The translations under genes and the position numbers were made by a program. Below are positions 1 to 64,000 of a DNA stretch of 64,000 bases, in pieces. The notes beneath the pieces are model-generated. The model did not search any database and was not told where the DNA came from. It saw nothing but the letters and a program-made list of their open reading frames with translations. Source of the DNA: an uncultured virus (IMG/VR IMGVR_UViG_3300021197_001482) (Duplodnaviria > Heunggongvirae > Uroviricota > Caudoviricetes); IMG/VR virus record IMGVR_UViG_3300021197_001482. The stretch is one strand, 5' to 3'. Every line of letters begins with the position of its first letter. Position 1 is the stretch's first letter.

Positions 1-222
1 GCAGGTGTAGAAGTCCACCACCAAGAGCCATTACCCGAAGAGTTTACTCAAGACATTGGCCTACTTGACCGTAATCATCAAATGAATCCTACCAAAAACG
101 GTACAATGATAGACAATATTAGCCCGCATATGCTTCGCACCATCGAATTGATGGCTCAAAATTACAAGGATGATGAAAATATTGAACCAAAACCCTTTGT
201 AATGCCCACTTTGAGGTATTGA
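1..222 (+). CDS. 3' end of a hypothetical protein (5'-truncated by the window)
   Basis: Frame 1 is open from base 1 (AGVEVHHQEPL...MPTLRY) to TGA at 220-222. Confidence 0.5.
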   Translation, partial: AGVEVHHQEPLPEEFTQDIGLLDRNHQMNPTKNGTMIDNISPHMLRTIELMAQNYKDDENIEPKPFVMPTLRY

Positions 223-289
223 GGGGTTAAAATGAATTGGAGATATTGGGGTGACGCTACCATCGCACTTCTTTTAATACCTATTTTAA

Positions 290-1132
290 TTATAGCAATA
301 CCGGTAGTTTGGCTTCTTTTTCTGCCAATAAAAGTCTTGTCGCAATGACTGACGCTACCTGTAAGTCACCTTCAACAAGCCCACAGTCAAACCCCCATGC
401 GTTGAGATGACGCACTAATGTTTCAGTAGATAAGTTACTGCCGCTGTTTTCCGTAAAAGGGCAACCACCAAGCCCTCCAATGCTTGAATCAAACTCTTTT
501 ATTCCGTTTATTAGTCCCATTTTTACTAAAGACAGTGCTTTTTCCTCGTTTGCTTTATGGTGTAAATGTAATGCTGGTTTTAATCCCTTCATAATAGCCA
601 TTTCAGCCCATAATGCTACTTCGTTACGACTACCAGTGCCAATAGTATCAGCAAATACAACCGTATTACCAAACATTTTTGCATCGTTTAGACAATTTTT
701 CATTACCATAGGTGCTACATCGCCACTGTAAGGGCTACCAAAAGCCATACTAATGTACACACGAACATTTTCTTTAGGTATTTTCATGAAAGTTTTGTAC
801 ATTAACACTATTTCACTGCGAGTTTTACCCATATTGTTCATGTTAAAAGTCTCGCAGGGTGAAAAAACAATGTTAATTTTTTCTGCACCAACAGACATAG
901 CCCTATCATAGCCACGCTTGTTCATGACAAGCACCGACCCTTTTTGGAAAACATCCTCGGCATCTGCCATTTGGGGTACTAATCGAGGATGGGCAAACGA
1001 AGTTTCTTCAATATTTTCTAATCCAGCGTTGTATAACGCATTGATAAGTTGTATTTTGGTTTCAGTACTGACGGGTTGTTCCAAACCTTGTAATCCGTCA
1101 CGAGGGCCAACCTCGTAAACGGACACTTTCAT
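290..1132 (-). CDS. hmgL: Hydroxymethylglutaryl-CoA lyase (DRE-TIM metallolyase), candidate auxiliary metabolic gene
   Basis: YEVGPRDGLQ N-terminal motif, ADTIG, HLHH metal-binding motif, GGLGGCPF loop with catalytic Cys, NLSTE. Confidence 0.9.
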   Translation of the reverse strand: MKVSVYEVGPRDGLQGLEQPVSTETKIQLINALYNAGLENIEETSFAHPRLVPQMADAEDVFQKGSVLVMNKRGYDRAMSVGAEKINIVFSPCETFNMNNMGKTRSEIVLMYKTFMKIPKENVRVYISMAFGSPYSGDVAPMVMKNCLNDAKMFGNTVVFADTIGTGSRNEVALWAEMAIMKGLKPALHLHHKANEEKALSLVKMGLINGIKEFDSSIGGLGGCPFTENSGSNLSTETLVRHLNAWGFDCGLVEGDLQVASVIATRLLLAEKEAKLPVLL

Positions 1133-1287
1133 TCAATACCCCTCCGCATACCTTCGTAACACGCTTTATGAAAAGCCTCTTCGTCTTCAATAAAAATTAC
1201 AGTATCATTAGGGTCGGGTGTAGTCAGCAACCACACGCCAGTAAATCCGAAAAAAAATGCTACAATAAACCAAAGAAACAACTTCAT
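1129..1287 (-). CDS. Small membrane protein
   Basis: Probable start at MKLFLWFIVAFFFGFTGVWLL (hydrophobic helix); TATA-like TTTAAC about 25 nt upstream; stop overlaps the hmgL start. Confidence 0.6.
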   Translation of the reverse strand: MKLFLWFIVAFFFGFTGVWLLTTPDPNDTVIFIEDEEAFHKACYEGMRRGIE

Positions 1288-1307
1288 GTGCCGAGACAGT
1301 GCAGTGT

Positions 1308-1325
1308 AAAAGTTAAACCTTTCGC
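1308..1325 (-). promoter_or_regulatory. Archaeal BRE/TATA promoter for a leaderless transcript
   Basis: Minus strand reads GCGAAAGGTTTAACTTTT about 25-35 nt upstream of the ATG at 1287. Confidence 0.45.
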
Positions 1326-1834
1326 TAATCCAGTGGATAACCACTGCTATCTACGCCCAATCGTTGTTCAATCGGATAGTTGGTATTTGGTTTGGGTTGA
1401 GGTTGTTCTTCTCCGGCCATAAATTGTTTAAAATGTTCCTGTGCGCTTAATTTTTCTTCTTGTTCACCACGAAGTTCAGCCGCATTCCTATCCCACTCTT
1501 GTATCATAGGTGTGGCTTTTTCGGGTATGGAAACCATATTATGATACATATTATGTATGTGCATTGAAAGAGGTTGCATTACCCTGTTCCATAAATCGTA
1601 ATCCCTATCGTCTGCAAAAAAATGTTGATTATCTAATTGCTGTTGTATTTTTTCTTCGGGAATGCCTCTTGCTCTAAGTGCCGCCGCATGTAATTTATCA
1701 AGCATTTCGTAGCCCATTTTACCTTCTGCGTTATCATCATATCCACCCAACATTAGATTTAATGAATGTGCGGCATTATGATGCCAGTCTTCTGTACCTT
1801 TTAGCAAAGTCCAAGCCTTTTGAAACGGTTGCAT
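1325..1834 (-). CDS. Hypothetical protein with FxxAWxLLK N-terminal leader
   Basis: Likely start MQPFQKAWTLLKG at 1834, just after the upstream gene's stop at 1839. Confidence 0.75.
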   Translation of the reverse strand: MQPFQKAWTLLKGTEDWHHNAAHSLNLMLGGYDDNAEGKMGYEMLDKLHAAALRARGIPEEKIQQQLDNQHFFADDRDYDLWNRVMQPLSMHIHNMYHNMVSIPEKATPMIQEWDRNAAELRGEQEEKLSAQEHFKQFMAGEEQPQPKPNTNYPIEQRLGVDSSGYPLD

Positions 1835-1838
1835 GTTA

Positions 1839-2498
1839 TCACTGCCCGCCGATAAATGGCGAAGGACTTCTTGCGGCTCTACCCTGCATACGAGGGGTGG
1901 CTCGTGGCTCATCTATTTGCCCACGCTTGGTTTTACGAGGTGTTTCTCTTATGTTTCTTGAAGCAATGTTATGCGCTTCGGGGTGTGCATCTGTAGGTAC
2001 GCTGTTAATTGGGTCAAAGTTTTCATCAAATGAATCAAAGAAAAGGTCTGTTGAGTTTTCTCGTTTACTATAATCGGTTTCCGGTTTCATTGCGGCTCGT
2101 CGGCCAGCACCGTCAGCAAACTGCGCTAATTGGTCTTCCACTCTACCTGCAAGTGGCTTAGGGAATGGGTTAAACGGTTCTATGTTTTGATTTATCCTAT
2201 CAATTAACTGCTGTTGTTGAGCAGGTGACGCATCATCATTAAAATCTAATTCTACCCCCGCATCATCTACATCATCCATACCGTACATGTTTGTTTGTTC
2301 CCTGTTCGATAGCCTACCTCTTGGGATTTCACCAGTGCTACCAGCACGACCAAGGTTTGCCGGAGGTTTAGTACTTCTCATAGGCGGCATACTTGGGCCA
2401 CCCATGCTTTCGTCATCGTCTTCTAAATTATAAAACTCTTTTTCGCTCATTGGTGCATTTTTCAAGAGCATCCAAGCGGCTTCAAAAGCAACGGACAT
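1839..2498 (-). CDS. Low-complexity, probably disordered protein with FxxAWxLLK leader
   Basis: Starts MSVAFEAAWMLLKN; acidic, Pro-rich body; TTAAATA about 25 nt upstream on the minus strand. Confidence 0.75.
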   Translation of the reverse strand: MSVAFEAAWMLLKNAPMSEKEFYNLEDDDESMGGPSMPPMRSTKPPANLGRAGSTGEIPRGRLSNREQTNMYGMDDVDDAGVELDFNDDASPAQQQQLIDRINQNIEPFNPFPKPLAGRVEDQLAQFADGAGRRAAMKPETDYSKRENSTDLFFDSFDENFDPINSVPTDAHPEAHNIASRNIRETPRKTKRGQIDEPRATPRMQGRAARSPSPFIGGQ

Positions 2499-2626
2499 AT
2501 GTAGCGTGAAGCGGATGAGATATTTAACGCTTAAGTAAAAGTTCGTGGTGCATAACCATCGTGTATGACATTAAAATAAAGGTGATAATACTAAAGGTCA
2601 AACCCGCCCAGTCCACCTTGTCCATT

Positions 2627-3364
2627 TTACCGTCTGCCGTAGGTCACACCACCGGGTACAGGAATGTGGGTATATTGGTCTAAAGTCTGTTGTTGAGCAT
2701 TACTGTAAGGAGTGCGAGTATTAGGTTCTTGGTACAAAGGCAATGCACCGGTATCGTATCGCAAATCGCCAAACTCACGAGGTGTTTCTTTAGGCGGATT
2801 TGCAATGTAATCTATATTGTCCGACCTACCAAAATTAACATCCGGTGTTCTTTTAATTGCATTTACAGGGTTAAACTGTTCGTGAAACGGTTGCGAGTTT
2901 ATGTTTCTCTCTTGCGACCGTAATTTACCGGTATCGTCAATAATGCTTTGCAACGCTCTACCGTACAAACCCTGTCTTCGAGCAGGTTGGACTAATTCAC
3001 TTTGAATAATACTACCATGATTAAATTGAGGGAATAGCGGGTCATTTAATGGAGGTTCAACAGATATTCTACCTGCAAGTTTTGGCCCTACTTTGACATT
3101 ATAACGGTCTTCTGTTTGACTTATTGGTGTTTTTGAAAGACGAGGGATGTATTGATTTAACTGTTGTTTAAATTGTTCTTTTTTATCAAGTTCTTTTCTG
3201 TGCCGCTGTTCGGCCTCTATTTCTAATCTTACTGGGTCACGAACTGTAGCGTTTGCAAAAAAATCGGGTAAATCACGAGTGTAGGAGAGCCACGATAGCG
3301 GGTCCAATCTTCTTTGCATTGTCGCCTTTAACAAGACCCATGCTGAATCAAATGGGCTTGACAT
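2627..3364 (-). CDS. Leader-tagged protein with probable GNAT acetyltransferase domain
   Basis: Starts MSSPFDSAWVLLKA; SELVQPARRQGLYGRAL resembles GNAT motif A, RNINSQPFH resembles motif B; PIP-like QQTLDQY near the C-terminus. Confidence 0.6.
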   Translation of the reverse strand: MSSPFDSAWVLLKATMQRRLDPLSWLSYTRDLPDFFANATVRDPVRLEIEAEQRHRKELDKKEQFKQQLNQYIPRLSKTPISQTEDRYNVKVGPKLAGRISVEPPLNDPLFPQFNHGSIIQSELVQPARRQGLYGRALQSIIDDTGKLRSQERNINSQPFHEQFNPVNAIKRTPDVNFGRSDNIDYIANPPKETPREFGDLRYDTGALPLYQEPNTRTPYSNAQQQTLDQYTHIPVPGGVTYGRR

Positions 3365-3369
3365 TTTAA

Positions 3370-3693
3370 TCACTCTTGATTCGGGTCAATTCGTGGTAAG
3401 TTCATAACTTGTTCTAAGGTTAGTCTTTCTAATTGTTCGGGCGTTGCAGGTTTGAAACCGGGAGGTGGTTTGGGTTCATATTCATCATATTCTGCTGGTG
3501 GTGGCCCCCATTTTCGACTTAAACCTTCACTATTATAATAACTCCCTCCCATTGCATCTATTCGGTTTTCTGCATTCCACCACTCTTCACTACCTTCTTC
3601 ATGCTGGCTTTGATAGTGCCTTATCCACTCTATAGCGTCTTGTCGAGTAATACCTTTTAACAAAGTCCATGCATAATCAAAAGGACTTGTCAT
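3370..3693 (-). CDS. Small protein with FxxAWxLLK leader
   Basis: Starts MTSPFDYAWTLLKG after RBS AGGTGA. Confidence 0.75.
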   Translation of the reverse strand: MTSPFDYAWTLLKGITRQDAIEWIRHYQSQHEEGSEEWWNAENRIDAMGGSYYNSEGLSRKWGPPPAEYDEYEPKPPPGFKPATPEQLERLTLEQVMNLPRIDPNQE

Positions 3694-3704
3694 TTTAATC
3701 ACCT

Positions 3705-3804
3705 NNNNNNNNNNNNNNNNNNNNNNNNNNNNNNNNNNNNNNNNNNNNNNNNNNNNNNNNNNNNNNNNNNNNNNNNNNNNNNNNNNNNNNNNNNNNNNNN
3801 NNNN
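3705..3804. other. Assembly gap (100 N)
   Basis: Run of n. Confidence 1.
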
Positions 3805-3857
3805 AAAAAATGTTCAAAATATTTTTTTTACTAAAATGCCGTGTGCGGTTAAAAGAA

Positions 3858-4067
3858 GTGCTATGGGGGGTGCTATGGGGTATTTCTCCTTCTAAGGGGG
3901 TGCTATGGGGTCGTGCTATGGCCGCTGTACAGCGTTCTATAGACCGCACCCCGTCACTGTGCTATGGCCCCATAGCGGGCGGGCGGGTGGCGGGTGCGTG
4001 TCACGCTTGCCTTCTATAGACCGCCCCACTACGGGCCTGTATGCGGGCGAGTATAGCGTTCTATAGA
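3858..4067. repeat. Cluster of short repeats: GTGCTATGG x5 and palindromic TCTATAGA x3
   Basis: GTGCTATGG at 3858, 3870, 3900, 3913, 3959; TCTATAGA at 3936, 4013, 4060. Confidence 0.85.
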
Positions 4068-4220
4068 ATCCCACCACCGCTTTGCTACGCCCGCCCATAA
4101 CGCAACGCCCCGCTTGGGCGCACCCCCATGAATAGCGACCCTTGACCCAACCCATATGGGTGTATCACCCATCCATTACCTGCGCTATGTGCTGTGCGCT
4201 ATGGAGTCCTATTCGATGCA

Positions 4221-4254
4221 CTGAAGTCAAATCATATATAAATACTAAAAGAGA
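4221..4254 (+). promoter_or_regulatory. Viral promoter repeat, copy 1
   Basis: CTGAAGTCAAATCATATATAAATACTAAAAGAGA; TATA box about 25 nt upstream of the ATG at 4264. Confidence 0.8.
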
Positions 4255-4263
4255 TGCAAGACG

Positions 4264-5151
4264 ATGCCACAAAACAATGTATCAGCCCCAAGCCGTACCT
4301 ATGACCGCACCGCCCCTCGTGGCACACAGTTCACCCCTGTGTGTAATGATGTTCAGCAGTTCATGGACTCCACTCGCAAGAGTGTGTCCCTGCCTGTGAC
4401 CTTCAACCACTTCGGAATCATGGACTTCACATCCAACCCGCAGAAAGGCGACGACCGAACCGCTTGGACTCCGACCAAGTTCATGACTTACACACGAGCG
4501 CAACTCGTCAACCACTTCACGGACATGATTAGCACCTGCATGGAGCATTGCTCGGCCACCTTCTCTACACACATCCCCAACCGTAGCAAGTACTCCGCTA
4601 AGGACATCGCCGCCGCCCTCACATGGACATACACTGTGACGAAGGGCGTGAACAAAGGTGCTGTCCGTAACCACCTCGCACACTTTCAAGCGTCGGCTCG
4701 CAACACCATCAACCGCAACATGAAGGCCAACGACTTGAGTGAAGCCGTCGAGAACGGGGATGCGTGGATGGCCGAGGGAGTCGTTGATAAAGACGGCAAC
4801 CCAGTTCCGTATGTGAGTGAAGCGAAGGCCAAGAAAGCCCACGCTCGTAAGGCTCACGCTGATTTGGTCGAGGCTACCAAAGACGGCCCTGCAAAGAAGC
4901 GTGTGACTGGTGATTGGTACGAACCGAAGACTCGCAAGCAAGCGTACTTGGACAACGCTGTTGTCGCCTCGTACATGACTGAACTGGCCGTTTCGATGAC
5001 GACTCTTCGCACCATGCCCTCTATCCGTGTGCGACAACTCGCCATCAAAGCCGGTGCGCCCGCCTCCGTAACCACTGGCAAGGGTGCGACCAAGCGTTGC
5101 ATCGAGTGGTTCAGTGTTGATGTGGCTCGCATCACACTCGCCAACCGGTGA
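4264..5151 (+). CDS. Basic orphan protein, possibly the first-expressed gene
   Basis: 295-aa ORF with its own promoter and terminator; more C-ending codons than neighbouring genes. Confidence 0.8.
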   Translation: MPQNNVSAPSRTYDRTAPRGTQFTPVCNDVQQFMDSTRKSVSLPVTFNHFGIMDFTSNPQKGDDRTAWTPTKFMTYTRAQLVNHFTDMISTCMEHCSATFSTHIPNRSKYSAKDIAAALTWTYTVTKGVNKGAVRNHLAHFQASARNTINRNMKANDLSEAVENGDAWMAEGVVDKDGNPVPYVSEAKAKKAHARKAHADLVEATKDGPAKKRVTGDWYEPKTRKQAYLDNAVVASYMTELAVSMTTLRTMPSIRVRQLAIKAGAPASVTTGKGATKRCIEWFSVDVARITLANR

Positions 5152-5216
5152 GTCGCACTGACTGACTGACGCTCACCCCGCCCCCGCATAGGGGGTGGGT
5201 TCTCTTCGGAGTTGCC

Positions 5217-5260
5217 GCCCTCACTCACGCCTTGGCGTGGGTGGGGGCTTTTTTTATTTT
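5217..5260 (+). terminator. GC-rich hairpin followed by a T-tract
   Basis: GCCCTCACTCACGC-CTTG-GCGTGGGTGGGGGC (14-bp stem with G.U pairs) followed by TTTTTTTATTTT. Confidence 0.8.
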
Positions 5261-5770
5261 CAAATCCCCATAGCGGGCGTGAGTTGGGCCGATAAGCAAC
5301 ACAACTGCGCCCCCGCAATACGCTTGGCCTTGTTGTTCACCGTTACTTACACCCATATGGGTTGGGTTTTCTATGCCTCTTACTCATGCCCGCCTGTCTT
5401 AGAAAATAACTTCTCACTGTCCGAGCGAGAGCCGAACCCAGACCACCGTGGTATAAGCGGGCGGTTGGTTTCAGTGGGCGAGGCTCGATGCAGTAGTAAG
5501 TAATCACTTACTCACTTACCTATACAAGTGGATGAATTATGAGTGCTAAAGTAAAACCCACACCGGTCATAGTAGTCATAGTAGTCACCATTATGTTCAC
5601 GCTTTTGACTCGCATTACAAATGTCATTACTCATAGGGTACTACTCTCAATATAATAAGTAAGTATAGGTATAGTAATAATGACTATTGTAACGCCAGTC
5701 AAATCCGTGACTCGTATCGTGAACATTATGAATAACATGACCCGTATAATTCGATGATGAAAACGGTGGA

Positions 5771-5804
5771 CTGAAAGCAAATCATATATAAATACTAAAA
5801 GAAA
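5771..5804 (+). promoter_or_regulatory. Viral promoter repeat, copy 2
   Basis: CTGAAAGCAAATCATATATAAATACTAAAAGAAA upstream of the ATG at 5814. Confidence 0.8.
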
Positions 5805-5813
5805 AGGAAGTCG

Positions 5814-6050
5814 ATGCCGAACCACAGAATAAGCAATACTCCCTTACCTCACAGGGTACATGTACTGGGACAGATAACATACAAACATGCCGACTACTTC
5901 GATACTTGGTGCGATGAAATGAATGAGATGGGCTACGATGTAGTCGAGTATGATGGTGGCATTTACGAGCAACTCATACATACTCCACACGGCACAGAAG
6001 TATGGTGCTATCCTCATTGGCAAATCGTCAAGCGAGAGGTGGTAGCATGA
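5814..6050 (+). CDS. Hypothetical protein
   Basis: Follows a promoter copy; ends KREVVA in a repeated junction. Confidence 0.7.
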   Translation: MPNHRISNTPLPHRVHVLGQITYKHADYFDTWCDEMNEMGYDVVEYDGGIYEQLIHTPHGTEVWCYPHWQIVKREVVA

Positions 6051-6265
6051 TTGGGCCGCAAGCATACGAGAACCTGTTCTACTACCCGTCTGTCACTTGG
6101 TCTGTGAGAGATATTGAAATCAAATACAACGGAGTACTCTACACCTATTCCGGTGATGGTGCATGGGAAATGTTTGAAACAAGAGGACACTTCAAGGCAT
6201 GGTGCATTGATGATGTCACTGATAACAACGGTGAGTATGCAGACAAGCGAGAGGTGGTAGCATGA
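6047..6265 (+). CDS. Hypothetical protein
   Basis: ATGA overlap start (MIGPQAY); flanked by 24-bp direct repeats. Confidence 0.7.
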   Translation: MIGPQAYENLFYYPSVTWSVRDIEIKYNGVLYTYSGDGAWEMFETRGHFKAWCIDDVTDNNGEYADKREVVA

Positions 6266-6741
6266 TTAACACAGACAAATATAAAAGACATACCAAAGGT
6301 GATAATGAAGTCGGTTGGAGAATAGTTGGGGATAACTTTGTTATGAATGGGGAATCACCTTCATTTAGATACATCGCTTATGTTAGACACGACGATGAAA
6401 TGGTGATTGAACCATTCTCCGATGCTGATGCGAACTTGATAGCAGACACACCACTTCTCTTAGCAGAAGTTGAGCAATTGTATGAAGAGAAGGAGGCTAT
6501 GCTCAAGCACATCACTGACTTAGAAGTGGCACTCAAGAAGGCGGTTGAGATGTGGGATGAAGAAACCCCACTGTTCGACTTTGAGTTAATGATTACAGGC
6601 ATCAAAGAACAGTTCGCATACCTCTTCGACATAGATGATGGCTACGAACCACCGGAACACATGACAGCCGATGACTTCAACGAGATGCACTCCGGCCCAT
6701 ACCAACCCGACGACACTGGCTACATGGATGGTGATTACTGA
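6262..6741 (+). CDS. Hypothetical protein, MIxTDKY family
   Basis: MINTDKYKRHT...DADANLIADTPLLLAEVE; paralogous to 17751-18032. Confidence 0.75.
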   Translation: MINTDKYKRHTKGDNEVGWRIVGDNFVMNGESPSFRYIAYVRHDDEMVIEPFSDADANLIADTPLLLAEVEQLYEEKEAMLKHITDLEVALKKAVEMWDEETPLFDFELMITGIKEQFAYLFDIDDGYEPPEHMTADDFNEMHSGPYQPDDTGYMDGDY

Positions 6742-7004
6742 TGACACATTATAATTTGAACACAGCAGAAACGCATAACCCGACTGAACACTTTTGGAAG
6801 AGGTTGAAGGTTGGCGATGTAGTGAATGGGCGAGAGGTTGTCCGTGAAGGAAAGAACACCACCTGCGGTTGGCCTCAAGTGATTGACCTCATGAGCGATG
6901 AAGGCACTACTTGGATGGTCTGTCGTGCAGGGTTCGACCACCCTGCTTGCGGTTGTCCACATGAAGAGGATGACACTGACTACTACATGGATGGTGATGA
7001 GTGA
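6741..7004 (+). CDS. Hypothetical protein
   Basis: Translationally coupled ORF ending YMDGDE, like the upstream gene's YMDGDY. Confidence 0.65.
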   Translation: MTHYNLNTAETHNPTEHFWKRLKVGDVVNGREVVREGKNTTCGWPQVIDLMSDEGTTWMVCRAGFDHPACGCPHEEDDTDYYMDGDE

Positions 7005-7445
7005 TGAGAAAATACATATCCCTCCACACCACCATGAGTGAGGAAAAGAAAGAGAGACTCACTCGGCTAAGAGAACGCACTCGCATGTTAAAGGTAAGAC
7101 GGAAAGCAATAGCGGAGTCGGGCTTGACTCCTGCGGAGTACGATGAGATGCAGTACCTTGAATCACTTACACCCGAACAACTACAGGAGGTATGCGAATG
7201 AGTAGATGGGATGGATGCGATACATGCGTAGCGTGGCATAACCCTCTACCATTTGAAGAGGACATGGGTGAGAACAGCGAACCTATTGCATTCAGCAGGA
7301 GTCACTGTCACATGAACGAATCGGAACACTGCCACCTTGCAGGTGAGCGATACATTATCCATGTCGGACAAGACAACGAACACATGGAGGTATGCCCCGA
7401 TTGCTACTGTAAGTATCACGGAGTATACGAAGAACAAAACGATGA

Positions 7446-7479
7446 CTGAAAGTAAATGATATATAAATACCAAAAGAAT
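7446..7479 (+). promoter_or_regulatory. Viral promoter repeat, copy 3
   Basis: CTGAAAGTAAATGATATATAAATACCAAAAGAAT. Confidence 0.8.
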
Positions 7480-7494
7480 ATGGAGATGAATACA

Positions 7495-9825
7495 ATGACT
7501 GAAACAGAAGCAAAACAAGTAAGCCAAAAGGCGGATGCCTTAGCACAATATACCAAAGGGAAAGAAGCGGGTGCTATCTATGCACCCTTTTGGAAACCAT
7601 TCAAGACTGTGCGTGTAGAACTGCATGAGAAAGGCTCGGACATAATGGTAGCGGTAGCACAAGTCTTGGATAAATTAGGCGAGGACTTCCCTCTCTTCGT
7701 GAGGGCATGTCCACTCCACCCACGCCCCGGAGTCTTGGAGTCCACTGCTGTTGATAACAAGGAGGATTTGTTCACGGTTATCGCTCGCATCACAAGACAG
7801 ATGCTTGGGCCTGACCCTTCTCCTGTTCCGCAGTATGAACATGGACTGTGCGACCCCGATGGTTGTATCATTGTTCAACCATTCTGTGAGGCTGACGCAT
7901 CAGCAGTTGTCTCACCCTATGCTCACGCTGTCATTGGCGCAGGGCATGACGGTGTTACTGCCGGTTCGGACTCACTTCAAATCATTATCAACCTCGCTGA
8001 TGCCACCAACGAGAGACCGGCAAGTGCGCTCTCGTCTTTAGGTATTGACCCAAGCAAAGTGCAACTTGAGTTCGTCAGTAAGTTGAATGACACCATAGAA
8101 AATACCATGCGTGGTAGCATCAAGGATGGTATCACCTTTGATGAAAACCACATCGTTCAGTTGCGTGGTTGTCCCGAAGGTCACATGCCTATCAAAGCCG
8201 CACCCCACCCTTTCACTCTTAGTGGTTCTATCGTTGATGGTAAAACCACAGTCACTCAAGTTATCACACTCACCGATGGTGGTGACGATGAGATGGCTCG
8301 CCTTGAACAAACCCTGCGTGAGATGGATGACATTACTGGTGTTATCGTAGCGCACCCAAGTGGTAGTCAAGGTTCACACCACGCAGGGCAGTGCCTCGCA
8401 TGGGGTGTCTCCTATGTCATCAGTGATACACCAAAGGTCGGTGACACATGGGTTGAGGTTGATGGATGGGTGATTGATGACCCCACCATTGAACCTGCGC
8501 CCTTCGACCACCACCACTGGCAAGAACATTTCATGCAGGGTCTTGGTGTCGGACTCACGAGGTTCACACGCCAACAAGGTTGGCTCTCCAATCACTTTCA
8601 CCAATTCTTAGGTAGTAATGTAATGCGTAGCCCTGCCGACACAGCATACTTCGCTGGTGTCTTTGCTGGTTTTCTACCAAACGCTATCCTATCTGTATCA
8701 ATGGGTGAGATGCGCCACGCATCACATCGCAAGAAGAACACACTTCCGATTGATGCTGTTACTTTTGCCGCACTCAACAAGGGTGTACATCACAATGCGT
8801 GGATGTCGGGTAATCGAAAGCACTACTACACACTCATCGAAGACCGACCACTCACACTCAAGAGTATGGCGGGGCAACTTGATTGGCTCGCAACCATGTA
8901 CAGCAGTGGATGGGAGGGTGGCTACGGTGGTACGAACTACATGAAATCTACCGCCAAAGGTTTAGCCATCATTCGTGCCGTACTCGCATACAACAAAGAG
9001 TCAAGCAAGGATAACTTCCTCGCACTACTCGGTGCTGTTAATGATGCCGAGAACATTGTACACAACAACGGTTTCTTCTTGAACAAGTTCCTTGACAAGC
9101 GAGCCTTCGACATCGGTACGAACCATCAAGTCGGCTCGGACAATACATACCTCACATCATTTAGGCCGGATGACTTCTTCGCTATCTACTACGCCGCATC
9201 ACACGCATACCAACACAGGGATATGCGTGATGAGGACATCGGTGAACTCACAGACACCACTGAAATAACTTCCTTCGCTATCAAGAAGCGCACCTATCAT
9301 TATCAAAAGAACAATCCGTTGTTCACACGCACTGACTTACCTAAAGCGTACTCCGATATGCTTGTTGGTTTGATTGATGACTTCTCCCCATACAACATAC
9401 ATTACTTGGAGTCGAAGTACACATCAAGTGATAAGTTCGTACCATGTGGTGCAAGCAATTGTAGCAAGTGCGTACAGATTAAAATTGAAGCGATAGATAC
9501 CGACTTGACTATCCCTCTACCATCATCTGTTTCTTACGACATGTATGTACCCACCAACGAAGTTGATGAAGAAGTTGTATGGGAGTTGGACACAGACATG
9601 GCGTTAATGTGTTCACTGTTCAAGAACAATGTTTACGACGACGATGTATTACCATCGGTGGCACAGTTCTATGTGTTTGTAAAAAAGCATTCACTACAAA
9701 ACAGCAAACTCTCTACGCATAAGCAATTGATAAAGCACTATGCTAATTGGATAACGAACATGCCACAGGAAACAAAGGTCGCACTACTTGAGAAGGTACA
9801 TGAGATAACAAAAGGAGATGAATGA
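7495..9825 (+). CDS. PEP-utilising-enzyme-like dikinase: ATP-grasp domain, swivelling phospho-His domain and uncharacterised C-terminal domain
   Basis: Motifs in PPDK/PEP-synthase order: SQKADAL, LFVRAC, IIVQPF, GHDGVTAG, QLEFV, IVQLRG; mobile-domain motif GSQGSHHAGQCLAWGVSYVI; start moved to 7495 because the ORF-track start lies inside the promoter. Confidence 0.75.
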   Translation: MTETEAKQVSQKADALAQYTKGKEAGAIYAPFWKPFKTVRVELHEKGSDIMVAVAQVLDKLGEDFPLFVRACPLHPRPGVLESTAVDNKEDLFTVIARITRQMLGPDPSPVPQYEHGLCDPDGCIIVQPFCEADASAVVSPYAHAVIGAGHDGVTAGSDSLQIIINLADATNERPASALSSLGIDPSKVQLEFVSKLNDTIENTMRGSIKDGITFDENHIVQLRGCPEGHMPIKAAPHPFTLSGSIVDGKTTVTQVITLTDGGDDEMARLEQTLREMDDITGVIVAHPSGSQGSHHAGQCLAWGVSYVISDTPKVGDTWVEVDGWVIDDPTIEPAPFDHHHWQEHFMQGLGVGLTRFTRQQGWLSNHFHQFLGSNVMRSPADTAYFAGVFAGFLPNAILSVSMGEMRHASHRKKNTLPIDAVTFAALNKGVHHNAWMSGNRKHYYTLIEDRPLTLKSMAGQLDWLATMYSSGWEGGYGGTNYMKSTAKGLAIIRAVLAYNKESSKDNFLALLGAVNDAENIVHNNGFFLNKFLDKRAFDIGTNHQVGSDNTYLTSFRPDDFFAIYYAASHAYQHRDMRDEDIGELTDTTEITSFAIKKRTYHYQKNNPLFTRTDLPKAYSDMLVGLIDDFSPYNIHYLESKYTSSDKFVPCGASNCSKCVQIKIEAIDTDLTIPLPSSVSYDMYVPTNEVDEEVVWELDTDMALMCSLFKNNVYDDDVLPSVAQFYVFVKKHSLQNSKLSTHKQLIKHYANWITNMPQETKVALLEKVHEITKGDE

Positions 9826-11110
9826 TATGGGAAAAAGAAGTAAGAAAATACGCAAGCAAAACAAGAACGCAAAGAAACAATTGACGGTGAAGCCAATGAA
9901 AAAGACTACTGTTTATGGCGGGTGGGTTGACAAGAGCAACTGCCACACAGGACACAACCTCATATTCAAAACCGTTGATGGTATCGAAGTGTGGGCCGGT
10001 GGTAAGAATCGTGCAGGTGGTTGGCACTTGATGAACCCACTACCGCAGTTGGCTATGGGGCCGAGCGAGACTCTTGGTTCATACACTGTCGGTAGCAAAA
10101 CCAAAGTGCCGGAGGGTTGGTCGTGCGAACAGCACCTTGACAACTCCACTCCACCACTCATGCTGTCGTTTGATTGGCCGGACTATTCTATACCCAAGGT
10201 CAACAAATACTTTTGGTACGCTGTCATTGATGACATCCGTGAGCATGGTATCAAGACTGTGAGTACACAGTGTGCCGGAGGTCATGGTCGCACTGGTGTT
10301 CAGTTGGCTATCCTTGCATACTTACTTGGCACAGAAGACGAGCGAGCCGCTTGGCCCGACGCAGGTGTGTTGATTGATTGGGTGCGTGAGCAACACTGTA
10401 CCCACGCTGTCGAGGCTAAGTCTCAACAAGAATACATCGCAGATGTATGCGACATCCCTATTGGTGAAGACAAAGTTCACGCCCCAGCATACAGTGGTTA
10501 CTCTTGGGGTGGTGGTGGTTCGGGAAAAGTAACACAGACTACTGGCACAGATAGTCCGTTCACCAAGGGTACGGGTAAGTTCGACGGCTTGTTCATTGAC
10601 TACCAAGGTGCTGATTGGTGTCCACACTGTGAACACATACCTGCCAAGGGATTCATTATCAATGGTGACAAATGCCCCAAGTGTGGTAAAGACCCACAGC
10701 ATCCACCATCAAGTAAGGATGAACAGACATTACTCTTACCTGTTTCCGATGACATATGGGAATCACCTTGCGAGGCATGTGGTAGTGCGAATGTTATTGA
10801 TGACGAGTGCCTTGACTGTGGCTACGATGATACAGTAATATGGGATGATGATATACCTTGCTCGTCTTGCGGTGATGAATACAATTTTACACAGATGCAA
10901 GGTGGTGTTTGCTTCCCTTGTTTGTTTCAAGAGAAGTCATTACCCAAGGGCGACCTGTCGGTGAAACAAATAGGTGTTGTTACAAGGATGAAGGTCAAGT
11001 GCGTAGTAACCAACACCATGCAATACTCGTCTTTCATCAAACGATTCGATGAGAAGGCAAATGGATTTGTCAGTTACAAAGGTGACATGAAGAAGGAAGT
11101 GAAACAATGA
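9818..11110 (+). CDS. PTP/dual-specificity-family phosphatase with C-terminal Zn-ribbon repeats
   Basis: FDWPDY (WPD loop), QCAGGHGRTG (CX5R), VEAKSQQEYI (Q-loop); several CxxC pairs downstream. Confidence 0.85.
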   Translation: MNDMGKRSKKIRKQNKNAKKQLTVKPMKKTTVYGGWVDKSNCHTGHNLIFKTVDGIEVWAGGKNRAGGWHLMNPLPQLAMGPSETLGSYTVGSKTKVPEGWSCEQHLDNSTPPLMLSFDWPDYSIPKVNKYFWYAVIDDIREHGIKTVSTQCAGGHGRTGVQLAILAYLLGTEDERAAWPDAGVLIDWVREQHCTHAVEAKSQQEYIADVCDIPIGEDKVHAPAYSGYSWGGGGSGKVTQTTGTDSPFTKGTGKFDGLFIDYQGADWCPHCEHIPAKGFIINGDKCPKCGKDPQHPPSSKDEQTLLLPVSDDIWESPCEACGSANVIDDECLDCGYDDTVIWDDDIPCSSCGDEYNFTQMQGGVCFPCLFQEKSLPKGDLSVKQIGVVTRMKVKCVVTNTMQYSSFIKRFDEKANGFVSYKGDMKKEVKQ

Positions 11111-11298
11111 ACAGAACATACGAAGACATGAGCAAGCAAGAACTGATTACACTGGTGACACGACTGGCAAAGCAACACGATGAGTGGAGTGCCGAAGCCA
11201 AGCGGTTGCGTGAAGAACTTGAGCGTATGACTACACTATGCAAATGGTGGGTAGGCGAAGCCGAGCGATTAGAAGAACAGATGGAGGTGATTGAATGA
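11107..11298 (+). CDS. Small coiled-coil protein
   Basis: Translationally coupled ORF with heptad pattern. Confidence 0.6.
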   Translation: MNRTYEDMSKQELITLVTRLAKQHDEWSAEAKRLREELERMTTLCKWWVGEAERLEEQMEVIE

Positions 11299-11464
11299 GT
11301 AAAAAGTTTCAATGTTTAGCAACGCATTACGGACACGGATATGCTTACGGCCATTATGATTTAGAGTCAAATAATGAAGATGAAATCATGGAAGAACTAA
11401 AAGAAAGAGGCTACGATGATGTCATAGAGATATGGGATATTGAGGCACAATAGGAGATGATTGA

Positions 11465-14038
11465 ATGAACACTACCATTGTACACAGAATGATACGCACC
11501 TTCACAGGCTACGGCTCACCGGACTTAGGTAAGGATGACATCGGCCCGAACAAAGCCGACTGGCCTTTCTTCAACCGTGTATCACACGCTAATACTATCC
11601 AAGAGCATGAACTCCTTGAGGCGGCTGAACGATTTCATAAGTATCGCAACACACAACTGCCATCCATCCTCACTGACGCAGGACTGATTGAACAGAAAGG
11701 ACAAGTAAGTTCTTTCTTACTTAGCATGAAGAAGCAGGGCGAGACAGCCAAGCGTGAGTATGAACAGATGGCACAGCGACGAGCCGAGAAACATATTCGT
11801 GAATCGAATGGCGACACTGTTCTTAGTAAGACACTACTCTCTCGTAAGGATGTATTCGATGACATGGTTATCGAGGCTGTCATGTATGCGAGGGAATGTG
11901 ATGAGGCTACTGCTAAACATTACATTAAGAGTTATGTTTCTTCATGGCAACCACCACGCTCGGTGCGTGTATCAGTATCACTCGTGGATGATGTATGGAA
12001 GAACAAGTGGGGTAAGGAATCGAAGACGACTCGCATCGCACTGACCTACCACTACAACCCTGCGTTCAATGCGGCACTGAAAGCATCACTCTCTTTCCCT
12101 CAAGTAAAGTTCAGTGGTGCAACAAAGCAATGGACTCTCGCCAACAACGACGAGGTTCTCAACAAAGCAGTGAAGGCATTGGAGAAGGAGGGTGCATTCT
12201 TTGATGAGACACTGGCGTTACTCCGAGGGGAGAATACTTTCACTCCGATAGTAAAGACCAACCGAGTGACCGAGACTACTGCTACCCTGCGTGGCTCATC
12301 AGTCATACTCCAATGGCCTTACATCAGTGAGCCGGACATTCGTTCTCGCATCATGGGTGAGGTCAAGTCCACTCAAGGTCGCAAGTATAATCCCGACAAC
12401 AAGACATGGAGTGTGGCACTCACCGAGGCCGCACCTCTCATTGATAGGTTGCGTAAGTTACAACTTACTCAAGCAACTGCGTTGGCATCAGCCATCGAAC
12501 TCATCCCCGAAGTACACACAGTCATGGAGGAACGAGCAAAGCGTATCGCTATCAGTAGTGCATCCCGATTGGATGACACCTTACTCGTGAGTGAGATGCG
12601 TGATGAGTTATCCAAACACTTTCCCGAAGGGCGAGAGTTGTACCCGTTTCAATATGTCGGAGTGCAGTTCGCTCAACTGGCAGGTGGTCGTTGTCTCATT
12701 GGTGATGACATGGGGATTGGTAAGACAATCCAAGCCCTCGCTTACATCGCATTGAATCAAGACAAGTTACCTGCGCTGGTAGTATGCCCTGCCAATGTCA
12801 AATACAATTGGGCGAAGGAGGCCGAGGCTTGGCTACCTAACTTGAGTGTGAATGTAGTTGAAGGTCGAAGCAAAGGTAACATCGAACCTGCTGACATCAT
12901 CGTGTGTAACTATGACATTATGAATGGTCGAATGAATCAACTACTTGACATGGACATTAACATCGTGGTGTGTGACGAGAGCCACTACCTCAAGAACAGT
13001 AAGGCCAAGCGCACCGAGGCAACCCTTGAGGTAGCCAAGCAAAGTCACTCGGCACTGTGCTTGAGTGGTACAGCCATCACCAACAGACCCAACGAGTTCT
13101 TCACTACACTGAACCTTGTCCGACCCAACGAGTTCAACTCCTTCTTCGATTATGGTAAGCGTTACTGTGACGGCTACCACACAGGTTGGGGTTGGGATTT
13201 CTCCGGCTCTACCAACAGCGATGAGTTGCACGAGCGCACTCGTGACTTCTGTATTCGCAGACTCAAGCAAGAGGTACTGACCGAACTACCCGACAAGCAA
13301 CGCACACTCCACACTGTCAAGCCAAGTAAGCAAGCACTTACTAATTACAATGCTCTCCATTCGTCTTGGATTGACGAGTGGAATCATCACCGTGAGACAC
13401 ACACCATGCCAAAGGGATTTGTTCTTAACATGTTGACTGACCTACGGCATGAGTGTGGTAAAATGAAAGCGGCATCGGCGGTGGACTACATCAAGGAGTA
13501 CCGTGAGATTACAGGTAAGCCGTTGGTTGTCTTCGCTCACCACAAGGATGTACTCAAAGAGATTCACACAGGACTCAAGGATGACAAGGATTACCAATGG
13601 AGGATGGGTGTTGTCGCAGGTGGTGTCACTGCCGAGGCACGACAGCAACGAGTCGAAGCATTTCAAGCAGGGCAACTTGATGTCATGCTGTGCAGTACAG
13701 TAGCGGCCAAGGAGGGTATCACTCTCACCGAGGCTGACACTGTTCTGTTCGTTGAGCGTGAGTGGGTTCCCGCATGGGAGGAACAAGCCGAAGACCGTGT
13801 GTATCGTATCGGTCAAGACAGTGACTCGGTGCAAGCCGTGTACCTCACAGTAGCAGGTACGATAGACGAGAAGTTCAATGCTGTTATCGAAGCAAAGCGT
13901 GGCGTAGTCAAGGCTGTGCTTGATGGTGGCGAGATGGATGAGCGCAAGGGTATAGCCAATGCACTCATCGAAGCGATGATAGATGCAGGTGACTTACCTG
14001 CTGACTTCAATAAGAAAAAGGGCAACCAAAACAAATGA
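11465..14038 (+). CDS. SNF2-family ATPase with two HARP-like domains (SMARCAL1-like annealing helicase)
   Basis: LIGDDMGIGKT, VCDESH, LSGTA, EGITLT, QAEDRVYRIGQ; HARP-like segments YNPAFNAALK...KFSGATKQWTL and GRKYNPDNKTWSV. Confidence 0.9.
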   Translation: MNTTIVHRMIRTFTGYGSPDLGKDDIGPNKADWPFFNRVSHANTIQEHELLEAAERFHKYRNTQLPSILTDAGLIEQKGQVSSFLLSMKKQGETAKREYEQMAQRRAEKHIRESNGDTVLSKTLLSRKDVFDDMVIEAVMYARECDEATAKHYIKSYVSSWQPPRSVRVSVSLVDDVWKNKWGKESKTTRIALTYHYNPAFNAALKASLSFPQVKFSGATKQWTLANNDEVLNKAVKALEKEGAFFDETLALLRGENTFTPIVKTNRVTETTATLRGSSVILQWPYISEPDIRSRIMGEVKSTQGRKYNPDNKTWSVALTEAAPLIDRLRKLQLTQATALASAIELIPEVHTVMEERAKRIAISSASRLDDTLLVSEMRDELSKHFPEGRELYPFQYVGVQFAQLAGGRCLIGDDMGIGKTIQALAYIALNQDKLPALVVCPANVKYNWAKEAEAWLPNLSVNVVEGRSKGNIEPADIIVCNYDIMNGRMNQLLDMDINIVVCDESHYLKNSKAKRTEATLEVAKQSHSALCLSGTAITNRPNEFFTTLNLVRPNEFNSFFDYGKRYCDGYHTGWGWDFSGSTNSDELHERTRDFCIRRLKQEVLTELPDKQRTLHTVKPSKQALTNYNALHSSWIDEWNHHRETHTMPKGFVLNMLTDLRHECGKMKAASAVDYIKEYREITGKPLVVFAHHKDVLKEIHTGLKDDKDYQWRMGVVAGGVTAEARQQRVEAFQAGQLDVMLCSTVAAKEGITLTEADTVLFVEREWVPAWEEQAEDRVYRIGQDSDSVQAVYLTVAGTIDEKFNAVIEAKRGVVKAVLDGGEMDERKGIANALIEAMIDAGDLPADFNKKKGNQNK

Positions 14039-14058
14039 TATATAAATACCAAAAGAAA
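14031..14058 (+). promoter_or_regulatory. Viral promoter repeat, copy 4
   Basis: ACAAATGATATATAAATACCAAAAGAAA. Confidence 0.8.
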
Positions 14059-14074
14059 TGGAGGATGAACAACG

Positions 14075-14503
14075 ATGACAGAAATAACAGAACACTGGAT
14101 AACGAATCACGATGTAGAGGATGGCCCTGTCTTACAGGTAAGGGTGAATGCCGGAGACACGATACTACACATACAAGGATATGGGAAAGAACAGAACAGA
14201 CCGTATGGTTTTGCACACAAGTTCTATGTTCCCCATGAGATGACCGAGTGGTTGCGACAGCAATCCCCAAATTACTTATCATTCGCCTCACCAAACGAGG
14301 CGTATATCCGAGGTGTTGGTATAGTACAGTACACTGATGGTGTGCAACTTCTCATTGATGGCGAGGGAGGTAATCATACTCAAGGCACACACTTCGTACT
14401 TGACTTGAACCTTGACAAACCTTTGGTGAAAGAACTCATGGACTTCGTGAACAACAACGACTTACTCTCTACGGTAAACTCAACAAGGTGGGTGCAAGAA
14501 TGA
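14075..14503 (+). CDS. Hypothetical protein
   Basis: RBS GGAGG and promoter copy upstream. Confidence 0.7.
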   Translation: MTEITEHWITNHDVEDGPVLQVRVNAGDTILHIQGYGKEQNRPYGFAHKFYVPHEMTEWLRQQSPNYLSFASPNEAYIRGVGIVQYTDGVQLLIDGEGGNHTQGTHFVLDLNLDKPLVKELMDFVNNNDLLSTVNSTRWVQE

Positions 14504-15099
14504 AGTCGTACAGTACAGTAACAGAATCTCTTACCGTCTTACACGAGGCGATGATGGGCGAGACACTACAGTGGCCCGCCTCCTTCTCGGATGCTTACCG
14601 TTTCAATCGCACAGCGCAAGAACTCTTAACGAAGAGAGCCAACACTGATGCACCTAAGCATGGGTTGTGGAATGAGGCTTACATGCAGGTGAGTTTGATT
14701 GATTCATTCGATGCACTGTTTTGGATAAAGTCGTTTGAACATCTCGCAGATAAGTTCAGTGTACCTATGTCATGGATTGCGGCACTGCGACTCTATGCTC
14801 ATCCCGATGCGATGGGTGACAAGTGGGGTGTCAAAGCCTTACCATCATTCGTTGATGATGAGGGCTATTGTCAAGAGTCACTATGGGCGGCTCACCTTGA
14901 TGGAGTCAAGGCGGGGCTTATCACCATTGAAGACTTCCCCTTCTTACGAAGACCCGAAGCAGTGGAGTTCAGCGAGATAGCATTAGGTGAGGCTACTAAG
15001 AAAGCGGAGTCATTGGACATGGATGTTGATGACTTCTTGGCGAGCATTGATGATGACACCTATGACATGGTGCTACCCACACGAGGTGATGATGAATGA
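14500..15099 (+). CDS. Hypothetical protein
   Basis: ATGA-coupled ORF (MKSYSTV). Confidence 0.7.
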   Translation: MKSYSTVTESLTVLHEAMMGETLQWPASFSDAYRFNRTAQELLTKRANTDAPKHGLWNEAYMQVSLIDSFDALFWIKSFEHLADKFSVPMSWIAALRLYAHPDAMGDKWGVKALPSFVDDEGYCQESLWAAHLDGVKAGLITIEDFPFLRRPEAVEFSEIALGEATKKAESLDMDVDDFLASIDDDTYDMVLPTRGDDE

Positions 15100-15116
15100 T
15101 GATAGTCACTGATGAG

Positions 15117-15216
15117 NNNNNNNNNNNNNNNNNNNNNNNNNNNNNNNNNNNNNNNNNNNNNNNNNNNNNNNNNNNNNNNNNNNNNNNNNNNNNNNNNNNN
15201 NNNNNNNNNNNNNNNN
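15117..15216. other. Assembly gap (100 N)
   Basis: Run of n. Confidence 1.
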
Positions 15217-16540
15217 GAAATTACTTTCAATGGTATAACATACTACATCTACCGGAGGAACTGAACATGCAAACAGCCATTACAAAATTACTAATTTCTA
15301 CACACAAAGACGGAGTACCGAAAGACATTCATGCGGTATTCAGCGACGGGCGGCGGCTAACACTAAACTACCAACGCACATGGCGACAGTGCTTCGCAAA
15401 TCTAAACGGAAACAAGCGCACAAGTCGTGGACTTGAAACAAGTTTCTTACATCACATTACGACTGACGGTATCAATTCACCGTGGGTAGATATGACTCGC
15501 AGTGATTGGGCGAATGTTTGCTTCGCATATCGAACTGAAATGGAGGAATTGAAATGAGTGAATTGAAAATAAGAATAGAGACAGACGAATACATCTACGA
15601 AGAATACTTGGAGGCATAAGCATGGATAATTATGAAAAATTACCACTACCAAGAATAACAGTAAGAGAATATCATTTGTTATCATGTATCATGAATGCTG
15701 AAGGTTTCAATGTCCGTAAAGGACGACCCGATACAGCAAGTGATATTATTAAGAATATACTTCACGCATACCATGAAAAGGAGAGAGAAGAATGAGACTA
15801 ATCATAGGCGCAGACCGATACATTACACTTGAACGAATCCCCGATACCACATGGTATCAAGTGACCGAATCAATTCGATGCCAACACATCACCAATGCGG
15901 GTGACATGGTACGAAGTACAACACGAGGGTGGGAGTTTTTCCTATCCCTTGATGATAACAGTCCAAAGTATGTGCTACCGAGCAGGGCGGCCATACTTGA
16001 CACACACACAGAAGGTGAAGAAGAATGAATGAAGAAAATAAATTGATAGAGATGATAGAGATACTGGATAAGGATGAATCGTACATCAGTAGAATGAGTC
16101 AAGTGGCTTTGGCTATGCGACCTACACTGAATGAGAAGCAGGTAGTCGAAGTGGTACGAAGGGCATTAGATGAGTTTGAAGAACATGAACCGGATGGTAG
16201 CGAAAATATTATCATGCGAATTGAGTTCCATGCAGACGATGTTCTCGGACATGGCGATGAAGAATACGCATACAGTGGTGAAGAAGAATGAGTCAAGAAC
16301 ATTACTACAAAACCGATGTTACGCTACGAGATGTATTGAGAACTACAGATTGTTTCGGAGGTAGAACTTTGATACCATGCCCTGTATGTAATTATCAGTT
16401 GGATTTTGGTAATACAATTAAACCAAAAAAAGGAGACATACCTATGTACCTGTCTTGCCCCGATGAAAATTGTTCATTTGAAGTGCGAGCAGTTACGAAA
16501 CAAGAACTTGATGAAGAAGTAGAAGAATGGAGTTGAAGAA

Positions 16541-17017
16541 ATGAAAATGAATAGAGGGAAATGGACAGAAGAAGACACGGCTACACTGTTGCGACTACGC
16601 AAAGAAGGTGTAGGGTACAGACGAATCGGGGCGCAACTAAACCGCACACCCCATGCTTGTATGCAACGATACAGTGTGAAGAAGCAACCTATCATTCAAT
16701 TGAATGAGAAGCAAAGCGGCTTGACACGCAACAAGAAGAAGTGGAGTGTCGCAGAAGACCGACTACTCAAGCGCATGATAAAAGACGAGCGAAGCATGGA
16801 GGACATGGTTCAAGAGTTGAAGCGTAGCGAGAAAGCAATAGCGGCAAGGATATGGATGCACACTGAAGGTAAGAAGCGACGAAAGGTTACACCTACTAAG
16901 GTTGAAACCTCCACAGACATTGGTATCGAGAACTTCATTGACTTCATTCGTGCTTTGCACCAAGAGAACAAAGAACTCCGAGCGAAGTTGGAAAGCATTC
17001 GCAATGCTTTAAAATAA
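16541..17017 (+). CDS. Tandem Myb/SANT-like HTH DNA-binding protein with C-terminal coiled coil
   Basis: Two repeats: KWTEEDTATLLRL...LNRT and KWSVAEDRLLKRM...LKRSEKAI. Confidence 0.7.
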   Translation: MKMNRGKWTEEDTATLLRLRKEGVGYRRIGAQLNRTPHACMQRYSVKKQPIIQLNEKQSGLTRNKKKWSVAEDRLLKRMIKDERSMEDMVQELKRSEKAIAARIWMHTEGKKRRKVTPTKVETSTDIGIENFIDFIRALHQENKELRAKLESIRNALK

Positions 17018-17038
17018 CACTGATACTTAGGAACAGCC

Positions 17039-17701
17039 ATGCCTACGCCAATGGATTTAGCAATGGCACACATTCGTAACCGTCAAGGTGGCGGTCAATA
17101 CCTCGGTGGTAGCACTGGGGCGAGACTCCATGAGACACCGCAAGGCCGCTTTGTTGAGAAGCGGGGCAACAGCGCAGGTCATTTACTCAATGAGTACGAC
17201 ATGAATCAATACCTCAATGCTCTCGGTGTAGGTGTGCCACAGGCTACGCTTCATCGAGAGGGAGGGCGACCTACTATGCTCACGCAGTTTGAAGAGGGGG
17301 CTACTCGCTACCGACCCGAAAGAGATAGGGCGCAGGTTACGCAAGACTTCGTACCTCATGCACTGGTAGCAAATTGGGACATGCTCGGTGCGGGTAACGA
17401 CAACGCACTAAGGCGACCCGATGGTAGTCTATCCTATGTTGATGTAGGAGGTGCGGGTGCATACCGAGCGCAAGGCGCACCTAAAGGACAAGCCTTCGGT
17501 CGTACAGTGGGTGAACTTGACACGCTACGAGGCAGGAACCCATACGAATTAGGACACATCACGGAACAAGACATCGGACAATCGTATGATACATACGGTG
17601 GCGAGACAGCCATGAACGATGCACTGCGCCACATACAAGACTCACAGACAAGAGATATATTACAGCAACGAGTACAGGATGTTGCGAGAAGAGTTGCTTG
17701 A
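17039..17701 (+). CDS. HipA/PI3-4-kinase-like kinase
   Basis: LGGSTGA Gly-loop, VEK Lys, NE helix Glu, LGVGVP, ANWDMLG..DN catalytic loop, VDVGG. Confidence 0.7.
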   Translation: MPTPMDLAMAHIRNRQGGGQYLGGSTGARLHETPQGRFVEKRGNSAGHLLNEYDMNQYLNALGVGVPQATLHREGGRPTMLTQFEEGATRYRPERDRAQVTQDFVPHALVANWDMLGAGNDNALRRPDGSLSYVDVGGAGAYRAQGAPKGQAFGRTVGELDTLRGRNPYELGHITEQDIGQSYDTYGGETAMNDALRHIQDSQTRDILQQRVQDVARRVA

Positions 17702-17707
17702 AAAAGT

Positions 17708-17746
17708 AACACTGAAACAAATGATATATAAATACTAAAAGAAATG
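17708..17746 (+). promoter_or_regulatory. Viral promoter repeat, copy 5
   Basis: AACACTGAAACAAATGATATATAAATACTAAAAGAAATG. Confidence 0.8.
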
Positions 17747-17750
17747 TTGG

Positions 17751-18032
17751 TTGATGGTAAATAACATTGACACAGACAAATACGAAGGACACACACCTGC
17801 TATTAGTTGGCGAAAGGCTGATGGTTCGGCTATGTCCATGCAGACGGCTAACAATGATGCTGATGCAGAACTCATGGCAGACGCACCACTTCTCCTCGCC
17901 GCTTACGACAAGCAGGTTCGCTGGATAAATGACATACTGTTCCGCCTTGAGAAAATGCAAGAAGCAAGTGAAGAATACAGGTCACGCTACCTACAAAAAG
18001 TGTATGAAGAATTGGAGATGATGATAGAATGA
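17751..18032 (+). CDS. Hypothetical protein, MIxTDKY family
   Basis: IDTDKYEGHT...DADAELMADAPLLLAA. Confidence 0.7.
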   Translation: MMVNNIDTDKYEGHTPAISWRKADGSAMSMQTANNDADAELMADAPLLLAAYDKQVRWINDILFRLEKMQEASEEYRSRYLQKVYEELEMMIE

Positions 18033-18226
18033 TTGACACAGACAAATACGAATCAACAAGCAATTGCGGTTATGAAGAATGTAATGGAGGCCACGCTTGC
18101 GAAGATAAAAAATGCACACACGCTTATGTGGATTTCAATAAGGGTGAAATGGTCTTTCATCTCAAATGTAAAAATGGGTTTGAATGGAAAGAAACATGGA
18201 CATACAAAGGGAGTGATTGGCGATGA
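18029..18226 (+). CDS. Small Cys-rich protein with MIDTDK N-terminus
   Basis: Shares 21 nt at its 5' end with the upstream gene. Confidence 0.6.
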   Translation: MIDTDKYESTSNCGYEECNGGHACEDKKCTHAYVDFNKGEMVFHLKCKNGFEWKETWTYKGSDWR

Positions 18227-18444
18227 TTGACACAGACAAAATAATGCGAACAACGAAAATACTTCTTCATGGTCGGCACATCAATAAAAATGAAGCAGAT
18301 GATTACTTGGAACTTATCGCAGAAGTCGAGCGGTTGCGTAAGCGACTCATTAGAGCATACGATTGGGCTGTGAATGCGGTCTATGGTAGTGACTCATCGT
18401 TGATGGACTACATCGAACATGTATGTGGAGGCGAGGAAGAATGA
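18223..18444 (+). CDS. Small protein with MIDTDK N-terminus
   Basis: ATGATTGACACAGACAAA start; LIAEVERLR segment. Confidence 0.6.
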   Translation: MIDTDKIMRTTKILLHGRHINKNEADDYLELIAEVERLRKRLIRAYDWAVNAVYGSDSSLMDYIEHVCGGEEE

Positions 18445-18826
18445 TTGACGAAGAAAACTACATAACAAGAGCCGACGGTTCTACTTTGAAGCCCTGTGAA
18501 TACGAAGCGTGGACTGTTACTCACAATGACGAGAACAACAAAATGCTTAGTCAAGAGCAATACGAATATGAAGAACATGCGTTAAATACATATCACGCTA
18601 TGGTATGCGAATGCTTACCGAATCATAATTTAATTCTCACACATCATACCGATTGGAGGATGATTGAAGACGAGTTTTTACCGAAGTCATGGACTACTGT
18701 TGCGAGTTTCAAGAAGGATTGTCAACACATCGACTTCACCGACACTCTCGACGGGGCGGTATGTAACGATTGTCAAACGCAACGCATAACTCAAAGAGAA
18801 TTATTATTCGGGGTGGGTGAAGAAGA

Positions 18827-19072
18827 ATGAACGACCATCAAGACAGTGAGAACTTTTCTTACGAGCGAGAGTGGCAAGAGATTTACGACCTGCTACATGA
18901 GGCCGAGCGCAAACAGAACCAACACCTGCTCGCACTACAGAACACACGACTCACGAAGAAGCAGAAGGTACAACACATGAGAGACTACAAGGGATTGCAG
19001 GGTGTCATCCACGCACTGCGATGGACACTCGGAGACTTACACATGCCTCGTGACAAAGTACTCGGCAAATAA
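18827..19072 (+). CDS. Hypothetical helical protein
   Basis: Starts at a GGTGAAGAAGAATGA junction. Confidence 0.65.
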   Translation: MNDHQDSENFSYEREWQEIYDLLHEAERKQNQHLLALQNTRLTKKQKVQHMRDYKGLQGVIHALRWTLGDLHMPRDKVLGK

Positions 19073-19076
19073 AAAC

Positions 19077-19115
19077 AACACTGAAACAAATAATATATAA
19101 ATACTAAAAGAAATG
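19077..19115 (+). promoter_or_regulatory. Viral promoter repeat, copy 6
   Basis: AACACTGAAACAAATAATATATAAATACTAAAAGAAATG (one mismatch to copy 5). Confidence 0.8.
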
Positions 19116-19148
19116 AGAAACGAAAACAAAAAAATGGAGATGAAATAA

Positions 19149-20186
19149 ATGCACAATATAGCACAGACAAAAGACGATGAATGGATGACGGCATGGAGTG
19201 GCAACACACCTTGGCATCAGTTGGGAACACAAGCAGAAGGGTTGATGACAAGTCAAGAAGCCTTAGAGAAGGCGCACCTTGATTGGGTTGTTGAGAAACA
19301 CCCACTGCGGTATATAGATGAGGGCGGTATTCATACTGTACCCGAAACCTATGGTGTGTTCCGTAACGACGGAGACAAACTCGTACCACTGACACGCAAC
19401 GGCAAAGCAGTAGGTAAGGTATGGAAAGCGTGGCAGAATGCTGATGCCTTCTCATACATTGACGACTTGTTTCAATCACAAGACGGTAAAATCGAAGTGT
19501 GTGGTGCGTTGGGTAACGGTGAGAAGGTGTGGGTCTTGGCTCGTATGCCAAACAACATCGTACTTGGTGGCGTAGATACCATCAATCAATTCTTACTCAT
19601 CACCAACACTCACGACGGAACAGGTTCACTTGTCATCATGCTCACACCTATCCGTGTGGTATGTCAAAACACATTGAACATGGCACTACAACAAGGTAGT
19701 GATTACATATGGCGAGTCCGACACACAGGTAAGAAAGACGAACACTTGGCGGCTATCCAAGAAGTATTCATGGCGGCGAACACAGCGTTCTACGCATGGG
19801 GTGAGCAAGCGGCTCAACTCCTTGACATTGAGATGACTGTAGAAGAGGCGAAAGAATACTTCATTGATACACTACAACTCAAACGCAACGAAGAGACAGG
19901 CGACCTCGCTACTCGTGGACAAGGTATGCTCAACAAGGTAGTGTCACTACTCGCTGGTAACAACAACAAGTTGGGAGACATGGAGGGTACAGCATGGGCC
20001 GCTTACAATGCGGTGACTGAATACATAGACCACCACGCTACTGAACTACGCAACGGTGACAAGAGTATCAAGCGAATGGAGAGCGCACTGTTCGGGCCAC
20101 TGTCACGACGCAAGCAAGCGGCATGGAAGAACGCATTTGAAGACTACTCCGAGGCGGCGGCACTACAAGCGGTGGTGGTTGAATGA
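19149..20186 (+). CDS. DUF932 / TIGR03299-like phage-plasmid protein
   Basis: PWHQLG, LDWVVEK, GALGNGEKVW, NTHDGTGS, TPIRVVCQNTL, GTAWAAYNAVTEYIDH. Confidence 0.85.
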   Translation: MHNIAQTKDDEWMTAWSGNTPWHQLGTQAEGLMTSQEALEKAHLDWVVEKHPLRYIDEGGIHTVPETYGVFRNDGDKLVPLTRNGKAVGKVWKAWQNADAFSYIDDLFQSQDGKIEVCGALGNGEKVWVLARMPNNIVLGGVDTINQFLLITNTHDGTGSLVIMLTPIRVVCQNTLNMALQQGSDYIWRVRHTGKKDEHLAAIQEVFMAANTAFYAWGEQAAQLLDIEMTVEEAKEYFIDTLQLKRNEETGDLATRGQGMLNKVVSLLAGNNNKLGDMEGTAWAAYNAVTEYIDHHATELRNGDKSIKRMESALFGPLSRRKQAAWKNAFEDYSEAAALQAVVVE

Positions 20187-20795
20187 AAACTTTCACAGTG
20201 AGAGTAAGTTATACTGGCGAGATAGATGCCGAGAGTCTTGAAGAACTTGAAGCCCAACTGTGGGTATCTATCAAACTGTTCGATGAACCATACGATACAA
20301 CCGTGTTTGAAGTAGAAGAAGTTGACATACAGGAGGAAGACTGAATGAGAACAATTGACCTTAAACCCGTCATGGTGTACTTTGAAGGATGGGTAAGAGA
20401 TGAGAACGGTGTTCCTCTCGTTGACCCCGTAGAAGAATGGGAACTGTGGTCGAATGAAATTGACATAACAGATGTGTCAGTCAACCGAGCGTGTGATGAA
20501 TGGTGGAAATTGTCATGGGAGAACGATGACGGTGGTTTCTATGATTGCATTATCAATCCTTCGGAGTGGGATATAGACGACTTAAAGGGTGTGATTGAAT
20601 GAAGAACGGTTGGGTACACAGGAAAATAAACTGGCACGAGATTAAGAATGAACCTGCTTGGGTAGAATATGGTAAACCTTCACAGGGTGTATGGGGTATC
20701 GCAAGTGAGTTGTACAAGGATGGTTGGATTGATGACGACCACTTTCAGTTCTTTGCGACAGAAGAAGAACGAGATAAAGTAATGGATGGTGAGGA

Positions 20796-21170
20796 ATGAT
20801 GTGGCTGGCATTGAGTAATGGATGGTTGAGTATCGTAGCCCACCGTGACAAGCCGGGACATGTATTGGTGAGAGCGAGGAATCAAAATCACATTGAAAGT
20901 TATTTCCCCGACGCAGACATCTACATCATTGCAGATGCAGACTATCCGTACAGGGCAGATATTCGTCGCTCTTTTGTAGCCAATGTATTAGGTAAATACA
21001 TTCACGACATACAGTATGACAACTACAAGAACAGCGTCAACGAAGAGGAACTACATGACGCACTCATCAGTGTATGGCAGACTATGTATCGCTACGGCGG
21101 TGCTTACAGACCCAACACGACCACACTGAATGATTGGATAAATGATAGCAGTAATTCAAATGATATATAA
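20796..21170 (+). CDS. Conserved phage hypothetical protein
   Basis: MWL..GWLSIV...LVRAR...ADYPYRA...YDNYK pattern recognised from phage proteins. Confidence 0.65.
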   Translation: MMWLALSNGWLSIVAHRDKPGHVLVRARNQNHIESYFPDADIYIIADADYPYRADIRRSFVANVLGKYIHDIQYDNYKNSVNEEELHDALISVWQTMYRYGGAYRPNTTTLNDWINDSSNSNDI

Positions 21171-21184
21171 ATACCAAAAGAAAA
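21157..21184 (+). promoter_or_regulatory. Viral promoter repeat, copy 7
   Basis: CAAATGATATATAAATACCAAAAGAAAA. Confidence 0.8.
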
Positions 21185-21213
21185 GAGAAGTGAAAATAAA
21201 ACGAGATGATAAT

Positions 21214-22779
21214 ATGACAAAGAGATACTATGAGAGATACAGACCGGCAGATACATGGGAACAACTTGGATTGATAGGCGACACACTGTCGTTCACCGAC
21301 GATGAGATTGTAACACAACAAGCGATTGGATATACCAAACACCTGTGTGATTACCATTGTCCGATGGACATAGCGGTGGTGTACAGTATGCTTAACCGAG
21401 GCGAAGGTGCTACACCTACCGCTAAGGAATTACTGAATGACTACACACGGCTTGCCTACTACTTTGAGTCGGGCAGGGTTGCAGATGGATGGTGGTTGCC
21501 ACCAACTGATGAACAACCCTACTCTTGCTCAAGCAATGTAGATTTTCCGAAGGTGGATTACAGTACATCGAGTCACAGTAACTTGAATCATGCACCTCCT
21601 ATTGATGTGTCAAAACTTGAGGGATTGATTACAGCCATCCTTGAGAAGAAGGATGCAACTACAATGGGCTACTTGCTTGACGCATACAACTGGGAGATGT
21701 CACGAACTCAAGTATGGTATCTGTATGAGAATCAAGGGTACGACGAGTTCTTGATGGCAGACAGAACGGACAACGCAGACTTCAAGGCACTCATGTCAAA
21801 CGGTGAGAATGAAGCAGTTAATTCCGCTAAGGTGTTGGAGTTGATTCAACAATACATTCCTTTCACTATGAAACCAAACAGCGATTACTGTACACGAAGC
21901 GATGATGGTGAGGATTACTGTGAACGACACAGACCGAACACCGATAGGTATGAGCGACACTGGGTGTTCAAAGAAGGGCTACATGTCTTGTATGATAACT
22001 TTGCTATACCTTCATATTATGCGAGCAAGCCACACCTACATAAGAATCAATGTCACGAAGACACTATCAAGTTTGAAGACCATAAGCGCAGACTCATTGA
22101 TGAAGTAAATGACAAAGAGGTTCTCAAGTTAATCAACAAGTCATTGACTCGTATGGAGAAGCGGGAAACAGTTGAGCAGGTATCACACGGTCGAGGGCGT
22201 ATGTTCCAATGGACAGCATGGGATTGGCTTGAAAATATCCGCACACGCATCCTTGCATCCAACGCCAAGCAACGCAAGTTGGGTGATGTGGTAAATGGTT
22301 GGGAGTACACGAAGGGTAAAACCACTATGTCATACGGTATGGAGATTAACGACCACGACTGGAAACCTGTTAAGGCTGTACATTGGTGGGAGGTGTTAAT
22401 ACAAGTACCTTACAAAAATGATTACAATATGAATCATGTCTATCACGAAGTCACAGCCCTACCATACATGTTCTTCACCGAAGAAGAGGCGCAAGTATAT
22501 ACAGATTCACTCAACCAAATTGACACTACTACTTTCAATGGTGTGTCAAGACACCGCACTGTAACAAAGAACTTCGATGTTTCAATACCGACTGTGACAT
22601 ATTCAATTCAAAGAAAGACTGTGCATATGTCAGTGGATGGTGTTGCTGTGATTGAGAATTACATGACACCTCACGAGATGTTCAAGCAGATGCAAGTAGG
22701 TAACGATGAACAGTACAACGCTGTTGCCCAACAACTTCGCAGGACACCTGCTCAATTTTCTATGATGGTGAGCGAATGA
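21214..22779 (+). CDS. Large hypothetical protein
   Basis: Long ORF downstream of a promoter copy; start adjusted to MTKRYY. Confidence 0.75.
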   Translation: MTKRYYERYRPADTWEQLGLIGDTLSFTDDEIVTQQAIGYTKHLCDYHCPMDIAVVYSMLNRGEGATPTAKELLNDYTRLAYYFESGRVADGWWLPPTDEQPYSCSSNVDFPKVDYSTSSHSNLNHAPPIDVSKLEGLITAILEKKDATTMGYLLDAYNWEMSRTQVWYLYENQGYDEFLMADRTDNADFKALMSNGENEAVNSAKVLELIQQYIPFTMKPNSDYCTRSDDGEDYCERHRPNTDRYERHWVFKEGLHVLYDNFAIPSYYASKPHLHKNQCHEDTIKFEDHKRRLIDEVNDKEVLKLINKSLTRMEKRETVEQVSHGRGRMFQWTAWDWLENIRTRILASNAKQRKLGDVVNGWEYTKGKTTMSYGMEINDHDWKPVKAVHWWEVLIQVPYKNDYNMNHVYHEVTALPYMFFTEEEAQVYTDSLNQIDTTTFNGVSRHRTVTKNFDVSIPTVTYSIQRKTVHMSVDGVAVIENYMTPHEMFKQMQVGNDEQYNAVAQQLRRTPAQFSMMVSE

Positions 22780-23240
22780 AGAAAATTAAAATGGTATCAC
22801 ACGGAACAAACATGCCCCTACCTATCGGTGGTGGGACACTTACACTGTGCGGGCTTGACGACTTTAGAGACACACTGCGAGGCTACCATGAAGTAGTAAC
22901 GCTGTGCAGGTATGAACCGCAGTACCCCGAAGGGAGTGCGAACAAGTCTTACCACAGTTACTTTCGTGCATTTCATGACAGTGAATTAAAGTGGCGGAAC
23001 GCAATTGACTTGGTGGAGATATTACTTTCACAGGGAAAGGATGTGTTGCTTCATTGTATTCATGGGCGTGACCGGACTGGTGGTGTAGCGTATGTTATCC
23101 TTCGTAATACTGGTAAGAGTCATCGTGAAGCATGTACGCTACTCAACAAAATCCGACCACGCATGGCGGTGGAATGGAAAACGATAATGAAAGACCGGCG
23201 AGTGTTTCACGAGAGTTTGATGTGGGGTGAAGAAGAATGA
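22776..23240 (+). CDS. Dual-specificity (CX5R) phosphatase
   Basis: VLLHCIHGRDRTG P-loop; IRP near the C-terminus. Confidence 0.85.
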   Translation: MKKIKMVSHGTNMPLPIGGGTLTLCGLDDFRDTLRGYHEVVTLCRYEPQYPEGSANKSYHSYFRAFHDSELKWRNAIDLVEILLSQGKDVLLHCIHGRDRTGGVAYVILRNTGKSHREACTLLNKIRPRMAVEWKTIMKDRRVFHESLMWGEEE

Positions 23241-23803
23241 GTGTACGAGCATTGAGCAAAGCAAGAAAGCGAATCAAGGAATTGGAGGAAGAACTCAACT
23301 ACACCAAGTACGACCTGTGGCAACTGCGAGGTGCAGTGCTTGGCTCTTGGAAAGAGGCTGTTCGATGCGGCGCACCGTGGCATAAGGAACTGCGTAGCCC
23401 AATGGTAGATATGGAATACTTACAGCACGACGGCTGGCATTATTCAATCAATCCCGAATGGGAAGCCCACGCTATGCAGTGGCTACGGGAATGGTACGAC
23501 ATAGACTTTGGCGAGAATGCCGAGGAATACTGGCAGGAAACTTGGGGTGAAGAAGAATGAAAGGTAACACACTGAAAGAAACTACACAACGACGCATGAG
23601 CGAGATAGCCCGAAAGACAGTGTACCATACAGGGAACCCTATGTTCACTGCGAGACAGATGACAGGGTTACTTGTTGGTGCAGGTCATTCAAGAACACCA
23701 CATACAGCAAGAGTATGTATGTGGATGAAGGTACACCCGCAGTTCTCAACTATTAGAACAGGACATGTATTACAGTTCAAATATATTGGCGGGGCGACAG
23801 CCT

Positions 23804-23830
23804 AAATGATATATAAATACTAAAAGAAAA
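23804..23830 (+). promoter_or_regulatory. Viral promoter repeat, copy 8
   Basis: AAATGATATATAAATACTAAAAGAAAA. Confidence 0.8.
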
Positions 23831-24259
23831 GGAAAGTGAAAACAATGAAAGAAAAACAAATAGAACAAAACATACGAGAGCAAATGCTTGCTCTTGAATC
23901 ACAGATGAAACGACTACAAGAGTGGCGTGACACAGGCTACTCCGCTACGGTGTGTGCTGATGATAAACATACATGGGCTGATATTGATACAGTGAAACTG
24001 AAAGAAGCCATTAGCATAGTAAGTCAATGTAAGCGGTGCGGTATTGGGCGACTTTTGTATTATGAGATGAGTGATATTATTACTTTTGATGATGAGTGGT
24101 CGGAGTTTAGAGAAGGCGGTGAAGAAGAATGAAGTGCGACATGTGCTTAGAGGAACAAGCAGAAGCGAAAGGACTTCGATGCGGTAAGTACAATGTGTGC
24201 GACCCATGCATCACGAAGTCCATTGAAGCGAGAATGTTTTTGATTGGTAGAGATAAACA

Positions 24260-24295
24260 AGACTGAATCAAATGATATATAAATACTAAAAGAAA
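24260..24295 (+). promoter_or_regulatory. Viral promoter repeat, copy 9
   Basis: AGACTGAATCAAATGATATATAAATACTAAAAGAAA (identical to copy 10). Confidence 0.8.
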
Positions 24296-24582
24296 AGAAA
24301 AATGGAGATGAAACAAATGAAAAGAAAAACAGAATATGTAATGTATTTCGGAGATGAAGTAACGGAGGAATGTATAGGACAGGATGTGGATGGCGACCGT
24401 AACAAGCGACAAGCCGACAAAGAAATCAAAGAAGAAATGTCGGGCGTAAACGATGACGGACAACGCTTGTTGGCAGTAAGAAAATATCTATGGAAAGGAG
24501 ATGATGGATGGTGGGATTTGTACGAAGACGAACTCTATTGGTATCACCCTCAACTCGATGACGAAGAAGGAGATGGCTACCA

Positions 24583-25104
24583 ATGAACATATTCATACTT
24601 GACACTGACCCTACCACTGCGGCTCGTATGCACTGCGACAAGCATGTGCCAAAAATGTGTGTCGAAGCGGCACAGATGATGGCATCAGCCCTGCGCCGAC
24701 ATGGTGCGACTGATGAGGACATGCCACTCACCAAAGCGGGTACACCCTACAAGGGCGGCTACGCTCACCATCCATGTACAGTGTGGGCTGGCGACTGTGA
24801 AGGTAATTTCAATTGGTTGGCTCACCATGCAGTAGCACTGTGTGAAGAATACAGTATGCGATTCGGTAAGCGTCATGCTTGCCATGACCCTATCATAGAC
24901 ATGAGTGCTTTAGAAATGACGCTGAACCCGAACAGGGTTGAGCCTATGCCTCTCACACCATTCGCACAGGCCATGCCCGACGAGTACCGTGATGCAGATG
25001 CGGTCAAGGCATACCAAGCCTACTACCACAGCAAGCAGTTCGCCAAGTGGGAGAAGGGTACACCCGCCCCCGACTGGTGGCGAGGCGTGGAGGTGACGGC
25101 GTGA
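24583..25104 (+). CDS. Pyrimidine-dimer DNA glycosylase/endonuclease V-like protein
   Basis: MNIFILD...HCDKHVPKMCVEAAQM, HHPCTVW, EYSMRFGKRH, FAQAMPDEY, AYQAYY. Confidence 0.75.
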   Translation: MNIFILDTDPTTAARMHCDKHVPKMCVEAAQMMASALRRHGATDEDMPLTKAGTPYKGGYAHHPCTVWAGDCEGNFNWLAHHAVALCEEYSMRFGKRHACHDPIIDMSALEMTLNPNRVEPMPLTPFAQAMPDEYRDADAVKAYQAYYHSKQFAKWEKGTPAPDWWRGVEVTA

Positions 25105-25898
25105 GTGAAGACCAGTGTTATTGTGTGAACCCAGTATTGGTATTATCCATGAACATGTGTGGTAATTGTTCCTGTCGAATAGATTCAAGTCAGCCAAGAG
25201 GTAAGGACTTATGGGAAGGCTATGTTTATAGAAATGGTAAATGGGTATGGCAAGGCGTGGAGGTGAAGGCGTGAACGACGAGATGCACGAATACATAGAA
25301 GCAACTGGCAAGACTTTGAATGAATTACTTCAAAGTAATTTGAAGAAGCACCAAGCATTTGCATGGCTTAAGGAATACATATGGAAGTGGGACAAGCGTT
25401 TCATTATTGACCTACTCGCAGAACAAGTGTATGAGAAAGGAACATTAGAACAATTGGAGGGAATGAAATGAAAAGAAAGGCTCAACATATAAGTGCAAGA
25501 GAATGGCATATGTACAATCCGTATAAGGGCTGGATGTACAAGTCTTGTATGAATAGAGTCTGTGACAAAGAAGTGAAAGTTTATCACCCGATGGATGTAA
25601 AACGATGTGGTATATGTCACAATAAACTTATTGAGGATTTAGAGGTGTACGAAAATGAATGACGAACACACAGTAGTACCGGAGACAGCGGAAGACATGT
25701 CGAACTACGAGATAGAACTCGATGGTGAATGGGTGTGCGTTGTAAGTGAAATGATGGCAAATGATATTCCTTTGACTTGCCCGACTTGTAAAGAGGTTCA
25801 CAGTGAAAGTATTGTTTACTTTTTAGAAAACGGGCAGTACCTTTACAAAGGGTTGTGCTGTGGAATGTTTGGCCTACTGGTGGCTAATGGTGAGGACA

Positions 25899-26609
25899 AT
25901 GACTTGGAAACCGAATGAAGAATTGATAGCGTGGGCGAAAGAACATTTGGGTGCTATACCCATTGAAGGTATATGGTCGCCCGATGGTAGCGGTGTACAA
26001 TACAAAAAGACTGGTGATAACGAATGGTCTTTGATGTTCATGTACAACCACCCCGAATCGAAAGAGATGCACACTCAACTGAAACAACTCATGGAGGCAT
26101 GTGATTACACGGTGCTTGAGGGTGATGGTGTACAGGAACTTGTACCACCCCTTCAACCCGAAAGGCAAATGCAAGAAGAGTATGAGCGTAAGCAATCAAT
26201 AGCACAGGGATGGAAATGTCCCGAATGTGAATACCCTCTTGCGAACAATGACTTAGGTATGCGACACGATGAGTATGTCGAAACCATTGACGCTGAAATA
26301 TCGGATGGTAATTTCACACCTATAGAACTATGGAGATGTAACATCAAGTGTAACGGATGCGGTACGGTCATACCTATGGAACCGGATGACTACCACATAC
26401 TTGCTGGTGATGAGAACTTCATGCGTTGGAACAACAAGGGTTACAGATATTCAGCACTCACACGAGGTGAGATGAAAGACTTGGCTGATGCCGGTATTCA
26501 AACTGGTGTTGTTCTTGGCGGTGAAGTTGATGGTGAAAAAGTACCTCCGTGGATGTGGGGTATATACTCCATCAAGACGAAACTGTTTGAGAGTAGTGAA
26601 GAAGAGTGA
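25899..26609 (+). CDS. Zn-ribbon-containing hypothetical protein
   Basis: CPEC...CNGC pairs; start MTWKPN after GGTGAGG. Confidence 0.7.
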   Translation: MTWKPNEELIAWAKEHLGAIPIEGIWSPDGSGVQYKKTGDNEWSLMFMYNHPESKEMHTQLKQLMEACDYTVLEGDGVQELVPPLQPERQMQEEYERKQSIAQGWKCPECEYPLANNDLGMRHDEYVETIDAEISDGNFTPIELWRCNIKCNGCGTVIPMEPDDYHILAGDENFMRWNNKGYRYSALTRGEMKDLADAGIQTGVVLGGEVDGEKVPPWMWGIYSIKTKLFESSEEE

Positions 26610-26893
26610 AGCGAAATACCGAGCGAGATTACTGGGTGGATGATTCTAAAGTCCAAAAGTGGTCGGCAGGTAAAGGAAAGGTTCGTCTTGCTTGGACTAA
26701 ATGGTTGGGTCGAAACTGGATTGACCTTCGTGTAATGCGGAGAGAAGACGATGGTTATGTCCACACTCGACACGGAGTAAGAATTACTCCCGACCAACTA
26801 CGAGAGATGTTACCGGCATTGATTGAGATGCTTGAACACATTGACAATACCGAAGAAGAAGAGAAAAGAAAATCCTCCGACAATGAAAATTAG
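26606..26893 (+). CDS. PC4/p15-like ssDNA-binding protein
   Basis: VRL...W.G.NWIDLR......GYVHTRHGVRITPDQL matches the PC4 pattern. Confidence 0.7.
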   Translation: MKRNTERDYWVDDSKVQKWSAGKGKVRLAWTKWLGRNWIDLRVMRREDDGYVHTRHGVRITPDQLREMLPALIEMLEHIDNTEEEEKRKSSDNEN

Positions 26894-26895
26894 GA

Positions 26896-27240
26896 GTGAA
26901 AGTAATGCAAGCATACCGCTTGGAGTGGCAACATCGAAACAGGGTTTGGTTATTCAAAGACGGGCCACTGAAAGGTGAACCTCTCTTCTATGGATTCGAT
27001 GCAGTGATAACAAAAATGCTCACCAAATTAGGTGCAGTGATGTACCGCAAGGCATTGAACAGTGGGTGTCATTTACTTATCAGTGAAAGAACTATACCGA
27101 ACTCCTACCCTATGACCTTACTGTTCAAGGAGGGTACTGGTGGTAGATACGAACATGATGAACTGGGTAGCGGTTGGCTTGAATGCGACTTCTTAATTGG
27201 TTGCCATGATGAGATACATGTCGCTGTAGAGGTGAAGTAA
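26896..27240 (+). CDS. DUF6717-like hypothetical protein
   Basis: WLF...EPLFYGFDAVI...GGRY...GWL pattern. Confidence 0.45.
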   Translation: MKVMQAYRLEWQHRNRVWLFKDGPLKGEPLFYGFDAVITKMLTKLGAVMYRKALNSGCHLLISERTIPNSYPMTLLFKEGTGGRYEHDELGSGWLECDFLIGCHDEIHVAVEVK

Positions 27241-28454
27241 TGCTGTTATCACGAGCGACTATCATCATGTCAAGAATGCCTTACCGCTTGACTACGGAGG
27301 ATTTGACAAGAGAAGAAGCCCATGAACTGTGGGCTTTCCTATCAAGCGAGGACAGACTCTCGATGACACGCCAAGCGGTGAAGGTACAACTCGCCAAGGA
27401 ATGTGGTGTCTTCATTGAACAGATGGATGCAGTAGCCAACGGTGCTACACTCACCGAGTTGTTGGTATGGGAATCATCCGACACTGATGGAGGGACTCTT
27501 ACCTTGGATAATATCACTGCTATGTTTCGTAACACTAATCCTAATGATGAGTGGATAATTGAATTAGCCCATTTAATGAATAGTCAAGAAGCCGAATTAG
27601 CGTGGAGGTGGGCGTTGGATGAACGACTCACTATGCTACGCAATAGAATGAGGCGTTGGAGTAATGTTTTATCTGTTAATTCTAAAACTAATCTACCTAC
27701 TGAAACACTAATTGACATCGCTTTTGGGAAAATTAACAGTGAAGTTATTCAAGACACTACTACCTTCAAGCGGCTACAACGATGGATGGGTGATGAACCG
27801 GAGGCATGGTGGTTCGTACCGAACTGCGCTACGCTGATACACCTAAGCAACGGTGTTGCTCGCAACAGACGGGGCGAGGTTGACATAGAGTTCACTCCGC
27901 TTACTGGTGACATCGAACCGTGTTGGTCTTGGGTCAACGCAGTGGGAACGATAAGACACCATACCGTCAATCAATTACTTTCATACTCAAAGTATGAAGA
28001 ACCGATGAACATTACATGGAACGAGTCAATGGCTCTCCTACAAAAATACCCTAAGAGTGGGTATGTCATACTCCATGAGGGTGAATACTACCTGCTGACA
28101 AGCGGCTCTATCACCCTCTATGCTCAAGCCCTCACCGTGAGGCGCATCAAGAACATAGGCTACGAGTTTACCATCGGTTTCAAAGACGGGTCGGACATCA
28201 TAGATACTGATACTTTTAGGATGAAACAAATGGTTTACGAACTTGAGGGTGCGTTGAAAATGAGGGGTATCACGACGCATAACTCTCACACTACATTCGA
28301 CATACCCGATGGCTTGGTGCTGTCGTTGGTGTACACTTGGAGTCCAAGCGAGGACTGGCACTTACAGTATGCCGGTACGCATTCCGATATGGGAGTGGGC
28401 GACATTGATGAGATAGTAGATTACTACATGTTGGTAGGTGAAGACAATGAGTGA
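27240..28454 (+). CDS. Hypothetical protein, possibly a degenerate ATP-dependent DNA ligase homologue
   Basis: Helical N-terminus and OB-like C-terminus (YEFTIGFKDGSDIID); next to the replication module; no KxDG motif visible. Confidence 0.35.
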   Translation: MLLSRATIIMSRMPYRLTTEDLTREEAHELWAFLSSEDRLSMTRQAVKVQLAKECGVFIEQMDAVANGATLTELLVWESSDTDGGTLTLDNITAMFRNTNPNDEWIIELAHLMNSQEAELAWRWALDERLTMLRNRMRRWSNVLSVNSKTNLPTETLIDIAFGKINSEVIQDTTTFKRLQRWMGDEPEAWWFVPNCATLIHLSNGVARNRRGEVDIEFTPLTGDIEPCWSWVNAVGTIRHHTVNQLLSYSKYEEPMNITWNESMALLQKYPKSGYVILHEGEYYLLTSGSITLYAQALTVRRIKNIGYEFTIGFKDGSDIIDTDTFRMKQMVYELEGALKMRGITTHNSHTTFDIPDGLVLSLVYTWSPSEDWHLQYAGTHSDMGVGDIDEIVDYYMLVGEDNE

Positions 28455-28839
28455 AACAATGCGGAACATCGGATTAGGTATTATCATTATGAAAGTAAGG
28501 TTCTCGGTATCAGTAGCCGAGGTCAAGTGGGGCTTCGGGTTCAAGACAGCACTGTATGTAGAGTTGAAGAACATGAACGACCATCAACGACTCGCCATAC
28601 AATTATGGTGCGATGAGAATGACCTGCCGGTGAAGTATCGTGCAAAGCGCAAGGATGAGGTGAAAGCGTGGGTGGAGGCACTTGCCCCCTACGAGTCTCT
28701 CCTGTCCGACAGACGGGGCTACGAGCGCACTAAATGGGTACTTGCCAACCCAATGCCCCCTGCGAGGGGTAATGCGTCATGGAATGACTTCTATGACTGG
28801 GCAGAACGGTGGGATGAGTTCAACGATTCGATAGACTGA
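28438..28839 (+). CDS. Hypothetical protein
   Basis: ORF between the ligase-like gene and a promoter copy. Confidence 0.6.
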   Translation: MKTMSETMRNIGLGIIIMKVRFSVSVAEVKWGFGFKTALYVELKNMNDHQRLAIQLWCDENDLPVKYRAKRKDEVKAWVEALAPYESLLSDRRGYERTKWVLANPMPPARGNASWNDFYDWAERWDEFNDSID

Positions 28840-28868
28840 ATCAAATGATATATAAATACTAAAAGAAA
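28833..28868 (+). promoter_or_regulatory. Viral promoter repeat, copy 10 (heads the replication module)
   Basis: AGACTGAATCAAATGATATATAAATACTAAAAGAAA. Confidence 0.8.
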
Positions 28869-28883
28869 TGGGGATTGAGAACA

Positions 28884-29822
28884 ATGGTAAATTGGAATGA
28901 GCAAATCCGCCCTACATCATGGCAAGAGATTGCCGGTAATGTAGAGTTTATTACAGATTTCAAGGCTTGGGCTGAAACGGACTCATACCCGTCAGCACTC
29001 CTACTGGTCGGCCCATCGGGAACTGGTAAAACAAGTGCGGCTAATGCGATTACACATACCATGCTCGGTCAGTGGAACAACGACATGAATGTTCTGTGGA
29101 TGAATGCAAGTGACGATAGAGGCATTGATTTCATCCGTAAGGAGATTAAGCACTTCGCCCGCCTTAGCGGTGTAGGAGTGCAAAGAAAGGTCGTTGTTTG
29201 CGATGAGGCTTGCGGGCTGACCCCTGCTTCACAGGATGCTCTACGGGGTATCATGGAGAAGTACGCTGACCGAGTACTGTTCGTTCTCACCGCTAATTAT
29301 CCCGACAAAATTAGACCGGCTATCAAGAGCCGTTGTCAAATGTACACCTTCAAGCCGGTGACTCCTAAGCAGGGTGCGAAGCACCTCGCTCGCCTTGAGT
29401 CATGTGGCGCACCCTCCGAGTGGAGTGAATACTATGAGCGAGTTGTCGAAGTAAAGAACGGCGACCTTCGTTCAGCAGTGAACTACTTAGAGAGCCTACC
29501 CAAAACACCGGATGCTCTTTCCCATCTCGATGCAATAGATGATGACGATGATTGGATGAATGACTTCATCGCTAATGATTGGCTCGTACTACGAGAGAAA
29601 CTTTTAGATTCCTTAAATACACTTGGCAGTAGATTTGCCATGATGAATCAATTCCACCGGACTGTCAAAGGACACTTCGATACTAAGCCCGATACGGTCT
29701 TTGCTATACTCTATGTATGGGGAGACATGATGGAGAAGGTAAACGAGTGGCCCGGAAACGACAACACCTATGTTGATGTACTGGTGGCGAGATTAAAAAA
29801 ACAAAATGAGTTGATAAAATGA
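28884..29822 (+). CDS. rfcS: Replication factor C small subunit (clamp loader)
   Basis: WNEQIRP, GPSGTGKT, MNASDDRGIDFIR, CDEAC, ALRGIME, SRC, GDLR. Confidence 0.92.
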   Translation: MVNWNEQIRPTSWQEIAGNVEFITDFKAWAETDSYPSALLLVGPSGTGKTSAANAITHTMLGQWNNDMNVLWMNASDDRGIDFIRKEIKHFARLSGVGVQRKVVVCDEACGLTPASQDALRGIMEKYADRVLFVLTANYPDKIRPAIKSRCQMYTFKPVTPKQGAKHLARLESCGAPSEWSEYYERVVEVKNGDLRSAVNYLESLPKTPDALSHLDAIDDDDDWMNDFIANDWLVLREKLLDSLNTLGSRFAMMNQFHRTVKGHFDTKPDTVFAILYVWGDMMEKVNEWPGNDNTYVDVLVARLKKQNELIK

Positions 29823-31105
29823 GTTGGACAGAACAAGACGAATATACGGATAAAGACGAAGCAACAACTTCGCTTGCACTACCTCAAGGGGTAGCACAGC
29901 GCATCGTTGCTTACGCAGAAAGAACGAACAAGAAGGCTGATGAGGTCAAGCAAGACTATCTCAACTACATCAAAGAAGAGTGGGGTTGCGACAACCCTGC
30001 CGAAGAAGACGATGACCTGTTGATAGACTGGGCTGAACAAGCCTTCGTACAGACTCGCAAGAAGACTGGTGGTAGCAATACAAACACTTGGGTCGGTTGT
30101 TTCCTTGGCGTTGCAGACAGAAAGAAAGACAGGTTACAGAACATCGTTAAGTCGAATGTTGCACTCTTCAACAAAGACCCTGCCGAAGCAATTGGCTTGG
30201 GCCGTGTCGGTGTCTTTGAGAAAGACGGTGATGTGTGGGCTATTCGTAACAAGGATGGGCTTACACCATTGACAAACCCTTCAAGCGAAGACCCACCATT
30301 CGGTATCAAGACTGGCGATGATTGGGTATGTCTTCTTACTCGTAAGGGGCTACCATCATCTCCTGTTCGTATGGGTCGCTATGCATACTTCCTTGGCGGT
30401 GAAGAAGGTGACTTCGTGAACAACAATGCCGTTTCACTGTGGAAAGTTGACTTGACAAATGAGAATGCTGACATGAATCTCGACATTGGGCGACCGTGTA
30501 AAATCTCGGTCGTGCCACCTCGTGACACATCGAATGAATACTTTAAGACCGTTCTTGGTACATACGATGACTTCTCACCGAACTACACTGATGAGTTCCT
30601 ACCCGAACAGTTCCGGTCACTCTTGAAGCCGACCAATTATTGGACAATGGCCGACCATGAACTCTTCACTCCTATAGACCACTTAGAAGAAGCGTTTGAG
30701 TCAAGAAAGGAACGCACCGAGATTGGTGGCCGTCAAGTTACTTACGGCCCACTCATCATTACAAAGGGTACAATCAACAGCATGAACACTGAACCTCGTG
30801 ACAGCGAGTATGACCCCGAAGGATTCAACTACAACATGACACTTTCAAGCACCATTACTGGTGACATTGATTGTTGGATTGCTGGTGCTGTCGGCGTGAT
30901 GTGTGACCCGTTCACGAGTGGTTGGGGCGAAGAAGCCTTTGACTACGCTGAAAAGTCCACTGTATTCGTCTTTGGTCGTGTCGGTATGAAAGACCGTGAT
31001 GGACTCATCTCTCCTAAAATTAGCGTCATGGGTATCTATGGCGACCCACGCCGTTGCCGAAAGCGAGCGACTGGTGGTAATACAGGAGTTGGACAATTTG
31101 AGTAA
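29819..31105 (+). CDS. Replication-associated protein, possibly RPA/OB-fold ssDNA-binding
   Basis: Position within the replication operon; beta-rich C-terminus (VFVFGRVGMK...ISVMGIY). Confidence 0.4.
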   Translation: MSWTEQDEYTDKDEATTSLALPQGVAQRIVAYAERTNKKADEVKQDYLNYIKEEWGCDNPAEEDDDLLIDWAEQAFVQTRKKTGGSNTNTWVGCFLGVADRKKDRLQNIVKSNVALFNKDPAEAIGLGRVGVFEKDGDVWAIRNKDGLTPLTNPSSEDPPFGIKTGDDWVCLLTRKGLPSSPVRMGRYAYFLGGEEGDFVNNNAVSLWKVDLTNENADMNLDIGRPCKISVVPPRDTSNEYFKTVLGTYDDFSPNYTDEFLPEQFRSLLKPTNYWTMADHELFTPIDHLEEAFESRKERTEIGGRQVTYGPLIITKGTINSMNTEPRDSEYDPEGFNYNMTLSSTITGDIDCWIAGAVGVMCDPFTSGWGEEAFDYAEKSTVFVFGRVGMKDRDGLISPKISVMGIYGDPRRCRKRATGGNTGVGQFE

Positions 31106-31243
31106 AGTACCAACCGATGTAATTATCGAAGGCGAGGCATGGAGTATTAGATTTGATGAGACAAACAAAAGAATTGTCAAATCCCCGAATGGGGATGAGT
31201 ATATTGAAATGGATGCAGTAGTAATGAAAAAGGTGGAATAATT

Positions 31244-32200
31244 ATGGCAGGATTTGGACAAACAGCAGAAGCACAGAAGAAAATTAAGGTTGAAGTAAGC
31301 GAGCCGGTAGAGGTTAAGAAGCCTCTCTCCGGCGACCCCTTCGCTGAAATGCGAGCCGAAGACAACGCTCGTACATACATGATGAAGACACATCAGTTCA
31401 TCGGTATCATGGGACATGACGGCACATGTAAGTCGGCTATCGTTCTCGATGCCTTTGAGAAGGATGAATCGAAACCCGAAGACTCAACACTTCAAGTGAT
31501 TGACTTTGACGGTGGCGGTGGTATGCTTAACTCATCTATCTACAAGAATGAAAACATTCGCTCATGGAATCCGTGGCAGATGGGGCATGACCGTACAGCA
31601 CACGATTACCCTGCTACACACGACCGTATCATGAAAATCATGCGATACCTCATCAATGAAGCCGAAGCCGGTAAGCCGGTTTGGGGTGTACTGTTGAGTG
31701 GTATTGATTCATGGCTTGAGATATGCAACCATAACATGCGTATCGTTGACTTGGGTATGGCGAAAGACGCTATCCAATCAGCGGATTACAGCGGTGGTGG
31801 CATGGAGAAAATCAAGTCGCAGACAGCATGGGGTATGCGTAACGCTCGCTTCCACCAACTTACTCGATTGAGCCGTGACCTTGTTCGACTCGGTGTGCGT
31901 GTCTTTTGGGAAACACACATGACAATCGCCAACTTCTCTTACAAGAGTGGGCCGGTTGATGAGTGGAAACCTGCGTGGGAAAAGAAAATGAACGGCTACT
32001 TGCCAACCATTATTCACATGCAAGAGACACAGGAACACAACGATGAAGGTGAATTAGAAAAGACAGTCTTTACAGCGTCGTACACTAAGTGTAAGACCAA
32101 TCCAAACCTCGTGAATCAGTCTCGGACTGTCTTCGTGACACGACCCGATGGCGATTACACATGGAATGGACTACCGGACTTGTATGACGGTACACTATGA
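31244..32200 (+). CDS. P-loop ATPase, RecA/Sak4-like recombination protein
   Basis: Walker A variant GHDGTCKS, IDFDGG, LLSGIDSW, WETH. Confidence 0.6.
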   Translation: MAGFGQTAEAQKKIKVEVSEPVEVKKPLSGDPFAEMRAEDNARTYMMKTHQFIGIMGHDGTCKSAIVLDAFEKDESKPEDSTLQVIDFDGGGGMLNSSIYKNENIRSWNPWQMGHDRTAHDYPATHDRIMKIMRYLINEAEAGKPVWGVLLSGIDSWLEICNHNMRIVDLGMAKDAIQSADYSGGGMEKIKSQTAWGMRNARFHQLTRLSRDLVRLGVRVFWETHMTIANFSYKSGPVDEWKPAWEKKMNGYLPTIIHMQETQEHNDEGELEKTVFTASYTKCKTNPNLVNQSRTVFVTRPDGDYTWNGLPDLYDGTL

Positions 32201-32208
32201 GACTCCAA

Positions 32209-32318
32209 GTGAGGTAGGTTTGTCAAGTAATAAGGAGTAAGGTTTTCACAATCGAATGGGCTTCGGTTGCCACTGATAGGGGGTTTGGTTTTGTTGCCCC
32301 TTCTCCTTTCCTACTTAC
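32209..32318 (+). ncRNA. Candidate structured RNA / cis-regulatory leader upstream of PCNA-PolB
   Basis: Nested complementary segments and a UUCG loop (see findings). Confidence 0.4.
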
Positions 32319-32334
32319 ACTATGAGGTGATATT

Positions 32335-33087
32335 ATGACTAAAATTACAGTGAATAAAAGCGAGTTCCTCTCGTTCCTTTCTGTCTTCACGAAAGGTGTA
32401 CCCGACCTACGGTTGGATTGCGCCGGTTCTCGTGTAACGGTTGAGGTTGCTTACGCATCATTTTACTTGCGAAAGTATTTCTTTTCCGTACAGGTAATAG
32501 AAGAAGGGGCTATCCACATCGCTGACCTTGAGAAAGCACTCAAGTTCATGAAAGCGACAAAGGAGGAAAATGTAATACTGCGGCAAGTTGACACACACAA
32601 ACCGTTACACATCGAAGCAGGTGGTAACAAGTTGCAACTACCGAGTACGAATGATATTGAATCAGCAATCAAGGCTGTTGTAATTCGTTCACTGTTAAAG
32701 AAGTGTCAAGAAGGTGGGTGGGCTAAGTTTGGTAAATCCAACTTGTCCACCCACTCATCACTGATGACAAAGGATTTGATTTCGTTTGCCAACATGCGTG
32801 GCATACTGGCGAAGGACACGGACTTCAAGTTGCGTATTCACTGCGGTGAAGAAGAGGTAGGCATTGTAGCAGGTAAGGCGGCAAGTGGTCGTTTGTTTAC
32901 CACACTCCCTGTATGGGACACTGATGGCCCTGCTACTACCGTTGACTCGATGTTCTCCGATGCCCTACCTACCTGCCTCAACTATCTCGATGATGGTGAG
33001 GCTCGTATGCACATGGGTAGAGGAACGATAGTAATTTTTGAACAAGTAACCACGCTTCTCATGGTCGTTGATGTAGGTGATGACTGA
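32335..33087 (+). CDS. Divergent PCNA-like sliding clamp
   Basis: 250 aa, in the same operon as RFC and directly upstream of PolB; alpha/beta pattern compatible with a clamp fold. Confidence 0.5.
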   Translation: MTKITVNKSEFLSFLSVFTKGVPDLRLDCAGSRVTVEVAYASFYLRKYFFSVQVIEEGAIHIADLEKALKFMKATKEENVILRQVDTHKPLHIEAGGNKLQLPSTNDIESAIKAVVIRSLLKKCQEGGWAKFGKSNLSTHSSLMTKDLISFANMRGILAKDTDFKLRIHCGEEEVGIVAGKAASGRLFTTLPVWDTDGPATTVDSMFSDALPTCLNYLDDGEARMHMGRGTIVIFEQVTTLLMVVDVGDD

Positions 33088-35480
33088 TGATTATTGATTG
33101 GTTCACTGATGACCCGTATGACCCACCTACTATCTACGAGCGTACTCGTGGGGCTGATGGGGTATTGCATGAGCGATACATCATGAAGGGCGACGATGAT
33201 TATGTTGAGCCTTTCTTTTGGGTAGCCGAAGAAGCACCTCAATATGTAATGAATCGTATTAGAGGACACAGGGGGACTATTCATCCGAACATCAAAGCGA
33301 CCGGACTCGATGGTAAAACAATAGTGAAAGTAACTGTACAGCACCCTAATACTCTATGGGAACTCAAAGAGAAGTGCGGTGTATGGACATATGAGGCTGA
33401 CCTCAACTACCTCGACCAAATACTACTCACCAACTATCCCGATAAGTTACCGGAGTTCAAACCTCGGATATGGTACTTCGACCTTGAGTGGGACACCGAA
33501 GACCAAACAACAACGGTAATGGCTGTGTCCGATACATTCAGCGACCACCCTGTAGTGTTCGCTTGGAGTGAGGAATCTATTCGTGACACGGTACGGAAGA
33601 CCGAGTGGATAGACCGCTATGAGGGTTATGAGTTGCGTACCTATCCGAATGCACATGACATGCATGATGGTTTCCTGTCTTACCTTGAAGAGTGCAACCC
33701 CGACATGTTGGTGGCTCACGCTATTGCTTGGGCTGACTTACCACATCTCTACAGTCAACTGGGTGTAGAGCGTGAGCGTCTGTCTCCTGTCCGTAGAGTG
33801 ATTGCACCGAACAAGAAGACGGGCGCATACCGCACCACTGCTCAACCTATCAAGGGGCGACTCATATTCGATACTGCGGCGCAGTGGACTGACGGTAGTG
33901 GCTTTGAGGGTATATGGCAGAAGTCCGGTAAGGGTCAAGCACAGTCTCGCAAGTTGGATTGGTTCGCTACTGAACTTGGTTTCAGTGGTAAATTAACAAA
34001 CGCCATCGAAGGTATGACCGTCTTCAATGGATGGAGAGAATACTATGACGATTTCGTTGACTATTGTTTGGTTGACACTACATTACTGCGTGACTGTGAT
34101 GAGAAGTTGAATTGTATATCCTATCACATAGCCATGCAACAATTGGCGGGTGTCTCATTCGGTAGCACACATAAGGTCACTCGATATTTCCGAGGGTTGA
34201 TTGGTCGGCGCACTGACCTCAAAGCACCCTCTTCTTACATTCAAGAACGCCCCGAACTACAGGCGGCGTGGGTTATGCCTCCGGTAGCAGGGCGACATGA
34301 AAATGTGGCACTGGTTGACTTCGCATCACTCTATCCAAACATCATACTCTCCGCCAACCTGTGTTGGACTACGATTGCAGACGGGCCGGGGGAGAATATT
34401 CTCACACTGAAAGTTCCTCCTAAGTATGATGACAAGGGTAACATGATACCCCTCACAGGTGGTACATTCCACTGGCATCAAGACAAAGAAGGCATACTAC
34501 CTTCTGTCGTCAAACAGATGCTCGCTCTCCGTAAGGAGTACAAACGCCTCATGCGTGAGACTGATGACGCTGATATACGCCTTGGTTACAACATGCTACA
34601 GATGGCGGTCAAGGTTGCTGTCAATGCCATATACGGTATGACTGGTACTAAGAAAATTGGTGGACAATGGAGTAGTTACCCAATTGCACAGTGTATCACT
34701 TATCTCGGTAGAGAGTCTATCAGTATGCTCGTTAAGAAGAGTGAAGAGATGGGCTACCGAGGGCTTGCAGGACACACTGATTCATGTTACATTCAAGTTC
34801 CATTTGATGAAGCCGAAGAAGTTGCAGGTGAGTTGACTCGCATTGCTCAAGAAGAAATGGATTTGAAGTATCTCGATGTAGAACTTGAAGCCTTTTTCCC
34901 TTACTGGTTCACTGCCGGTATCAAGAATCGAAACTTCGGTATCAAGTCATACCCTCCCGAAGACGAGGGTGACATGAAGGTGACGGGCTTTGCTATGAAG
35001 GCGGCTAATGCACCACCGTTGAGTAAGCGTGTACAGCGTGAGGCTTTCACACTCATATGCAATGGGGCTGATGAAGGTGATTTGTTTGATAACATCCGAC
35101 CAATGGTGAAGGCTGTCTATGGTGGTGGCGCACTGGATGATGTATCAGCATACGGGCGCATTCAAAAGCACTTAGATGATTACAACCCATCGCACACACC
35201 GAACACAGCGAAGGCGGCGCAATACTCAAACAAATACAATAACACTGATTTTAATAAAGGTGATAGCGTTAAGTGGGTATTCATAAACGGTGTACCGGAG
35301 GGTCAACCTCAAACCAATGTGATAGCATACGATGAAGTAAGTGAACTGGATGAGTATGATATTGATTGGACTACATGCGTTGACAAATGGATAGCAAAAA
35401 AACTCAAGGTCGTGTATGAAACACTCGACTGGGACTTAGAACGACTCACTGCGAAGCGGGTCTTAAAACAATACTGGTGA
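33087..35480 (+). CDS. polB: Family B DNA polymerase
   Basis: ExoI YFDLEWD, ExoIII YCLVD, DFASLYPNII, KVAVNAIYG, GHTDS; C-terminal PIP-like KRVLKQYW. Confidence 0.95.
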   Translation: MIIDWFTDDPYDPPTIYERTRGADGVLHERYIMKGDDDYVEPFFWVAEEAPQYVMNRIRGHRGTIHPNIKATGLDGKTIVKVTVQHPNTLWELKEKCGVWTYEADLNYLDQILLTNYPDKLPEFKPRIWYFDLEWDTEDQTTTVMAVSDTFSDHPVVFAWSEESIRDTVRKTEWIDRYEGYELRTYPNAHDMHDGFLSYLEECNPDMLVAHAIAWADLPHLYSQLGVERERLSPVRRVIAPNKKTGAYRTTAQPIKGRLIFDTAAQWTDGSGFEGIWQKSGKGQAQSRKLDWFATELGFSGKLTNAIEGMTVFNGWREYYDDFVDYCLVDTTLLRDCDEKLNCISYHIAMQQLAGVSFGSTHKVTRYFRGLIGRRTDLKAPSSYIQERPELQAAWVMPPVAGRHENVALVDFASLYPNIILSANLCWTTIADGPGENILTLKVPPKYDDKGNMIPLTGGTFHWHQDKEGILPSVVKQMLALRKEYKRLMRETDDADIRLGYNMLQMAVKVAVNAIYGMTGTKKIGGQWSSYPIAQCITYLGRESISMLVKKSEEMGYRGLAGHTDSCYIQVPFDEAEEVAGELTRIAQEEMDLKYLDVELEAFFPYWFTAGIKNRNFGIKSYPPEDEGDMKVTGFAMKAANAPPLSKRVQREAFTLICNGADEGDLFDNIRPMVKAVYGGGALDDVSAYGRIQKHLDDYNPSHTPNTAKAAQYSNKYNNTDFNKGDSVKWVFINGVPEGQPQTNVIAYDEVSELDEYDIDWTTCVDKWIAKKLKVVYETLDWDLERLTAKRVLKQYW

Positions 35481-35484
35481 TAAT

Positions 35485-35922
35485 ATGAAATGTAAATACT
35501 GTAATGCAAAATTAACTGCGAAGAAAAGCGTCAAACGAGGTGTCGGGCCGGAATGTATCAATAAGTATGCCCCGCTTGCGGCATGTCAACACTGCGTAGA
35601 AGAAGAACTGGACTTGGTGAAACAAGAAGGTGGAAAAATAAACTGGGATAATGTAACCAAAAGGACTGTCTTTGAAGACTGGAAAACTTACAGAAACACC
35701 GGCTCTCCGGGTTGCACGAAAAAGTTCGTAGATAACGAAAAGAACCGAGAACACGGCTTAGTCGGTAAGACGCACCAAACACACAACGACTGGGGTAATT
35801 ACGAAGACTACACCGGTTGTACAGGATGTGGCGGTCATTCGGATTATGTTACTTGGGATGACCTATGGACAGACGGAGAGGATTGCGCCTCTTGTATCAA
35901 ATGTAGAGGTGAAGAAGAATGA
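35485..35922 (+). CDS. DUF6011-like Zn-binding protein
   Basis: CKYCNAKLT...SVKRGVGPEC. Confidence 0.6.
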   Translation: MKCKYCNAKLTAKKSVKRGVGPECINKYAPLAACQHCVEEELDLVKQEGGKINWDNVTKRTVFEDWKTYRNTGSPGCTKKFVDNEKNREHGLVGKTHQTHNDWGNYEDYTGCTGCGGHSDYVTWDDLWTDGEDCASCIKCRGEEE

Positions 35923-36453
35923 GAAGAACAAGTCAGCGGGCGAATCATACATGCTACTCTTGCGAAAATCATATTGATGTATATTTAGACGAGGCATTAA
36001 GTAGGCATAGTTCACATTGCTTTGAGTGCGCTGTTGCGAACATGACATGGCAAGAATCTCATGATTATTACTTCACTAAAATGGGTAATATAAAATTGAT
36101 TTCATATTATCTCAACGCAAAGAGAATTGCCGAAGAAGCCGCATGGATTAGGTTTTGCGAAAGTAAAGGACATAAAATAATACCCGATTATGTTGAGCGC
36201 ACTGCTGAAGAACTCGATGAAAATTGGTTTCCCGAATTACATGAAGTCGCAGGGGTGGGTGCATGACAGAAAGTATAGATTATGATTTAGGATATTTTGA
36301 GGCCATGCGGAACGCCGTAGTAGCGGCGATACAGTACCACATGAACGGGATGGAAATAGGAGACATTATCAAGCACTTGGCTCAACTCCGAGATGAAGCC
36401 CGTATTCTATATGATGAATCAAACAAACTTGAAGAAGAAGAGGATGATTGGTG

Positions 36454-36975
36454 ATGAGTAGAATAGAAGACGAAGTATGCAAGAAAATTGCACAGCGAGC
36501 AGAAGTAGGCAAGAGCAAGTACGGGGTTACAATGGAAACCTCGCCTATCTCCCGTCTTGAATGGCTCATCCATGCTCAAGAAGAAGCGATGGACTTGGCT
36601 GTGTACTTGCAGAAGTTAATTGAGATGGAAAGGGAACAACTAAAGTTTCATTCCTATAGTATTGAAAGCGCAGAAAGTGTATATAGTGACGGAACTAAGC
36701 GGAGGGAATGGACTCATGAGGATAGACAAGAATTGATTCGTTTATACGAAGAAGGAATATCAAGAAATGAGATAGCAAAAATAATGTGTAGGCCGATTTC
36801 TACAGTAAATGTGTTTTGTACGAGATACAAACAAACAGGTAAACTTGAAGGTAGTGAGATACAATGCACTGTACCGTTAAATAGCGGGCCAAGAAAAGGT
36901 CAACCTTGCGGGCGAAATGTTGAACATGGTACACACACTTGTCAACAACATAAAAATTGGAGAGTGAAAGAATGA
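36454..36975 (+). CDS. MazG-like NTP pyrophosphatase-type domain fused to an HTH and a CCCH Zn finger
   Basis: GKSKYGVTM...WLIHAQEEAMDLAVYL; WTHEDRQELIRL...EIAKIM; C..PLNSGPRKGQPC...CQQH. Confidence 0.5.
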   Translation: MSRIEDEVCKKIAQRAEVGKSKYGVTMETSPISRLEWLIHAQEEAMDLAVYLQKLIEMEREQLKFHSYSIESAESVYSDGTKRREWTHEDRQELIRLYEEGISRNEIAKIMCRPISTVNVFCTRYKQTGKLEGSEIQCTVPLNSGPRKGQPCGRNVEHGTHTCQQHKNWRVKE

Positions 36976-37991
36976 GATGGAATCCTACTGGTGATGATAG
37001 TCGCCCACGCATTGATGATTACCTTGAGGCTACCGGCAACCAATTGGAGGCTGACTCGTACAAGAGTAGTACCTACGCTTGGAATCCGAATGAGGATGAC
37101 TCTACTATACTACGAGTTACCAAGTCAAGTTACGGTACATTCGGTTGGTGTCCACAGCAATACTACATTGAGAAGTTCTTAGGTATGCGTGGAGAAACAG
37201 TAGACCACCACATACGGGGGCTAAATGTTCACGACATGATGGAGTGGTTTTGGGGTAACTTCACCGACGAACAAGAAAAATCAGTGTTAAAGTTAATTGA
37301 TGAAGGTGATTTACTTGAGGCTGAAAAGTTGTTCAACAGTGCTATACCATCCCCTCCCGAACCATATGAGTTCGGTGAGGATGAACAAATAGCACAGTGG
37401 GTGAAATGGCAATTCAACCGCTTGGTTATCACCAACGGCAATCAGTGGCGACCTGTCGCTATTGAAGCAAACATACAGGCCACACGCTTCGTTGAAGTAG
37501 ATGGCGTACACATTCCTATTCACATGAACGGTTTCATAGATGGACTGTTCGCTGATGATGACGGCTTCGCTCTCATGGAGTTGAAGACTGGTAAGTACAA
37601 CAAGAGCAAACCCGGCTCTATGCGTAAAGAAATGCAGTTTTACAAAATGATGCTTGAACACAGCCCCCATCACGAGTTCCTCCCTATCACCCATTGGGGA
37701 TGGGAGTTCCCCGGCGGTGGTATTAACGGCGGTGACGGCCCTACAGTATTCTATGAAGACACCAAGAAAGGTGGTAAGTACTCATCTAAGAGTATAGAGA
37801 AAGGATTGGTGCGCCTACTTGAAGCACACATAAACATGGAGTTTCCACCCACACCGTACTTGGGTAGGCTGGTAGAAGGTTTACCTTTAGAGGAACAAAA
37901 ACTGAAATGCAACTGGTGTAGTTACAAAGCCCATTGCGAGTTTTGGGATATGGACACATATTTGGATAATACAAATGAAGAAAAAAAATAA
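36972..37991 (+). CDS. Cas4-like PD-(D/E)XK exonuclease
   Basis: WCPQQY, GLNVH, GFID, ELKTGK, QFY, C-terminal CNWCSYKAHC Fe-S ligands. Confidence 0.85.
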   Translation: MRWNPTGDDSRPRIDDYLEATGNQLEADSYKSSTYAWNPNEDDSTILRVTKSSYGTFGWCPQQYYIEKFLGMRGETVDHHIRGLNVHDMMEWFWGNFTDEQEKSVLKLIDEGDLLEAEKLFNSAIPSPPEPYEFGEDEQIAQWVKWQFNRLVITNGNQWRPVAIEANIQATRFVEVDGVHIPIHMNGFIDGLFADDDGFALMELKTGKYNKSKPGSMRKEMQFYKMMLEHSPHHEFLPITHWGWEFPGGGINGGDGPTVFYEDTKKGGKYSSKSIEKGLVRLLEAHINMEFPPTPYLGRLVEGLPLEEQKLKCNWCSYKAHCEFWDMDTYLDNTNEEKK

Positions 37992-38300
37992 ATGAGGATG
38001 AAAAGAATGATTGAAATAATAATGTTAATAGAAAGAATGATGAACGAAAAAGTAGGTAGTTTCAACTATGTGGTGAAAGTACAAAAGTCAACTGGTGCAG
38101 GTCGTAAGAAGTACTTGCGTGATGTTGTACGGCAGACAACTCTTGATGAGTTCGCTGATATAGATGGTGAGGCTCAATACAGACACCCTAAGACGATTAC
38201 TTACACTGTACACCCGTCACACATGCGAGCCGATAATCTCAACGACTTGATAGACGATTTGGTGAAAGACCTCGACATTTATCTACACGAGCATCGGTGA
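37992..38300 (+). CDS. Small protein with a PCNA-interacting (PIP) motif
   Basis: RQTTLDEF. Confidence 0.55.
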   Translation: MRMKRMIEIIMLIERMMNEKVGSFNYVVKVQKSTGAGRKKYLRDVVRQTTLDEFADIDGEAQYRHPKTITYTVHPSHMRADNLNDLIDDLVKDLDIYLHEHR

Positions 38301-38304
38301 TACA

Positions 38305-39396
38305 GTGGCTTTCTTACCCATAGACTTCCCTCGTGAAGTCCTTGAATTACCGAGTAGCGGTGAGCGTGGTTGGCGAAGACTCGTCAAAAATGCCTCCGAG
38401 TTGGAACGCTACTGGTCGGGTAAGAACGGGAGTGGTAATGTTTACTTTACCGCTTATGGTTACAATGAAACCCAAGCACCCAAGCACCACAGGGTAGATT
38501 ACAACACACCTAAAATACACCACTTCGTACTGGACTTTGATTGTAAGGATTTCAAGGATAAAGGTAGAGACTTACCGTTTGAAATACCACACAGTGAGGT
38601 GAAAAAACTACATCGCTTGTTGATGGATAAAGACATACTACACTATGTTTGGTTTAGTGGTGGTGGCTTTCATGTTTGGGTTCCGCTTGATGAAACAATA
38701 GAGCCGAAAAACGGCGCAGAACTTTCACGCATAAAGCACTCCGGTAAACTACTCATCAATGAATGGGAAAGTAAACTGGGAGGGTTAAGGTGTAACGACC
38801 CTGCTGTTGCTTTCGATACAAGTGGTATGATTCGCATACCTAATTCATACAACGCCAAGCGAGAAGTTTGGTCGTTCCCTTTGAACAGCGAAGACATACT
38901 CAATCTATCGTATGATGATTTGATGAATAAAGGACAAGAACCACATTACGGTTACATTACTTTAGGTAAAATACCTGTTAAATTAAAAGTTATACAAAGT
39001 AAAATTATGACAATGGGGCATATCAAGACGGTGGATATACCGACTGTATCGCTTGATGACCTACACATGCTACCCTGCCTATCTCAAGCGGCTATGGGTG
39101 GCGGCAATCCTACTCACAGGGCGAGGTTTCACCTTGCCTCTTACTTAGCCGACCGGCTTCGCATGTTCTTTCCCGCTTGGCGTATAGCCAATGAAGAAAA
39201 AGAGAAGCATGTAGGTATGATTTCAAAAATTATATCCGGTCAAGGATGGGTTGACTACCGACAAGAGAAGACAGAAGAACAAGTACGCAGTATAGTGATG
39301 GCTGGTTATCCACACGCTACATGTGCTACTCTTTACCAAGAGGGATTCTGTGTGGGTAAGTGTAAATACTACGATGAAACCGGCGATATGGAGTGA
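38305..39396 (+). CDS. Archaeo-eukaryotic primase, PriS fused to a PriL C-terminal Fe-S domain
   Basis: LDFD, SGGGFHVW, RIPNSYN; LPCL, HRARFHLASYL, YPHATC..L...GFCVGKC. Confidence 0.85.
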   Translation: MAFLPIDFPREVLELPSSGERGWRRLVKNASELERYWSGKNGSGNVYFTAYGYNETQAPKHHRVDYNTPKIHHFVLDFDCKDFKDKGRDLPFEIPHSEVKKLHRLLMDKDILHYVWFSGGGFHVWVPLDETIEPKNGAELSRIKHSGKLLINEWESKLGGLRCNDPAVAFDTSGMIRIPNSYNAKREVWSFPLNSEDILNLSYDDLMNKGQEPHYGYITLGKIPVKLKVIQSKIMTMGHIKTVDIPTVSLDDLHMLPCLSQAAMGGGNPTHRARFHLASYLADRLRMFFPAWRIANEEKEKHVGMISKIISGQGWVDYRQEKTEEQVRSIVMAGYPHATCATLYQEGFCVGKCKYYDETGDME

Positions 39397-39400
39397 TATT

Positions 39401-39703
39401 ATGAGCAACATATTCGACGCACATGACGATAAAATTAAGCCTAAAAAAAGACGCAACATTAACACAATTAAAAGAGTTGTTAAATTACTTCAAGACGAAT
39501 GTGAAATGAACACTATTGAGATTCATCAAGCATTACATCGAACATGGCCTCGGTGGTGTCCGGGTATGACTCGTTTAGGTAACATTCTAAGTCGTAACAA
39601 AGAGTTCGTAAAAATAGGTAGTGAAAAGGTATCAAGTGGTGTATCGGGTCATTATGACATCATGGTGTGGGGGTTGGCAAATGAAGCCGGACTTGATAAT
39701 TGA
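39401..39703 (+). CDS. Winged-helix DNA-binding protein (DUF3860-like)
   Basis: MNTIEIHQAL...MTRLGNILSRNKEFVKIG...VWGL. Confidence 0.55.
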   Translation: MSNIFDAHDDKIKPKKRRNINTIKRVVKLLQDECEMNTIEIHQALHRTWPRWCPGMTRLGNILSRNKEFVKIGSEKVSSGVSGHYDIMVWGLANEAGLDN

Positions 39704-40376
39704 TAGCAACGAAAGAGGTTCACTGTGTGAATCTATTGAGCGTAAAGCGAAGAAGGCCGGTCTTACTGTCGTAAGACAAACATTGGTGGTAGGCGACTAT
39801 CAATTAGGCGGTGCTTTAGTTGAGGCTAAAAGTATTCCCGACCTGTTTCAGTCGTCACACTCCGGCCACCTGTGGAGACAACTCGACAATATGGATGCGA
39901 ACTTTGAACGGTTCTTTCTTGTCATACACGGCTCGATAGAAAAGTATGTTACTATGGCAAAACGCAACGGTAAGAAGGTAAGTTACTCCAAGGTGCAAAG
40001 TGAACTGACGGGTACTATCGCTCGCATAATGAGTGATTTTGAATGCCAAGTTTTCTTCACACCCGATGTAAGTAGTGCGGCTCTTTTCATAGTAAAATTA
40101 CACGACAAGTTACACAAACCAGCGAGCAAGCATGGGGCGCAATCAATCCGCAGGGTAGCAAGTAACGACTTACGCTTGGACATGATAATGACTGTTCCGG
40201 GTGTAGGGCGTGAAGTAGCGGAACGCCTCTTAGAATCATGCGGTAACATAGAAGAAATGTGCTTTCCCGAATCACTTAAGCAAATCAAAGGCTTAGGCGA
40301 AGTAAGAAGAAAATTACTTATTAAAATACTTACAAGTGAAGACCCTGTAAAGCAAGAAAGAAAGGTCAAACGGTAA
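39681..40376 (+). CDS. ERCC4/XPF-family structure-specific nuclease with HhH motifs
   Basis: IIDSNE, GDY, VEAKS..DL..S, VPGVG and IKGLG HhH motifs. Confidence 0.85.
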   Translation: MKPDLIIDSNERGSLCESIERKAKKAGLTVVRQTLVVGDYQLGGALVEAKSIPDLFQSSHSGHLWRQLDNMDANFERFFLVIHGSIEKYVTMAKRNGKKVSYSKVQSELTGTIARIMSDFECQVFFTPDVSSAALFIVKLHDKLHKPASKHGAQSIRRVASNDLRLDMIMTVPGVGREVAERLLESCGNIEEMCFPESLKQIKGLGEVRRKLLIKILTSEDPVKQERKVKR

Positions 40377-40401
40377 AATGATATATAAATACTAAAAGAA
40401 A
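40376..40401 (+). promoter_or_regulatory. Viral promoter repeat, copy 11
   Basis: AAATGATATATAAATACTAAAAGAAA. Confidence 0.8.
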
Positions 40402-40407
40402 TGAGAG

Positions 40408-41817
40408 ATGAAAACCATGACACAATTATCAAATTACAAGGCCGTACAAAAGTTTCCTGTTCTTGAAGGGTATTTACACCACTTTTCACGAACCTCGATG
40501 ATGAATGAGATTCCGGGCTTACTGTCTTTCTTTTTCATTCAAGGGCAAGTGGCTCTACCTTACATTCGCATTCCTACTGGTGATTCTCACCTTGACCCTC
40601 GTGTGCATGTATTTTGGATTCAACCTTCTCGTACTGGTAAGTCCATAGCATGGAACTTTATTAGTGACATTATGGAACAAATCGAAGTACCTTATGATTC
40701 GTTTGCTTCGGGTACAGATGCAGGTTTGATTGGTTCTACCAATGCGGTGCTTGATGAAAACATGAAACCTACGGGTGAGTTTGAAACTGTTCCGGGTTTA
40801 CTTGCAGGTCGCAAGGCTATCAATTTCGATGAAGGGTCAATCCTTCTTACTCCTAATAAGCACAGCCAAGAAACAGTATTGTATCTACAGACAGCGTGTA
40901 ACGCAGTAGGTAGCAACAGCAATGTACTGGTAAAGCACATGAAGGGGAATAAAATTGAGTGTGATTCTTTAGTGTCTCTTTGGATTACTACCTATCCACC
41001 GAAGGGTGTCAAGGACTATGTATTAACAAAGGGTATTTTTCAGCGTGTCCTGCTTTACTGGGCGCACTGGGACATGGGTATGCGACAAGAAGTGAGTACT
41101 ACCCGTCTTGGAACCTTTTGGCAGAAGCCCGAAGAGAACGATTTGTCTAAGGATGATATTTGCGATTACTTCAAGAATACAGAAAAGCGTATTCGTGACC
41201 GTTTGCTCAACATGAGCGAAGTAACATTCACACAGTGGGGTGAAATGACTGATGATGAGCGAGAAGAAATCGTACAGCGTCACATGTGGGATATGTTCAA
41301 ACCAAGTTTGAATTACACTACTGCGTTGTACCAAGCATCCGAAGACATCTACGGTTTACTGATGGACATGAACCCATCTATGTCGGAGATTGTAGCATCA
41401 TTCACGCCCGGTATTGAGAACTACCTCGGTATCATCTCACTTCACATGGCACTGCTTGATGAGTCATGGGAGATTAACGATGAGCATGTAGATATGGCTC
41501 ACGAGATACTGATTGACTTGTTTCAAAACCTCATCTCTTGGCTTGAGGATTCAGTTGAAATCGGTGGTAACAAAGCCAAAGAAGGTAAAATCCTCGATGA
41601 CATGCAGAAAGCATACAAGCAATGTGCGGGTTACGAACTTGAAGGTCACGGCGATGGTTGGTGCAGACAATCAGCCGTATGGAATACATACATGGCTGAT
41701 ACAGGTGTAAGTAAAAGCACAGCCCAAAGACACTTTAAAGACTACAGTAGTAAGGTATTTGTAAACCGTAAACAGGGTAAGCGGGTTTACTACAGACATA
41801 AGGTGGCTAAGAAATGA
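40408..41817 (+). CDS. Divergent MCM-like AAA+ helicase with C-terminal winged helix
   Basis: HVFWIQPSRTGKS, TDAGLIGS, PGLL, INFDEG, FQR. Confidence 0.65.
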   Translation: MKTMTQLSNYKAVQKFPVLEGYLHHFSRTSMMNEIPGLLSFFFIQGQVALPYIRIPTGDSHLDPRVHVFWIQPSRTGKSIAWNFISDIMEQIEVPYDSFASGTDAGLIGSTNAVLDENMKPTGEFETVPGLLAGRKAINFDEGSILLTPNKHSQETVLYLQTACNAVGSNSNVLVKHMKGNKIECDSLVSLWITTYPPKGVKDYVLTKGIFQRVLLYWAHWDMGMRQEVSTTRLGTFWQKPEENDLSKDDICDYFKNTEKRIRDRLLNMSEVTFTQWGEMTDDEREEIVQRHMWDMFKPSLNYTTALYQASEDIYGLLMDMNPSMSEIVASFTPGIENYLGIISLHMALLDESWEINDEHVDMAHEILIDLFQNLISWLEDSVEIGGNKAKEGKILDDMQKAYKQCAGYELEGHGDGWCRQSAVWNTYMADTGVSKSTAQRHFKDYSSKVFVNRKQGKRVYYRHKVAKK

Positions 41818-42419
41818 GTGACATAATGGCATTGGATATTGAAACAGGTAACTACTCGTGGGAAATCGGAGGATGGGATAAGACCGCCTCCTTTGAGCCT
41901 ACAGTGGTTGCTACATGGAACGGCAACGATGGGACAGTGTATTGTAACAAGTCACTTGACATTGATGCCACAGTGAAAGAACTTCACCCTCGTACACTGG
42001 GTGAGGACTTAGCAAAGCATGTTGCTGGCGGTGGCGTTGTCATCGGTCATAACATCAAAGGATTCGATTTACCTGTACTGCGTGATGCACTTGACTGTTG
42101 GACAGCCGGTGACATACTCGGTAAAGCCGATGCGGTCATTGACACGAAGCACTTGGTACAGAAGGCGGCAACTGCCGTTGGTAAGGTATCAACAACACTG
42201 GGAATGCTGACAAAGACCACTTTAGAGGACAATAAACTTATGAACAGTGAGGATGCCCCCTTAGCATGGAGAGCAGGTAAGTTTGACGAGGTAGCAAAAT
42301 ACTGCCTTAGCGATGCTCAATTAACATTCGACTTGTATCAATTTGGAAAGAGTGAAGGCTATATCAAATCAAGACAATTAGATACAGGCGAAATAGTAAA
42401 AATAGAAGTGGAATGGTAG
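41814..42419 (+). CDS. DnaQ/RNase H-like 3'-5' exonuclease
   Basis: [23 protein letters not shown]. Confidence 0.8.
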
Positions 42420-42421
42420 AC

Positions 42422-43924
42422 ATGACGGAGATTGAAAGTACAAAAAGTAAAGCACAGATACACAACATACGGGCGGCAAAGACGGTAGCAGATACCGTCA
42501 AATCAACGCTTGGCCCTATGGGAATGGACAAACTGATGGTTGATGGTGGAGGCGGTGTTATCGTTACAAACGATGGTGCTACTATCCTGCGTGAACTTGA
42601 TGTATCACACCCCGGTGGTAAAATGATTGTTGAAGTAGCAAAGACTCAAGAAAACCTGTGCTATGACGGTACAACGAGTACTGTCATTCTTGCAGGTCAA
42701 CTTCTTGGTAACAGTGAAACGCTGTTTGAGAAGGGATTGCACCCTAATGTGATTTGCCGTGGTTATCACGAGGCATCTCAAATGGCTATTGAATACCTTC
42801 GTACCAACATATCACTGACAAGTGATAAGCGTGATGTACTGGTATCGGTGGCTAAAACTGCTATCACTGGTAAAGCACTTGAAAACTCACTTAATGCTGT
42901 TGCTGAACTTTGCGTAGCCGCTGTTGAAAAAGCCGGTGATGCTGAAAGCGTCAAGGTTGTTTCATTCCCCGGTGGCTCGCTTGATGACTCCTACCTTTAC
43001 GAAGGTTCGATTGTAAACAAGGACTATGTGCTTGAAGGTAAGGATGCTTACTATAATGTAGTGTTGTTGAATACCGGTCTTGAGAATGAAAAGAGTGAAG
43101 ACAATGTACAGGTACAACTTGATGCTCAATCATTCCAATCATACAAATCATCGGGTAAGGCAAACCTCATCTCAACGGCTAAATTACTTGTGAAAGCATT
43201 ACCGAATGGTGGTGTTGTTTTTGTCCGTGATGCGGTCAACGACCATGTATGCGCTCATCTCAAGAAGCATAACATCATGGTCGCTCGTAGAGTACCCGAA
43301 TCAACACTACGCTCATTGAGTAGAGTTACAGGTGCTACTATCTATCAAACACCCGAAGAGGTAGAAGGACACACAGAATGTACCGTAGAGCGACAGAAGC
43401 ACAACGATGTTTGGTATCTCTTCGTTCAAGGTGATGTCAAGAGTGATGAGGCAACACTCGTGCTAAGGGGTGCAACCTCTCACACGCTTGAAGAAGTTGA
43501 GCGTGGGTTTGATGATGCACTCGGTGTAGTTTCTTTAGTGTTAAAGAACGGCAACTTTGTTGTTGGTGGTGGAAACGCATACGCTCGTATGTCGGCTCAC
43601 CTACGCCAACATGCGGCACAGATAGGTGGTAGAGCGCAGATGGCAATAGAAGCCTTTGCAGACGCATTAGAGTGTATTCCTGCCACTATTGCCGAGAATG
43701 CGGGGCATGACCCACTCGACACCGTACTTGCTATTCGCCATGAAATCCTACAGGGCAACCGTGAAATCGGACCGGATGTACATAACGGAGGCGTATGTAA
43801 TATGATGGAACTTGGTGTTTACGAACCTACGGAACTGGTTCGTCAAGCAGTATTAAGTGCGAGTGAAGTCACTAATTCAATACTCCGTATTGATGACATT
43901 ATAGCAAGAAGGCAAGCCCAATGA
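42422..43924 (+). CDS. ths: Group II chaperonin (thermosome subunit)
   Basis: [37 protein letters not shown]. Confidence 0.95.
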
Positions 43925-44040
43925 AGAAGAGATTTATTTGCGTATTTTGCGATGAAAGAGTTTCAACTCTTGTTGACGGCGATTTTTGCGAGGCTTGTTA
44001 CGATGGGGCGGTTATTAGAAAAATTAAAGGTAAAGTGTAG
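43921..44040 (+). CDS. 39-aa Zn-finger microprotein (not in the ORF track)
   Basis: ATGA overlap with the thermosome stop; [39 protein letters not shown]. Confidence 0.5.
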   Translation: MKKRFICVFCDERVSTLVDGDFCEACYDGAVIRKIKGKV

Positions 44041-44188
44041 GGCTTGCGCCCATTGGCACATAGCCCGACGCATATCGGCTCGATTCCTTGATGATGAGCG
44101 TGAGCGTTTCTTACTACTACAATGTAGGCGATGCGGTCATTATTGGCAAGACACGGCAATTAAGAAAAATAACAGTGAAAGTAAATGA
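44003..44188 (+). CDS. TFIIS/TFS-like Zn-ribbon protein
   Basis: CRAC-x25-CRRCGHYW with an acidic DDE in the hairpin. Confidence 0.5.
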   Translation: MGRLLEKLKVKCRACAHWHIARRISARFLDDERERFLLLQCRRCGHYWQDTAIKKNNSESK

Positions 44189-44231
44189 AAATAATTTTCT
44201 TTCTTCTATTTTGAATCGCCCTATAATCACA

Positions 44232-45134
44232 TCAAAAGGTATATCTACAAACTATTGGGCCTGTACTGCTAAGAGCATCAGCATGAACCGGCGCAACAAA
44301 TAATTTTGTTCCATCGGAGTTCCAATCAAAACCTCCAATAAAAGTAGATTGCGTTGAAGAAAGTTGCCCTACATCATCATTAACGCTCATTGAACGAGTG
44401 AATGAAGCAGTTGATACATTAAAACCAGTGCTAAGGTCAAACTCGGCTATTTTAGGATGATTTGCACTTGCCGAAGCAGGATTACCTGCCGAGTTTCTGT
44501 AAGAGATAAACATTTTAGTTCCGGCAGGATTGAATCGAATACCAGTATAGTTGGTTATATTGTCGCCGTCATCATCTGTGGTTGAACTCAAATTAGCAGT
44601 TGATTTACTACCCGCACTTAAATCCCATGCGGTGTTTAGAGTAAGCGTAATTACTGAACTACCATCTGCTACAAACAATTTAGTTCCTGTGTCGTTAAAC
44701 GCTAAACCCTGCGCCCCCGAACTATACAAAGAAGAATTGACAGTTTGGGTTGAACCAGTAGTACCAATATCATATGCCGTTGAAAGAGCATAACGCACGA
44801 TATTAGTAGAAGCATTTGTTCCACCAATATAGATATAATTTCCGCTATCACCAAACACTATTGCTCTACTGCTATTGTTACCTATATTAAGTGTATCATC
44901 TGCTGATGAAAAACTGGGAACGGCACTATCATCAAAACTATATGACTTAATAGATGATGACGAATAAACTGCTAAAAGTAGTTCATCCGGCCCATTTACT
45001 AATTCAGTAAGGACAGTACCAGTTGCCGAACCAGTGCTTGAAAGTGCAAGACCATCTAAAGTATAAGCGGGTGCTGTTGTAGCATTAGCCTTTTGTTCAG
45101 CACAAGAACCTGCAATAGCATTATACAAACTCAT
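44232..45134 (-). CDS. Beta-propeller repeat protein, probable receptor-binding/tail-associated
   Basis: Repeats of the type FNxxGTK(L/M)F...LSTA(Y/W)D(I/L). Confidence 0.7.
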   Translation of the reverse strand: MSLYNAIAGSCAEQKANATTAPAYTLDGLALSSTGSATGTVLTELVNGPDELLLAVYSSSSIKSYSFDDSAVPSFSSADDTLNIGNNSSRAIVFGDSGNYIYIGGTNASTNIVRYALSTAYDIGTTGSTQTVNSSLYSSGAQGLAFNDTGTKLFVADGSSVITLTLNTAWDLSAGSKSTANLSSTTDDDGDNITNYTGIRFNPAGTKMFISYRNSAGNPASASANHPKIAEFDLSTGFNVSTASFTRSMSVNDDVGQLSSTQSTFIGGFDWNSDGTKLFVAPVHADALSSTGPIVCRYTF

Positions 45135-47683
45135 ACCCCCAAAACAACATAATCAGTTCCAGTTGAAATACAAGTAACACCATTACGAGCCGCAACAGCA
45201 ATATCAGTTTGCGCCCCGTTCATGTTATCACCACTACTACTATTCGTTCCAGTTCGTAGTGTAAAACCATTACCGTCATTATTGATAATAGTAAAATGGA
45301 CACCTGCACCTTGATTGTCGGGGATTGTAATAACAATACTACTCCCTGTAACAAAAACATAGTTACCTGCATGGGTGGCTTCGGATAAAGTAGTAGAAGC
45401 AGTTAAAGCGACAACAGGTAGTCTCCTTGAAACAAAAGTTTTACCTGTGGCAACAGTAACGCTACCCGCTAATGCGAGAGTTGCTTCTCCTTCAACTGCG
45501 GATATTGCATCGGAATCGGCATAGGCAGTAGCACTTGCGGCAATACCGTTCAACTTACTGTGGTCTGCGTCAGTAAATACATTGGAGTCCGTTGCCGCTT
45601 CAACAGCCGCCCTTATCTCCGCATCCGTTTGGTCGGCGGTTGCTGACGCTTCGATAGCATCCAATTTGTTTTTGAGAGTGGTAGTGAAGTTCTTTTGAGT
45701 AAGCCCGCCATCTCCAACTGTATATGTCGTGTTGGTGTCCGTTGCACTAATTGTACCATCGCCCGCAATAGCCACATTCGTTCCCGCAGTTAAAGCGGCG
45801 ACAACATTCGTAGTATCAGTCACATCTGCTGATGCCTCTATACCGTTCAATTTAGTATGGTCTGCATCTGTAAACACATTTGAATCGCTTGCCGCTTCTA
45901 CTGCGGCTCGGATTTCAGCATTGGATTGGTCGGCGGTTGCACTGGCCTCTATACCATTCAATTTACTGTGGTCTGCATCAGTGAATACATTAGAATCAGT
46001 TGCCGCTTCTACTGCGGCTCGGATTTCAGCATTGGATTGGTCGGCGGTTGCACTGGCCTCTATACCGTTCAATTTAGTATGGTCTGCATCTGTAAACACA
46101 TTTGAATCGCTTGCCGCCTCAACCGCCGCCCTTATTTCTGCATCGGTTTGGTCTGCCGTTGCGCTTGCTTCTATAGCGTTTAATTTACTGTGGTCGGCAT
46201 TAGTAAAATCATTAGTTGTTAAAGAACCATCAGCAACTCCAAGTAAAGTTCGCAGGTTTGCCGCCGTTAATTCAGCAGGGGCCGCCGCACTCCCACTTAT
46301 GTTTCCTAATACTCTATCATCAGCGATGTTTGCTATCTTAGCAAGGGTGACATTGGAGTTGGCTATTGCCGCTGTCTTTACTTCACCAGCACCTATCTGT
46401 TCTTCTTCTATTGCATCAGCGGCAATGTGTTCTGTATCTACAGCACCGTCAGCAATCTTAGCCGAAGTCACAGCATCAGCGGCTATCTGTGGAGTATCAA
46501 TAGTATCATCAAACAGAAGTGCAAAGGTTGGGTAAGAGGCATGACTTGTAGTGCATATAAAACTCGCAAAGGTAGCAGGTGCAATTTCATAATAAGAAGC
46601 CATCGTGCTTGAGGCTGATGAGGTGAGTGCAAATCGCACATAATCATCAGTGTCCAAGTTTCTAATGTATATGATATATCCAGCAGGGAACGAGCCGTTT
46701 GTTATCACATTTGTACTCGCAGTAGGGGTGAGGATGAGTGCATTAGCATCGGTTGATTTAATTGTTATAGTTGCATCAGCACTGGTTAATACACGGTCGA
46801 AGACTGAGCGGGTGAATCGTGCGGCGTGTGTACCGCTGTAATACAATACATCTTTGTTGTCATCGGGTACAGTGCTACCGGTCACAGCCGCACCGAATGA
46901 TTGCCACATTGCACCAAAGCGTGATGCACCTAAAGCACCATTACCTATCCCACTATGAAAAGCGTCAAGGTCAAGCAGTTCATCGGTTGATGCTACATCA
47001 CCACTTGTTACTGGTGAAAAATACATAGGCGATGGTCGGATGAACACACGCTTGTCATTTACTTCTGTGATTACCAACTTAAGGTCATCACCTCCGCTTG
47101 CAAATGCAACACGCAATACAGCAAGAACGACTGTTTGAGTGTTTGCTAATGCGCTACTACCTGTTGCAGTAGGTGTGTTAAGGAATGAAGTAGGAGTAGC
47201 AGGGTAACTGTTTGTACCGGCAGTAGTAGCAGTTCCCAATTCCCAATAAATATTTTTAACAGTAGAAGTATTATCAGCGGAAACATACACTACAACTAAT
47301 GCTTCTTTACCACTGGTAAGAGCAGTAGGCGAGCCAGCCGCACTTGCACTACTTGTGTTAAGAGTGTAAGTTGTTGTTGCACCTACACCACCTGCGAACT
47401 CATACATGATACCATCAAGTACAGCATAACCTCCTTTTACAGTAAAAGTAGTTCCACTTGCGTAGTTGACAGCACCGGGTATATTTGCAGGAATGTTTCT
47501 ATCACCTTCACCACCCGATGTATCATCGTACATGATGACACCATTACCATGAATACCCTCAACCATGTTGGTGAGTGTGGGTGACAGGATATGGTCGCCA
47601 TCACCTAAACCATCAACATTCGTTGCTGTCGCCACTGTTAAGTTATGATTTGTATGCCCCGAAGTTGGATTACCGTTTCCCAT
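45131..47683 (-). CDS. Tail fibre protein
   Basis: IADxAVTxAK repeats, 37-aa KLNGIEASATADQ repeats, C-terminal beta-sandwich-like tip. Confidence 0.8.
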   Translation of the reverse strand: MGNGNPTSGHTNHNLTVATATNVDGLGDGDHILSPTLTNMVEGIHGNGVIMYDDTSGGEGDRNIPANIPGAVNYASGTTFTVKGGYAVLDGIMYEFAGGVGATTTYTLNTSSASAAGSPTALTSGKEALVVVYVSADNTSTVKNIYWELGTATTAGTNSYPATPTSFLNTPTATGSSALANTQTVVLAVLRVAFASGGDDLKLVITEVNDKRVFIRPSPMYFSPVTSGDVASTDELLDLDAFHSGIGNGALGASRFGAMWQSFGAAVTGSTVPDDNKDVLYYSGTHAARFTRSVFDRVLTSADATITIKSTDANALILTPTASTNVITNGSFPAGYIIYIRNLDTDDYVRFALTSSASSTMASYYEIAPATFASFICTTSHASYPTFALLFDDTIDTPQIAADAVTSAKIADGAVDTEHIAADAIEEEQIGAGEVKTAAIANSNVTLAKIANIADDRVLGNISGSAAAPAELTAANLRTLLGVADGSLTTNDFTNADHSKLNAIEASATADQTDAEIRAAVEAASDSNVFTDADHTKLNGIEASATADQSNAEIRAAVEAATDSNVFTDADHSKLNGIEASATADQSNAEIRAAVEAASDSNVFTDADHTKLNGIEASADVTDTTNVVAALTAGTNVAIAGDGTISATDTNTTYTVGDGGLTQKNFTTTLKNKLDAIEASATADQTDAEIRAAVEAATDSNVFTDADHSKLNGIAASATAYADSDAISAVEGEATLALAGSVTVATGKTFVSRRLPVVALTASTTLSEATHAGNYVFVTGSSIVITIPDNQGAGVHFTIINNDGNGFTLRTGTNSSSGDNMNGAQTDIAVAARNGVTCISTGTDYVVLGV
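45545..46205 (-). repeat. 111-bp (37-aa) coding tandem repeats, three in tandem plus one displaced copy
   Basis: IEASATADQ(T/S)(D/N)AEIRAAVEAA(S/T)DSNVFTDADH(T/S)KLNG. Confidence 0.9.
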
Positions 47684-47684
47684 T

Positions 47685-48029
47685 CTATGCCACCTCTATG
47701 AGTATTTCAATGTTAATTTCATTTGCCGATGTCTTGATAATCGGTTTTGTCGTATAACGAGCGACAGGTGTGAAGTCGGAGGTGGTGCGATTCTGTATGT
47801 ACACCTCACGGATGCTATCAGTGAATGTGTTATCAATACTCATTGATGCCTCGATGAGTAGAGCAGTGTCGTCAATAATCGTCACTGTTGGCGTGAGAAC
47901 GATTGCAGGGCGACCCGCCGCACCATCCTCCGCAGTAGCCGGTGTTCCGTCGAAACCTACCACTACTTCGTTGATTGTATCAGCGATAGTTTGTAGAAGC
48001 AAACGGCGTATGTGATTTGATACAGGCAT
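47685..48029 (-). CDS. Probable baseplate/tail-fibre attachment protein
   Basis: Start MPVSNH after GGAGA; IREVYI...VARYT pattern; tail context. Confidence 0.5.
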   Translation of the reverse strand: MPVSNHIRRLLLQTIADTINEVVVGFDGTPATAEDGAAGRPAIVLTPTVTIIDDTALLIEASMSIDNTFTDSIREVYIQNRTTSDFTPVARYTTKPIIKTSANEINIEILIEVA

Positions 48030-48030
48030 G

Positions 48031-49449
48031 TCAATATCTCCTAATCTCGGTCTTATTCGCACCTATCGGCAACCCTTCGCCGCCAATTTTGCCTCTTGTC
48101 TTCGTGCCTTTAACCCCTCCGATTAAGAAGGCGGTAGTATGAACACCACGCTCGGTTACTTGAGAAGTGATACGCAATTCAATTTTACCAAACATGGATA
48201 AGTTTTCTTCGACAATTTGTACATAGGTAAGCGGTGCTTCTCCACTGGAAACAGCGGTTGCCCCTTCACTAATGCCTTGCAGTACACCTTCTATACCCGA
48301 CTCGATATTAAGCATAGTAAGGTCGGTAACACCTACTATCGGCATATGTCTTGCTTCTGTGATGACACGAGTTTGCCCGTCATACTCAATCGTCATACCC
48401 GGTCGCATGTCAGTGATGCCGGGATGACCGCTACTGCTGATTGCACCCGCTGTAAGTGTATGACCTCGTAGGATTTGACGAGCGACTCTTCTTGCTCCAT
48501 TAGTTGAGCGCACTGTCATATCTACGACTGGTGCTGGTTCTTCTCGTATCTCACCGTTGTTACCGCTTTGTCTTTCAGTGTCATCAACAGTAACGATAAC
48601 CAAGTCATTCAATGCCATTGGCTGACCTTGTACAGTGACACGGTTTGGTGTATTATCCACAGGGTCAGTTCGCTTAGAACCAAAACGGATATTGGCGTTT
48701 ACACTACGAGTGGCTTCACTGAATGTGATAGGAACATACAACATGTTACCGAATCTGTCTATCAGTATCATGCGGCTGTCATGCCGACCGATAAACCGTA
48801 GTGCGGTCATCAAGTTGACATTTGTAAAGTCTTGACCGAGGAAGCGAGTAGAGTGAAGTCTTCGACCGTTGTTGTTGTTTGCGGAACTCATACTGCGACC
48901 AATGTTAAAACTATTCATACTGGTAGTTGCTTGCTGACCTAAACGGATAGCCATATCTGTTGTTCGCAAACCAACATCAATTGGTTGACCCAACTTAACT
49001 TCACGCTCAAAGAAACCAATGTCGTTAAGTGTTTTTCCTTTCATGTTTTGTAGATTCATTAGAATACCTACCGTACTCGATTCAAGTGTTGAGATAGATA
49101 AGCGTTGGGCGGAGTTGTCGGCATTGTAAACAAGCATGGGTTTGTTGGTTGAACTCAATACATTGTCGCCCAAAAACGGCACTGCGGTGCTACTATGCCC
49201 CGGTGTTTCTTTATGTGTGATTTGAATTGACGACTCACCTTCAACGATTTGATAGCGGGTTTCGGGCATGACTTGGAAAGTAGAAGCATTACTATTTTCA
49301 ATGGTAACTTTCGCCTGTACACCTGTACTGGTGTCCACCTTTGCATGATGAACGGCGTTATCAACAAATACTGGCTTACGCACATGGTCCATCACTGCGG
49401 GCATATCAGTACTAAACCGACCAACAACTGTATTCTTTATGACAGTCAT
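48031..49449 (-). CDS. Probable tail/baseplate hub-like structural protein
   Basis: IDRFGNMLYVP, NRVTVQG, ARRVARQIL, DMRPGMTI patterns resembling hub proteins; tail context. Confidence 0.5.
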   Translation of the reverse strand: MTVIKNTVVGRFSTDMPAVMDHVRKPVFVDNAVHHAKVDTSTGVQAKVTIENSNASTFQVMPETRYQIVEGESSIQITHKETPGHSSTAVPFLGDNVLSSTNKPMLVYNADNSAQRLSISTLESSTVGILMNLQNMKGKTLNDIGFFEREVKLGQPIDVGLRTTDMAIRLGQQATTSMNSFNIGRSMSSANNNNGRRLHSTRFLGQDFTNVNLMTALRFIGRHDSRMILIDRFGNMLYVPITFSEATRSVNANIRFGSKRTDPVDNTPNRVTVQGQPMALNDLVIVTVDDTERQSGNNGEIREEPAPVVDMTVRSTNGARRVARQILRGHTLTAGAISSSGHPGITDMRPGMTIEYDGQTRVITEARHMPIVGVTDLTMLNIESGIEGVLQGISEGATAVSSGEAPLTYVQIVEENLSMFGKIELRITSQVTERGVHTTAFLIGGVKGTKTRGKIGGEGLPIGANKTEIRRY

Positions 49450-50051
49450 TCTCCCCTCGCCCCCCATGTCCCTTGTCCTTCACCTGTGTAATTATAAGGA
49501 AGTTGAGTCAAGTATTGCGGGGGTATGTGTTGCTCAACAAAGCCTTCTGCGGGTTCACCCATATATCCTTTGTTTCTAAATTGACCTTGCAATTGTTGAG
49601 TTGGTATTCTCACTCCGATTTGTTTTCGCCCTTCTAATTCCGTAAAAGCGTGAGAAAGTTGTTTTTGTTTGTCAGTCATTTCACCTGTAGGATAAAACCA
49701 ATTGCCTTTTTTCTCTTCATGAATATCAAACGGTTTAACATCGGTGTCCACTCCACTTTCCTTGTTATCTATTCCATCGCTTTCCCATTGCTCACTTGAT
49801 TGAGTAGGTATTTGTGGTTTTAATCCCTCTTGAATCAATTTTTCATACGGTTGAAACTCGTCGGGGTTAAAATCATTATGAGTAGCGTAACCTGCATCAA
49901 TTGTTTTTAACCAGTCATCCCCCCATTCTTGTACAGGATGAAACCTTCGCATCGTCACCGGCCCATACGAACTTGGAAAGTCGGGATGAAACTCACCCAG
50001 TTCGGATTGGCGTGATGCCTTGAGAAAACGCCAAGCCTTCTCAAATATCAT
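49446..50051 (-). CDS. Leader-tagged probable ADP-ribosyltransferase (Tpt1/KptA-like ART fold)
   Basis: Starts MIFEKAWRFLKA; RRFH, LIQEGLKP, GNWFYP, IGVRIP, EGFVEQHIPPQYL. Confidence 0.55.
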   Translation of the reverse strand: MIFEKAWRFLKASRQSELGEFHPDFPSSYGPVTMRRFHPVQEWGDDWLKTIDAGYATHNDFNPDEFQPYEKLIQEGLKPQIPTQSSEQWESDGIDNKESGVDTDVKPFDIHEEKKGNWFYPTGEMTDKQKQLSHAFTELEGRKQIGVRIPTQQLQGQFRNKGYMGEPAEGFVEQHIPPQYLTQLPYNYTGEGQGTWGARGE

Positions 50052-50060
50052 ATCAAGCCC

Positions 50061-50396
50061 TCAACAGTTCCATCGTTTCAAAGATGCTCCCTTTGGTGTG
50101 AGTTTACCCTTTTTACTGGTAGCACCTTTCATACCACTCATACGAGCGCAGAATGATTTACGACGCTTGGCCTTTTTTGAGCCGGGTTTGAGTTTACTTG
50201 GCTTGGTTGTCACCGGGGGTTTGAGATTTGCGCCACTCTTACGCTTGGCGGCGGCACGACCCTTAGCGTTCAGTCCACCTTTTGGGCTGTGCTTATTTGG
50301 GTTATAACCGTGAAATGGTTTTTCCTTCTTAGCCTTCATCAAAGCGAATGCGTTCTCCATTGGTGTACAACAATTACAAAAGTCGTATTCAATCAT
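50061..50396 (-). CDS. Highly basic DUF6321-like protein with a degenerate leader
   Basis: GGLNAKGR...NLKPPV...RRKSFCARM...LKRWNC; N-terminal TPMENAFALMKA. Confidence 0.7.
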   Translation of the reverse strand: MIEYDFCNCCTPMENAFALMKAKKEKPFHGYNPNKHSPKGGLNAKGRAAAKRKSGANLKPPVTTKPSKLKPGSKKAKRRKSFCARMSGMKGATSKKGKLTPKGASLKRWNC

Positions 50397-53300
50397 GCGC
50401 CATCACCACTGTGGTCTGTTGAGTTGTAGGAGACATCCCCTTTATGTCCTTTTGGATGTAAGGCTTGACTGAACCGAGGTTGTACACTGTAATCCTTACG
50501 AACAACAGTCTCATCGTTTTCTACAGATGTGCGACGGCGTGATGCATCGGAACGGTAGTGTTGCAAAGTATTTTCACTGATAATTACACGAGTAACTTCA
50601 TTGTCAATTTTACTACTGTCAAAGCCGCTGTCACTCGTTCCGATGATTTTTGGGCCTTTACTTATAGGTCGAGTATCGCTGTTTACAATTAACATGGAAT
50701 ACGCAGGTGCGTAAGGAGGGTTTGTATTTGGACCACTACGCATGTAAGTAGTTTCGCCATCTGTTGCTCTATGGTTTTCTACATTGTAAACATACAAACC
50801 ATACTTGCCACCAGCGGTAGCACCGAAGTAATTACTACCGTTTTGCGGGGCTGATGCGTGTAAGTTGAGATTTGAACGGAACATCTCTATGTGTTGTTTG
50901 TCCATCAATCGAACTGGGCGCATCATGTATGTGATGGATTTATCAATAACATTTGTTCTTTTACCAGCAGGAGAAAATGTAACTGTGGAGTAAGGGTTAC
51001 TACTGAAACCGACAGGTGCGGTGAAACTTAGTGTAACTCCATCATCGGGACTGTCGGCTGTTGCGTTTGTTTCTATTGCTATAGTTGTTGCATTTGTTAC
51101 TTCACTGATAGCAACATCATCGGGAATACCTGTTCCAACAACTTTCATACCCACTACCAATTTAGCAGTAGATTCCATAGTAATATTAGAAGAACCGTTT
51201 GCTGTTACGCATATAGCGGTAAATCCACCCCAATTACTATCATCAATCGGTGAAAGGAAGTTGCGGGTTTCAGCAAGGTAAGTACCACCAAGCGGGTTGA
51301 AGTTTGAGGTATGACTCATACGCACTGCGCCACCTTGCGGCTGTCCTCCAAAGTCAAGTGCAGTAAGGTCATAGTTACCTATTGTTTGAGAGCCTGTTTG
51401 CATACCACCTTGTAATACAACACGCTGTCCTACATTGCGGTCTGTGTGTAGGCTGTGCGCTTCGGTGTTGACGACGATTTGATTGGTGTCAACGCCTTGT
51501 AGGTTTTCAGTGTCAAGACCGATACGAGGACTACTGCGGCTTACTGCATCCTTATGCGGTGAGTCACCGACGATATTCTCCATACGGTCGCTTACTACTG
51601 CTTCGGGCTTGAGTAGTCCGTCTTCTGCAATCTCCAAGCGTGAACTGATACCACGAGGCACTTCTGTGTTTTGCAGTACATCGTTTCTTGCACGAATGAA
51701 ACCATCGTTGAGTATAGGCTCGGCGGTGTGATGAGAGAGGACAAGTCCTGTTGTATGAATAGGTTCACTCAATGCGGTGAGTACATCCTCGTTGAACTGT
51801 GTTGGGTATCGAATACCTCTACCGTTACCCATGTCACCTACACGCTGTGCGTTTGATGGCATGAATACATCAACCAAAGTGTTTGTATCGTTATTATTAG
51901 TGTTGTTTAAACGACCACCGAATCTCGGTAGTGTTGCCGAAATACTCAATGCTGTATCAGCCGCATTAGTGAGTCCCTTCAAATTAACAAGGTGGTTGCC
52001 ATTGTTGTGTATTCGTTGATATGGTGTGCGGTTGTTTCGTCGGTCGTATTCGTATGCATCACCGGCATCCCATGATGGGCGAATACCGAATGAACGAACA
52101 GGGAAACGGCGAACATCCTCACCACGAGTATTACCCCACCAGTCAACAATATAATACTTAGCGGCATCCTCAATCGAATCTAAGCCCTTACCGTTACCAT
52201 CACCCCACCAGTCACGCAGTACAGTAGCACTGTTGCGTAGGGTGCGAATAGGGCAACCGAATGGGCGGGTATAGCGAACACCGTCACTGTATCGAACCTG
52301 CCATTCCGGTTTGTCAACACCGAGCATACCGGAGAAGTTGGTTTGGCGTTCCATAATACCAGTGTATGTGTTCGGGAAAGTAGAGGTTGAACTACCGTCA
52401 CCACCAGCGTATGTTGATGTTTGAGTTTCTGTTTGTACCAATGGACCGTGAGTGTAACCTATACTGGCGTTGGTGGCTGTTACTGCTGTCTCTCGCAATG
52501 CTCGCAAGCCGTACATGGACCACTGCGGCTTGTTGTATGGTTGGCGTAGGCCGAAGCGATAACCGAATGGTCGTGGGCGTGTTGGGTTACTGATACCATC
52601 GTATGATGATTTACTGATACCACTACTTACAGCATAAGAACCATCATCGTCAGCATCCGACCAAATAGGACCATCAAAGCCGTAGTCTCGTGGATAGTCC
52701 CATGTAGATGAGACATAAGCGTAACCATCAAGGCGGCTTACCAATGGCCCACCACGACTACCACTCGGCCAAAAGTGATTGAGCATACTCTTGGTGGCTG
52801 TATCACTGCTGTCCGACTGTCCACCTTGCATAAGCCCTGTACCGATAGTGGTATCAATTGTTTGAGCAGTTTGAGGTGTCCCATCAGCACCAGTGTATAT
52901 GATAGAACCTACAGCGATTTGAGGTGGTAGTGTATCAAATACTACAATGGTAGTATCTCCTTCTGTAACAGTACCATTAACTTGATACATACGCCCATCA
53001 ACAAAAATGTAACTTTCATCCGATATAATCTCTCCACCGTTTGTAGTAATCGTATTACCAGTGTGTGATACAACTTGACGAGTGTGTGAACCATCAGCGG
53101 CGAGGTCAGCGGTCTTGTAGTATCGCAGTGAATGATTCCCACTCGCCATAGTTGTCAACGGTGTACCCTTGACATTGACACACCCTGTTAATGTTGTACC
53201 ACCAGCACCACCACCGGTATAAGTGAATATTTCTTCTTCACTACCACTGTTGACATACACTGTATTTGTACCACTTGTAGGCCATCCGGCCATTATAGCA

Positions 53301-56300
53301 CCTGTGGCAGTTACAGTTGTACTACTCACACTCGCTGATGTAGCAGTGTAGTATGTTGATTGCGCTTCGGTAGGCGGCATGGCTGTCTTCATTCGCAAAG
53401 CAAACGGCCCCATGCTGGCATAGTAAGTAGCGTCATGGTAGTGGACAGTTTCAAAATGTTCCGGCATACTGTTGAGTGGTTTTTGATTGATGGCTCGGTC
53501 AGTCAGTGGGTTCAACCATGTTCGACTCGCATCGCTGTAGAAAGTGTGAGGGCGACCAAGGTTTGGATGCCATAGACAAAGGAAAGCATCAGCCATATGT
53601 AGGCTGTTGGTATCACGACTACCCGCTAAGGTTTGAGGTAGAGTTTGAGTGATAATGCTTGTTTCACTGTCACTTAAAATCGCATTTGCTGGTCGGAAAT
53701 CATACGCACGAGATAAGCGTAATTTTGTTCCTACTGTTAAATTACTTGTGAAAGTAGAGTTGGCTACTATAGTAAATTGCTTAGGCTTATTCATCAATGA
53801 TGAATCATAACCACTGCGTTCAGTGTAAGTATGTGTTCTTCGTGTGCCTGTAGCATCGGTGTATTCAAGCACCATACCATAGTAAGGTTGCTTAGGGAAT
53901 CCTCGTGCATCATCTACTGTAATAACTGTGGATGCTATACTCACTACAGTACATACAGGTGTGAGACTGATGTTCTCAAGTATCTCGGAGTATAAGTCGG
54001 GATAGAAACTTGGATAGCCAGCAAGCGTGATTTGAGAAGCAATCGAGCCGCTACTTGCTCTCAAGAACTCATAGTAGTTGTCAAGACGATGCCAAGACAA
54101 ATGATTGAAACGGTCAGCATCAGCGTTATCCGGGCCAACCTTGTGAACAATAGACCACCACGGTATATTGGTTGTGAAGCCGGGCGTAGCATCTACGAAC
54201 ATACTTGGGTAATACGGTAGAGAGCGACGAACAAAGGCCGGTGATTCTGTGCTTTGTACACCAAGTGGGTTGTATAGCATCAACGGTGGAATATTAGTGA
54301 ATTGACTACCGTAATCGGGGTCATGGTCTATCATCAATTCATTAACAAATATTTCACAGCCTCTTACATCAGCCATAGTAGCATTAGCCAGTACAAGTGC
54401 ATAAGCACCATACCTGCTGTCGGGTTCACGAATACCTACAACCAGTGCGACTTGTTGGCTTGTTAATTCACTTACACCACCATTAGGAATATCATTAGCA
54501 GGGCCATTTGCATGATAACCAATAAACTGCGAACTATGCATATTTGGTTGTATGATGATTTGATACGCACCAACCTCGGCAGGGTCGGGGAAATGTTCTT
54601 TCAGTGTGTAAGTACCTGCGGCTTCAAGAACGATTGTGTGTCCACCCTTTGAGTTTGTAACACCTGCATCACCTTCGGAAGCAAGTACACCGTAACCATC
54701 GTTACGCAACTTGGTTTCAAACATCAATGAGAAACCGCCACCGTGTATGTCACTTGGGCCGCTTGGTGTAGCGGTTAATGAACCAAAGACCAACAACGGG
54801 TCATAGGTAGGGAATGTAGTAGGTGCGCTTGTAATTAAATCATCCATATCAAAACGCTCATCAAGAATAGTAAACTCATCCGATTGTAAAGTGGCCGCAC
54901 GACAGGCTCGGTGTTTGTCGTATAATCCTTGATAAGCAGGATGCGCCCAATGTCCGGGTAGCATAGCCATTGTTGCGTTGACAAAATGATGACCCATACG
55001 AGGTATAGGTGCAGGAGTTAATTGCGGCTTTTTGTATATTGAATAACCAGTCATGGCTTCTTCGGCTGTCACGGAGTAATTGACATAGTGAGTATGTGCC
55101 ATGTCGGGGCTGTTACCACTTACTTCTGCATGGTCCCGAATACGGCGTGAACCATAGAATCGGGTGCTACCGGCAGGAATGTAATACGATGGGACTACTT
55201 TCAGTGCTGTAATACTACTAAGAACGAGTTTGTTGAATACTTCATCGCCTACGCAACCTGTAAATGTAGAACCGCTGATACCAGTAAAGGATGCTACACC
55301 ACCTTCATCGGTGGTAGGATTATACAAGCGAAGGAATCTGCGCTCTCCGACTCGCTCTTTGTTACCGAATGTAGAATCATAAACAGCGGAGTTTACACTT
55401 GTATTCACTGTTAAAGTAGTACCGACAAAAGACACACCTGTAAGTTCGTGATTAACAACACCACCGCTGTGTGAATAAATGACAGGGTGCTTGTGTGTGT
55501 TGGTGTTACCCATTTTTGTTACATGGAAAAACAAGGTACGGTCGTGTAATTCGTATGCCGTTTCAAGGGGTGCATTTCCAGTGGAACTTTGCCAGCCCGA
55601 CATTGTACTTTCGGGGTTATCAGTGCCTTGTTTGAGATGTTCCCAATTATGGTCGCTGTAAGTAGGGCCGAGGTTTGGACTCACTAAACTGTTATCGAAC
55701 ATATGTTCTACAGTGGATTTAGTCATCATACCACCTGTACCCATTGTTTCAGTTTGATAGGCTTGGAGTCTATCGAAGCCGGAACGAATAAGTAAGTTAC
55801 CGGGTATAGAATCGGGGTTTGGTAAGCGTATTTTCATGTTCGGCTCAACACCGCTACCGGAAATTGCAGGGGCTAATCCTTGCGCTGAACGGTTGGATAG
55901 TTGAGTAAACGCTCTTATGATTGTTCCAAACGGAGAGCCACCTTCTACTGTATGCTCTTGCCCTGTGTCATCTACTACTGTAATACTTTCAAACTGAATC
56001 TCTTCATTTGGTATTTCAAGAATGTTACGCAACAAATCGGGGTGGCGAGATGCCATCTGTGGGTGTGATAACTCTTGGGCTTGGATGATAGGGAACATTG
56101 CACTGTTGGTAGATTCAAAGGTAAAGCGGTTATTACCGTACAGTTTTTCACCAGTGGTGTAAGCGTTACCACCTGCTACACGAGTAACAAACGGTACAGC
56201 ACCCAATCCTCGTGCGTTTGGTGCAGGGAGGCTAAGGTTGCCACCATCCATTCGCTTCCACACTACATGCTCAACACTAAAGTTTTGAGCAGGGGTACGC

Positions 56301-59300
56301 TGTGATAACTTGTAACCGTTGGTGTCACCAAGCCAGTAATCATCATTAGTGTAATCGTAATTATCAATTTCAGCATCAGTGCTTGATAACTCAAGTTCTT
56401 TTGTAATATTACGAGTCACATTGGTGACATCCTCAAGTAACATTGTACCGGGGCTAATATCAGTGTCAAAGAACAAATCACCTGTAACAGCAAAACAAGG
56501 TTCTGCGTTGTAGAGATTCGTGTCTTGGTCGCCAGTTAATGCTGTGTGTAAGACATAAGCGGCGTTTGGTACATCAGCAGTAGGTGTTGCTGTTCCTGTA
56601 GCAATCAAGGCTTCTACATTTGGACCAGCGTTGGCGGGGGCTATGTATCGTTCAGCATCATGGAATCGTTCATCCCATCGTGTTGTACCAGCGAAGGTGA
56701 TAGCAGTAGCGGCGGCTACACCGGCACGAGTTTTTGATACTACAGAAAGCCAATCACCGGTTGCTGTTATACCATCACGGTCAGTCTTGGCTACAAGTGC
56801 CAACTCACTTTCGTTACTGATAACAAGCATTGCTCGACTGAATACACCCTGTTGATGGTGAAGTTTTTTATCAAGAGTATATGATGTATTGGAATCTGTT
56901 GCTTCTAATATATGAGGCGGTTTAGCACTCATTATGTCCTTTGTACTTTCAACATCAGTGAAATCATAATTATCATACCAAGTGTCACCACCGACTAATC
57001 CGATGTTCCAAGTGTACGGTGTGGTAAGCGCAACATCATATGACACATTAGATGCTTCTTGTCCGTTGACTCTTGGGCTTGCTTCGGGGCTGTTATACAT
57101 TGGATATGAACTTGGTAGGTGTCCTAATGTATTCATACACGAGGCTGATGAACCATATGGGGTGAAGCCCATTTTAGGATGCCAAGCACCTTTTCCAGCA
57201 CCATATCCTTCTGTACCTACCTTGAGAGAGTTAAGGTATGAATAACGCTCTCCCGCCCATCCTACAGCCCCTACAGGGCGTGTACGGTCAATAGCATCTA
57301 CCAAACCACCAAAGTGAACTTGAGTCATGTGGTTACGAGATGTTTCATTTTTGTTATTGAAACGGTGTACGCCCGCCTTCGACCATACATAGATTTTACT
57401 TGGAGAAGGGTGAACTAAACCACCACCGCCGGGGTCATATCCCGGTGTCGGGAAAGTCATAGTTGCACTTTGACATTTGTTATGCCAAGTGGTTATGTCT
57501 TCTAAAAGAGGTAATCCACTTATTCTATTCGGTGCGAGGTAAAACTTGATTTTGTATGTACCGCTATCATTCCATATTTCTCGACTGTGATAACATCCAA
57601 AAGAGGATTTTATGTATCTATCTGCTTCTGCAACATCTGTTTCGGTGTAATCTCTTCCACCGGTATCGGTTCTTATCCAACCACACGCTGGTATTTGTTC
57701 TAATTCTGCTTGCGTAGCACCTGTAATAGTTGCTACAATATGAACTTCGGAATTATCAACATCTCCGGTTGTATCACCGAATGCTTCACCACTGAATACT
57801 TTACCGAGTAAATCATCAGCGAGATTGTTATATGAAACAAAGTTGGTTTCAATCCAACCGTATCGGTCTTGACGCATTGCGTTACCCATAGACGGTAGGA
57901 ATGTGCCACCCATTGCTTTAAGCGCACCTTTACCGGGATTTTCATTGATGGCTTGACCGATGATAGTCGCCAGTTCCTCACCGTTTTGACATCGTGTGCC
58001 ATCTACAATGATATAATCACTGTCAAAGTTAAGTGCAGTTTCGCTGTTCGCACCTTCAAGAATAGTTTTAGCCATAACACCCGAAACACGGAATGCTGTA
58101 GCATTAACTTGGTTCCATGATTCTAAGGCGTAACGATAGTTACCGTTGGGGTTTGGTGCGTTAAAGGATATTTGATTATCGAGCCATGAACCACCCGGAT
58201 GATACCCACCATCCATGTGAAATGTCATGTCTGCACTCATAGCAATACCGTAATATGCGACAGCACTATGTTTGTAAGGATGGGCTTTGTAATAATCAGC
58301 GGCGTTATCACTTGTTAATTTACCAGCGGTTGGGTTGGTAAATACTTCACCGTAATGAGAACCGTGTTCCGGTCGCTGTTGTAAATAACCTACATTCGGA
58401 ATACCTTGCGGTGGCGACCAGTTTAGCGTAGTACGCCAATGGTAACGCTGTCGTGCGGTTTGATATGCTGTATCGGGCGGGCCATACAAATTATCACTGT
58501 TTGTAATTTCATTTGGTAAGAACTTACTATGAGGTACTTTACTCCAAGTGTTACCAGCAGTGACGACATATCCGGGGTGTGGTTCGACAGCCGCATTGGA
58601 GTTGTCGTCTTCGGTGAATGGGAACGCTTGACCCGGCCCATAGACAAGGTAAGTAGTTTTATTTTCAATGTAATTAAATGTTAAAGTTCCGTTTGACACC
58701 GAGCCACCAGTAGTAGCAACCGATAACTCAAATGTGGTAGCATTGGTAATGGATGATACTGTAGCCCCATCGGGAATACCTGTACCTGTGACCGTCATTC
58801 CTACAACAAGTTGTGTTGTAGAATCCATTGTAATCGTTGGGTCATTGTTGTAATCACATGTAGCATCAACAATAGGCTGACTGTCGTGATAGCGAGCAGT
58901 AGGATGAGCGAAGCGAAGCACCAACGGTACAGGCTGTTGGCGAACAATACCTGCGGCGTATCTCGCTCGTACATCACCTGCCGCCGCCGCATTGAGTAAA
59001 GCAAAGTCGGCATCCAAGTTGCCGCCCCGTAGGTCGGGTGATAGAATACTGTCTTTGTTCGACACTGGGCTGTTGATTGACCCTCGGTGCTGATTGAGTA
59101 GGGCTGTGCCGGGGAAGAAAGCGAGTAGTGCGTTACAATCCACCATAGCGAATGACCCGCTAATTTCATTGGCGTTTTGAATACCCGCTGTTCCTGTTGG
59201 CCCGCCCGAATACGGGTGAGTGTAGAATGGTGAGTAATCATTCTGTGTTCCATCGTTAATATCGAGAGTAACACCAGTGAACCCGCCGCCAAAGTAAAGC

Positions 59301-62300
59301 GGTACACTGTGGTCTACGCTGTCTCTTGCACCACGGAACAACACGATAGGTTCGCTATCAACACTACCATAAGAACGATAACCGCATATTGCATCACGCT
59401 CAAAACCGGGTAAGTTTGATTGAGCAAAACGAATAAGAACAAAGTCATCACCTACATCGCCATTAAACGCTGTTCGCCATAATCCATTACCATGTCCATC
59501 AGTATATGTTAAAGAAGTATGCGATACACTACTCTTAATTGATTTAACTTCACCTCTTGCTATACCATCAGCAGTAGCATATGAAAAAATAATCTCTTCA
59601 CCAAATGAGCCTTCTTTAGCAAGACTGTTAATTGAATCTGCTTCTTGTCCGGCGGGAATTATAGCATGTGCTATTTTATTGGTTTTTGAAACAAACTCAT
59701 TTTCTATATTACCGCCAGTTGAGTCATAGTTATTAAACAATAATATTGGATTGTTTAACGATGGTAGAATATGGTCGCCACTAATGGATGTGTAATTCTC
59801 ACCTTTGAGATTTCTTCGCCAAGAATTAACCGATACAGGAGTATTGGATGAATCTACCAGTACTGGGGTGGCTGTGTTTGCATTAAAACCTCGACCTTTA
59901 CTGCGTATTTGTAAGACAGTGTATGGTAAATAACCTACATCCATTCGACGGTGTGCATCGAGTTCAGCATCGCTATACGGTTTGTTAATAGGGTCAGTAG
60001 CAACAAGAGTCCAACCTGCTGTTGTTTCATGTAAAGTTGTATATTCACCATATTCAAGGTGGGCGGCTTGAATACCCCAGTCTTTATGCAATGTAGCCTC
60101 AAACATTTGAGAAAGCGGTAATGTGTTTCTTGATGGAGTATGCGCTCGTATTTTGATAGCGTCGGGGGCTACACCCCATTGCCCGTATGTTCTACCATCG
60201 GCGGCATACATTCCTCGGCAATCAAAGTTGAGTAAACGGTTTGGGTCTTCATGGTTAATCGCCGCCGCAGTAACAGCCGCCATCAATTCATCAGTAACAA
60301 GTGTAGTCCAGTTAATTCGGGGTGAAAGTAATACACGCAATTGTACACTGTCAGTTGGATTTGCTTTATGAGTATCGGTTACTGTCCCACTGTTTACAAA
60401 GTGAGAAGAAATGAATGTATCACCAGCCACTCCATAGAAAATATGCGTTCCGTCGTTATCGTTTTGTGTACGGTGTGTGTAAGAAACGCTATGCCCGACA
60501 ATACCTTTCCTTGTAGTGCCAGTAAAAGTATCATTGATTTGAAGAAGACCGTTTGTTTTCGGAAATCCGAGATAACCGAGGACATCGGGGTGATTACCCA
60601 TTACCCCATCACCAACAGTGCCGGTATCAAATGGCTCATGTAACACTACTGTTAATGTCGTTCCCGACCAAGTAACACTTGCGTCTATACCAACAGAAGG
60701 TGCGGGTACACCATTCCAGCGATTACCACGGTATGACGCTTCTGTAAGGTCGCCTGTTGTATCAATGCGACCGGTAACATCACCAAAACCAAGCATGTGA
60801 TTACCAATGGTAAATCCTCCTTGCCCTACATCTCGGTCATCAAAATATACACATATTTCATTGTCAAGAGTAGGTGGTAATATAGTATTATCATTACTAA
60901 AATTAGTTCCCATATCTCGATAAATGTAGCGTACACCGTAATTATTACCACGGTGGTCTTCAAACTGGAATCCGTATAGTTGTCCATCACCTATATTTTC
61001 AACTTGGGAATCTGTAACATGGTCCGAATAGTCTGTTATTGATGTAGATGCTGTATTACCCGTAGTAATAGCATTGGAGTATCGAGTATCAAAATCAGTA
61101 TTACCCCTTTCACCAAGACCCCATACACCCGCATCGGGGGCAAAACCGGGAATACCAGCGGCTACCATACCACCAAAGTTGATTCTACCTACGGCTTGAC
61201 TACCAGTTCGTAGCCCCTCAACAAGTGTTTTTGATGGACTTTGCGACTCAAAAGACTCATCATTGATTGTATTAGCATTCATTCCGCTACCATTAAACGC
61301 TGAAATACTTCTTTTTGTATTTCTGCCTTGTGTGGTACTGGACAAATCATTTTGCCTTACATCAAAGTCACCGTTACTTACAAAATTATCATCAGTGTCT
61401 TCTTGCGTAACATACTCCCGAAGCGTAGTAATCGGTGCAAATGGTCTACCATGTTTGTTGATAGGCATAGGGGCGGGGTGCATATTCTCACCACTGGTTT
61501 CGTCGGGTTGACACCAAAAGTTTCGGAATCGCCCACCGTGACCGATGAGGAATTGTGGTTTGTATTGAGATTGACCCTTACTGTTATCCAACCATGTACA
61601 GAAGTTACGACCACTTGCGCCCGGTATGGTAGAGTGTATAACGATAGAATGACCTGTGTTACCGTCAAGGTCTTCTACAACTCGACCCAAATGCGCTCGC
61701 ATGTAACCCATGTGGCTACCACGGTCTTGAGAATCAAAGGCTTCATCAGCAAACCACCAAGGTGCAGGGTCGTGTATAGAGCCAGTATCAGCGTTCATAG
61801 CACCGGTAGTAAGAGCGTTCTTTGCACCACCTTGATTGATTAAACGAACAATCTCTCGTGCGGCGGCTTCAATATCTGTAACACCTTCTTTGATACCTAC
61901 TTCACCAAAGTCAATAGTAAGACGGCGTACAAAGTCCATTTTACTCCAATGGTCGAGGTGTTGCAAACGACTTTCTTCATGATTAGAAAGCAATAGACTT
62001 TGAGAGCGAATACCCTTCAAGCACAAGAATGCGGAGATGGCTCGTGTGCCATCCGGTGTGTCCATCATAGTACTGGCATCACGAAGAGTAAATGTATCGG
62101 GGTTGTTTACAAGGCGAGACTTTTTCAAAGCACCGGCAAGTGTCTGTGTAGCACCAAGAGATTTTCTTGACAATGCATGTAAGCGGTCAGCCCAGTAGGG
62201 TGATGCAACGGCTGGTTGAACACGAGGTAAGGTACTGTCTGCAATGGTGAAAGAACTACTTGTTCCTTCATTCATAAAACCGGTATGAACATAATGACCG

Positions 62301-64000
62301 TGACCCTTACCCATAAAGTACGAATTATTTGTTGTAATGAATGTTAATGTTTGATTTGAATTAGTTGCTGTGGTGTCTTTATCGAGATACAACAAACCTG
62401 CATTGCTATCTATTTCAATGATTTTAGAACCACTTGCTATGCCCGTTCCGCTTACAGTCATACCCACTGAAAACTTACTCATTCTTGTACCAATTGTACC
62501 ATTTAATCGTATAATCCTTACATTACCACCAAACACATGAGTATCAGTTCCAGTAGCGGCATGGTCGGTATCACATGCTTCGGTAAACGAGTTTCCTATC
62601 AGTGCTAATTTTGTTTTCCCTTGACCGGGTATAGCATAAGAGTCATGATTTAAGAAATTACTAATTGGGTTTTCACCACCAGCATTTGTACCCATCACAT
62701 CCTCGGAAGTGTTACCGGATATGTTATGCACATACGCACTTTCAATAAACTTAGATTGCTGTGTTCTACGCATGTATGGATTTTCACTGGGGAATCCATT
62801 TGCTACATCTATTTGAGTGGTAAAGTAATGTGGTGCGCCACCATTTTGTTGCACCAAGTACCGGTCAATATCTACAATACCATCAGCAGTTACAACATGC
62901 CGACCAAAACCAATGTGAGGTGTAGCGGCACTTGATTGAACTTGCATATGCAAATCATGGAATGCAATAAACTCACGGTCGTGTGCTACATCGAACATCA
63001 AAACTCGTGCGTGGCCTTTGGTAGCGAGATAAGGGTCGAGATAAGCAACAGTCGGTGCTTGAGATGATGATAGTCCCATTGATTCGTAATTTAATTCAAT
63101 GGTTTTGTTTACATGTTGAACAAAATTGTTGGCGGTTTCAAGACATGAATCTCCAATTAAGAAGTTTTCAAGTGGTATAGAATCACGAGGTCGAGTCGCT
63201 AAAGCACCTTTTCCGCCATTAAAACCTGTCCAAACTTGACCTTCGCTTAACACACCACGAGATTTAGCAAACAACCCTTCAACAGCATGAGGGTTATTCA
63301 TTGTCATGTTCATCCATATGGTATCACCGTTTCGTAGCCCGCCTTGAGCATAAGGGTATAACCATGTACGGTTAAGGATAGCATCGGGGTCGTTTTCAGT
63401 AACAGTTCCAAAACTTACTCGCAACGGGTCGCCGGATGCAATAGTAGTTGCATTAGTACCATCAAGTGTGATTACTGTGTTTGTAGCGTGTCCACTACCA
63501 GCATACGGTGATTCAATAAATGCAACTTTTCCTACATACTTAACAAAATTATTATCGCTCACATCCTCTATAAAGAGTTCATCACCCGGTCGAAGGTTGA
63601 TACCTACAGTATTGGCCTGTGGTATAAGAGTAGCAGTTGCAGGTGCTATCGAAAGAGTAGTTGCACCTACCGCACCTGCCGCTGTAAATGTCCACTGCTC
63701 ACCACCTACCGATGGTTTGAAAGTTGTCGCACTAAACTCATTGATGTAAGCATTAGCAGGGTCAGTAAGTGAATACAAAGCACGACAGGCTTTCTTCAAT
63801 CGTATTGTTTTACCTTTAAAATTAGTTGTAGAAAAACTTGAAGGTGCGGCGCAAACAAATTGATTTGCCGTTTCACTTGTACTTGTAATGTTTCCGAGAA
63901 ACATCATTTCGATAGGCGTGTCAGTGAGAACTTCGGCAACAAATATCATATCACCATTCCCGAATGCAGGATTATTGGAATCAGTCTCATAACCGCCGAT
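50393..64000 (-). CDS. Giant (>4535 aa) virion structural/tail protein, 5'-truncated by the window
   Basis: Frame stays open upstream of 63949 to base 64000 (IGGYETDSNNPAFGNGD-MIF...); Gly/Thr/Ser-rich, beta-rich composition; next to tail genes. Confidence 0.85.
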   Translation of the reverse strand: MGGYETDSNNPAFGNGDMIFVAEVLTDTPIEMMFLGNITSTSETANQFVCAAPSSFSTTNFKGKTIRLKKACRALYSLTDPANAYINEFSATTFKPSVGGEQWTFTAAGAVGATTLSIAPATATLIPQANTVGINLRPGDELFIEDVSDNNFVKYVGKVAFIESPYAGSGHATNTVITLDGTNATTIASGDPLRVSFGTVTENDPDAILNRTWLYPYAQGGLRNGDTIWMNMTMNNPHAVEGLFAKSRGVLSEGQVWTGFNGGKGALATRPRDSIPLENFLIGDSCLETANNFVQHVNKTIELNYESMGLSSSQAPTVAYLDPYLATKGHARVLMFDVAHDREFIAFHDLHMQVQSSAATPHIGFGRHVVTADGIVDIDRYLVQQNGGAPHYFTTQIDVANGFPSENPYMRRTQQSKFIESAYVHNISGNTSEDVMGTNAGGENPISNFLNHDSYAIPGQGKTKLALIGNSFTEACDTDHAATGTDTHVFGGNVRIIRLNGTIGTRMSKFSVGMTVSGTGIASGSKIIEIDSNAGLLYLDKDTTATNSNQTLTFITTNNSYFMGKGHGHYVHTGFMNEGTSSSFTIADSTLPRVQPAVASPYWADRLHALSRKSLGATQTLAGALKKSRLVNNPDTFTLRDASTMMDTPDGTRAISAFLCLKGIRSQSLLLSNHEESRLQHLDHWSKMDFVRRLTIDFGEVGIKEGVTDIEAAAREIVRLINQGGAKNALTTGAMNADTGSIHDPAPWWFADEAFDSQDRGSHMGYMRAHLGRVVEDLDGNTGHSIVIHSTIPGASGRNFCTWLDNSKGQSQYKPQFLIGHGGRFRNFWCQPDETSGENMHPAPMPINKHGRPFAPITTLREYVTQEDTDDNFVSNGDFDVRQNDLSSTTQGRNTKRSISAFNGSGMNANTINDESFESQSPSKTLVEGLRTGSQAVGRINFGGMVAAGIPGFAPDAGVWGLGERGNTDFDTRYSNAITTGNTASTSITDYSDHVTDSQVENIGDGQLYGFQFEDHRGNNYGVRYIYRDMGTNFSNDNTILPPTLDNEICVYFDDRDVGQGGFTIGNHMLGFGDVTGRIDTTGDLTEASYRGNRWNGVPAPSVGIDASVTWSGTTLTVVLHEPFDTGTVGDGVMGNHPDVLGYLGFPKTNGLLQINDTFTGTTRKGIVGHSVSYTHRTQNDNDGTHIFYGVAGDTFISSHFVNSGTVTDTHKANPTDSVQLRVLLSPRINWTTLVTDELMAAVTAAAINHEDPNRLLNFDCRGMYAADGRTYGQWGVAPDAIKIRAHTPSRNTLPLSQMFEATLHKDWGIQAAHLEYGEYTTLHETTAGWTLVATDPINKPYSDAELDAHRRMDVGYLPYTVLQIRSKGRGFNANTATPVLVDSSNTPVSVNSWRRNLKGENYTSISGDHILPSLNNPILLFNNYDSTGGNIENEFVSKTNKIAHAIIPAGQEADSINSLAKEGSFGEEIIFSYATADGIARGEVKSIKSSVSHTSLTYTDGHGNGLWRTAFNGDVGDDFVLIRFAQSNLPGFERDAICGYRSYGSVDSEPIVLFRGARDSVDHSVPLYFGGGFTGVTLDINDGTQNDYSPFYTHPYSGGPTGTAGIQNANEISGSFAMVDCNALLAFFPGTALLNQHRGSINSPVSNKDSILSPDLRGGNLDADFALLNAAAAGDVRARYAAGIVRQQPVPLVLRFAHPTARYHDSQPIVDATCDYNNDPTITMDSTTQLVVGMTVTGTGIPDGATVSSITNATTFELSVATTGGSVSNGTLTFNYIENKTTYLVYGPGQAFPFTEDDNSNAAVEPHPGYVVTAGNTWSKVPHSKFLPNEITNSDNLYGPPDTAYQTARQRYHWRTTLNWSPPQGIPNVGYLQQRPEHGSHYGEVFTNPTAGKLTSDNAADYYKAHPYKHSAVAYYGIAMSADMTFHMDGGYHPGGSWLDNQISFNAPNPNGNYRYALESWNQVNATAFRVSGVMAKTILEGANSETALNFDSDYIIVDGTRCQNGEELATIIGQAINENPGKGALKAMGGTFLPSMGNAMRQDRYGWIETNFVSYNNLADDLLGKVFSGEAFGDTTGDVDNSEVHIVATITGATQAELEQIPACGWIRTDTGGRDYTETDVAEADRYIKSSFGCYHSREIWNDSGTYKIKFYLAPNRISGLPLLEDITTWHNKCQSATMTFPTPGYDPGGGGLVHPSPSKIYVWSKAGVHRFNNKNETSRNHMTQVHFGGLVDAIDRTRPVGAVGWAGERYSYLNSLKVGTEGYGAGKGAWHPKMGFTPYGSSASCMNTLGHLPSSYPMYNSPEASPRVNGQEASNVSYDVALTTPYTWNIGLVGGDTWYDNYDFTDVESTKDIMSAKPPHILEATDSNTSYTLDKKLHHQQGVFSRAMLVISNESELALVAKTDRDGITATGDWLSVVSKTRAGVAAATAITFAGTTRWDERFHDAERYIAPANAGPNVEALIATGTATPTADVPNAAYVLHTALTGDQDTNLYNAEPCFAVTGDLFFDTDISPGTMLLEDVTNVTRNITKELELSSTDAEIDNYDYTNDDYWLGDTNGYKLSQRTPAQNFSVEHVVWKRMDGGNLSLPAPNARGLGAVPFVTRVAGGNAYTTGEKLYGNNRFTFESTNSAMFPIIQAQELSHPQMASRHPDLLRNILEIPNEEIQFESITVVDDTGQEHTVEGGSPFGTIIRAFTQLSNRSAQGLAPAISGSGVEPNMKIRLPNPDSIPGNLLIRSGFDRLQAYQTETMGTGGMMTKSTVEHMFDNSLVSPNLGPTYSDHNWEHLKQGTDNPESTMSGWQSSTGNAPLETAYELHDRTLFFHVTKMGNTNTHKHPVIYSHSGGVVNHELTGVSFVGTTLTVNTSVNSAVYDSTFGNKERVGERRFLRLYNPTTDEGGVASFTGISGSTFTGCVGDEVFNKLVLSSITALKVVPSYYIPAGSTRFYGSRRIRDHAEVSGNSPDMAHTHYVNYSVTAEEAMTGYSIYKKPQLTPAPIPRMGHHFVNATMAMLPGHWAHPAYQGLYDKHRACRAATLQSDEFTILDERFDMDDLITSAPTTFPTYDPLLVFGSLTATPSGPSDIHGGGFSLMFETKLRNDGYGVLASEGDAGVTNSKGGHTIVLEAAGTYTLKEHFPDPAEVGAYQIIIQPNMHSSQFIGYHANGPANDIPNGGVSELTSQQVALVVGIREPDSRYGAYALVLANATMADVRGCEIFVNELMIDHDPDYGSQFTNIPPLMLYNPLGVQSTESPAFVRRSLPYYPSMFVDATPGFTTNIPWWSIVHKVGPDNADADRFNHLSWHRLDNYYEFLRASSGSIASQITLAGYPSFYPDLYSEILENISLTPVCTVVSIASTVITVDDARGFPKQPYYGMVLEYTDATGTRRTHTYTERSGYDSSLMNKPKQFTIVANSTFTSNLTVGTKLRLSRAYDFRPANAILSDSETSIITQTLPQTLAGSRDTNSLHMADAFLCLWHPNLGRPHTFYSDASRTWLNPLTDRAINQKPLNSMPEHFETVHYHDATYYASMGPFALRMKTAMPPTEAQSTYYTATSASVSSTTVTATGAIMAGWPTSGTNTVYVNSGSEEEIFTYTGGGAGGTTLTGCVNVKGTPLTTMASGNHSLRYYKTADLAADGSHTRQVVSHTGNTITTNGGEIISDESYIFVDGRMYQVNGTVTEGDTTIVVFDTLPPQIAVGSIIYTGADGTPQTAQTIDTTIGTGLMQGGQSDSSDTATKSMLNHFWPSGSRGGPLVSRLDGYAYVSSTWDYPRDYGFDGPIWSDADDDGSYAVSSGISKSSYDGISNPTRPRPFGYRFGLRQPYNKPQWSMYGLRALRETAVTATNASIGYTHGPLVQTETQTSTYAGGDGSSTSTFPNTYTGIMERQTNFSGMLGVDKPEWQVRYSDGVRYTRPFGCPIRTLRNSATVLRDWWGDGNGKGLDSIEDAAKYYIVDWWGNTRGEDVRRFPVRSFGIRPSWDAGDAYEYDRRNNRTPYQRIHNNGNHLVNLKGLTNAADTALSISATLPRFGGRLNNTNNNDTNTLVDVFMPSNAQRVGDMGNGRGIRYPTQFNEDVLTALSEPIHTTGLVLSHHTAEPILNDGFIRARNDVLQNTEVPRGISSRLEIAEDGLLKPEAVVSDRMENIVGDSPHKDAVSRSSPRIGLDTENLQGVDTNQIVVNTEAHSLHTDRNVGQRVVLQGGMQTGSQTIGNYDLTALDFGGQPQGGAVRMSHTSNFNPLGGTYLAETRNFLSPIDDSNWGGFTAICVTANGSSNITMESTAKLVVGMKVVGTGIPDDVAISEVTNATTIAIETNATADSPDDGVTLSFTAPVGFSSNPYSTVTFSPAGKRTNVIDKSITYMMRPVRLMDKQHIEMFRSNLNLHASAPQNGSNYFGATAGGKYGLYVYNVENHRATDGETTYMRSGPNTNPPYAPAYSMLIVNSDTRPISKGPKIIGTSDSGFDSSKIDNEVTRVIISENTLQHYRSDASRRRTSVENDETVVRKDYSVQPRFSQALHPKGHKGDVSYNSTDHSGDGA

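Follow-up and report, generated by a model that had tools for sequence, protein, structure and literature searches.

One short peptide, or tag, is carried by otherwise dissimilar proteins in the magrovirus-like 64 kb window (the whole stretch of DNA analysed, 64,000 nt, from an ocean archaeal virus) and in related virus genomes. The scaffold protein that these viruses encode has a similar helix, and, judged on that likeness, the tag most likely loads its bearers into the virus head. What we establish is that the motif exists, where it sits in proteins, that it is confined to viruses, that selection acts on the peptide and that its cargo is diverse, along with a helix that is predicted to lead into a flexible linker and a match between tag and scaffold. 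To the reading that the tag is a portable, position-independent docking helix tying accessory proteins to head assembly, in the manner of the T4 capsid-targeting sequence (CTS), we assign a probability of about 0.5.

A shared peptide at the start of five window genes

A six-frame scan of the window for AWx[LF]LK gave five matches, all within the first 13 residues of minus-strand open reading frames (ORFs) with ATG starts at 1834, 2498, 3364, 3693 and 50051. Scan and translations confirm the common N-terminal motif that an earlier note on this DNA had reported for five proteins, with the consensus start M-x(1-3)-[F]-x-x-A-W-x-[LF]-L-K. Relaxing the pattern brings in MENAFALMK at 50360 together with two junk matches, at 30477 and 40301 (the latter with a stop codon inside). 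With a tag PSSM, the genes at 2498, 3364, 3693 and 50051 score 27.5 to 33.5 bits and the next-best window position after the tagged genes -0.5 bits; the 1834 gene was left out of this scoring, its ORF (1325-1912) being absent from the gene calls.

Features of the window:
290..1132, minus strand: HMGL-like gene, placed after the tandem tag cluster in the window and in relatives G002, G003 and G005
1325..1834, minus strand: tagged gene 1, 169 aa; tag MQPFQKAWTLLK at 1799-1834; orthologue in L060
1839..2498, minus strand: tagged gene 2, 219 aa; tag MSVAFEAAWMLLK at 2460-2498; PSSM 31.5 bits
2627..3364, minus strand: tagged gene 3, 245 aa; tag MSSPFDSAWVLLK at 3326-3364; PSSM 33.5 bits
3365..3375, minus strand: Shine-Dalgarno-like GTGATTAAA upstream of gene 3; again at 3694-3704, upstream of gene 4
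3370..3693, minus strand: tagged gene 4, 107 aa; tag MTSPFDYAWTLLK at 3655-3693; PSSM 27.9 bits
17039..17701, plus strand: 220-aa protein of the replication module; N-terminal PMDLAMAHIR at nt 17048-17077; PSSM -0.8 bits, which is background
42413..43924: virus-encoded thermosome-type group II chaperonin
45131..47683, minus strand: tail-fibre-like protein (phrog_21412, PHROG tail fibre, E 9.7e-69); same strand as the tags
49446..50051, minus strand: tagged gene 5, 201 aa; tag MIFEKAWRFLK at 50019-50051; PSSM 27.5 bits
50061..50396, minus strand: basic DUF6321 protein, 111 aa, pI 10.5; degenerate tag PMENAFALMK at residues 12-21 (nt 50334-50363); PSSM 15.8 bits
50393..63949, minus strand: giant 4518-aa ORF directly upstream of the DUF6321 gene; no Pfam match

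Two degenerate copies had also been proposed. The one in the DUF6321 gene holds, and DUF6321 proteins of relatives bear the full tag (L018); the one in the 17039 gene does not rise above background, while its orthologue in G003 is tagged, starting MTIHDAWAFLK (57% identity over 124 aa). The ATG of the DUF6321 gene overlaps the stop codon of the 4518-aa ORF, in whose place relatives hold ORFs of 3702 to 5516 aa. A 100-N gap starts 11 nt upstream of the gene 4 ATG.

Likeness ends at the Lys, as claimed: 76 aligned N-termini never vary at A, W or K and are at least 90% conserved at F and the second L, with no consensus beyond K. A small residue does follow the Lys in the window (G, N, A, G, A), as had been said, yet the rule does not extend further; across 190 non-redundant instances this position is A (22%), E (14%) or N (11%), with Q, G, S and M next in frequency, and Pro, Asp, Glu and Gln are enriched downstream. 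The upstream DNA said to be shared by genes 3 and 4 is present as GTGATTAAA-ATG-NCAAGNCCNTTTGATT, so that ribosome-binding site and leader are common to both.

Cargo diversity and virus restriction

The 105 distinct tagged proteins from related IMG/VR contigs fall by BLASTP into 66 unrelated cargo clusters, the largest with seven members, meaning that some are true paralogues. Pfam cut-offs are passed only by DUF6321 (four proteins) and NUDIX (one). The GNAT-like, weakly supported ADP-ribosyltransferase (ART)-like, NUDIX and DUF6321 folds differ from one another, and the two window cargos modelled with AF2 (genes 3 and 5) are predicted to adopt different folds, bearing out the earlier description of the cargo as unrelated. 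The gene 1 cargo has no Pfam or PHROG match, and that of gene 2 is polar-rich and acidic (pI 4.8).

A GNAT, an ART and a kinase had been named among the cargos. The gene 3 model (mean pLDDT 68.7) has a helix at residues 4-19, a low-confidence stretch at 20-40 and then a GNAT-like domain; its top Foldseek matches are nearly all GNATs (six of six at E <= 0.001), although scores are weak (best E 2.4e-4, TM 0.25-0.44) and Pfam gives no match. In the gene 5 model (mean pLDDT 87.3), the tag helix (residues 2-13) is followed by a low-confidence segment. ART-fold chains head its VIA list, all weak at Z <5 (best DarT1 8baq_A, Z 4.8, rmsd 3.4 over 101 residues; KptA Z 4.7), but Foldseek returns nothing at E <= 0.001. 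No kinase was found; the 17039 protein has no Pfam match.

The AWxLLK DNA pattern gives 29 matches in five related genomes and the reversed pattern none. An ATG lies at most four codons upstream of PFxxAWxLLK in 51 of 99 distinct IMG/VR matches; cellular genomes show this in 5 of 56 (Fisher p 3.5e-8). The motif heads a gene-like ORF in 47 viral matches against 0 cellular ones. The cellular genomes amount to 596 Gb; their 56 distinct matches are at about chance level and none is gene-like, in keeping with a virus-restricted motif. All synonymous codons occur at the tag P, A, L, L and K, and this freedom at conserved residues supports selection on the peptide. We found no published description of the tag in the literature.

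Position, copy number and helix properties

The tag had been thought strictly N-terminal; it is not. For a sister form, T-G-E-P-M-D-I-A-[FMWY]-[RQ]-L-L-K, which often recurs within one protein, 120 of 130 cases are internal to long ORFs, where at least 60 open codons upstream imply that 'GEP' is translated. It stands at C-termini, at most 12 residues from the stop codon, in 24 of 95 cases. 'Leader' is thus too narrow a name. A further motif is present in 51 of the 130 ORFs with the internal form, and many tagged proteins carry two to four copies (four in G003 51813-54695); in one G003 gene the four internal copies are nearly identical in DNA. Two or more motifs occur in 20 of the 39 best HMM matches, a set skewed to multi-motif proteins because their scores add up.

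A tag helix is predicted in both AF2 models. The amphipathicity claimed for it is seen as a modest moment, not clearly above 2000 shuffles per tag (fraction reaching the observed moment 0.04 to 0.36). Sec/Tat and class III signal peptides, which have a hydrophobic core of about 7 to 20 residues or a twin-arginine motif, were rejected: the tag is only 9 to 10 residues long, with 4 or 5 hydrophobic, and polar or acidic sequence follows.

Link to head assembly and the scaffold match

Relatives encode an S78 prohead protease-scaffold (PF04586, E 2.4e-9, 38 bits against a cut-off of 21; PHROG head maturation protease) and an HK97-like shell protein (Pfam SU10_MCP, PHROG major head protein). In four proteomes, all 28 strict-pattern tags lie on the structural-gene strand, substantiating the proposed tie to that strand and to a genome with this protease. 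The six stronger window copies are likewise all on the minus strand, as stated earlier, like the tail-fibre gene and the 4518-aa ORF. The morphogenesis block (terminase, portal, S78 protease-scaffold and capsid genes) has the tandem tag clusters immediately upstream; in further contigs, genes bearing the tag lie between terminase and portal-side genes or adjoin head or neck genes, and the Pelagibacter phage HTVC131P has a DUF6321 homologue between its scaffold and capsid genes. Tagged genes also occur in the replication module (G003 19748-20416, window 17039, G005 13602-14432).

The pattern [ILMFV][DE]xA[WFYM]x[LIVM][LIVMFY]K, widened after the scaffold site had been seen (Y allowed at the last hydrophobic place), matches 31 times in the four proteomes, whereas shuffled proteomes average 0.115 matches and never exceed 2. 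These are the 28 tags and three prohead protease-scaffold proteins, with no other protein; the three scaffold sites are orthologous and so count as one event. With the unwidened PSSM, the scaffold site earns a low score (0.2 bits in G002, beyond the top 32 in G003). The site forms a conserved helix, D-[IV]-E-x-A-Y-x-V-[YF]-K-A-A, that does not vary among 23 scaffolds sharing 55 to 97% identity and is present in G006, the window's close relative. Candidate cleavage sites are AYEVYK-AA in the scaffold and ELLK-AD in the capsid protein, where E-L-L-K-A-D is invariant at residues 31-36.

A proposed portable docking helix and its alternatives

We propose that P-[FM]-[DE]-x-A-[WFMY]-x-[LF]-L-K is a short helix that would work anywhere in a protein to mark accessory proteins for head assembly in archaeal tailed viruses of the magrovirus type. 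It would copy the conserved helix of the prohead protease-scaffold, and so would share that helix's binding partner, whether the major capsid protein (on its inner face) or the scaffold. Proteins so tagged, whether GNAT-like, ART-like, NUDIX, basic DUF6321/DUF5872 or one of the many of unknown kind, would then co-assemble into the procapsid, and the S78 protease may afterwards cleave at the motif or next to it. Recombination at the shared ribosome-binding-site and leader cassette could give the tag to new cargo genes, and gene fusions could leave tags at C-termini or between modules. Binding, encapsidation, cleavage and delivery into the host are steps that we infer. The archaeal-virus, T4-like tag on interchangeable cargo envisaged by the earlier note keeps its shared peptide, virus restriction and structural link; it loses the strict N-terminal location and the kinase, and its amphipathicity is modest.

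Against a capsid destination, position independence suits any docking motif, the apparent scaffold match depends on a pattern widened post hoc and on one orthologous event, the modelled cargo fold calls are weak, a few tagged genes lie in the replication module and amphipathicity is not clearly above shuffled controls. The tag might instead dock on a hub outside the capsid, such as the viral chaperonin or a host protein, its cargo acting unpackaged in the infected cell. N-terminal, C-terminal and internal sites are typical of short linear motifs, a thermosome-type chaperonin is encoded in four of four genomes, and the replication-module genes would fit. Excerpts of PMC10052503 say that T4 propeptides recruit chaperonins, and a title cited there has the N-terminus of a T4 head protein directing proteins to GroEL. 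We nevertheless think such a hub unlikely: the 596 Gb of cellular genomes yielded no host counterpart, tags strongly favour the strand and modules of the structural genes, and the scaffold match would be left unexplained.

Less probable still is a motif that serves as a processing signal only, a junction cut by the S78 prohead protease or another, with no targeting role. HK97, the type S78 system, has a protease that cuts after a Lys; an S78 protease is encoded here, the capsid protein has its invariant E-L-L-K-A-D and the scaffold a similar site, and motifs are strung between modules in the multi-copy proteins, although the best HMM matches are skewed to these. However, cutting at the copies next to stop codons would free almost nothing, the residue after K shows no clear preference, and the conserved part is predicted helical, whereas protease substrates usually bind in extended form.

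That the conserved element acts as DNA or RNA, as a translation-initiation or recombination cassette with the peptide a by-product, is very improbable. The sequence common to genes 3 and 4, the near-identical DNA of the four G003 copies and an ATG that, in the internal form, always follows AGG[CT]GA-like bases speak for it; synonymous variation, the open frame upstream of GEPM forms and the GGC at about half of the listed Gly codons, which weakens the Shine-Dalgarno match, speak against. Genuine paralogues exist, as in the seven-member cluster, but an ordinary paralogous family is ruled out as an account of the full set (105 proteins in 66 clusters, no whole-length homology), and with differing folds, no consensus after K and about 0 matches in reversed and shuffled controls, paralogy or a chance match is scarcely credible.

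Comparison with known systems

Encapsulin cargo-loading peptides are short, portable and found at either terminus, and dock unrelated cargo inside an HK97-fold shell. The tag is similarly a position-flexible short peptide on diverse cargo, beside an HK97-like shell. Encapsulin peptides belong to cellular nanocompartments and those reported are not F-x-x-x-W-x-x-L helices, whereas the tag is viral and its capsid binding a proposal. In the C-terminal tail of the HK97 protease and the C-terminal helices of P22 scaffolding protein, a short helix binds coat protein and is enough for encapsidation. The tag likewise corresponds to a conserved scaffold helix, but the HK97 and P22 elements are not known to be copied onto dozens of unrelated accessory proteins. 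Staphylococcus phage 80alpha has an N-terminal motif common to capsid and scaffold, removed by the host protease Prp, that mimics ribosomal protein L27. It too is a short sequence on unrelated proteins; unlike this copy of a host protein, the tag has no host counterpart that we found in 596 Gb of cellular genomes.

T4 Alt has ADP-ribosyltransferase-type activity, and one cargo here is ART-like by a weak fold match; as in T4, a prohead protease is encoded and small, basic, Lys-rich cargo (DUF6321) is present. In contrast to the T4 gp21 system, the virus is archaeal and its protease-scaffold of the S78 (HK97) type. The tag is set apart from the T4 CTS in sequence (judged without alignment) and in being also internal, C-terminal and multi-copy; its packaging and cleavage are proposals. 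According to excerpts of PMC3012670, T-even internal proteins are diverse and share only their CTS; in T4 (IPI-III, Alt) as here, a short peptide is the sole feature common to diverse, fast-changing small proteins. Parts of PMC10052503 describe T4 propeptides as directing proteins into the core of the prohead, and the giant phages SPN3US and phiKZ as having many head proteins with removable N-terminal regions, several cuts per protein being possible; these propeptides span 20 to 254 residues and share only an A-X-E cleavage motif. Here, by contrast, proteins share a helix of about ten residues, and no A-X-E rule was seen.

Implications for magroviruses

Magroviruses infect a dominant group of ocean archaea; they are abundant and uncultured, and the majority of their genes lack a known function. 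An address tag lets one functional class, proteins bound for one place, probably the capsid, be recognised from sequence alone. It also marks where these genomes change fastest: between the window and a close relative, tagged cargos are 45 to 90% identical and a neighbouring gene 97%. If the tag does load capsids, protein packaging by an archaeal tailed virus would become testable without a cultured host, as would what magroviruses inject and whether scaffold mimicry is a general route of cargo loading in HK97-fold shells. The tag could also become a small packaging tag for engineered protein shells.

More tentatively, we suggest a plug-and-play code, in which a scaffold-derived ten-residue helix at the N-terminus, at the C-terminus or between modules would load a fast-evolving set of more than 60 unrelated families (acetyltransferase-like, ADP-ribosyltransferase-like, NUDIX and histone-like basic proteins), some in multi-module precursors, into an HK97-type capsid for delivery into Poseidoniales cells. 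If true, the code would be the first signal for packaging cargo to be known in archaeal viruses, and would make a viral counterpart to the targeting peptides of encapsulins.

Distribution of the tag in the window

A six-frame scan for AWx[LF]LK returned five copies, each no more than 13 residues from the ATG of a minus-strand ORF (named here by start position). We refer to this short peptide, P-[FM]-[DE]-x-A-[WFMY]-x-[LF]-L-K in its general form, as the tag, and to the remainder of each tagged protein as its cargo. The seven translations listed in an earlier note on this DNA were all confirmed, as was the ribosome-binding site plus leader DNA common to the 3364 and 3693 genes. For ranking, a position-specific scoring matrix (PSSM) was built from 181 instances; it is a ranking aid only, because A, W and K are fixed by the regular expression that gathered those instances. 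Genes 2498, 3364, 3693 and 50051 score 27.5 to 33.5 bits, with the 1834 gene left unscored. Two degenerate copies had also been proposed. That of the DUF6321 gene (50061–50396; PMENAFALMK) stands at 15.8 bits, the next-best window position scoring −0.5; that of the plus-strand 17039 gene scores −0.8 bits, equal to background. The 17039 protein is an orthologue of a protein starting MTIHDAWAFLK in the related genome G003.

Pfam and PHROG scans place a replication block on the plus strand, with minus-strand genes on its flanks. We take this gene content, partly from abstracts, to match that of magroviruses, which are tailed viruses infecting archaea of Marine Group II.

Features of the window (Pfam/PHROG assignments unless stated)
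290–1132, minus: HMGL-like (DRE-TIM lyase) gene, untagged
Starts at 1834, 2498, 3364, 3693 and 50051, minus: genes with AWx[LF]LK
3705–3804 and 15117–15216: runs of exactly 100 N each
9818–11110 and 22776–23240, plus: two tyrosine or dual-specificity phosphatase-like proteins in the replication block (weak Pfam matches, mostly below cut-offs)
11465–14038, plus: SNF2 helicase
16541–17017, plus: Myb-like DNA-binding domain protein (Pfam E 1.8e-7)
24583–25104, plus: pyrimidine-dimer DNA glycosylase homologue (Pfam E 1.1e-7)
28875–29822, plus: RFC-like AAA+ protein
33087–35480, plus: family B DNA polymerase
36957–37991, plus: PD-(D/E)XK nuclease
39621–40376, plus: ERCC4 nuclease
42413–43924, plus: group II chaperonin (E 1.2e-125)
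45131–47683, minus: tail-fibre-like protein
50393–63949, minus: giant 4518-aa ORF, open to the window end, without a Pfam match

The first N run starts 11 nt upstream of the start codon (ATG) of tagged gene 3370–3693, and the contig of a close relative (G006) terminates at the same place. Many other related contigs end within the tag cluster (L003, L006, L010, L011, L023, L044, L057, L069 and L075); such ends could stem from assemblies breaking at repeated leaders, from a hypervariable island or from the true end of the genome. At the divergent junction between tag cluster and replication block (4001–6000), G+C is 0.51 versus 0.41 in the flanks and the ORFs look non-coding. Scans of the window for tRNAs and Rfam families, this stretch included, found none.

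Unrelated cargos behind a common N terminus

N-tagged proteins were gathered by rules (ATG at most 5 codons from the motif, a stop in view, a length of 50 aa or more, no X and no more than 45 open codons upstream) that require ATG, so GTG and TTG starts are absent from the set. Clustering the parts after the Lys (single linkage, BLASTP E 1e-3) divides the 105 distinct complete proteins into 66 clusters, which bears out the earlier proposal that the cargos are unrelated rather than ordinary paralogues. Pfam places 100 of the 105 in no family above cut-off, the other five being four DUF6321 proteins and one NUDIX protein; for the tagged genes of the window, PHROGs gave only DUF6321-type families of unknown function. 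Cargos of the window and G006 share 45 to 90% identity, and their HMGL-like genes 97%.

An alignment of 76 N-termini (81 selected, less four in which the tag begins at the Met itself and one apparent chance match) has the consensus MxPFDxAWxLLK, with none beyond the Lys. Its profile, run against 1.84 billion representative proteins, retrieves 39 at E ≤ 0.001. The motif falls within the first 20 residues in 35 of the 39, and 20 of the 39 have at least two motifs, a count biased upwards, since the scores of multiple motifs sum.

Two cargos were modelled. For gene 2627–3364 there are 61 homologues, each unnamed or annotated as 'hypothetical' (46 aligned with the query, near-duplicates and fragments left out). 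Its model is composed of a tag helix (residues 4–19), a low-confidence segment (20–40) and a domain whose Foldseek matches are nearly all GNAT acetyltransferases (6 of 6 at E ≤ 0.001), the matches being weak (E from 2.4e-4, TM 0.25–0.44). Gene 49446–50051 (57 homologues, 48 aligned) gives a model of pLDDT 87.3, with the tag helix at residues 2–13 and no Foldseek match at E ≤ 0.001. A structural search against representatives yields mainly ADP-ribosyltransferase (ART)-fold chains, all with Z below 5, the best being 8baq_A (Z 4.8, rmsd 3.4 over 101 residues). Among the cargo types first suggested, GNAT for 2627–3364 and ART for 49446–50051 are plausible from these predicted folds, and the DUF6321 gene product (pI 10.5) fits a basic DNA-binding-like protein; the suggested kinase found no support. 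Marine phages, pelagiphages and cyanophages among them, commonly encode DUF5872 and DUF6321, both of which are small and very basic domains; in PHROG families, DUF6321 also forms the C-terminal end of 336 to 928-aa proteins.

Every synonymous codon occurs at the conserved P, A, L, L and K, so it is the peptide that is under selection. Ala is the commonest residue after the Lys (22%), Pro is 3.6-fold enriched at +3, and D, E, Q and P stay over-represented out to +8, a composition that reads as a helix stop and then a flexible linker rather than a well-defined cleavage consensus. F, W and the second L fall at i, i+4 and i+7. The p53 helix that inserts into MDM2 has this hydrophobic spacing, a likeness we offer as analogy only. 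The proposed amphipathic helix gained no clear support: for the five window tags, the hydrophobic moment is not clearly above that of shuffles, 0.04 to 0.36 of which reach the observed value.

Restriction to viruses

A DNA pattern for P-F-x-x-A-W-x-L-L-K, without a start codon and with the Phe codon fixed as TTT, matches 117 loci in IMG/VR (99 distinct matches), 72 of the 117 having BLASTX matches to four reference proteomes. There is an ATG at most 4 codons upstream in 51 of the 99, and 47 of those 51 also start an ORF that is closed upstream and at least 50 aa long. A near-identical pattern applied to 596 Gb of species-representative cellular genomes matches 57 loci (56 distinct), approximately the chance expectation; a nearby ATG is present in 5 of 56 and a gene-like ORF in none (Fisher p 3.5e-8 versus IMG/VR). 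No cellular record in that search is titled Poseidoniales. Matches at chance level, none of them gene-like, agree with the earlier expectation of a virus-restricted motif. In five related genomes, AWxLLK gives 29 matches versus 0 for the reversed pattern.

Literature searches (magroviruses, Magrovirales or Marine Group II; capsid targeting, propeptide or cargo; the literal hexapeptides) found no published account of the motif, subscription papers and supplements being outside their scope; the parts of PMC11706807 reached by term look-up hold no description of it.

The tag is a position-independent module

The earlier note described an N-terminal leader, a description that proves too narrow: the motif also occurs inside proteins and at C-termini.

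Features of related genomes and contigs
G003 51813–54695: 960-aa protein with four copies of G-E-P-M-[DNH]-I-A-F-Q-L-L-K
G005 95668–97008: N-terminal tag plus C-terminal copy
Contigs L026 and L069: DUF5872-[motif]-DUF6321 or a similar two-domain basic protein
G003 51813–54695 and 46924–47982, P0011 and P0012: phrog_6437 module
G003 48947–49795 and G002 1548–2405: HMGL-like gene, untagged
G005 85970–87430 and G002 102301–103437: P-M-x-D-A-W-S-S-L-[LM]-K variant
L121 (G003) 9425–9775 and 15967–17331: second shared peptide

Scanning for G-E-P-M-x-x-A-x-x-L-L-K, which leaves the aromatic position free, found at least 137 loci. Among the matches listed there are 135 distinct G-E-P-M instances, of which 130 fill the free position with F, M, W or Y; a further motif is present in 51 of 130 ORFs, the G is preceded by [IFV]-x-T, the protein ends at most 12 residues after the Lys in 24 of the 95 instances with a visible stop, and magrovirus homologues are present for 63 of the 66 loci that reach 2.5 kb. 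At least 60 open codons lie upstream in 120 of 130 instances (among the matches listed), so we rejected 'GEP' as an untranslated ribosome-binding site before internal copies.

A single cargo may follow either form, the 'MTPEEME' module being N-tagged in contig L040 and placed behind an internal copy in L062. Because copies also occur inside proteins, with the same cargo after either form, the tag is a position-independent module and not a leader only. Internal copies retain an ATG and AGG[CT]GA-like bases, and from this sequence feature may have a second role as internal start sites. The phrog_6437 module (~70 aa, K-S-P-E-A-x-x-H-K-x-E-Y-D...) always comes directly after an internal tag and at the C-terminus of multi-tag proteins.

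Tagged genes and the head module

Three complete genomes of 101 to 116 kb were compared (G002, G003 and G005). In all three, 5 to 9 tagged genes form a tandem cluster on the morphogenesis strand, directly upstream of the HMGL-like gene, which is followed by a block encoding terminase, portal, a ~1900-aa protein, an S78 protease-scaffold and the major capsid protein; directly after a giant ORF there are one or two more tagged genes. The layout of tag cluster, HMGL-like gene and giant ORF is the same in the window. On other contigs, tagged genes sit between the large terminase and a portal-side gene, or amid head/neck genes.

In every genome examined, the HMGL-like gene comes immediately 3' of the tandem tag cluster. 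At the position of the window's giant ORF, relatives carry ORFs of 3702 to 5516 aa, then tagged genes. A variant longer by one residue, P-M-x-D-A-W-S-S-L-[LM]-K, is internal to a protein of 378 to 486 aa whose gene precedes terminase by a few genes.

Pfam Peptidase_S78 covers the N-terminal half of the protease-scaffold, and the C-terminal part is long and helical. The protein carries D-[IV]-E-x-A-Y-x-V-[YF]-K-A-A, a patch that is invariant across 23 sequences with identities of 55 to 97%. The pattern [ILMFV][DE]xA[WFYM]x[LIVM][LIVMFY]K, widened after the site was seen, has 31 matches in four proteomes (shuffled proteomes: mean 0.115, maximum 2). Tags account for 28; the other 3 are the scaffold site in G002, G003 and G005, orthologous and hence one event. 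The site is also found in G006 and in G004, another related virus. Only the widened expression singles out the scaffold; the PSSM does not, scoring the site weakly (0.2 bits and rank 20 of 33,797 positions in G002, outside the top 32 in G003).

The capsid protein has an invariant E-L-L-K-A-D (residues 31–36), and A-Y-E-[ML]-L-K occurs close to the start of a small head-module protein; both are candidate processing sites only. PDB sequence searches returned a single weak match for the capsid protein (6j3q_A, E 0.006, residues 199–315) and none for the protease-scaffold. Complex prediction with capsid protein, protease-scaffold and a 32-residue tagged N-terminus gave 0.01 against a mark of 0.32, and weighs neither way on binding. 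A DUF6321 homologue in Pelagibacter phage HTVC131P sits between the scaffold and capsid genes.

A second peptide is shared within the head module. The protease-scaffold C-terminus, M-S-W-D-E-V-H-x-L-A (M441, W443, V446 and H447 invariant), recurs as E-M-S-W-D-D-I-H-D-M-A in a 116-aa protein, close to its C-terminal end; the gene of this protein lies between those of portal and the ~1900-aa protein. The shared peptide may be the tail by which the scaffold itself binds the capsid.

A proposed role in procapsid loading

We read the tag, with a probability of about 0.5, as a portable docking helix that would copy the scaffold helix and in this way bring accessory proteins into the procapsid, perhaps with trimming of the tag by the protease. 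Its proposed action is akin to that of the T4 capsid-targeting sequence, which is strictly N-terminal whereas the tag is not, and to that of encapsulin targeting peptides, which work as cargo-docking signals. The HK97 protease cuts after Lys. Removal of a 102-residue scaffold domain in the HK97 system is described in PMC12749128.

In the strongest competing explanation, the tag would dock its cargo to a different hub, the viral chaperonin or else some host protein. Position independence fits such a hub as well as it fits docking in the capsid; we nonetheless judge the hub unlikely.
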